35,490 nucleotides of DNA from an uncultured Deinococcales bacterium (GTDB taxonomy: Bacteria > Deinococcota > Deinococci > Deinococcales > JAAFIG01), in assembly GCA_964244895.1 (NCBI GenBank), contig CAXTKV010000028.1:1-35490 (forward strand), in the 5' to 3' direction. Shown here one piece after another: positions 1 to 35,490 of the stretch (positions are counted from its first letter, which is position 1; each line of letters opens with the position of its first letter). A program made the translations under genes and the position numbers. Under the pieces are notes generated by a model that saw only the letters and a program-made list of their open reading frames with translations, ran no database searches and was not told the origin of the DNA.

Positions 1-254
1 TTCAAAGACCAGTTTTTTCTCATTCGCACACGCTCGGGGCGAACATGGCTGGTTTCAACGGGGGGATTCAGATTGCGAACGCTGACTCGATACGACTGGA
101 TAAGATTTGTGTCCAGGGATTCTTCAATTTCAGGTTGTTTGATCGTGCCTTTATCGATCGAGCATTCAAATCAGGACATTTTTGCTTCTGTACAAGAGAA
201 ATATTCACGCCGTGCGCCTCGCCATAGCTCGCGTTCTCGAGGGAGGATGTCACG

Positions 255-3200
255 ATGAATCCTGTACGTTTTGCCATTGGGTTACCAATCCAGTTCTCGA
301 AAGCTCGCGAGCAACTCGCCCATAAGTCAGCTAGCGGAATGATCAGACTGATGGCCGCGCTCACGCTCCTGACCGCGATCTGGGCCTCGCCTGGGCTGGC
401 TCAGGGCATCTGTGCGACCCCCGGAAACGATGGCCCGCGCAACGCGACGGCCCCGGTCAATACCTTCTACCCACCAGCGAGCGCAGACTTGAGCGTGCCC
501 GCCGGAACCAGGAGCATCGCGCTCGGGGCCGTGCCGGCGACCGACGTGGCGGGCAACTCCTTCGGCAACGTCGCTATCGCGTCCGGCGACCTGCTCTTGG
601 TCATCCAGATGCAGGACGCCCAGATCGACTCGAGCGACACGAACACTTACGGGTCAGGAACGGCTGGGAACAACGGTTCCGGCCAGACCAGCATGAACAA
701 CTCCGGCAAGTACGAATACGCGGTCGCCACCAGCGCCGTGCCATTGACCGGTGGCACACTGAATTTCCGTGCAGCCGGAGCTGGCGGCGGTCTGATCAAC
801 GCCTACAATCAAGCGACCCCCACCGCCACGCGCGGTCAACGCACCTTCCAGGTGGTGCGCGTCCCCCAATTCTCGAGCCTGACGCTGGCTGCGAATGTAG
901 CCGCGCCGCGCTGGAACGGCAAAACGGGCGGCATCGTGGCCTTCGACGTGGCTGGCGACTTCAGCTTCGGCGGATTCTCCATCGACGCCAGCGGAGCGGG
1001 TTTCCGGGCGGGCTACTTGACCGTCAACTCGGCGGGCACCGAATCATCCGTTTACCGCGCCGCCAACTCGACCAAGCTCGGCGCTGGCAAAGGCGAAGGA
1101 ACGGCGGGCACACCGCAATTCATGTGGGACGAATTCACCGCCATCGATAACGGCGTTCAGGGCTACCCAAACGGTGACCTTTCGCGCGGCGCACCAGCCA
1201 ACGCGGGCGGTGGCGGCAACGAACACAACGCGGGCGGCGGCGGCGGCGGTAATGGTGGTCGCGGCGGTGAAGGTGGTTACGGCTGGGAAGGTGCGGGTAC
1301 CGGGCCGAACGGGGCGACCTTCGCGGACACGGGCGGTCGACCTGGATTCCCCAGTTCCACCTCGAGTCCCGCCGTTGACAGACTGATTTTGGGCGGTGGT
1401 GGCGGCGGCGGCGATGCCAATAACGCAACCACCGGTGTGCGCGGTGGTGTCGGCGGCGGCATCGTCCTGATTCGGGCCGGTCGGATCGTCGGGTCTGGAA
1501 CCATCCGTGCCAACGGAACCGACGGTGACCGGGGCGCGCAGGGATCGGCTCCCGACGGTGCGGGTGGCGGCGGTGCGGGCGGAACGGTGCTGGTTTCCGC
1601 GCTGAGCAACAGCCCTACAGCCAGCTTGACGCTTCAGGTCAACGGCGGCAGGGGCGGCAACACCGCCGGAGATAACGGGGTTCCGCACGGCCCAGGCGGT
1701 GGCGGCGGTGGCGGTGTGGTTCTGACCAACGTTCCAGGAGCCACGATCAGCACAGCCATCGCGGGCGGGGCAAACGGCCTCACCAACGATGGAGCGGGCA
1801 TTACCCACAACGCCGCGCCCGGTGCGGCGGGTCTGGCCAACACCTTCACGACCGCTTCAGACCCGTTCTCGAGTGGCTTCGGAGCAGCCTGCTATCCGCA
1901 GGTGCAGACCACCAAGTCTGAAGCCAACGCGGGCGCAGCCGGAGCCAGGGTACCGCCCGTGACCGCCGTGTACACCATCAGCACGACCAACACCGGGACG
2001 ACCGGCGCGGCGGGCGGCGTGCAGATTGCGGACGCCCTGCCCGCAGGGTTCAGCTTCGCTTCCGCGACGGTGGCTTACACGGGGAACGCGGCGGGGCCGA
2101 CCAGCCCGTTGACCAATCAAGGCACAGCCTCGAGCGTGCTGTTCGGTGATTTCAACATTCCGGCGGGCGGTGTGGTGACGATCACCCTGACGGTCAACAT
2201 CGCCGCGACGGTCGCATCGGGCACGTATAACAACCCGGCGCAAGCCAATTACCTCGATCCGACCCGAAGCACCGCCACGCGCCGCATCACGCCCGCAGCC
2301 AACGCCTCGTCGGGATCGAACACGACCTACGAAGGCGGTACGGCAGTCGGTCAAACCGTGTCGGGTTCCAATTACAACGGAACTGCGGGTGGCCCTACGG
2401 CAGAGGATGTCGTGATCGTTCACCCGGATCTGACCATCGCCAAATCGCACACCCCAGCCATCTTCAACGCTGGTTCGACTGGAACGTTTAGCCTGACCGT
2501 CACCAACAAGGCCTCCGCGACCGGATCGACCGGTGGTCGAACTGTGACCGTCACGGACGTGCTGCCCGCGCAATTTACGCCGACCTCGAACAGCTTTGGC
2601 TCGAACGGCTGGGCCTGCACGGCTTCCGGTCAGACCGTGACTTGTACGCGCTCGGACGCGCTGGCGGCGGGCTCGAGCTACCCGATTCTGAACGTGCCCG
2701 TCAACGTTGTCGGCGCGATCAACAGCGCCATCACCAACACCGCCAGCGTCGCCACGCCCGGCGAGGATCCCTCGCTCGGCACGACCGGCGACAACACCGC
2801 CTCGGATACCGTCAGCGTCGCTTCGATCGGCGTCGCCAAGCGCGTCTCGAGCGGTGCGGATCGTCAGGCGGACGGCAGCTTCAACGCGACCTACGAGGTC
2901 TTCGTCAAGAACTACGGCGCGGTCGCGCTCAGCAACGCTCAGGTCACCGATGACCTGAGCCTGACCTTCGCCAGCCCCGCGACCTTCAGCGTCACGGCGG
3001 TCGGTGGCACGGGCTCGAACGCCAGTTTTAACGGCACCAGCAACAAGAATTTGCTGGCGGCGGGCATCACGCTCAACCCCGGTGATTCGCGCACGGTCAC
3101 CTTCACGGTCAACCTCAAGCCGAACGGCGCAGCGGGGCCGTACAACAACACCGCCAACGCCTCTGGCACGCCACCGAGCGGGCCAGTCGTGACGGATGCC

Positions 3201-6200
3201 TCGAACAACGGCACCAACCCGAACCCTTCCGGCGACGGCAACCCGACGAAAGCTGCCGAAAACACGCCCACGCCGCTGACGACTTTCCCGGTGATCGGCA
3301 CGGCCAAAGCCGTCGTCGGAACGCCCATCAAGCAGGCCAACGGCAGTTTCAACGTCAATTACAGCGTGCTGGTTAAGAACCTCGGCAGCGTCACGCTTTC
3401 AAACGTGCAGGCCACGGATGACCTGTCCACGACTTTCCCGGCCCCGACGACCTTCAGCGTCACGGCGGTCGGCGGCACGGGCTCGAACGCCAGTTTTAAC
3501 GGCACCAGCAACAAGAACCTTCTGGCACCTGGCGTGACGCTCAACGCTGGCGAATCGCGCACGGTCACCTTCACGGTCAACATCGTGCCGAACAACAGCT
3601 TCGGGCCGTTCAACAATTCTGTCACCGCCACCGGCACGCCACCGACCGGCCCGGCGGTATCGGATGTCTCCAACAACGGCACCGATCCCGACCCGAACAA
3701 CAACACCAACCCCGGCGATCCCGGCGAGGACAAGCCCACGCCCGTCAACTTGGCGGCCAACCCGCAGATCGGTGCGGCCAAGAGCGCCAGTGCCAGCGCC
3801 GCAAAAGGCGACGGCAGCTACGACGTGACCTACGCGGTGCTGGTCAAGAACATCGGGGACATCACGCTTCAGAACGTCACCGCCACCGATGACCTTTCTG
3901 CGACCTTCGCGGGCGCGGTTTTCAACGTCACGACCGTCTCCGGCTCGGGCTCGAACGCCAACTTCAACGGTTCCTCCGACAAGAACCTTCTGGGTGCGGG
4001 CGTCAGCCTCAACCCCGGCGAATCGCGCACGATTACCCTGGTGGTCAACGTCAAACTGTCCGGCACGAACTTCGGGCCATTCAACAACACCGTCAACGTT
4101 TCCGGTAAACCCGCCCCGACCGCGCTCGATCCGAACCCGACGGCAGTATCGGATGCGTCCAACAACGGCACCGACCCCGACCCGAACAACAACGCTCGAG
4201 CCAACGATCCCGGCGAGGACGCGCCTACTCCCGTCTCGTTCAGCCCGAACCCGGTCATCGGTGTCGCCAAAAGCGCCAGTGCAGCGGTGCTTCAGGCGGA
4301 CGGCGCGTACCTGGTGACCTACACCGTGCTGGTCGAGAATCTTGGAAACACCGTGCTGAACGGTGCCCAGGTCACGGACAACTTGTCCAACACGTTCCCC
4401 ACCCCGACGACCTTCAGCGTTACCAGCGTTTCGGGTTCGGGCGCGAACGCGAGCTTCAACGGCACCACCGACCAGAATCTGCTCACCGCTGGCGTCAACC
4501 TCAGCCTGGGTGGTTCGAGAACCGTGACCTTCACGGTACGGATCGTGCCGAACGGTGCGTTCGGACCGTTCAACAACACCGCCACCGCGACCGCCGCATC
4601 GCCCGCCGGTACGACCGTCACGGACGTTTCCAACAACGGCTCGAACACCGACCCGAACGGCAACAACAAGCCCAACGATCCCGGCGAGGACGACCCGACC
4701 CCGGTCAACCTCAACCCGAACCCGGTGATCGGCACCGCCAAGACGGTCTCGAGCGGCCCGACGCGCTTGGCGGACGGCAGCTACGACATCACCTACAGCG
4801 TGATCGTCAGGAATTACGGCAACGTCGCGCTGCAGAACGTCAGCGCCAGCGATGACCTGACCCAGACCTTCCAGTCGCCCACGACCTTCACCGTCAAGAG
4901 CGCCTCCGGTTCGGGCGTCAACGCGAGCTTCAACGGATCGTCGAACAAGAACCTGCTCGCGGCGAGCACGAGCCTCTCCGTCGGGCAGAGCCGCACGCTG
5001 CAATTCACGGTCAACGTCGTGCCGAACGGCAATTTCGGACCGTTCAGCAACACCGTGATCGCGCAGGGGACACCCCCGGCGACCGTCGCCAACCCGAACC
5101 CGTCGCCCGTCACGGATCTCTCGAACGATGGCACGAACCCCAACCCGTCCGGTGACAACACCCCCAACCAGCCCGCCGAGAACGCACCCACCACGGTCAG
5201 CCTCGCGCCGAACGCGGTCATCGGCACGGCCAAAGCGGTCAGCGCCGCGATCCGCCAGGCGGACGGTTCCTACAACCTGACCTACACCGTGCTGGTCAAG
5301 AATTACGGCAACACCGCGCTGAACGGCGTTCAGGCCACCGACGACCTGAAGTCAACCTTCCCGTCCCCGACGGTCTTTGCGGTCACCGGCGTGTCCGGTA
5401 CGGACTCGAATGCCAGCTTTAACGGATCAACCAACAAGAACCTGCTCGCGCCGGGCGTGAGCCTCGATCCCGATGAATCGCGCACCGTGACCTTCACGCT
5501 GAACATCAAACCGAACAACAGCTTCGGCCCGTTCGACAACACCGTGCTGGCCTCCGGCACGCCGCCGCCGACCACCGCCAACCCGAGCCCCAGCCCCGTG
5601 ACCGACCTGTCCAACGACGGCACGAACCCCGACCCATCCGGTGACGGCGACCCGACCCAGTCCAGCGAGAACGCGCCGACCCGCACGAGCCTCTCGCCCA
5701 ACCCGGTCATCGGTACGGCCAAAGCGGTCAGCGCCGCGATCCGTCAGGCGAACGGCAGTTACACCCTGACGTACACGGTGGTCGTACAGAACTACGGCAA
5801 CATCCGCCTCGAGAACGTCAGCGCGACCGACAACCTGACGCTGACGTTCCCGAGCCCGACGAGCTTCACGGTTTCCAACGTGTCCGGTTCCGGCGCGAAC
5901 GCGGGATTCAACGGATCGTCCAACAAAAACCTGATCGTCTCGGGCATCGCGCTCGAGAGCGGCGAATCGCGCACCATCACCTACACCGTCAATGTCGTAC
6001 CGAACGGCGCTTTCGGCCCGTTCGACAACAGCGTTCTGGCTGCGGGCACGACGCCCACCAGCACGCCGGGCGGCCCGCAGACCGTCACCGATACCTCCAA
6101 CACGGGCACCAACCCGAACCCGTCCGGTGACGGCGATCCGACCAAACCCGCCGAGAACAACCCGACCCGCGTCTCCCTGACCCCGAATCCGCTGATCGGT

Positions 6201-9200
6201 TCGGCCAAGAGCGCCAGTGCGGCAGCCCTGCAACCCGACGGCAGCTACACGATCAGCTACAACGTGCTGATCCAGAACTACGGCAACGTCGCGCTCAGCA
6301 ATGTGCAGGGCACGGATGACCTCACCGCCACATTCCCCGCGCCCGCCAGCTTCACCGTCACCGGCGTCTCCGGCTCGAGCGCCAACCCGAACTTCGATGG
6401 TTCGGGCGACAAGAACCTCTTGGGCGCGGGCGTGAGCCTCAACCCCGGCGAATCGCGCACGGTCAGCTTCAGCGTCCGGGTCGTGCCGAACGGCAACTTT
6501 GGGCCGTTCAACAACAACGTCATCGCCAGGGGCACGCCCCCCGGAGCGCCGCCCGTCACCGACGTGTCCGACAACTCCAACTCCGGCCTGAACCCCGACC
6601 CCAACGGCGATGGCGATCCGACCGAGCCCAGCGAGAACAACCCGACCGTCGTGACCCTGACCCCCAGACCTGCGATCGGCACGGCCAAGGCCGCCAGCGC
6701 TTCCGGCGTTCAGGCGGACGGCAGCTACAACATCACTTACACCGTGCTGGTCAAGAATTACGGCAACACCGTGCTGTACGGTGCTCAGGCCACCGATGAG
6801 CTCTCTGCAACCTTCCCCGCACCCGCGACCTACGCGGTCTCGAGCGTGACGGGTACGGATGCCAACGCCAGCTTCGATGGCAAGACCAACAAGAAACTCC
6901 TCAAGGACGGCATCGCCCTCAACCCCGGCGAGACGCGCACCGTCACCTTCGTGGTCAACCTCAAGCCCGGCGCGAACAACCTCGGGCCGTTCAACAACAC
7001 CGTGCTGGCCTCCGGCACGCCGCCATCTACCACCGCCAACCCGAACCCCGTGCCCGTGACGGACGTGTCCAACAACGGCACCGACCCGGATCCGTCCGGC
7101 GACGGCGACCCGACCCAGGCCAGCGAGAACAAACCCACCCCCGTCAACCTCGCACCCAACCCGGTGATCGGCACGGCCAAAGCCGCAGGCCCGGCGCTGC
7201 CGCAACCGAACGGTACGTACAACGTGACCTACACGGTCGTGGTCAAGAACTACGGCAACGTCACGCTCTCAAATGCCCAGGCCAGCGATGATCTGACCAC
7301 CATCTTCCCGGCCCCGATGACCTTCGCGGTTTCCAGCGTCAGCGGGACGGACTCGAACGCAGGCTTTAACGGGTCATCCAACAAGAACCTGCTGGGTGCG
7401 GGGGTGAGCCTCAACCCCGGCGAATCGCGCAAGATCACGTTTACGCTCAACATCGTTCCCAATGGCAATTTCGGGCTGTTCGAGAACACCGTGATCGCCA
7501 CCGGAACCGCGCCCGCCGTGGGTGCTAACCCTGCCCAGACGGTTAGCGACCGATCCACCGACGGTACCAACCCGAACCCGTCCGGCGATGGCGACCCGAC
7601 CAAAGCCACCGAGAACAAACCCACCCCGATCAGCCTCTCGCCCAAGCCGGTGATCGGCACGGCCAAAGCCGTCTCGAGCGGTCCGACCCTCAACCCGGAC
7701 GGTAGCTTCGACGTGAGCTTCGTGGTGTACGTCAAGAATTACGGCAACACCGTGCTGAACAACGCCATCGCCAACGATGATTTGAACTTGACCTTCCCCG
7801 CGCCGTCCGCCTTCACCGTCACCAGCGTGACCGGCGCGGGCGCGAACGCCAGCTTCAACGGGTCAACCAACAAGAACCTGCTGGCCGCTGGAACCAACCT
7901 GGCCATCGGTGAGAGCCGCCGCATCAGCTTCACCGTCCGGGTGACGCCCAACGGCAGCTACGGCCCGTACCAGAACAGCGTGCTGGCGCAGGGAACGGCT
8001 CCGGCCTCCGGCGGCAACCCGGCGCAGACGGTCAGCGACCGCTCCAACGACGATCCCAATTTCAACAAGACCGACCCGACCGCCGTGCCGGAACCCGACC
8101 CGAACGGCAACAACGACCCGACCGAACTGACCGAGAACGCGCCGACGCCCATCAACGTCAACCCCGTGCCGCTGGCGCAGGGCAAGTTGCGGTTGACCAA
8201 AACCGTCGGTCAGCCCATCGCCAGGGTCGGTGAACCGTTGACCTACACCATCGAGGCGTTCAACGAATCGAGCGTCCCGATGCCCGACTTGCGCGTCGAA
8301 GACGTGCTGCCGTTCGGCTTGATCTACCGCGCGGGCTCGAGCCTGGTCAATGGGCAGGCCATAGAACCGACCGTCACCACCCAGGCCGACGAGAGGGGCC
8401 GCCAGGTGCAGAGGCTCGTCTGGAGCGTTCCGGGCGTGCTCGCACCCGGAGCCAAGGCCAGGGTGCAGTTCTCGGTCAACGTCACGCCGCTGGTGCCGGA
8501 AGGCAACCTGATCAATACGGCCACCGCCAGCGCCTTCGGCGGTCAGGTCAGATCGAACGCGGCCTCTGCCGCCGTCAAGGTCGATCTGGGCGTCTTCACC
8601 AACAACATCGTGATCGTCGGGCGCGTGTACTTCGACGCGAACGACAACAACAGCTTCGAGTCCGGCGTGGACACGCCGCTGGCCGGGGCGCGGGTCTACC
8701 TCAGCGACGGTCGTTACGCCGTGACGGATGCGCTGGGTCGGTACAGCATCCCGGATGTCGCGCCCGGTTTGTACGCCGTGCGGCTCGACCCCTTGACCGC
8801 ACCGTACGCGCCCAAACCCGTCCCGGACGACCAGGGTCAGCGCGGCACGCGCTACGTCCGTCCGGGCATCGGCGGCGGCATCGACAACGAAGATTTCCCG
8901 CTCTACCCGAGCAAGGGCGCAGCCACCAAAGCCCGATCTACGACGGTGACTCGAGGCGCGGTCACGCTGGTCAAGACCTTGCAGCAGGGCGGCGCGGGTT
9001 ACGCGATCCAGGTCGCGATCACCGTAGACAAGCCCGTCTCCAACCTGACGCTAACCGACCCGCTGCCCGCTGGCAGCACGCGCGGCCCGGTGACGTTGAT
9101 CGGCCCGAACGGTGCGCTGATCCCCGTGACCGTCCAGGACGGCAAGATCATCGTTCCCGGCACGCTCGAGCCGGGCAAGTACACGCTCTCATACGCGATC

Positions 9201-9269
9201 TTCACGGGATTACCGCCGGATCAGGTGGTCACGGATCCTGACATCAATTACGACGAGGTGATCCGATGA
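255..9269 (+). CDS. Giant secreted surface protein or adhesin (3004 aa): signal peptide, Gly-rich head, DUF11-like domains, 11 tandem Ig-like repeats, C-terminal DUF11 and SdrD-B-like domains
   Basis: GGAGG RBS before the ATG; hydrophobic signal ending ASPGLA/Q; polyglycine stretches; DUF11-like motifs (DLTIAKSH...VTDVLP; LRLTKTV...VEDVLP); GRVYFDANDNNSFESG..LAGARVYL..TDALGRYS is SdrD-B-like. Confidence 0.85.
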   Translation: MNPVRFAIGLPIQFSKAREQLAHKSASGMIRLMAALTLLTAIWASPGLAQGICATPGNDGPRNATAPVNTFYPPASADLSVPAGTRSIALGAVPATDVAGNSFGNVAIASGDLLLVIQMQDAQIDSSDTNTYGSGTAGNNGSGQTSMNNSGKYEYAVATSAVPLTGGTLNFRAAGAGGGLINAYNQATPTATRGQRTFQVVRVPQFSSLTLAANVAAPRWNGKTGGIVAFDVAGDFSFGGFSIDASGAGFRAGYLTVNSAGTESSVYRAANSTKLGAGKGEGTAGTPQFMWDEFTAIDNGVQGYPNGDLSRGAPANAGGGGNEHNAGGGGGGNGGRGGEGGYGWEGAGTGPNGATFADTGGRPGFPSSTSSPAVDRLILGGGGGGGDANNATTGVRGGVGGGIVLIRAGRIVGSGTIRANGTDGDRGAQGSAPDGAGGGGAGGTVLVSALSNSPTASLTLQVNGGRGGNTAGDNGVPHGPGGGGGGGVVLTNVPGATISTAIAGGANGLTNDGAGITHNAAPGAAGLANTFTTASDPFSSGFGAACYPQVQTTKSEANAGAAGARVPPVTAVYTISTTNTGTTGAAGGVQIADALPAGFSFASATVAYTGNAAGPTSPLTNQGTASSVLFGDFNIPAGGVVTITLTVNIAATVASGTYNNPAQANYLDPTRSTATRRITPAANASSGSNTTYEGGTAVGQTVSGSNYNGTAGGPTAEDVVIVHPDLTIAKSHTPAIFNAGSTGTFSLTVTNKASATGSTGGRTVTVTDVLPAQFTPTSNSFGSNGWACTASGQTVTCTRSDALAAGSSYPILNVPVNVVGAINSAITNTASVATPGEDPSLGTTGDNTASDTVSVASIGVAKRVSSGADRQADGSFNATYEVFVKNYGAVALSNAQVTDDLSLTFASPATFSVTAVGGTGSNASFNGTSNKNLLAAGITLNPGDSRTVTFTVNLKPNGAAGPYNNTANASGTPPSGPVVTDASNNGTNPNPSGDGNPTKAAENTPTPLTTFPVIGTAKAVVGTPIKQANGSFNVNYSVLVKNLGSVTLSNVQATDDLSTTFPAPTTFSVTAVGGTGSNASFNGTSNKNLLAPGVTLNAGESRTVTFTVNIVPNNSFGPFNNSVTATGTPPTGPAVSDVSNNGTDPDPNNNTNPGDPGEDKPTPVNLAANPQIGAAKSASASAAKGDGSYDVTYAVLVKNIGDITLQNVTATDDLSATFAGAVFNVTTVSGSGSNANFNGSSDKNLLGAGVSLNPGESRTITLVVNVKLSGTNFGPFNNTVNVSGKPAPTALDPNPTAVSDASNNGTDPDPNNNARANDPGEDAPTPVSFSPNPVIGVAKSASAAVLQADGAYLVTYTVLVENLGNTVLNGAQVTDNLSNTFPTPTTFSVTSVSGSGANASFNGTTDQNLLTAGVNLSLGGSRTVTFTVRIVPNGAFGPFNNTATATAASPAGTTVTDVSNNGSNTDPNGNNKPNDPGEDDPTPVNLNPNPVIGTAKTVSSGPTRLADGSYDITYSVIVRNYGNVALQNVSASDDLTQTFQSPTTFTVKSASGSGVNASFNGSSNKNLLAASTSLSVGQSRTLQFTVNVVPNGNFGPFSNTVIAQGTPPATVANPNPSPVTDLSNDGTNPNPSGDNTPNQPAENAPTTVSLAPNAVIGTAKAVSAAIRQADGSYNLTYTVLVKNYGNTALNGVQATDDLKSTFPSPTVFAVTGVSGTDSNASFNGSTNKNLLAPGVSLDPDESRTVTFTLNIKPNNSFGPFDNTVLASGTPPPTTANPSPSPVTDLSNDGTNPDPSGDGDPTQSSENAPTRTSLSPNPVIGTAKAVSAAIRQANGSYTLTYTVVVQNYGNIRLENVSATDNLTLTFPSPTSFTVSNVSGSGANAGFNGSSNKNLIVSGIALESGESRTITYTVNVVPNGAFGPFDNSVLAAGTTPTSTPGGPQTVTDTSNTGTNPNPSGDGDPTKPAENNPTRVSLTPNPLIGSAKSASAAALQPDGSYTISYNVLIQNYGNVALSNVQGTDDLTATFPAPASFTVTGVSGSSANPNFDGSGDKNLLGAGVSLNPGESRTVSFSVRVVPNGNFGPFNNNVIARGTPPGAPPVTDVSDNSNSGLNPDPNGDGDPTEPSENNPTVVTLTPRPAIGTAKAASASGVQADGSYNITYTVLVKNYGNTVLYGAQATDELSATFPAPATYAVSSVTGTDANASFDGKTNKKLLKDGIALNPGETRTVTFVVNLKPGANNLGPFNNTVLASGTPPSTTANPNPVPVTDVSNNGTDPDPSGDGDPTQASENKPTPVNLAPNPVIGTAKAAGPALPQPNGTYNVTYTVVVKNYGNVTLSNAQASDDLTTIFPAPMTFAVSSVSGTDSNAGFNGSSNKNLLGAGVSLNPGESRKITFTLNIVPNGNFGLFENTVIATGTAPAVGANPAQTVSDRSTDGTNPNPSGDGDPTKATENKPTPISLSPKPVIGTAKAVSSGPTLNPDGSFDVSFVVYVKNYGNTVLNNAIANDDLNLTFPAPSAFTVTSVTGAGANASFNGSTNKNLLAAGTNLAIGESRRISFTVRVTPNGSYGPYQNSVLAQGTAPASGGNPAQTVSDRSNDDPNFNKTDPTAVPEPDPNGNNDPTELTENAPTPINVNPVPLAQGKLRLTKTVGQPIARVGEPLTYTIEAFNESSVPMPDLRVEDVLPFGLIYRAGSSLVNGQAIEPTVTTQADERGRQVQRLVWSVPGVLAPGAKARVQFSVNVTPLVPEGNLINTATASAFGGQVRSNAASAAVKVDLGVFTNNIVIVGRVYFDANDNNSFESGVDTPLAGARVYLSDGRYAVTDALGRYSIPDVAPGLYAVRLDPLTAPYAPKPVPDDQGQRGTRYVRPGIGGGIDNEDFPLYPSKGAATKARSTTVTRGAVTLVKTLQQGGAGYAIQVAITVDKPVSNLTLTDPLPAGSTRGPVTLIGPNGALIPVTVQDGKIIVPGTLEPGKYTLSYAIFTGLPPDQVVTDPDINYDEVIR
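2823..8165 (+). repeat. 11 tandem intragenic ~485-bp (~160-aa) repeats in the giant protein
   Basis: Units begin IG(T/V/A/S)AK near 2823, 3291, 3765, 4254, 4725, 5217, 5706, 6192, 6672, 7164 and 7650; shared motifs resemble V.N.G...L, TDDL..TF, NA.FNG..NKNLL, GPFNN and DPDP.GD. Confidence 0.95.
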
Positions 9270-12200
9270 ACGCTGCCCATCACATCCTGAGATCGCTGGT
9301 CAATCGGTCTTGGTGCCCGAGAACCCGATCCGGCATCGCGCTCGGATTGGCGGCCTTCGGGCTGGTGCTCGCGCTCCCGCAGACGCGTGGCCAATCGGTC
9401 GAGGTCTCCAACCCGGCCAGCCTGAACCTGCCGTTGGCCAGCGTCGGCAACGGGGTCGGCTGGAAGATCGGCAATGAGGATTACCGCATCGTCGTTCCCG
9501 CCGCCGCAGCCGACCGAGAGACGAGCATCGAGGTCTACAGCCCGGAGATCAACCTGAACGACTACGCCAACAAGCGCAGCCGAACAGGCTACTACGGCGA
9601 CGAACTCTACGGCAAGACGGCCACGCTGACATCCACCTTCGCCATCACCCGACCGGACGGCTCGAGCCTGTACAAACAGGCGTTCATGCCCGGCAACCGG
9701 CACAGTTGGGTGCAGTTCTACGGCGGCAAATTGCAAGCGGGCATCTACCCGATGACCGTCAATTCTCTCGGTACGGGCAAGAATGCCTTCGCCTTGCGCG
9801 CCAGCGCAGGCGTTCGCATCGAAGCCAGCCAGTTCACCGTCAACGCGCGCGGCAGATTCGACCAGGATCAGGTCGTGGGCTTCATCAACCTGCCCTCGAG
9901 CGCCATCGGCAAGAGGATCAAACTCTCCAACTACGACGTGGACGGCCCCAAAGAAATGATCCTGACGCTGGTCTTTCCGGACGGCAAACGCCGCCAGTTG
10001 ACCTCCTCTGCGGATGCGAAATGGGCCACCGACGAGATCGTGGTCAGCAAGGCCAACCAGGGTGCCTGGAAGATCCTGGCGCGCATCCTGCCGACCACCA
10101 CGCAATTCTCGAACGCCTTCGCGGTCAGGTTGCGCCTGAATGACCAGCCCTTCTACGTGCAGATTCCGGGCTTCGCTTCGCCTGCCGGACGCCCCATCGC
10201 GGCTCCGACGCCACCCCCGCCACCGCCGCCCGCCGTGGTCACGGGAATGCTGCGCGTCAACGCCGCCGTGGTCGCCTGCGGTGTCGTCACGCCGCTGCCG
10301 AGCGCAAACTTCACCATCAACGGCGTCAAGGGCAAGGCTCCGGTCACGCTCGATCTCGAGCCGGGCGAGTACGAACTGACGCCGGACGGTTTGCCGGGCT
10401 CGAGCGCCAAGGTCACTGTGGTCGTGATCAAACCGAACGAAACCACCGATGTGACGCTCACCTACACCGTTGCCAGCGCGGTCAAGCTCGAGCCCAAGAC
10501 GCTCAACCTGCAGGTTGGACAGACCGCCACGCTGGGCGTGACGGTCACGAACGGTTTCCCGTCCGCCGTGCCCGTCAAGGTCAAGGTCGTGTTGCCGGAT
10601 GGTCTGACGGCGACCGGGCCGTCCGCGCTCGAAGGCGAAGTCTCGGCCAGCCGCCCGCTGACCCTGGCCATTCCCGTGCGGGCTGACGCCGTGATTTCCG
10701 GCGGTGCGGTGCGCGCCAGCCTGGAAGCGGATTGCGGCCCCGCCGACACCAGCACCGTCAACACCGTCGGGAAGGCCCAACTGAGCCTTCAGAAGACCGT
10801 GGACAAGGAATCCGTCGAACCGGGCGACAAGGTCAACTTCACGCTAAACGTCACCAACAGCGGCAACCTGACCGCCAAGGGCGTGCAACTGACCGACAAC
10901 CTGCCGGACGGCTTGACCGGTGACGGGTTGCGCGAAAGCTTCGATCTCGAGCCTGGAGCCAGCAAGAGCTTCACCGTGCCAGCCACGGTCAACGCCACGG
11001 CGCGCGGCGATCTGGTCAACACGGCCACCGTCACCTGGGAAGGCCAGCGCCAGAACGCGACCGCCAAACTGAGCGTTCAGGTTCCGCAACTGAAACTCGA
11101 GAAAACCGTGGACAAGGCCACCGCCAATCCCGGCGACACGGTCACGTTCAAACTGACCGTCACCAACAACGGCGCTGCGCCCGCCAGGGGCGTGCAGTTG
11201 ACGGACGCGCTGCCCGCCGGACTGAGCGGACAGGCGCTCGATGAGCGCTTCGACCTCGAGCCGGGGGCGTCAAAAAGCTTCAGCCTGCCAGCGACGGTCA
11301 ACGCTGGTGCGAGTGGTGATCTGACCAACACGGCCAGGATCAACTTCAACGCGCAGACCTCAGAGGCGAGCGCCACGGTCAGCATCGCGGCGCTACCCGC
11401 GCAAGCCGATCTGGCCGTGACCAAGACCGCCAGCGCCACCCGCATCCGACCCGGCGATCCGGTCACGTATACCTTGAGCGTCACCAACAGCGGCCCATCC
11501 GATGCGACCGGCGTGACGCTGACGGACGCGCTGCCCAGTGGTCTGACGTTCAACAGCGCCATCTCGAGCCAGGGAACCTGCGCGTCGACGGGCAACACGA
11601 TCACCTGTGCGTTCGGGAACCTCGCCAACGGTGCGAGCGCCAGTGCGACCGTCAAGACCACCAGCGCCGCCAACGCGACGGGCAAACTGGTCAACGCTGC
11701 CTTGGTTAAAGGCAACGAGCCCGATCCGGTGAGCGACAACAACACCGCCGAGAACACCGTCGAGGTCGGCCCACCCGCCCAGGGTTCCGTGCGCGTCACG
11801 GCCACCGCCGTCTCTTGCGGTTCGCGCAGCCCGATCAGCGGGCCAGCCTTCACGCTCAACGGCCAGCGCTACCAGACGCCCGCCGCCGTCTCGCTCGCGC
11901 CTGGCGAGTACACCGTGACCCCCGAAGCCGTCGCGGGCTCGAGCACCAGCCCCGTCAAGATCACCGTCAGGGACGGCGAAACCGCCGCTGCGAACCTGGA
12001 ATATGCCGTTGCCAGCGCGCTCAAGCTCGAGCCGAAAACGCTCGATCTGAAGCTCGGTCAGTCGGCCAACGTGACGGCGACCGCCTCGAGCGCGTTCCCG
12101 TACCCGATCCCCGCTTCGATCAGTTTGACGCTGCCGGATGGTCTGTCCACCACGGCACCGTTGAAGCTCGACGGGCAGATATCAAAAGACAAACCGCTGT

Positions 12201-15200
12201 CCCTGACAGTGCCTGTGAAGGCCACGAAGACCGTCCAGGACGGTGTCTTGCGCGCGAACCTCGAGCCCGACTGCGGGATCACCGACAGCCTCTCGATCAA
12301 CGCCACCGCCAACGAACTGCCCGCCGCCCGCCGCGAGAGCGAAGTCGTGCTGCTGGCTCGCGTAAATGAAGCGCCCACCAACGGCTACATTGTGCTGGCC
12401 GACCGCATCCCGGCAGGCTCGAACTACATCGCGGGCTCGAGCCGATTGCTCAAAAATCCCAAGCTTCAGGAAACCGCCCTGCCGACCACGGGCGAATGGA
12501 CGCCGAACGCGGATGCGGCACTCACGCCCATCGGCGATCCGCTCGTGTCCGGTGACCGCTTGTTCTGGGTGATTCCGGCCACGCCCGCCGCGCTCGCACG
12601 ATTCGGCTTGAGAGCCCAGGTCGCCAGCCGACGCGGTACGAATCTGGTGATGTATGCCGATACGACCCTGGGTGTGGTGTACCGCCTGGTGCACACGACT
12701 GCGCTCGAGATGCCCAAAGACCGCGTCGGCGTGCTGTTGGTGCTGCCCGGCGCTCGCTCAGCCGCGCCCGAGACGCGCAACCCGGTCGCGCTCGACCCGA
12801 ACAGCATCGCGGGTCAGCTCGTCGGGCTGGGCGACCTGCGGCTGGCCCAGGGCGATGCCGGACTGCTCGAGGCCTTCGCGGCGGCGCGACCCTTCGGCGC
12901 AATGCCGGTTGAACAGACCCAACCCGTCGGCGGCCCCGCGACCAGCATCCGCCTCTCGCCCGTCCGACTGACCAACGCGCAGACCGACCAACCCGCCCTG
13001 TTGATCGAAGCCTTCGACAGGGACGGCAAGCCCGCCAACGATGCCTTCGTGACCCTGGAGGTCTCGCCGGAACCCGCCGCGCCGGACGCCGCACCCGCAC
13101 AATCCGGCTACCAGGCCAGGCTCGAGAACGGTCGGGCGATCGTCAAACTGACCGGCCTGAACCAGCAGTTCAACGCCAACCCGCCCGTCAACGACGTGAC
13201 CGCGCAGGCGCGCATCACCAACGCGGGCGGCACGGTTTCATCCAGCACGCGCTGGAACGCCAGAGACCTGAGCGTGGTTGAACTCGCGCCAGCGCAACTT
13301 CCGGTGCAGGATTCGCCGCGCCCGTGGGTCGCCCTCGGCGCGACCGGCGTGCAACTCAACCTGCCGTTCGGCAGTGACCCATTCTCGGTGGCCGGATCGC
13401 TCGGGGCGTTCGCTCGGGGCAACGTCTTCGGCGACGCGGTGCTGACCATCGCGGTCAACTGGCGCGCCACCTACGACGGCGCTCTGAGCGTCACCGGCAG
13501 CCTGCTGCCGCCCGCCAACCCGTATGAACGCTTCCCGTTGTTGGGCGATTCCAGCATCCTGGGCGCGGACGCGCGCTCGAGCGAAGGCACCTACATCAAG
13601 CTCGAGAAGGGCCAAAGCTACGTGATGTACGGCCAGATCAACACGGGCTTCACGGGTCTGCTAAACCGTTACGCGCAGGATTTCAACGGCTTGCAGGGCC
13701 TGATCCGCACGGATGCGTTCGCCGTGAACGCCTTCGCGGCCTGGGTGCCGAACGCCAACGATTTTTACCGCAAGCAGGGCGATGTCTCGGCGCTCTACCT
13801 GATCGGCAAGCCCGTCGTGGACTCGAGCGAACGCGCCGTGGTGGTCGTGTACGACCGCAACAACCCCAGCTTGAAGATCAGCGAAACCGCGCTGGTGCGC
13901 GGACGCGATTACCAGATCGATTACGGTTCTGGCGTGATCGAACTCAGCAAGCCGCTGACCGCGCAAGACGCCAACGGCAACCCGCAGTTCCTGGAAGTCC
14001 AGTTCGGCTCGAGCGTCCCGAGCTTCGGATTGCGCGCAGGCGCGCAGGCCAGACTGAACCTGGGCAGCGCCTGGAGCCTCAGCGCCACCGGCCTGTACTA
14101 CGATCCCGTCGCCAACCTGGGCTTGCTCGGCGCGGGCATCGGCTACAACGCGGAAAACCTGCAATTCAGCGTCGAAGGCAGCATCAGCGGTTCCGCCCCG
14201 GCGCTGGCGGCGCAGTTCAGCACGAATTCCGCCAACGCGCAATTCAACTTCCGCTACCAGGAACTCTGGCCCGGTTACGTCGATCCGAACACCGCCACCA
14301 GTTCCGGCACGGGCCGCGCGGTGCAGGCCAACTTCACCTGGCGTCCGTCGGAGACGTTCAGCATCAACGCCAGCCTGGCGCACAACCAGTACTTCACCGG
14401 CTCGAGCGCGGGCAACGCGGACGACGCTTTCAGCCTCGAGGCGCGCAACCGCTTCGGCTTCCTGACGGCGGCGCTCGGATTGGCGGGTAAGCTCGAGTTC
14501 ACGGGTGGAGCCTCCAACGACTCGCCGCTGACCGGACTGTGGCTCACGGGCGGCCTGGAAATCCCGATCGGGGCGTTCACCTTCGCCGCCACGCAGCGCG
14601 TGCCGATCACGGGCGGAACCTACGGCCAGACCGCCTTCCTGATCGATTACGCCATCAGCTCGAACTTCGGGATTCGCCTGGCGGACACGCTGATCTACGA
14701 ACCCGCAGGCGTGCGCCAGCAACTGAGCTTCGGCGCTCGAGGAGCCTTCGCCAACGCCGACTTGCTGCGCGTCGCGCTCGGCAACGCGCTCGAGACGCCC
14801 GAAGCTTTCGGTACGACCAACATTTCAGCGACCTACGACATGGACACGACGGATGGCAACGCCAGCCGCGCGCGCCTGGGTCTGGACACGAACATCCCGC
14901 TGGGTTCAAACTTCAGCGCCCAACTCGGCGGCGAACTGATCTCACCGGTCGCCTCGCCCAGCACGGGCGGCCTGTACCTGGGACTTCTGTACAGCCAGGA
15001 GCGCACCAAGGCCAGCGCTCGAGCCACCTACTCGATCCAGCCGTCCGGTGTGAAACAGGTCTACAGCCTGGGTGGAATCTTCGAGCTTTCGCCCGAACTG
15101 GTGCTCGGCCCGAGCCTCGAGTACGCCAACGGCCCGGAAGGTGAGGGCGGCAAGTTCAGCATCGCGGGCGCGTACCGGGGCGACGACTGGAGCATCCTGA

Positions 15201-15622
15201 CCAACAACCGTGGCCGCTTCGGTTTCTACGCGCCGCAATCCGGTGGCAAGCCCGTCGACCAGATCGAGGGCGAACTGTGGTTCGGCTACCAGGCTTCTGA
15301 ACGCTTCTTCGTGCGCTTCGGCAGCGCGTACCTGGCGAGCGCCACGGACTTCACCGCCAAGATCGCGGGTGGCGTGACGTACTTCTTCACGGATCGCCTG
15401 GGTGCGGGCCTGGCCGCCAGCTACATCTTCAGCCCATCGAACGGCCTGAGCGCCCTGGTGTTCGGCCTGGAGGGTTCTTACCGGGTGTTCGACGGCTTTC
15501 TGTTCACGGTCGGGCTGAACCTGAACGGCGCGACCGGACTGGGCGCGTTCAACCTGCAACCGGGGTTGTACTTCCGCTTGGACTGGAAGTTCGACGAGCA
15601 GACCTTCGGGTTTGGCCGCTAA
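9266..15622 (+). CDS. Large DUF11-domain protein with a probable C-terminal outer-membrane beta-barrel (2118 aa)
   Basis: ATGA overlap with the upstream stop; signal peptide; three DUF11-like units (LSLQKTVDK, LKLEKTVDK, DLAVTKTA); from about 13320 onward, alternating Gly/aromatic amphipathic strands ending GLYFRLDWKF. Confidence 0.75.
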   Translation: MNAAHHILRSLVNRSWCPRTRSGIALGLAAFGLVLALPQTRGQSVEVSNPASLNLPLASVGNGVGWKIGNEDYRIVVPAAAADRETSIEVYSPEINLNDYANKRSRTGYYGDELYGKTATLTSTFAITRPDGSSLYKQAFMPGNRHSWVQFYGGKLQAGIYPMTVNSLGTGKNAFALRASAGVRIEASQFTVNARGRFDQDQVVGFINLPSSAIGKRIKLSNYDVDGPKEMILTLVFPDGKRRQLTSSADAKWATDEIVVSKANQGAWKILARILPTTTQFSNAFAVRLRLNDQPFYVQIPGFASPAGRPIAAPTPPPPPPPAVVTGMLRVNAAVVACGVVTPLPSANFTINGVKGKAPVTLDLEPGEYELTPDGLPGSSAKVTVVVIKPNETTDVTLTYTVASAVKLEPKTLNLQVGQTATLGVTVTNGFPSAVPVKVKVVLPDGLTATGPSALEGEVSASRPLTLAIPVRADAVISGGAVRASLEADCGPADTSTVNTVGKAQLSLQKTVDKESVEPGDKVNFTLNVTNSGNLTAKGVQLTDNLPDGLTGDGLRESFDLEPGASKSFTVPATVNATARGDLVNTATVTWEGQRQNATAKLSVQVPQLKLEKTVDKATANPGDTVTFKLTVTNNGAAPARGVQLTDALPAGLSGQALDERFDLEPGASKSFSLPATVNAGASGDLTNTARINFNAQTSEASATVSIAALPAQADLAVTKTASATRIRPGDPVTYTLSVTNSGPSDATGVTLTDALPSGLTFNSAISSQGTCASTGNTITCAFGNLANGASASATVKTTSAANATGKLVNAALVKGNEPDPVSDNNTAENTVEVGPPAQGSVRVTATAVSCGSRSPISGPAFTLNGQRYQTPAAVSLAPGEYTVTPEAVAGSSTSPVKITVRDGETAAANLEYAVASALKLEPKTLDLKLGQSANVTATASSAFPYPIPASISLTLPDGLSTTAPLKLDGQISKDKPLSLTVPVKATKTVQDGVLRANLEPDCGITDSLSINATANELPAARRESEVVLLARVNEAPTNGYIVLADRIPAGSNYIAGSSRLLKNPKLQETALPTTGEWTPNADAALTPIGDPLVSGDRLFWVIPATPAALARFGLRAQVASRRGTNLVMYADTTLGVVYRLVHTTALEMPKDRVGVLLVLPGARSAAPETRNPVALDPNSIAGQLVGLGDLRLAQGDAGLLEAFAAARPFGAMPVEQTQPVGGPATSIRLSPVRLTNAQTDQPALLIEAFDRDGKPANDAFVTLEVSPEPAAPDAAPAQSGYQARLENGRAIVKLTGLNQQFNANPPVNDVTAQARITNAGGTVSSSTRWNARDLSVVELAPAQLPVQDSPRPWVALGATGVQLNLPFGSDPFSVAGSLGAFARGNVFGDAVLTIAVNWRATYDGALSVTGSLLPPANPYERFPLLGDSSILGADARSSEGTYIKLEKGQSYVMYGQINTGFTGLLNRYAQDFNGLQGLIRTDAFAVNAFAAWVPNANDFYRKQGDVSALYLIGKPVVDSSERAVVVVYDRNNPSLKISETALVRGRDYQIDYGSGVIELSKPLTAQDANGNPQFLEVQFGSSVPSFGLRAGAQARLNLGSAWSLSATGLYYDPVANLGLLGAGIGYNAENLQFSVEGSISGSAPALAAQFSTNSANAQFNFRYQELWPGYVDPNTATSSGTGRAVQANFTWRPSETFSINASLAHNQYFTGSSAGNADDAFSLEARNRFGFLTAALGLAGKLEFTGGASNDSPLTGLWLTGGLEIPIGAFTFAATQRVPITGGTYGQTAFLIDYAISSNFGIRLADTLIYEPAGVRQQLSFGARGAFANADLLRVALGNALETPEAFGTTNISATYDMDTTDGNASRARLGLDTNIPLGSNFSAQLGGELISPVASPSTGGLYLGLLYSQERTKASARATYSIQPSGVKQVYSLGGIFELSPELVLGPSLEYANGPEGEGGKFSIAGAYRGDDWSILTNNRGRFGFYAPQSGGKPVDQIEGELWFGYQASERFFVRFGSAYLASATDFTAKIAGGVTYFFTDRLGAGLAASYIFSPSNGLSALVFGLEGSYRVFDGFLFTVGLNLNGATGLGAFNLQPGLYFRLDWKFDEQTFGFGR

Positions 15623-15634
15623 GCCTTCAATCCG

Positions 15635-15674
15635 CTCGAGCCTCGGGGACTGGTTCCTCGAGGCTCGAGTTTTT
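15635..15674 (+). terminator. Intrinsic terminator of the two-gene surface-protein operon
   Basis: ctcgagcctcgggga-ctggt-tcctcgaggctcgag followed by ttttt, just after the stop at 15622. Confidence 0.85.
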
Positions 15675-15737
15675 GGTGCGTCAAGGGCTGGTTCTCGAGC
15701 CTGCGACGATCCCGACTCAAAGAGCGAACTGTTCTAA

Positions 15738-15795
15738 GAAGACCGTCCAGGACGGCGTTTCTGAAGCTCGAGGATTCGCGTGCTGGACGGTCTTC
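15738..15795. repeat. Palindromic repeat family copy
   Basis: gaagaccgtccaggacg...cgtgctggacggtcttc. Confidence 0.85.
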
Positions 15796-15879
15796 CCGAG
15801 CCGGGGTCGCTCGAGTACCCGACGTGAAGAAGCTGGGCCATCTGCGACCCGCCAGCCGATTCGATCCGAACCCAGGCGA

Positions 15880-15885
15880 TACGAT
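15880..15885 (+). promoter_or_regulatory. -10 box of a probable leaderless mazG transcript
   Basis: TACGAT 6 nt before ATG 15892; no SD sequence. Confidence 0.6.
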
Positions 15886-15891
15886 GAACGC

Positions 15892-16527
15892 ATGGAGAAA
15901 CTCTTGAGCGTCATGCGCCGCCTGCGCGCCCCGGACGGCTGCCCGTGGGATCGGGAACAGACCCACGAAAGCCTCAAACCGTACCTCTTGGAAGAGGCCG
16001 CTGAAGCGGTCGATGCCATCGGCACGGAGGAACCGCTCGAGGTCGCATCCGAACTCGGTGACGTGCTGTTGCAGGTCGCGTTTCACAGCGTGATCGCGGA
16101 AGAAACGGACGCGTTTTCTTACGAATCCGTCGAGAACGCCATCGTCGAAAAGCTGATCCGTCGCCACCCGCACGTTTTTGGCACCGTCAACGTTGCGGAC
16201 AGCCAGGACGTCGTGACCAACTGGCAGGCGATCAAGGCGCAGGAACGCGCGGGCAAACCCGAGAAACACCCCGCAGAGCGCGTCCCGAGGGCGCTCGGGG
16301 CGCTGGCTCGAGCGGCGCAAGTGGCCAAAGCGCTCGAGCTTCCGAAGGGCGCAAAGGCGGATGCGCTCGAGGCCATCAGGCGCGCCACGGACGATGCCGA
16401 TGGCGTTTCAGACGTGCTCGAAGCGGTCGTGGCCTGGGCGCGCGGTGCGGGCATCGACCCGGAAATTGCGCTGCGGGAGCGCGCAGATCGGCGCGTGCGG
16501 GTCGCGGTTTCGGGGGCGAAAGCTTGA
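15892..16527 (+). CDS. mazG: MazG-family nucleoside triphosphate pyrophosphohydrolase
   Basis: LRAPDGCPWDREQTHESL..YLLEEA.E, ELGDVLLQV.FH, KLIRRHPHVF; start re-called to MEKLL. Confidence 0.9.
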   Translation: MEKLLSVMRRLRAPDGCPWDREQTHESLKPYLLEEAAEAVDAIGTEEPLEVASELGDVLLQVAFHSVIAEETDAFSYESVENAIVEKLIRRHPHVFGTVNVADSQDVVTNWQAIKAQERAGKPEKHPAERVPRALGALARAAQVAKALELPKGAKADALEAIRRATDDADGVSDVLEAVVAWARGAGIDPEIALRERADRRVRVAVSGAKA

Positions 16528-17135
16528 AGCTCGAGGACTGGCCGGAACGCCCGGAACGCTGGACGGACGCTTTGAACCTGCGCCAGCGCGCGACCCTGGA
16601 AATTCCAGAATTTCGCCGCGCCGCCGTGCTGGTCGGTTTGACGCTCGAGCCGCAACCGAAAATCCTGCTGACGGTTCGCACCAACGATCTGCCGACGCAC
16701 AAGGGCCAGATCAGCTTCCCCGGCGGCTCGCTCGAACCCGGCGAGGACGCGCTGACGGGTGCGCTGCGCGAAGCCCACGAGGAGGTCGGCCTGGAACGCG
16801 ACCTGGTGCGCCCCATCGGTTTGCTGGACGATGTCTGGACGCCTCAGGGCTTTCTGGTCACGCCGCTCCTGGCCGCGATTTCGGCGCAGCCCCGGCTGGA
16901 ATTAAATGCGCGAGAAGTCAGCGAAGTCTTGTTCGTGCCGATTTCCGATCTGATCGCACTGGAACCTCGTCTCGAGACGCGCCAGCCCGCGCCCGGCATG
17001 CGCTTCCCGAGCTCGGAATCCGGCATCGGCCCGCGCGAGGTGATCCATTACGACTGGCGCGGCTACGACATCTGGGGCATGACCGCCCGCGTGATCCAGG
17101 TGCTTCTGGAACTGACGGAAGCTCGAGCGAGCTGA
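16524..17135 (+). CDS. Nudix hydrolase, CoA pyrophosphatase family
   Basis: LLTVR...L..HKGQISFPGG, Nudix box ALREAHEEVG, IWGMTA; TTG overlaps the mazG stop. Confidence 0.9.
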   Translation: MKLEDWPERPERWTDALNLRQRATLEIPEFRRAAVLVGLTLEPQPKILLTVRTNDLPTHKGQISFPGGSLEPGEDALTGALREAHEEVGLERDLVRPIGLLDDVWTPQGFLVTPLLAAISAQPRLELNAREVSEVLFVPISDLIALEPRLETRQPAPGMRFPSSESGIGPREVIHYDWRGYDIWGMTARVIQVLLELTEARAS

Positions 17136-17173
17136 CGGAGAGTCACCTTCGGGCTGGGTTCTCGAAATATAAG

Positions 17174-17216
17174 GCGTGCCGGACGGCCATTCCACCAGGA
17201 ACACCGTCCAGGACGC
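17174..17216. repeat. Palindromic repeat family copy with arms in swapped order
   Basis: gcgtgccggacgg...gaacaccgtccaggacgc, between convergent genes. Confidence 0.75.
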
Positions 17217-17227
17217 AGTTTTAACAC

Positions 17228-19519
17228 CTAATTCGGGGTCGGCAGCGTCACCGCGAAGCACGCCCCACCGAGGCGCACGTCCGGGCTGTCGTCCAGCCAG
17301 ACGCGCCCGCCGACGCTTTGCGCGATGCGTTTGACGATCGACAACCCGACGCCCGTTCCGGCATCGCCCTGCTTCCAGAAGAGTTGAAACACCTGATCGC
17401 GGTGCTCGGGTGCAATGCCGGGGCCGTTGTCGGCCACGCGCAGACGAACCATGTTCGCACCGTCCGCCGCCCAGTCCATCCAGACGGTCGGCGGCTCGCC
17501 GGGGCGTCCGGCGAAGCGCAGGGCGTTTTCGAGCAGGTTGGAAATCACCTGCTCGAGTTCGCTCCTGACCATTCGCACGACCGGCCAGGTCTGCGGGAAA
17601 TCCAGGCGCGCGCCGCGCACGCGGCGTCGGCTCTCGAGTTCAGCGGTGATGCCAGCCACGATCTCGCCCAAATCCAGGGTTTCGGGCGGATCGCTGGTGC
17701 GTCCGACCCGAGAGACGGTCAAGAGATCGTTCAGCAAGCGGTTCATGCGTTTGACGTTGTCCGCCACGCGCTCCAACGCGAAGCCCGCTTCGGTTGTATC
17801 CCCGCGCGAAACCGCGTCGGCGCTCATGCTGGCCATGCCGGAAATGGACAACAACGGCCCGCGCAGGTCGTGGCTGGCGGTGTACACGAAGGCCTCGAGT
17901 TCCGCGTTGCGCGCACCCAACTCGCGGGTGCGTTCCTCGACGCGTCTTTCCAGGTCTGCTTTGAGTTCGAGTTCGGCGGCGAACAGGCGCGAACGCTCGA
18001 GCGCCAGCGCGCACTGGCGCGCGATGGTCAGCGCGAAACCGCGTTCGGCCTCGTTGAAGTTTCTGGGCGTGTGCGTGGACAGTTCCATCGCGCCCAGCAA
18101 GCGCCCCTGAAGCTCCAAGGGTACGGCGATCCACGCGCCCTCGATCGGCGAGCCGTGCGGGTCGGTCAGGGGCGCGTACTGCTCGTTCCAGTGCGCGGCG
18201 GAATCGATCAATATCGCGCGTTGTTCGCGGGCGGCATCCGTCAAGGGCAGGTGCCGCGCCAGCTCGAGCGAACGCTTTTCGTCCAGCCCGACCTCGGCGT
18301 AACCGACGGCGCGCACCAGTTCCAGCGATTGGCCATCGGCTGAAACCGTATATACCGCTCCCGCGTCCGCCCCGAGCGCCTGAATGGACTGGTAAACGAC
18401 GATCTCGGCCACGTCGGTCGGCAAGAAGGCTTCGGCCAGGGCGGCGGTGACGGTTTGCAGACGGCTCGTGCGGTTGACGGCGGCCTCGGCGGCCTGACGG
18501 GCGGCGCGCTCCTTGGCGTGAATTCCGGCGATCTCGACGCTCATCGCGGCGCGCCGCGCCAGTTCTTCGGCCAGGCGCTCGTCCTGCTCGTCGAAACGCC
18601 GCCCGGATTCGTTGGTGCCCAGGTTCAGCACGCCGATCACGCTCGAGCGTAAACGCAACGGCACGATCAACTGAGAAATCGGTAACTGCGAGATCGCCTG
18701 CTGCACCGTGTTGGCCGCGTTCTCCGGCGCTAAAGCATCCGCGAAGGCTTCCGGCAACGATTTCGGATCGACTTCCATCCGCGCTTCGCGCCGCGAGGCG
18801 TGGTTGATCCGGCGCGTCAGGCCATCGTTGAAAACCTGCCCGATCACGCCCGCCTGCGCTGGATCGATCGTCGGAGATTGCGCTTTCAGGGCCTGCGACG
18901 CCCAGGCCTTGCTCGGGTTGCGGTGGATCGTCTCGACCCGCTCGAGCAACCCCTGCTCGTTGGCCAGATAAATCGAACAGAAATCCGCCAGTTTCGGCAC
19001 GCTCAACCGCGCCAGGTTGCGCAACGTGGTCGAGAGTTCCAGCGATCCGATCAAGGCCTCGCTCGCGTCCGCCAGAAAACTCGCGCCCGCGCGGTAACGG
19101 TGAACGGCGTCCGTCTCGGTGGACATCGCCAACCAGCCCAGCATTCTGCCGTTGGGTTCCAGCACGGGTTCCAGACTCGTGCGAAACCAGGTGGCTTCCT
19201 CGCTCAAGCGCTGCCAGCGGCATTCCAGCGCGACCCCGCTCTGCGCTCGCCTGGCCTCGAGCCAGCGTTCGTTGAAGAGTTCGCGGTCTTCGGGGTGCAG
19301 GAATTCGCCCAGTTCCTCGATCCTCAAGCCCAGCGCGTCCAGCCCGACGTGTTCCGTCCAGCGACGGTTGACGAACCTGACCGTGCCCGAACGATCCGCC
19401 AGCCAGGAAAGCGCGGGCAGCGCCTCGAGCATTCCGCGCAGCATGACTGTCCCCGTGTTGGTTCTTCGCGTCGAATCGACGTTGCCATCGTCGAAGACCG
19501 GATCGGAAATCATTCTCAT
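17228..19519 (-). CDS. Cytoplasmic PAS-GAF-GAF sensor histidine kinase
   Basis: PAS (FVNRRW..LHPEDR), two GAF-like segments (LIVPL..GVLNL; IAVPL..GAMEL), H-box ASHDLRGPL, N-box NLLENA, DNGPGI, GTGVGL; exact start uncertain. Confidence 0.9.
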   Translation of the reverse strand: MRMISDPVFDDGNVDSTRRTNTGTVMLRGMLEALPALSWLADRSGTVRFVNRRWTEHVGLDALGLRIEELGEFLHPEDRELFNERWLEARRAQSGVALECRWQRLSEEATWFRTSLEPVLEPNGRMLGWLAMSTETDAVHRYRAGASFLADASEALIGSLELSTTLRNLARLSVPKLADFCSIYLANEQGLLERVETIHRNPSKAWASQALKAQSPTIDPAQAGVIGQVFNDGLTRRINHASRREARMEVDPKSLPEAFADALAPENAANTVQQAISQLPISQLIVPLRLRSSVIGVLNLGTNESGRRFDEQDERLAEELARRAAMSVEIAGIHAKERAARQAAEAAVNRTSRLQTVTAALAEAFLPTDVAEIVVYQSIQALGADAGAVYTVSADGQSLELVRAVGYAEVGLDEKRSLELARHLPLTDAAREQRAILIDSAAHWNEQYAPLTDPHGSPIEGAWIAVPLELQGRLLGAMELSTHTPRNFNEAERGFALTIARQCALALERSRLFAAELELKADLERRVEERTRELGARNAELEAFVYTASHDLRGPLLSISGMASMSADAVSRGDTTEAGFALERVADNVKRMNRLLNDLLTVSRVGRTSDPPETLDLGEIVAGITAELESRRRVRGARLDFPQTWPVVRMVRSELEQVISNLLENALRFAGRPGEPPTVWMDWAADGANMVRLRVADNGPGIAPEHRDQVFQLFWKQGDAGTGVGLSIVKRIAQSVGGRVWLDDSPDVRLGGACFAVTLPTPN

Positions 19520-19584
19520 TCACCGTAACGCATTTGAGCGCGCCGTGTTGCAAGCTGGGCCACCACCGAACAACGTGATATTGA

Positions 19585-19648
19585 TAAAGAACACCGTCCT
19601 AGACGGTGTTCTTTAAGTCCAAAGAGACGCGTGCGGGACGGTCTTCTC
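19585..19648. repeat. Palindromic repeat family copy (perfect short hairpin plus an extra arm)
   Basis: taaagaacaccgtc-cta-gacggtgttcttta, then cgcgtgcgggacggtcttctc. Confidence 0.9.
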
Positions 19649-20264
19649 AGTTCAGCGTGCGCTGTTCGACGCCCATCAACTCTGAGATGATCTCGAAACG
19701 CTCCAGGAGCGTGCGCGCCTCCAGGACGCGCTGACCCTGAGGGCCGCGCAGACGCAAGTTGGCGGCCACGAATGACGCCTTCAAGACCGGATCTTCCGGC
19801 ACGTCCGCGCGCACGTCACCGAAACGATCCTGAAACTTCACCAGGAAGCGCTCGATCACCTCCTGCGCCAGCCCGCGCACCCAGGTCGGGTTGCTCGGCT
19901 CCAACGGATCGAGCTCCACTTCAGCCACGGAATACGGGTATTTCTGATCGTCCACGCTGAGGATCTTGTAGCGCTCACCGCCGACGACCATGATTTCAGC
20001 GGTTCCGTCCTGGTTGTAACTGACCTGCGTCAAGTGCGCCAACGATCCCACCCGCGCGATCTGGGACTCAGTCCCGGTTGCGTTGGACTGATCGGCCTGA
20101 TCGGATTCGGTTTCGTTCGGCAGCACGCACGGAATCCCGAACGGTTCACCGGACGCCCGCACGCGCCCCAGCAACTCGCGGTAGCGCGGCTCGAACACGT
20201 AAATGGGCAATCCCATGCCCGGAAGGAGCACGATCTCGCCGATCGGAAACAGCGGTAGCTCCAT
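19647..20264 (-). CDS. LON peptidase N-terminal (substrate-binding) domain protein
   Basis: LPLFP...VLLPGM.LPIYVFEPRYREL motif; start re-called to MELPLF, with TAAACT 7 nt upstream (leaderless type). Confidence 0.85.
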   Translation of the reverse strand: MELPLFPIGEIVLLPGMGLPIYVFEPRYRELLGRVRASGEPFGIPCVLPNETESDQADQSNATGTESQIARVGSLAHLTQVSYNQDGTAEIMVVGGERYKILSVDDQKYPYSVAEVELDPLEPSNPTWVRGLAQEVIERFLVKFQDRFGDVRADVPEDPVLKASFVAANLRLRGPQGQRVLEARTLLERFEIISELMGVEQRTLN

Positions 20265-20523
20265 ACCAGACAGTTTACTTGGCGCACCGAGCATGGTCGT
20301 AGTCTCGAGCTACAGAAACCCGGATGACTGGACTACATTCCGAGTGTCATGTCCGTTACTGACCGTGGGCGTAAGCTGCGAAAGCTGTGACCGACGAAAA
20401 AATAGGAAACATTTCGCCATCTCACGTATCGCGTTACACCATCGGTACCGCGCCACAGTGCTACGCTGAGACCGTTCCGGCTCGCGAACACCCCACCCAT
20501 TTCGAGGTCTCGAGGAGGCTTCC

Positions 20524-20910
20524 ATGATCACCATCACCGAATTCGGCGCGCAAAAAGCCCACGAAATCCTGGAAAAAAATGGCAAACAGGACGCTGCCGT
20601 GCGCGTCTTCGTCAAATCTGGCGGTTGCAGCGGCTACAGCTACGGCATGGCGATTGACGACCGCACCCTGGACGGCGATACGTTTTATGAAAGCCACGGC
20701 GTCAAGATTGTCGTGGACAAGATGAGCATCCCCTACTTGCAGGGCGCGAAAGTCGATTTCGTCGAGACCATGCTCGGCGGCGGGTTCAGCATCGTCGAAA
20801 ACCCGAATGCGACCTCGAGTTGCGGTTGCGGCCACAGCTTCCGCACCGACGGCGCGAGCGTGCCCGAGGGCGAAGGCTCGAGCAGTTGCGGCAGCGGCAA
20901 CCAGGCGTAA
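20524..20910 (+). CDS. HesB/IscA/ErpA-family Fe-S cluster carrier
   Basis: [30 protein letters not shown]. Confidence 0.95.
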
Positions 20911-20926
20911 GGTTTGAAGTTTCTCC

Positions 20927-20954
20927 GAGCCCTCGCGCCAGCGGGGGCTTTTTT
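20927..20954 (+). terminator. Intrinsic terminator after the IscA-family gene
   Basis: agccctcgc-gcca-gcgggggct followed by a T run. Confidence 0.85.
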
Positions 20955-20982
20955 GATGCTCGAGATCGAGTCTGTAAACCAA

Positions 20983-21035
20983 AAACACCGTCCAGCACGC
21001 GAATGAATGAAGGCGTGCAGGACGGTGTTCTCGTG
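20983..21035. repeat. Palindromic repeat family copy
   Basis: aaacaccgtccagcacgc...gcgtgcaggacggtgttctcgtg. Confidence 0.9.
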
Positions 21036-21043
21036 CCTCGAGG

Positions 21044-21745
21044 CTAAATTGTTCCGGCGGCGGCGCGATCCAGAAACCAGGTCAGGTTCAGACCGTGAAC
21101 TCGAGCGCCGGGCAGGTTTTCCGGCTCGAGGCGCGCTAAAACATCGACCTTGCCCGATCCCGTGACGATGAATTGCACGTTCCGAGCGGCGTTCAGCACG
21201 CTCAATCCAAGGCTGACGCGCGCCACCTGAGGCTCGAGCGTCGGGCCGGGATAGCTGGTCACGACGGGTTCGCTGGATTCCAGCGCGTCCGAATCGGGGA
21301 ACAACGACGCGGTGTGGCCGTCCGGCCCGAGGCCGAGGTGAATCAGATCGAACTGGGGTGCGCCATCGAAGTAAACCTCGAGTTCGGAGGCGTACTCGGC
21401 TTTTCCGGCGTCCTGCCCGAGCTCGCCCTCGATGCGGTGAACGTTGCCGCGAGGGATGCCGACGCGATCCAAGAGCGCCAGCTTGACCATCTTGAAATTG
21501 GATCGGTCGTCGTCCGATGGCACGCAGCGTTCGTCGCCGAAGAAGACGTGAACGCCGTCCCACGGCACGCCGTCCAACCGTGATATCGCCTCGAGCGCCA
21601 GCTTCGGGGTGCTGCCACCCGCCGCCGCGAACGAGAAGCGTCCCTGCGCACCGATCGCCTCGAGCGCGAGTTCCCGGAAGGATTCCGCGACTGCCGTTGC
21701 CACAGCGTCCGGGTTCTCGAGCACGCGTTTTACAGCGTCCGCCAC
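21044..21745 (-). CDS. pgl: 6-phosphogluconolactonase
   Basis: GGSTP, FFGDERCVP, LGLGPDGHTASLFP; overlaps the zwf end. Confidence 0.95.
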   Translation of the reverse strand: MADAVKRVLENPDAVATAVAESFRELALEAIGAQGRFSFAAAGGSTPKLALEAISRLDGVPWDGVHVFFGDERCVPSDDDRSNFKMVKLALLDRVGIPRGNVHRIEGELGQDAGKAEYASELEVYFDGAPQFDLIHLGLGPDGHTASLFPDSDALESSEPVVTSYPGPTLEPQVARVSLGLSVLNAARNVQFIVTGSGKVDVLARLEPENLPGARVHGLNLTWFLDRAAAGTI

Positions 21746-23193
21746 GAGCGATCCTCTCCGATCAGCGCGTCCGCGCTGGCTGGTCCCTGAGAACCGGACT
21801 CGTAGATTTCTGGTTGAATGTTCGCTTCAATTAATGGTTCGATCCAGGCCCAGCTCGCCTCGACCTCGTCCTCGCGCGGGAACAGGGCGGGGTCACCGAG
21901 CATCGCGTCCAGGATCAATCGTTCGTAGGCCAACGGCCCGACCTGTCCGAAATCCGTGTAGTTGAACTGCAACTCCATGGCGCGCAGCTTGCTTTCCAGA
22001 CCCGGAACCTTCGCGTCGAACCGCAGGTAAATCCCTTCGGTCGGCTGGATGTTCAGCACCAGCTCGTTGGGTTCCTGACCCTGCGGGAACATGTTCAACG
22101 GCTCGCGCTTGAAGCGAATCGCGATCTCGGTGCATTTGCGCGGCATGCGTTTGCCGCTTCGCACATAAAACGGCACGCCTTCCCAGCGCCAGTTCTCGAT
22201 CTCGAGCTTGAGGGCCGCGTAGGTCGGCGTGCTGGAGGTTTGAGACACTTTTTCCTCGTCGCGGTAGGCGGGAACGGTCTTGCCGTCCTGCTCGCCGGAA
22301 CCGTACTGTCCCAGCACCGCGATGCTGCCCGGATCGGTGATCGGTTTGAGCGCTCGGATGACTTTGACTTTCTCGTCGCGCAAAGCGTCGGCCTCTAAGG
22401 GGTGGTAATCCCCGACGCGGCGGCTGACGGGCGGTTCCAGCGCCGTCAGGCACACGAGTTGCATCGCGTGGTTCTGGATGATGTCGCGCAGCACACCCGC
22501 TTCCTCGTAGAAGCCGCCGCGACCCTCGACGCCCAGATTTTCGGAAACCGTGATCTGGACGTGATCGACGTAATTGCGGTTCCATAACGGTTCAAAGATC
22601 GTGTTGGCGAACCGGAGCGCCAGCATGTTCTGCACGGTTTCCTTGCCCAGAAAGTGATCGATCCGGTAAATCTGGGATTCTTTGAAGACCGTGTGCAGCA
22701 AGCCGTTCAAATCCTGCGCGGATTTCAGGTTCGTACCGAACGGTTTTTCAAAGATGATCCGGCTGAAACCCGTCGTCTCGTCGCTCAGGCCGGACTCGCC
22801 CAGGCCGCGCGCGATGCTCGGGAAGGCGCTCGGTGGGACGGAGCAGTAAAAAAGCTTGTTCGGCAGCACGTGCCGATCCAGGATGCGCCCGATGCGCCTG
22901 AAGGATTCCACGTCCGCGAAATCCGCCTGCGCGTACTCGAGCGCAGCCTTGAACTTCTCCCAGACGCCCTCGTCGAGATCACCGATCTCTGTCGATTTCT
23001 CCAGGCTGGTGCGGGCAGATTGCACGATCTGCTCGATGTTCAATTCCTGCCGCGAGACGCCCAGGATCACGAAGCGTTCCGGCATGTTGCCGTCCGCCAG
23101 CATCTTGTAGAGCGCGGGCAGCAACTTGCGGTTGGCCAGATCGCCCGTGATGCCGAAGACCACGATGCCGCACGGTTCCGGTTTGCCGTTCAC
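21730..23193 (-). CDS. zwf: Glucose-6-phosphate 1-dehydrogenase
   Basis: FGITGDLA.RKLLPALY, EKPFG, RIDHFLGKE, RWEGVPFY.RSGKR. Confidence 0.97.
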   Translation of the reverse strand: MNGKPEPCGIVVFGITGDLANRKLLPALYKMLADGNMPERFVILGVSRQELNIEQIVQSARTSLEKSTEIGDLDEGVWEKFKAALEYAQADFADVESFRRIGRILDRHVLPNKLFYCSVPPSAFPSIARGLGESGLSDETTGFSRIIFEKPFGTNLKSAQDLNGLLHTVFKESQIYRIDHFLGKETVQNMLALRFANTIFEPLWNRNYVDHVQITVSENLGVEGRGGFYEEAGVLRDIIQNHAMQLVCLTALEPPVSRRVGDYHPLEADALRDEKVKVIRALKPITDPGSIAVLGQYGSGEQDGKTVPAYRDEEKVSQTSSTPTYAALKLEIENWRWEGVPFYVRSGKRMPRKCTEIAIRFKREPLNMFPQGQEPNELVLNIQPTEGIYLRFDAKVPGLESKLRAMELQFNYTDFGQVGPLAYERLILDAMLGDPALFPREDEVEASWAWIEPLIEANIQPEIYESGSQGPASADALIGEDRSWRTL

Positions 23194-23212
23194 AGCACAC
23201 CCCGAAACCCGT

Positions 23213-23262
23213 AAAGACCGTCCTGGACGGTGTTCAAAGAAATATGTGCTGGACGGTGCTCG
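23213..23262. repeat. Palindromic repeat family copy
   Basis: aaagaccgtcctggacggtgttc...gtgctggacggtgctc. Confidence 0.85.
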
Positions 23263-23399
23263 CTCGAAACGCCGCCCGCGAGATTCGGCTGCGGCTCGTT
23301 GCTGACACTCTCCTCGAATGGAACCGTGGCAAGACTCATGATGCCGAGTCTAACGCCCTGTTGGATTCGGGGTTGGAGCCTGGAGTACGCGATGAATGT

Positions 23400-23442
23400 A
23401 TCGTCCGGGACGCGAGCTGTAAAACCCGTCCCAGACGGTTTT
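23400..23442. repeat. Degenerate palindromic repeat family copy
   Basis: atcgtccgggacgcg...aaaacccgtcccagacggtttt. Confidence 0.6.
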
Positions 23443-23456
23443 GTTGCGTCTCGAGA

Positions 23457-24290
23457 TCAGAAGAATTCGTCCAGCAGACGGTAGAACGCCAGTTTCTCGA
23501 GGTCGGGTTTCACGCCGTACCGCTCGAGAAACCGCGTCGAGTACCCGTTGAACTGCGGGTTCATGTCGCTTTCCAGGCTGCGCGCCATCAGCGCCAAGTC
23601 CTGCCACCGATCCGCGATTCCGGCCCGCCCCACGTCCACGAAACCGACGCTCGAACCGTCCAGGATCGCGTTCGGCGCGCAGGAATCGCCCTGGCAGAAC
23701 ACTGGATCTTCGCTCACGGGTTTGCGCTCGAGCAGTTCCTCGAGCAACTTTTCTGCCGTGTACCCGATGCGTTCCTCGTCCAGATCGTCCAGGTCGATCA
23801 ATCCCTTCTGGACGCGTTCCCTGGCCTGTCTTATCTTGACCTCGAGCCGCTGATCGAACGGGCAATCTTCAATTGGGGTCGAATGGAGGAGACGCAAGCC
23901 ATCCGCGAGCGAGTCCACCACGCGCGGAACCTCGTCTAGAGCCCAATCGCTGGATGCGTCGCGCCCCGGCAGCGCACTCGAGATCAGGTACTCGAGGCCG
24001 TCGTGCTCGAGAAATCGGATGACAGCAGGGACGCTCAAACCTCTGGATCGCATCCACTCGAGCTTCTCGGCTTCGGCGCGCACGGAATGTCCGGGGTCTG
24101 GGTCGTCTGAGACGGACGCGATTTTCAGGAACACCGTCTGGGACAGTGTTTTTTCGGGATCAGGTTTGTGCGTGCTAGACGGTGTTCCCGTGCAACGCCA
24201 CACGCCAGCGCAGGACATGCCGACCGTGACGGGTTCAAAAGAGAAGCCCTCGAGAATGTTCTCGAGGGCTTCTGGAAGATCGGGTTTCAT
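23457..24290 (-). CDS. aph: APH(3')-family aminoglycoside O-phosphotransferase
   Basis: GMS.A.V, VFLK, EAEKLEWM, QGDSCAPN (HGDxxxxN variant), GFVDVGRAGIADRWQDLAL, C-terminal FYRLLDEFF. Confidence 0.88.
   Translation of the reverse strand: MKPDLPEALENILEGFSFEPVTVGMSCAGVWRCTGTPSSTHKPDPEKTLSQTVFLKIASVSDDPDPGHSVRAEAEKLEWMRSRGLSVPAVIRFLEHDGLEYLISSALPGRDASSDWALDEVPRVVDSLADGLRLLHSTPIEDCPFDQRLEVKIRQARERVQKGLIDLDDLDEERIGYTAEKLLEELLERKPVSEDPVFCQGDSCAPNAILDGSSVGFVDVGRAGIADRWQDLALMARSLESDMNPQFNGYSTRFLERYGVKPDLEKLAFYRLLDEFF
24128..24188. repeat. Palindromic repeat family copy embedded in frame in aph
   Basis: ggaacaccgtctgggac...gcgtgctagacggtgttcc encodes residues G35-L55. Confidence 0.85.
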
Positions 24291-24292
24291 CT

Positions 24293-25897
24293 CTACCGGG
24301 CAAATTCCACGCTGCGGGATTCGCGCACGACCGTGACCTGAACCTGACCGGGGTACTCCATGTCCTGCTCGATGCGGTTGGCGATCTCGCGTGCGAGCAT
24401 GGCGGCTTTCGCGTCGGACACGCGCTCGGGCTGCACGATAATACGAACTTCGCGTCCGGCTTGAATCGCAAACGCCGTCTCGACGCCGGGGAAGCTGACC
24501 GCGATGTTCTCGAGTTGCTCGAGGCGCTTGACGTAGGTTTCCAGATCCTCGCGGCGCGCGCCGGGGCGGGCGGCGCTGATCGCGTCGGCGGCGGCGGCCA
24601 GCACAGAATAGACCGTCTCGCCGTTCTCGGGATCGTGGTGGTGCGCGATGGCGTCGATGACCTCAAGGGGCTCACCGAAGCGCTTGGCCAGGTTGATGCC
24701 GATCTCGACGTGCGTGCCCTCGATCTCGCGGTCGATGGATTTGCCGATGTCGTGCAGCAATCCCGCGCGCCGCGCCATGGTCGCGTCCAGGCCCAGTTCT
24801 GCCGCCATGATGCCCGTCAGGTGCGCGACCTGGATGCTGTGCTTCAAGACGTTCTGCGCGAAGCTCGAGCGGAAGTGCATCCGGCCCAGCAGTTGCAGCA
24901 AACCGGGCTTCAGGCCGACCACGTTCGCCTCGAGCGCCGCTTCCTCGCCGCGCTCCAGGATGTAGGTTTTCATCTCGTCCTGGGCTTTGGCGACGACTTC
25001 CTCGATCCGGGTCGGGTGGATGCGTCCGTCGGCCACCAGTTGCTCCAGGGCTTTGACGGCGACCTCGCGGCGGATCGGGTTGAAGGAACTCAGGATCACG
25101 GCTTCCGGCGTGTCGTCGATGATCAGGTCGACGCCCGTCAGGGATTCGAAGGCGCGGATGTTGCGACCCTCTCGCCCGATGATGCGGCCCTTCATGGCGT
25201 CCGACGGGATCGGCACGACCGATACGCTCATGCTGGCGGTGGTTTCGCTGGCGGAGCGCTGCACGGCCTGCGCGATGATGTTCTGCGACTGGCGTTTGAC
25301 TTCCAGTTGCACCTTGTTGACCATCGCCTTGACGCGCACGCCCTTCTCTTCCTCGAGTTCCGCGTCCAGTTTTTCCAGGATCTGGGTGGCGGCCTGCTCG
25401 CGGGAGAGCTGCGCGACCTCGTAAATCTTGCGGTCGGCCTCTGAAAGCTTGACCTCGAGCTGAGATGACAATTCCTGGTAGCGTTTCTGATCGGTGTTAA
25501 CTTTTTCTTCGAGCGCGTCCATCTTCAGGGCGCGCGCGTCGAGTTGCTCACCGCGCCGGGACAGGCGTTCGGTTTCCAGGCGGGCTTCCTCGCGTTCGAC
25601 CCTTAAGCTGTCGCGCTCGGTGCGGATCGCTTCGCGTTCGCGCCGACCGTCCTCCTCGAGCCGCGTCTTGTCCTCGAGGGCTCTGGCGCGAGCCTGAACT
25701 TCGGTCTCCTTGCGGATGCGGTCGGCGTCCTTCTCGGCCTGCCGTCGGATGGCTTCGGCGTCTCGTTGCGCTGCTTCGCGGATGCCCGCGTCTGCCCTGG
25801 AACGCTCCCGAAGGGCGCGCTGGGCCTGGCTGCTGGCGAACAAGTAAGCACCGATACCACCAACGAGCAAACCAAGAACTCCAAAAAGAAGTTCCAT
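24293..25897 (-). CDS. rny: Ribonuclease Y
   Basis: N-terminal TM helix, coiled coil, KH motif KGRIIGREGRNIR, HD motif GLLHDIGK, YPGQVQVTVVRE; AAGGAG RBS. Confidence 0.97.
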   Translation of the reverse strand: MELLFGVLGLLVGGIGAYLFASSQAQRALRERSRADAGIREAAQRDAEAIRRQAEKDADRIRKETEVQARARALEDKTRLEEDGRREREAIRTERDSLRVEREEARLETERLSRRGEQLDARALKMDALEEKVNTDQKRYQELSSQLEVKLSEADRKIYEVAQLSREQAATQILEKLDAELEEEKGVRVKAMVNKVQLEVKRQSQNIIAQAVQRSASETTASMSVSVVPIPSDAMKGRIIGREGRNIRAFESLTGVDLIIDDTPEAVILSSFNPIRREVAVKALEQLVADGRIHPTRIEEVVAKAQDEMKTYILERGEEAALEANVVGLKPGLLQLLGRMHFRSSFAQNVLKHSIQVAHLTGIMAAELGLDATMARRAGLLHDIGKSIDREIEGTHVEIGINLAKRFGEPLEVIDAIAHHHDPENGETVYSVLAAAADAISAARPGARREDLETYVKRLEQLENIAVSFPGVETAFAIQAGREVRIIVQPERVSDAKAAMLAREIANRIEQDMEYPGQVQVTVVRESRSVEFAR

Positions 25898-25964
25898 GGT
25901 GTCTCCTTGATGTCCTGCGTGAAATGAAAACGCGTTTCGGCCTTTAAGCCGAGGAAGTGATCTG

Positions 25965-25999
25965 TCATGTCAGGGAATCTCCCTGACATGAGCATAACA
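25965..25999 (-). promoter_or_regulatory. Probable rny promoter: extended -10 followed by a perfect 27-bp palindrome
   Basis: Minus strand TGtTATGCT runs directly into tcatgtcaggga-N3-tccctgacatga (25965-25991). Confidence 0.55.
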
Positions 26000-26125
26000 C
26001 CCGTATGAGTCAAGACCGTCGTGAGGCGCGCGATTGCGCCTGATGGCGGGCGCTCAAGGGTCACGAACACCCCGCCGCTCACCCCTCGAGAACGCCGTTC
26101 ACGAGTTGGCGCAACCGCCCAACGA

Positions 26126-26161
26126 GAACCCGACCGTCCTCATGGGAAGACGGTCGGGTTC
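26126..26161 (-). terminator. 13-bp hairpin after the small ORF, probable terminator
   Basis: gaacccgaccgtc-N10-gacggtcgggttc, 14 nt downstream of the stop; U tail is weak. Confidence 0.55.
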
Positions 26162-26175
26162 GTGATGACGTTGGC

Positions 26176-26340
26176 TTATTTGTCAGAGGGCGGTGGTGGC
26201 GGGTTGTTCGCGTTGGCCCAGGGCGTCCAACCATCGATCGTGGCAACGACCGGGCTGGTCGAGGCGTGCTTCATCGGTGTCGCGGTGCCTAAAGATCCGA
26301 CGAGCAATGCGGCGAAGAGAATCATGACCAATTTTTTCAC
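26176..26340 (-). CDS. Small secreted peptide precursor, 54 aa (MKKLVMILFAALLVGSLGTATPMKHASTSPVVATIDGWTPWANANNPPPPPSDK)
   Basis: AGGAGG 6 nt before GTG; MKK plus a hydrophobic h-region; TAA followed by a hairpin; shorter than any ORF in the supplied track. Confidence 0.75.
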   Translation of the reverse strand: MKKLVMILFAALLVGSLGTATPMKHASTSPVVATIDGWTPWANANNPPPPPSDK

Positions 26341-26462
26341 GTACAGCCTCCTGGAAAGGAATAACGTTCTCCCACGAAGCTAATCAACGACTCATTGTTA
26401 AATTCTTACAGGCGAGGGTGGCTCGTTGACTCGAGTTCAATGCGTTGATCTCGAGATCGATT

Positions 26463-26522
26463 GAACGACCGTCCGGCACGCGATTTTTGCCGCACGAGAA
26501 CACCGTCCAGGACGGTGTTCTC
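26463..26522. repeat. Palindromic repeat family copy
   Basis: gaacgaccgtccggcacgcg...gagaacaccgtc-cag-gacggtgttctc (perfect hairpin at 26496-26522). Confidence 0.9.
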
Positions 26523-26601
26523 TAAACCCTCCCGGTACGTTCGGGATCGAAGAGATGGAAGGCGCTGTGGTCTCGAGCCAAGATGCTTTCGAGATCCAAC
26601 G

Positions 26602-26630
26602 AAAAAGTGCTACCCGAGGGCAGCACTTTT
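26602..26630 (-). terminator. Intrinsic terminator of cinA-thpR-recA
   Basis: Minus strand aaaagtgctgccc-tc-gggtagcacttttt, 21 nt after the recA stop. Confidence 0.85.
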
Positions 26631-26651
26631 GAAAGCTTCAAGCTCCGGGAA

Positions 26652-27746
<1,095 letters not shown>

Positions 27747-27784
27747 CGTGCGTCTCCTTCGTGGTGGGCGTTCGAGCCGGGGTT

Positions 27785-28621
27785 TTAGAGGCTCTCTGAG
27801 AGGGCGGGTTGGGTCGGGGCGGGTGGAGCTGGGGCGAGTTGGAACTTCTCGAGGATCTTGTACTGCGGGCCGGTCTTGGAGAGGGAACTTTCGACGAGCG
27901 CGAAGTGCGTGACAAGAAACTCCAGGCCAATCACGATCGGCGGGGGTCTGGGCGACGATCCTTTTTTGCGAGCCAGCGTGACGTGCGGTTTGAAGGGTTC
28001 CGCGTCCGCGATCACGTCCTCGAGCCGGTCGCGCAGCACCTCGGCGAGCTGCTTGAATTCTTCGGCTTCCGCTTTGGCGAACCAGACGCGCGGGCTGCCT
28101 TCGTTCGGGAAGAATCCCGTTCCGCGCAGGTGTGCGGTGAAGCCCGGCAGGTCTTTGGAAATTTCGCGCCCGACGGTTTTGAATCGCTCGAGAACGCCGT
28201 TCGGCACGCCACCGATGAATAAAAGCGTGATGTGAAAGTGCGCCGCCTCAACTTTCTTCCACCACTTGCCCACGATCTTCGTCTGCGCGGCCTCGAGCGC
28301 GGGTCTGACGCTCTCCGGCACGAACACGGCGTAGAACAACCGCAAGCCCGGATCGCGCTGGACGGTCTTTTTACGACCCCGAGAAGCCTGTCCTGGACGG
28401 TCTTTCCCTTTTGCAGTGGCAGGATTCGCAGCTTTGCCCGATCTGGCGTCGGTCGGTTTGGGGTTGGTCGGTCTCGAGCCTGCGGGTTTCGGGCTGGCTG
28501 GCTTTGTGCCGTCCGCTCTGGAATCTCGAGCCTTCGCGCCGTCCAATTTGGGTGGCGCTTTCGTCGCCTTCGGCCTCGGGGCTCTGGTGGTCGTGCCGTC
28601 CTTGTTCGGTGGTCGGGTCAC
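27785..28621 (-). CDS. thpR: RNA 2',3'-cyclic phosphodiesterase (2H family, LigT/ThpR) with a long basic N-terminal extension
   Basis: RLFYAV, HITL and HVTL motifs; GTG at 28621 overlaps the cinA TGA; alternative start is TTG at 28345. Confidence 0.88.
28354..28408. repeat. Degenerate palindromic repeat family copy within the thpR 5' region
   Basis: cgcgctggacggtcttttt...cgagaagcctgtcctggacggtctttccc. Confidence 0.65.
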
Positions 28622-29865
28622 GCGCGCCCCGTCCCGAGCAGCGCGCGCCAGAGTTGCCCGAGCGCCAGGAAGGCGGCGCGTTCCTTGAGGGTGCGGCGGT
28701 CGCCGGTCGAACCCATCTCGAAGGCTTTTGAAAAGTGGGGGCCGGCCACGCCGACAAAGAGCGTCCCGACGGGTTTGCCCTCGCTGGTGTCGGGGCCAGC
28801 CACGCCCGTGGTGGACACGCCCCAACTCGATCCGAAGCGCTCGCGCACGGCCTGCGCCATCTCGAGCGCGGTTTCCGGGCTGACCGCGCCGTGCGCCGCG
28901 ATGGTCGCAGGGGTGACGCCCATGCGGGTTTTGGCGTCGTCGGTGTACGTGACCGCGCCGCCCACGACGTACTGGCTGGCGCCGGGAATGTTGGTCAGTT
29001 CATCGGCCACCAGACCGCCCGTCAGGGATTCCATCGCGGCCACGGTCTGGTGTCGCTCGAGCAGCAGCGCTCCGACCACGCCGGGCAGGGTTTCCTCGTC
29101 CGCGCCGTAGATGAAACCAGCCAGGGTTTCCCGGACGGATTGTTCTGCGGCCTCAGCGACGCGTCTGGCATCCTCGAGGCTCGAGCCGGAGGCGGCCACG
29201 CGCACGTGAACGCCGTCGCGCCGGGCGTAGGTGGCGACGCTCGGGTTGCTCGATTGCGTCCAGGCGGCCAGCTTTTCCGCGATGTGGCTCTCGCCGATGG
29301 CGTTGGTGCGCAGCGTCACGGCGTACAGGCTCGAGGTCGGCAGGGGCAGGCGCGGCAGCACCTGATCGCGCCACATGCGGGTCATCTCGCGCGGCGGGCC
29401 GGGCATGGCGACCACGATCTTGCCCAAGAATTCGCCGTGCGGGAATTTCAGGAACCATCCCGGAGCCGTGCCGACCGGGTTGGCGAGCGCCTCGCCGGAG
29501 GGCAGCACCCAGGCTTGTTTGGTGTTGGATTCCGGGAAGCTCCGGCCTCTGGATTCAAAGAAGGCGCGCAACTGCTCGAGGTAAACCTGATCTACCACGG
29601 GTTCTTCACCAACTACGGCGCTGATGGCTTCTCTGGTCAGGTCGTCGTCCGTCGGGCCGAGTCCGCCGCCCAGGATCACCACGTCACTGCGCCCCAGGCC
29701 GCGCCGGATGGCTTCGATGACGCGATCCAGGTTGTCTCCGACGGTGGTTTTCCAGTACAGCGTGACGCCGCGAGACTTCAACTCCTGTGCCAGATACGCG
29801 GCGTTGGAGTCCACGATCTCACCGAGGAGGAGTTCTGTGCCCACACTGATCAGTTCTGCTATCAA
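28618..29865 (-). CDS. cinA: CinA (molybdopterin-binding-like domain plus PncC NMN deamidase)
   Basis: AELISVGTELLLGEIVDSN, GGLGPTDDDLTRE, PGPPREM, ESLTGG, GAVS..TA.EMA, TGVAGP; start re-called to TTG 29865 after GGAGG. Confidence 0.95.
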   Translation of the reverse strand: MIAELISVGTELLLGEIVDSNAAYLAQELKSRGVTLYWKTTVGDNLDRVIEAIRRGLGRSDVVILGGGLGPTDDDLTREAISAVVGEEPVVDQVYLEQLRAFFESRGRSFPESNTKQAWVLPSGEALANPVGTAPGWFLKFPHGEFLGKIVVAMPGPPREMTRMWRDQVLPRLPLPTSSLYAVTLRTNAIGESHIAEKLAAWTQSSNPSVATYARRDGVHVRVAASGSSLEDARRVAEAAEQSVRETLAGFIYGADEETLPGVVGALLLERHQTVAAMESLTGGLVADELTNIPGASQYVVGGAVTYTDDAKTRMGVTPATIAAHGAVSPETALEMAQAVRERFGSSWGVSTTGVAGPDTSEGKPVGTLFVGVAGPHFSKAFEMGSTGDRRTLKERAAFLALGQLWRALLGTGRA

Positions 29866-29870
29866 CGTAA
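29854..29870 (-). promoter_or_regulatory. RDRM-like (DdrO-type) 17-bp operator overlapping the cinA start
   Basis: TTACGTTGATAGCAGAA fits the Deinococcus RDRM pattern; extended -10 TGtTAGAAT at 29883-29891. Confidence 0.75.
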
Positions 29871-30048
29871 TCCCTCCCTTGTATTCTAACACGAGCTAAG
29901 GCTGTTGGTACAACACCCAACTTTACGTCTCCGACGAGCCGCGACGGTCACGCTCAAATTGCACAATCTCGAGCCGGAGAAGATCCTGTTCGAGACGACG
30001 CCAGTGCGCTTTACTTCTCAGAGATCGAAGCCGCCTACCAGATCCAGC

Positions 30049-30112
30049 ATCTCGAGAAAACGCCGTCCGGGACGCAGATATCGGAATGCGTGCTGGACGC
30101 TGTTCTCGAGAT
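30049..30112. repeat. Palindromic repeat family copy with CTCGAG at both ends
   Basis: atCTCGAGaaaacgccgtccgggacgca-N10-tgcgtgctggacgctgttCTCGAGat. Confidence 0.9.
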
Positions 30113-30189
30113 AGGGGTCGAAACTGATCGGCACAGAATTGTGTCACCCGCGATGCCGTGAATCCAGAGTGCGAGGGTAAACTTCTCGT

Positions 30190-30864
30190 GTGCAAGACTT
30201 CGTCACGCGCGATCTCGGGATGGTTCCGTACCGGGACGCCTACCGGATGCAACGCGAGGTTCACACCCGCGTGGCGGCTGGCCTCGAGCCGCCGACGCTG
30301 CTGCTGCTTGAACACCCGCGCGTCGTGACCCACGGACGCAAGGACGACCAGGACACCAACCTGGCCGTCCCACATGCTTTCCTTGAAGCTCAGGGCATCG
30401 AGGTCGTGCCCACCGAACGCGGCGGCACGGTCACGTATCACGGCCCCGGACAGCTCGTGGCCTACGCGATCTTTCCGGTCGGACGGCGCGTCAGGGATTT
30501 CCTGCGCCGCCTCGAGAACGTCCAGATTCGCGCGCTGGAAACGTATGGGATTGAGGCCCGACCCAACCCCGGTTACGCGGGCGTTTACGTCGGTGACGAC
30601 AAGATCGGCAGCATCGGCGTGGCCGTCCAGAAGAACGTCGCGCTGCACGGGCTGGCCTTGAACATCAACACGCACCTGCCGGATTTCGATCTGATCGTGC
30701 CGTGCGGGTTGACGGACACGCGCATGACCAGCCTGGAAAAGCTGCTCGGGCGCGCGGTGGACATGGCGGATGCAAAACGAGAACTCGAGCAGGGCTTCAG
30801 GCAGGAGTTCGAGGATTACAAGTGGCTCGAGGAACTGCGCGGGCTGGAACTGGAGACGACATGA
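30190..30864 (+). CDS. lipB: Lipoyl(octanoyl) transferase
   Basis: [47 protein letters not shown] 6 nt before GTG (leaderless type). Confidence 0.97.
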
Positions 30865-31790
30865 TCAAACCGAGCCGCGAGTACGATTTTCCCGTCGTCA
30901 GGGACGGCGTTCACCGCGATGGTGCGGAGCCCGTGCGGGCGCGCAAACCCGACTGGCTGAAGGTGTCCCTGCCGTCCGGTTTCGGCTACTCGAGCATCAA
31001 GGACATCGTCTCCACGCATGGCCTGGCGACCGTCTGCCAGGAAGCCATGTGCCCCAACATCGCCGAATGCTGGGCGGCGGGTACGGCCACGTTCATGCTG
31101 ATGGGCAGCGTCTGCACGCGCGCCTGCAGGTTCTGCGCGGTCAACACGGGCAACCCGCAGGGACGGCTCGATCCGCTGGAACCCGCGCACATCGCTGAAT
31201 CGGTCGAATTGATGGGCCTGAAGTACGTCGTGCTGACCAGCGTCGATCGGGACGACCTGCCGGACGGCGGCGCGGCGCACTTTGCCCGCACCGTGCGCGC
31301 CATCAAGCAGCGCACGCCACAGGCCAAAGTCGAGGCGCTGACCCCGGATTTCGGCGGGAATCTGGAGAGCGTCACGGAAGTCGTGAATTCCGGCATCGAG
31401 GTCTTCGCGCAGAACATCGAAACCGTCGAACGCCTGACGCACCCCGTGCGCGACCCTCGGGCCGGATACCACCAGACCTTGCGCGTGTTGGCGCACGCCA
31501 AGACCGTGCGGGACGTGTTCACCAAGACCAGCCTGATGCTCGGGCTCGGTGAAACCCGAGATGAGATCATCCAGGCCATGCGCGACCTGCGCGCCGCCGG
31601 TGTGGACATCGTGACGTTTGGCCAGTACCTCCAGCCGACCCGCAACCACTTGCCCGTCGAGCGGTACGTGCCGCCCGCCGAATTCGACGAGATTCGCGTC
31701 CTCGGGCTTGAGATGGGTTTCATGGAAGTCGTGGCCGGGCCGCTGGTGCGTTCCAGCTACAAGGCGGAACAGGCGTTGCAGGGCAAGTAA
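30861..31790 (+). CDS. lipA: Lipoyl synthase
   Basis: [33 protein letters not shown] overlaps the lipB stop. Confidence 0.97.
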
Positions 31791-31802
31791 ACCGATCTTT
31801 CT

Positions 31803-31860
31803 CTCGAGAACACCGTTCAGGACAGCGTTCTCGTTTTGCGTGCTGGACGGTGTTCTCGAG
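31803..31860. repeat. Palindromic repeat family copy with CTCGAG at both ends
   Basis: CTCGAGaacaccgttcaggac...gcgtgctggacggtgttCTCGAG. Confidence 0.92.
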
Positions 31861-31872
31861 TCTCGTTCTTGT

Positions 31873-31940
31873 CCTCCCCTGCCTTGGTAGGGGAGGTGGC
31901 TCGAGCATCGCCGGGTTTGCGGTCCGAGAGGCGGAGGGGT
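31873..31940. repeat. Second-type REP-like element (single copy in this window)
   Basis: cctcccctgccttggtaggggaggtggc...cggaggggt. Confidence 0.5.
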
Positions 31941-32000
31941 CACGACGCTGCGCCCATCGGACACAGTCGCGATCCGCTCGCACGGGTAAGATTGGCGGCG

Positions 32001-33113
32001 ATGACTGTCTCGAGGATTCACTTCCGGGCTTTGCTCGCGCTGCTGGCCGTGTTCGTCCTGAATTTCGCCCCGTCTTCCGCGCAGGTGCAAACCGCCAAGC
32101 CCGACCCGCAGGCTGAAACGACTGCGGATCGGTCGGTGCGCGAGTGGCTGGCTGGCAAGTTCAAGGTGATCAACCCGACCGCGCCGAAAACGGCGGACGA
32201 AAGCACCGCCCGGATGATCGAGGAGAACTTCCTGGTCAATTCCAGCCCGAAAGGGGCGAGCGTCAATTTTGCCTTGCGCAAGGTTCAAGAGAGCAGTCCG
32301 GGGCGCGTCAGCTTCCAGTACCCGCTCTCGAGCGACGACCTGGGTGACGCGAACCTGGTCGTGACGGTCGTGAAATCCGGTTCGGATTGGGCGGTGCGCA
32401 GCATCCGGGTCGCGCCGGACGTGTCGTTGATCCCGAGCGAGGTTTATTCGACGCTGGGCGGTTGGGTGTTCGTGCTGCTGACGGCGCTCCTGGCTTACGG
32501 CGTGCTGGCGCAGACGCTCTGGCGGCGCTGGATGCTGGAATCCTGGGCGGTCATGCGCGCCTTTTTTGGCGTGTACGTCTGGACTAACATCGCGCTGTAC
32601 GGTCTATTCGTGCTGGGTGCGCTGTTCGGGGCGGGCTTTCCGTTGACGGTCAACGTCATCCGTGAACTCGTGTCTGGGGCGTTGTCGCAGGGCGGGCTGG
32701 AAGGCTTGCGCGATGCGAGCGTGCCCAGCGCGGCCTTCGCGATCACGCTCAACAATTTGCGGGCGGGCGTGCTGATCTCGAGCTTCATTCCGGGCAGCCT
32801 GTTCGCCGTGCCCGCGTACCTGCTGTCGTTTTCCACCTTCATCTTTTACGGCGTGGCGCTCTCGCCGATCGGTTTGCCGCCCGCGACCTTCGCGCTGCAC
32901 ATCCCGACGATCATCATCGAGATGCAGTCCTACATTTACGTGGTCGCCGCCAGCGGCGTGATGCTGGCGCGGCTGGTGCGCTCCAGGGTTCCGTTCGGAC
33001 TGGCCTGGCGCGATTACGCCAAGGGCTTGACGGTCGCGATCGCGATTCTGGTCGTGGCTGCCTGGTACGAGGCGTTCGAGATCATGGTGCTGATCCCGCT
33101 GTTCTCGAAGTGA
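32001..33113 (+). CDS. SpoIIM/DUF95-family membrane protein with an N-terminal exported domain
   Basis: Signal peptide, multiple TM helices, ITLNNLRAG, P..IIEMQ, ILVVAAWYE; start re-called to MTVSR. Confidence 0.7.
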   Translation: MTVSRIHFRALLALLAVFVLNFAPSSAQVQTAKPDPQAETTADRSVREWLAGKFKVINPTAPKTADESTARMIEENFLVNSSPKGASVNFALRKVQESSPGRVSFQYPLSSDDLGDANLVVTVVKSGSDWAVRSIRVAPDVSLIPSEVYSTLGGWVFVLLTALLAYGVLAQTLWRRWMLESWAVMRAFFGVYVWTNIALYGLFVLGALFGAGFPLTVNVIRELVSGALSQGGLEGLRDASVPSAAFAITLNNLRAGVLISSFIPGSLFAVPAYLLSFSTFIFYGVALSPIGLPPATFALHIPTIIIEMQSYIYVVAASGVMLARLVRSRVPFGLAWRDYAKGLTVAIAILVVAAWYEAFEIMVLIPLFSK

Positions 33114-33122
33114 TTCGCGCCG

Positions 33123-33170
33123 GAACACCGTCCTGGAGGCGCTCTCGAAAATACGTTTGGGACGGTGTTC
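33123..33170. repeat. Palindromic repeat family copy
   Basis: gaacaccgtcctggaggcg...cgtttgggacggtgttc. Confidence 0.85.
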
Positions 33171-33184
33171 GTGAGGGGTGAACC

Positions 33185-33829
33185 GTGAGCGTGCTGATCG
33201 TCGTGGCGACCAAACCCGAGGCCGAACGCCTGCCGAAGCTGCCGGGATCTCGCGTGGTCGTGAGCGGCATCGGTGCGGTCAACGCGGCGCTGGCGGCGCA
33301 AGCCGCGATCCTCGAGTCCCGCCCGAGCCTGGTGCTCTGCCTCGGCATCGCGGGCGCGTACCCGAATTCTGGCTTGCGGATCGGTGATGTCTGCGTCTCG
33401 AGCGAGATGGTCTTCGCGGGGCTCGGCGCGATGGACGGCAGGCACTTCCTGAATCTCGAGCAGATGGGCTTCTCGTTGCTCGAACATGACGGTGAACGCG
33501 TCTACAACGCGCTCCAAGCCGATTCTCGCTCGAGCGAATTCGCGTCGGTCACGGGGGCGAGACTCGGCCCGATCCTGACCCTGGAAACCGTCACGGGTTC
33601 CGTTGAGATGGCGGCAGAACTCGAGTCCCGCGTTCCCGGTGCGCTGGCGGAGGGCATGGAGGGCGCTGGGGTCGCGCTGGCGGCGGCGCGCTCCGGGTTG
33701 GGTTGCCTGGAAATTCGCGGCATCTCCAACACGGTCGGCCCGAGGGATCGGTCGGGCTGGCGCATCCGCGAGGCGCTCGAGGCGTTGGGAACGGCGCTCG
33801 AGCGCGGCTGGCCCGTGCTGCACGGCTGA
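33185..33829 (+). CDS. mqnB: Futalosine hydrolase
   Basis: GIGAVNAA, GIAGAY, EGMEGAGVA, EIRGISN.VGPRDRSGW.I. Confidence 0.88.
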   Translation: MSVLIVVATKPEAERLPKLPGSRVVVSGIGAVNAALAAQAAILESRPSLVLCLGIAGAYPNSGLRIGDVCVSSEMVFAGLGAMDGRHFLNLEQMGFSLLEHDGERVYNALQADSRSSEFASVTGARLGPILTLETVTGSVEMAAELESRVPGALAEGMEGAGVALAAARSGLGCLEIRGISNTVGPRDRSGWRIREALEALGTALERGWPVLHG

Positions 33830-33835
33830 CCTGCA

Positions 33836-33891
33836 CGAGAACACCGTTCTGGACGCATTTCGTGATTTGCGTCCAGAACGGTGTTCTCGAG
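33836..33891. repeat. Palindromic repeat family copy, perfect 22-bp inverted repeat
   Basis: cgagaacaccgttctggacgca-N10-tgcgtccagaacggtgttctcg(ag), between convergent genes. Confidence 0.95.
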
Positions 33892-33901
33892 AAACCCCGT
33901 T

Positions 33902-35490
33902 TTACCGTTGGACCGTGCGTTGAACGCTGTTGAAGCCGTCCGTCAGCGTCAACTCGAAGTACCCACCAGCCGGGAGCGTGCTGACATCCAGCGTGGAATG
34001 GGCGCGTTGAATCCTCAATCCAATGACCGTCCGTTCGCCGTCCAGCGCCACGTGCGTCACGGTTGCGCTCAGGAACGCGCTCGAATCCCAGGTCAGATTC
34101 AGCCTCCCGCCGTTTTCGGTCAGGCTGGGTTCCGTCCAGGCGGACAACGGTCGAATCTGCGCCGCGCGGCGCAGCACGCGCTGAGCGCCCTGCCAGATTT
34201 CGATGGCCCGCACCGCGCCGCGATTCGGCACGCTGAACGAGAAGCTGATCGTGTCCGTGTGCGCGATTGGATTCGCACTGAACGGCGTGTCGAACACGCC
34301 CGCCGAAGTCTCGAGGCGCAGCGTGTACGCCCCCGGTCGTGGGCTTGTGGCGCGACCCGTAAAGCCCTGAAGGGGCTCGAGTTCCAGCGCACCGTTCTGA
34401 ATTCGACCGCTGATCAGCACGAGCGGTTGCAACGGCCCGGACACCGTTCCCGAGGTCGCCAGCGCTGCACCGTTCGCGCCGGGCGGGCTGGATTCCAGTT
34501 CGGTCTGGGCTTTGGCGTACATGTAACTGGAAACCCACTGCTTGCCGTTCTGACCGCAGTAGCTCATGACGTCGTAGTTGAGGCTCGGGTCGTAGAGTTT
34601 CAGCGCCGTCACGTCCAGACCCCAACCGTCGAGCTTGCCGTTGCTGACCGGGTAACTGGTATCCAAGCCCTGCGTCGCACCGCACGGCGCGTGCAACAAC
34701 CCGAAGTTGTGCCCGATCTCGTGCGCGGTCACGCCCGGCGCGCTCGAGGCGTAATCCCAGCCCATGCCGACCGGATACCCGACGTAACCGATGCCCGCCA
34801 CGCCGGACGAATACCCGACCTTGGCGAAACCGTAGTAGTACCGCTGACTGCTCTCGATCGTCCTCAGGTTCGAGATTTCGCCCAGCAGTTGGCCCCAGTC
34901 GCCGTTCGCATCGTTGTTCTGCAACACGCGGCTCGAGGTGTACGCGGCGTGCGTCCTGATGTCGATGTTCTTGACGGGCCAGAGTTTGCCCGTGAACTGC
35001 TCCCAGTTGGCTGGTGCGCTGCCCGTCGTGCCGTTCTGCTGGATCGGCACGACCGTCACGTACAGCACCGTGCCGGAACCGACGGTGGCGTTCAGCGTCT
35101 GGGTGTTGTTGGCCTCGTTCGATTCGGCGACCGTATTGGTCGGATCGACCTCGAGCCTGGCCTGAAGTCCCGCCGCGACCCAGTTGGCGGGCAGCACCGT
35201 GCGGTAGCTCTGGGTCAGATCCGCCGGGTTGACGCTGGTCGGCACGACGGCTGGCCCGTCCAGCGTGACGGTTCCCAGCGCGCTGCCGTTGGCGCTGAAG
35301 GTCGCGCGCACCTGCGCGGTCTGGGCTGCCGCGCTCGAGATCACATCAGCCCGAAACAGCGCGGGTTTGCCCGCGACCAGGCGCACGTTTTGCCCGAACA
35401 CCGATTGTCCCCATTCCACCTTGCTGATGGACAAATCGGGGCCGCCCGGAGTCGGTGGAGGTGGTGGCGGGCTGGGTGGTGCGGGTGGGC
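33902..35490 (-). CDS. Zinc metalloprotease, metzincin type (M66-like), 5' end outside the window
   Basis: HEIGHNFGLLH zinc motif, Met-turn DVMSYC, CARDB-like VDP.N.V.ESNE.NN; frame stays open through a Pro-rich linker to the window edge. Confidence 0.8.
   Translation of the reverse strand, partial: PPAPPSPPPPPPTPGGPDLSISKVEWGQSVFGQNVRLVAGKPALFRADVISSAAAQTAQVRATFSANGSALGTVTLDGPAVVPTSVNPADLTQSYRTVLPANWVAAGLQARLEVDPTNTVAESNEANNTQTLNATVGSGTVLYVTVVPIQQNGTTGSAPANWEQFTGKLWPVKNIDIRTHAAYTSSRVLQNNDANGDWGQLLGEISNLRTIESSQRYYYGFAKVGYSSGVAGIGYVGYPVGMGWDYASSAPGVTAHEIGHNFGLLHAPCGATQGLDTSYPVSNGKLDGWGLDVTALKLYDPSLNYDVMSYCGQNGKQWVSSYMYAKAQTELESSPPGANGAALATSGTVSGPLQPLVLISGRIQNGALELEPLQGFTGRATSPRPGAYTLRLETSAGVFDTPFSANPIAHTDTISFSFSVPNRGAVRAIEIWQGAQRVLRRAAQIRPLSAWTEPSLTENGGRLNLTWDSSAFLSATVTHVALDGERTVIGLRIQRAHSTLDVSTLPAGGYFELTLTDGFNSVQRTVQR

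Follow-up and report, generated by a model that had tools for sequence, protein, structure and literature searches.

Paired, phased dyads dispersed through a Deinococcales genome are candidate sites for an IHF-like bending protein

Introduction

Boccard and Prentki are said to have described, in 1993, IHF sites in the RIB or BIME-1 repeats of E. coli, in which one IHF site lies between two REPs. The kinks introduced by HU and IHF are spaced 9 bp apart, and oriC is a place of IHF action in E. coli. According to the available text of the sources, the IHF site of the E. coli CRISPR leader spans positions -9 to -35 (PMC5224486) and most type I-C leaders hold several IHF sites (bioRxiv 2023.05.26.542337). 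How leaders are folded in phyla without IHF was posed as an open question in a 2026 paper (PMC13748974), and the same gap exists in such phyla for origins and mobile elements.

Among dispersed repeats, REPINs are characterised, in the accessible part of one report, as extragenic, 3'-biased inverted doublets with a conserved spacer length and compensatory changes (PMC3116915). The CGTC REPs, dRS3 included, are outlined in the portion available of another as having an unpaired terminal CGTC, an 8-9-bp stem, a 4-5-nt loop and a CCA tail (PMC3733652). Here we describe a dispersed repeat of an uncultured Deinococcales bacterium, starting from a window of 35,490 nucleotides (contig CAXTKV010000028.1, positions 1 to 35,490) in which a dense family of palindromic elements ending in CTCGAG had been predicted.

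Results

The repeat unit was a 21-bp dyad with the core CGT-N5-ACG and AA/TT flanks, the two CG steps of which are 9 bp apart. Dyads in the window were called at 12 bits or more with a matrix that leaves CTCGAG out. About 13 copies in 18 kb had been predicted, and each of the 13 named coordinates held at least one such dyad; the claim that most intergenic gaps are occupied also held, as 12 of the 14 gaps of at least 30 nt between 15622 and 33901 contained a dyad. The copies were the following.

15739..15794, no strand: a dyad pair with 35-bp spacing whose spacer contains CTCGAG (matrix scan)
17170..17220, no strand: paired dyads, 30-bp spacing, the left one weak at 12 bits (matrix scan)
19590..19645, no strand: paired dyads, 35-bp spacing (matrix scan and sister-strain comparison)
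20984..21029, no strand: paired dyads, 25-bp spacing (matrix scan)
23214..23260, no strand: paired dyads, 26-bp spacing (matrix scan)
23397..23442, no strand: paired dyads, 25-bp spacing, the left one degenerate (core 23402-23412, below the matrix threshold)
24130..24186, no strand: paired dyads, 36-bp spacing (matrix scan)
26465..26519, no strand: paired dyads, 34-bp spacing, downstream of recA
28349..28404, no strand: paired dyads, 35-bp spacing, between cinA and a 2'-5' RNA ligase gene
30059..30104, no strand: a dyad pair with 25-bp spacing, flanked by CTCGAG at 30105-30110 and, 2 nt out of register, at 30051-30056
31809..31854, no strand: a dyad pair with 25-bp spacing, CTCGAG lying in register on either side (31803-31808 and 31855-31860)
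33124..33169, no strand: paired dyads, 25-bp spacing (matrix scan)
33840..33885, no strand: paired dyads, 25-bp spacing, a 22-bp perfect stem with mirrored changes, CACGAG on the left and CTCGAG on the right

The spacer described as variable did vary in sequence, but its length was fixed in classes of 25/26 or 35/36 bp between dyad centres, and the supposed short form turned out to be a complete dyad, usually half of a pair. CTCGAG at both ends was confirmed in register for the copy at 31803 but not for that at 30049, and position 33834 read CACGAG as claimed. In line with the earlier remark on transposases, none of the 19 window ORFs scanned held a transposase domain, and Rfam gave no match.

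At the scale of the genome, whose assembly is 91% complete, we found about 3,000-3,100 loci, nearly all of them intergenic dyad pairs, which make up 2.2% of the sequence. Arm matches of at least 14 bits numbered 5,788 in the genome and 38 in its reversed counterpart; they formed 2,877 clusters spread over 308 of the 328 contigs, so that the copies are not confined to this region and a dispersed family resembling REP/BIME repeats is supported. The distances between adjacent dyads formed a ladder with main rungs at 25 bp (838), 26 bp (138), 35 bp (568) and 36 bp (208), the two main classes being one helical turn apart. Minor rungs lay at 30 (39), 31 (18), 34 (40), 41 (28) and 42 bp (9), spacings of 27-29, 32-33 and 37-40 bp were nearly empty, and lengths of +1 were in excess over -1. 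Spacer sequences have turned over, 750 of 788 and 518 of 518 being distinct. Elements sat just past stop codons, at a median of 9 nt for convergent gaps, which were the most densely occupied class (465 of 577); 312 of 585 divergent gaps also held elements. No dense repeat array was found around any gene, and long uncalled gaps flanked by elements contained ordinary genes. Literature searches returned no description of the repeat or motif, which a leader survey or a preprint's extended data may nevertheless already list.

The expansion was restricted. The arm 13-mer had 1,727 copies here and at most 10 in each of the 18 other genomes of the family, as in six genomes of family f3, and a looser 21-mer showed no excess over its control in many relatives (e.g., 4 versus 30 in G004). 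A RecA scan of named genomes revealed no close relative. In the contigs of a sister species the element was present at the same site in 7 of 7 cases with flanks 70-90% identical, and no empty site was seen in 8 orthologous comparisons with the sister species or strain. The pair at 19590..19645 kept its site and length in the sister strain, where the spacer differed at 9 of 18 nt; in the single close sister copy compared base by base, the core T at 19597 was changed. A first metagenome pattern gave no matches, whereas a second gave 103 stretches. Scoring of 112 loci from metagenomes and viruses flagged 14; 7 were orthologues from the sister species, and the 9 viral matches were single chance matches.

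New here is that the core also recurs, at fixed positions, in relatives without the expansion: at their replication origins and in their CRISPR leaders, inside the ends of several insertion sequences and in tRNA trailers. The leaders, origins and IS ends are linked by descent, and the counts for them are not independent. Among cleanly parsed type I-C leaders the core was centred at -24/-23 in 12 of 13 (11 exact), with a second copy at -117/-118 in 7; these leaders were what remained of 30 cas2 loci once 7 lacking an array, 4 mis-parsed ones and 6 with leaders of other types, which had no exact core at -24, had been set aside. The I-C leader of G025 lacked the core, which its origin had. A strict pattern tried first at origins was negative, and the result became positive only once the pattern was relaxed: of 32 origin loci, 24 could be parsed, and in 12 of these the core with at most one mismatch lay 13-14 nt from the DUE-side DnaA box (19 of 24 with at most two mismatches), compared with 1 of 96 for four control dyads. 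The background of the core per position was 0.00046 for exact matches and 0.0075 with one mismatch. In family f3 the origin core read CGC-N5-GCG (2-3 mismatches; 0 of 4 with at most one). On the matrix trained on the repeat, this genome's own origin and leader sites scored 16.5 and 14.9 bits, respectively.

A relaxed core was found at nt 16-26 in 8 of 8 IS5 ends of the nearest clade and in 0 of 17 others; that clade shares the inner dyad with the element, but not the terminal repeat. The IS5 ends of G009 and G013 carried the dyad plus CTCGAG in the element's register, and among other recurring contig-end groups 3 of 4 carried the core. The dyad was present in 7 of 57 tRNA trailers (0, 0 and 0 for controls), and a strict trailer pattern occurred in 25 of 68 family f3 genomes (control 0). 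The left dyad of the 19590..19645 pair was identical to the tRNA-Ala trailer of G040.

CTCGAG bordered paired elements at 12.8% of their outer ends (414 of 3,234), compared with 0.61% per intergenic position, and it also stood at fixed inner registers. Thus, the predicted enrichment at element ends was borne out, but the hexamer is not the consensus terminus. Each of the 18 other genomes from the family, none of which has the expansion, held 4.6-6.8 CTCGAG sites per kb, and only 1,317 of this genome's 21,883 sites (6%) were within 8 nt of an element, which contradicts the idea that the element seeds CTCGAG. Pairs with CTCGAG at both ends numbered 13 of 1,616, against 37.1 expected under independence (p=3.6e-7); such copies are rarer than chance, and therefore there is no target duplication. 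Consistently, arms without the exact hexamer kept no memory of CT (T 0.24 at -5, C 0.33 at -6), and the presence of CTCGAG differed between orthologous copies in the sister species. An SDR5/HIP1-type coupling is likewise contradicted by the 1,139 of 1,616 pairs with CTCGAG at neither end. The coupling is reversed: a family-wide CTCGAG bias acts on the purine-rich flank of the arm, and the hexamer at the ends would have been laid over the element afterwards, changeably, by its general excess in the family. The depletion at both ends may reflect avoidance of long perfect palindromes. Short-range repulsion of CTCGAG was rejected as its cause, as the pair correlation was flat at such distances, and so was nearness to genes, as both ends carry CTCGAG equally. 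No CTCGAG enzyme was found in the genome; of its two Eco57I-type methyltransferases, one was a type I HsdM and the other was at a contig end. For the small mobile unit seen here, the target was the dyad (55 of 69 loci) rather than the CTCGAG hexamer.

Matched changes in both arms had been reported for two copies and were present at 15739 and 33840, but genome-wide the mirror covariation was confined to the 46-nt form (position 10, 102 versus 46; position 12, 152 versus 97), in which real pairs folded at -26.3 and chimeric ones at -24.7 kcal/mol (300 of 788 sampled). None was detected in the 56-nt form or within a single dyad. The covariation of the 46-nt form is equally compatible with a hairpin and with template switching. 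On the transcribed strand, G-U and A-C mismatches were balanced (307/310, and 259/252 near stops), and there was no bias in element orientation (109/128) or in T-runs on the transcribed side (174 sense versus 182 antisense of 972).

None of the three HU-family proteins of this genome reached the IHF cut-offs, and the actinobacterial IHF (PF22525) was not found. Three HU copies were present in G000 and also in G001, G005 and G016, and the number does not track the expansion. There were 0 matches to PF01797 (Y1) in the assembly, and among 30 Y1 loci of relatives 3 had weak matrix matches (12-14 bits) and several had GTAG REPs. Five IS4/5 matches and one IS630 match had dyads within 1.8 kb at 2 of the 6 loci, in no case as terminal repeats.

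Discussion

Because the same dyad occurs in single copy at the origins, CRISPR leaders and transposon ends of related families, it is likely to be the site of a bending protein. We consider it fairly probable, judging from sequence, that each element represents paired, phased candidate sites for an IHF-like bending protein of Deinococcota, amplified in one genus. Such a protein would bind and bend the dyad as double-stranded DNA, each pair would form a phased double bend at a gene boundary, and selection on helical phase would keep the spacing; whether the putative binder would be the phylum's HU is roughly a toss-up. Points against this reading are the origin signal that required a relaxed pattern, the divergent core of the f3 origins, the G025 leader, the looser 21-mer without excess, the shared descent of the sites, the mirror covariation of the 46-nt form, the changed core T, the HU copy numbers and the hairpin character of the tRNA-trailer copies. 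The pairs may, with less assurance, descend from a small unit that was mobile in the distant past and whose copies the host then kept, that unit possibly being two IS ends joined at the CTCGAG present, in the same register, in some IS5 ends. More speculatively, and in our view just short of an even chance, CGT-N5-ACG with its A/T flanks could be what a sequence-specific substitute for IHF, common to the whole phylum and perhaps the Deinococcota HU itself, recognises in setting up the initiation of replication, the capture of CRISPR spacers, transposition and integration. One genus would then have written about 3,000 phased double sites for it between genes, so as to fold the chromosome gene by gene, with a 39-bp mobile unit inserting at the kinked step.

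Alternatively, the pairs could be selfish REPINs or MITEs, i.e., inverted doublets moved as single-stranded hairpins by a Y1 (RAYT-type) or DDE transposase that has been lost or is unassembled, in which case the copies would have no host function and the likeness to origin and leader sites would reflect descent from IS ends. We regard this as unlikely, although doublets of fixed spacing have better conserved arms than singlets (22.4 versus 20.9 bits), and the mirror covariation of the 46-nt form, the position just behind stop codons and the IS5 ends of G009 and G013 are all in its favour. No Y1, IS110 or small GIY-YIG nuclease was found in the genome; however, the absent Y1 gene weighs little, because a GTAG REP family (84 seed matches) persists in the same 91% complete assembly without one. 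It is harder to reconcile with mobile hairpins that there is no invariant guide tetranucleotide (the commonest outer tetramer, CGAG, is at 753 of 3,234 ends), that only 2 identical pairs occur among 788, that no empty site was seen, that a four-rung ladder with its +1 excess is difficult to derive from two founders, and that the 56-nt form does not covary. The original prediction, in which a non-autonomous element either inserts at CTCGAG and duplicates it or carries it through the genome, has a precedent in SDR5, which according to the available text inserts into HIP1 in Nostocaceae (PMC4390886, PMC5861425), and the 21-fold enrichment of CTCGAG just outside the arms and its fixed inner registers speak for it. 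Nevertheless, the depletion at both ends, the missing CT memory, the equal density in 18 genomes without the repeat, the small share of sites at elements and the gain or loss of the hexamer between orthologous copies leave it with next to no credibility, and a tempting but wrong account of the CTCGAG excess is thereby removed.

The dyad could also be bound by an XRE-type helix-turn-helix regulator, with the pairs acting as double operators that bind it cooperatively or as sites that titrate it. The geometry of the inner core is that of the DdrO site, consensus TATGYYHTTARCRKA, which also lies before transposase genes in D. radiodurans according to the part of the source at hand (PMC8533742), and the genome has 20 HTH_3 matches. 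But a separate canonical DdrO-type motif precedes the ruvB-, gyrA-, gyrB-, uvrA-, uvrB-, uvrD-, recG-, recQ- and ssb-like genes (named from N-terminal sequences), and the repeat lacks its outer TT/AA positions; elements are densest between convergent genes, where there is no promoter, and the positions at origins, leaders and IS ends are those of architectural factors, which makes a regulator improbable. The DdrI site TGTGA-N6-TCACA did not match the dyad. Even less probable, in our opinion, is a role as RNA, in which bidirectional terminators or 3' stabilising hairpins would have spread from tRNA-type terminators. The elements are 3'-proximal and their predicted folds are stable (z -2.9 to -12.2 for 7 window copies), and a perfect dyad followed by T-runs forms the trailer of many tRNAs, the trailer copies also being perfect terminator-like hairpins. 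Against this stand the missing G-U excess, orientation bias and T-run bias, the occupied divergent gaps, the lack of covariation within the dyad and the separate terminator-like hairpins upstream of two window copies (e.g., at 20927-20950, ahead of the pair at 20984..21029).

For the bending-protein reading, the repeat offers a precise candidate site, which comes with a rule for its spacing and with natural variants in the thousands and can be tested at once in laboratory strains of Deinococcus and Thermus. If that reading is correct, phased architectural sites would account for 2% of the DNA of a genome.

Compared with known systems, and as far as the available texts describe them, the repeat resembles REPINs and the GTAG and CGTC REPs with RAYT (PMC3116915, PMC3733652, PMC3479197) in its inverted doublets, spacer length, 3' bias and, in one form, compensatory changes, but has no invariant GTAG, unpaired CGTC tag, CCA tail or detected Y1 transposase; a separate GTAG family coexists with it. 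It consists of two symmetric dyads rather than tagged hairpins, its ladder runs in helical steps, and, unlike in CGTC REPs, CGTC is inside the dyad, the loop is 3 nt and there is no tail. In contrast to a MITE with target-site duplication, the same word on both sides is under-represented (13 versus 37.1 expected). As with HIP1 and SDR5 of cyanobacteria, in the accessible parts of PMC4390886 and PMC5861425, small repeats occur alongside a palindromic word of very high abundance, and a self-nesting unit of 37-41 bp inserts without duplication; here, however, the small mobile unit targets the dyad, and the main repeat does not interrupt or duplicate CTCGAG. With the RDRM/DdrO operator, as presented in the text at hand (PMC8533742), it shares an inner core in which five bases separate two triplets, but lacks the outer TT/AA, has a GC-rich centre and is not tied to DNA-repair promoters. 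RIB/BIME-1 is likewise a dispersed intergenic repeat near the 3' ends of transcription units, and both would recruit a DNA-bending host factor, whereas the repeat described here has two candidate sites, is palindromic, is unrelated to WATCAANNNNTTR and occupies about 3,000 loci. Neither the dyad nor the genome matches the IHF consensus WATCAANNNNTTR or the ihfA/ihfB genes. The dyad, whose binder is putative, thus differs from IHF sites in its symmetric, GC-rich sequence and in a genome with no IHF gene, but, in the sections of the sources available (PMC5224486, bioRxiv 2023.05.26.542337, PMC6606824), it has the same set of locations, namely CRISPR leaders, oriC, IS ends and att, and in leaders it lies as far from the first repeat as the IHF site does, a second site again being distal.

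Organisation and distribution of the repeat

Genome G000 (5.12 Mb, 328 contigs, 62.7% GC, 91% complete), of which the window is contig C28, was scanned with a matrix trained on a 17-nt arm, with CTCGAG excluded. The matrix gave 5,788 matches compared with 38 in the reversed genome, and these formed 2,877 clusters on 308 of the 328 contigs. All 13 copies named in the original prediction were recovered without CTCGAG, and 12 of the 14 intergenic gaps between 15622 and 33901 were filled, confirming that most intergenic gaps there are occupied. The cinA-ligase-recA operon in the window, a DdrO-type regulon and the presence of Trueperaceae among the best RecA matches point to the order Deinococcales. 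An arm 13-mer occurred 1,727 times in G000, and none of 40 relatives had more than 10 copies. G000 is the sole representative of its genus among the 19 genomes sampled from its family, f1. Two more distant metagenome contigs (L191 and L242; 55-58% GC, protein identity about 49% or no match) hold one full pair apiece, from which the element family may reach beyond the genus.

The repeat is built from a 21-bp dyad, AACAC-CGT-CCWGS-ACG-N3-TT, with the invariant core CGT-N5-ACG. The 3,104 elements (1,618 pairs and 1,486 single dyads) total 113 kb, or 2.2% of the genome. Pairs are spaced by 25 (n = 789; the 46-nt form), 26 (n = 119), 35 (n = 519; the 56-nt form) or 36 bp (n = 191), and the full ladder of dyad spacings runs 25/26, 30/31, 34-36 and 41/42 bp, the intermediate steps being nearly empty. 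Despite these fixed spacings, the spacer sequences are nearly all distinct. With positions from our own gene caller, only 33 pairs lay inside genes, though 81% of the genome is coding, and elements were present in 465/577 convergent, 1,348/2,082 tandem and 312/585 divergent gaps. Occupancy was reduced beside genes of foreign codon use (52/166 versus about 58-60%). Paired dyads are also found in a large array of about 25 tRNAs (G000:C151:7941-12301), which resembles one in G006 (L466).

Other features of the window:
255-15622, a pair of giant surface proteins of the DUF11-repeat type, 3004 and 2118 aa long, with internal repeats of 468-492 nt
15634-15670 and 20927-20950, terminator-like hairpins apart from the elements, the first built of CTCGAG pairs
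29923-29939, a sequence upstream of cinA that resembles a DdrO operator, its left half being canonical and its right half poor, and that contains the CGT-N5-ACG core
31866-31920, member of a separate repeat family of the CCTCCCC...GGGGAGG type (39 seed matches genome-wide)

Age and covariation of the copies

In seven sister-species contigs with flanks 70-90% identical, the element was present in the same gap in all seven, displaced by 0, 0, -9, 14, 24, -52 and 102 nt relative to its projected position; the two sides had each been picked by motif, which biases arm identity in this comparison. In sequencing run X1, containing a close sister strain, the copy at 19590 has kept its length, with 9/18 spacer bases and 7/38 arm bases changed (one of them in the core); the outermost 83 nt and 76 nt of the stretch are unchanged. 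Only 2 identical pairs occurred among 788. On the transcribed strand there was no excess of G-U and no bias in orientation or T-runs. Mirror covariation was real in the 46-nt form, for which template switching would be a sufficient cause; in the 56-nt form and inside dyads it was weak or absent. Orthologous persistence, the scarcity of identical pairs, the missing strand signal and the limited covariation suggest that the copies are old and have been maintained as double-stranded DNA.

CTCGAG and the element

CTCGAG occurs at 21,883 sites in G000, 9.8-fold above a second-order model. It lies directly outside 414 of 3,234 arms, compared with 0.61% per intergenic position; this 12.8% stands against an expected 9-10%, a hand estimate from independent flank frequencies multiplied by the intergenic excess (~20). 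Given a flanking CGAG, the probability of a preceding CT was 0.55 at arms and 0.47 elsewhere. The original prediction had the element either inserting into and duplicating CTCGAG or seeding it across the genome. Against duplication, CTCGAG at both ends was rarer than expected (13/1,616 pairs versus 37.1), and arms without the exact hexamer had C at -6 and T at -5 at background level. Against seeding, the hexamer is equally dense in all 18 other f1 genomes (4.6-6.8 per kb), and only 1,317 of the 21,883 sites touch elements. Moreover, the outer CTCGAG differed in presence between orthologous copies in 3/7 pairs, and at 19590 the sister strain has a CTCGAG in the spacer that is missing from G000. 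Taken together, these results leave almost no probability for either process. CTCGAG instead accumulates on the flank of the arm, as expected from a biased process like the one that PMC4390886 proposes for HIP1. In coding sequence, 11,450 of 15,616 sites are in the Leu-Glu frame, and the hexamer also occurs within f1 CRISPR repeats (L395 on G000:C36, L396-L400, L406, L408, L411, L413, L417).

The dyad outside the repeat

A strict 21-mer, low in copy number, was over-represented in four relatives (9, 16, 14 and 11 versus 1, 1, 3 and 1); a looser one showed no excess in many f1 genomes. In an IS5-family element the core lies 16-26 nt inside 8/8 ends of the nearest clade and 0/17 other ends, and two ends carry CTCGAG in the inner register of the element. 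The core also appears in 3/4 other recurring contig-end groups, which are putative IS ends.

The core was centred at -24 or -23 in 12/13 type I-C CRISPR leaders: at -24 in nine f1 leaders (two from one genome) and at -23 in three from families f2 and f5, of which one has a mismatch. Seven type I-C leaders had a second dyad at -117/-118. The E. coli IHF site at the CRISPR leader spans -9 to -35 (PMC5224486) and most type I-C leaders contain several IHF sites (bioRxiv 2023.05.26.542337). At origins the strict pattern was negative. With a relaxed pattern, the core, allowing up to one mismatch, lay 13-14 nt from the DnaA box adjoining the unwinding element in 12/24 parsed origins (f1 4/4, f2 4/4, f4 2/4, f5 2/8, f3 0/4), and with two mismatches in 7 more (controls 1/96). 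The E. coli oriC IHF site adjoins box R1. The f3 origins (L516, L518, L520, L435) have a symmetric variant, CGC-N5-GCG, in the corresponding gap, which may reflect a shift in specificity. Because related genomes are not independent, the IS-end, leader and origin counts show conservation and are not a p-value. The repeat matrix also recognises the origin and leader sites of G000 itself, at 16.5 and 14.9 bits.

Dyads were found 3' of tRNAs at 13/20 f3 loci, which were motif-selected, and in 7/57 unselected tRNA trailers versus 0 for each of three controls; another count, of exact dyads, gave 4 versus 1. The trailer dyad is present in 25/68 f3 genomes. In G042, five different tRNAs (L437, L440, L443, L449, L464) have an identical motif directly 3', overlapping the CCA end. 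The dyad was also seen in an HU promoter (L360, G040), upstream of a tnsA-like gene identified by eye (L388, G019) and among arm-like repeats near tRNA-Lys (L372, G028).

Origin of the pairs and the candidate protein

Y1, IS110 and small GIY-YIG genes were not found in G000 (91% complete), and the arms are not used as ends by the IS4/5 and IS630 genes there. A selfish REPIN relic is considered unlikely. GTAG REPs lie beside Y1 genes in relatives, and the GTAG family of G000 is separate from the element and polymorphic against one sister contig. The pairs would most likely have first spread as a mobile doublet of small size. This may have arisen when two IS ends were joined at CTCGAG, a founding event we consider possible but not favoured. 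A distinct self-nesting unit of 37-41 bp, starting GCG and ending AAGAA, has 95 copies in G000 (e.g., C174:9240-, C91, C8; relatives L337-L356) versus 0 in a decoy, none in the window. Its insertion causes no duplication. At 55/69 loci it has entered the dyad's ACG between the A and the C, and elsewhere REPs, other repeats and transposase genes; its range (19/19 f1 genomes, 0/42 others) is the family range of the CTCGAG excess.

An RNA role is very improbable given the lack of a signal on the transcribed strand. That the dyad is a helix-turn-helix operator is improbable too: G000 has a DdrO-type regulon, but the DdrO site (as given in PMC8533742) differs from the dyad at outer positions and is present separately. 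The DdrI site does not match in sequence. G000 has no IHF: the actinobacterial type is absent, and the three HU-family proteins fall below every IHF cut-off. HU is universal in the genomes sampled, with an altered arm tip (VKPGT/VRPGT versus RNPKT in IHF), and 9 bp separate the two CG steps of the dyad, which matches the distance between HU/IHF kinks. Against HU as the binder, genomes that have the motif in common carry two divergent types of HU, and the number of HU copies does not follow the expansion.

In the literature searched there was no description of the repeat or the dyad motif. The question of IHF substitutes is called open in a 2026 paper (PMC13748974); related work includes PMC3116915, PMC3733652, PMC5861425, PMC11253593, PMC3479197, bioRxiv 057489 and PMC6606824.

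Anatomy, spacing, age, the absent strand signal and a core common to architectural sites are directly established. On these sequence features, the pairs are probably paired, phased candidate sites of a host DNA-bending protein. A host dimer would bind and bend each dyad, and the pairs would be kept in helical phase. They would then shape DNA at gene boundaries, by analogy with RIB elements, which are reportedly bound by IHF and do the same.
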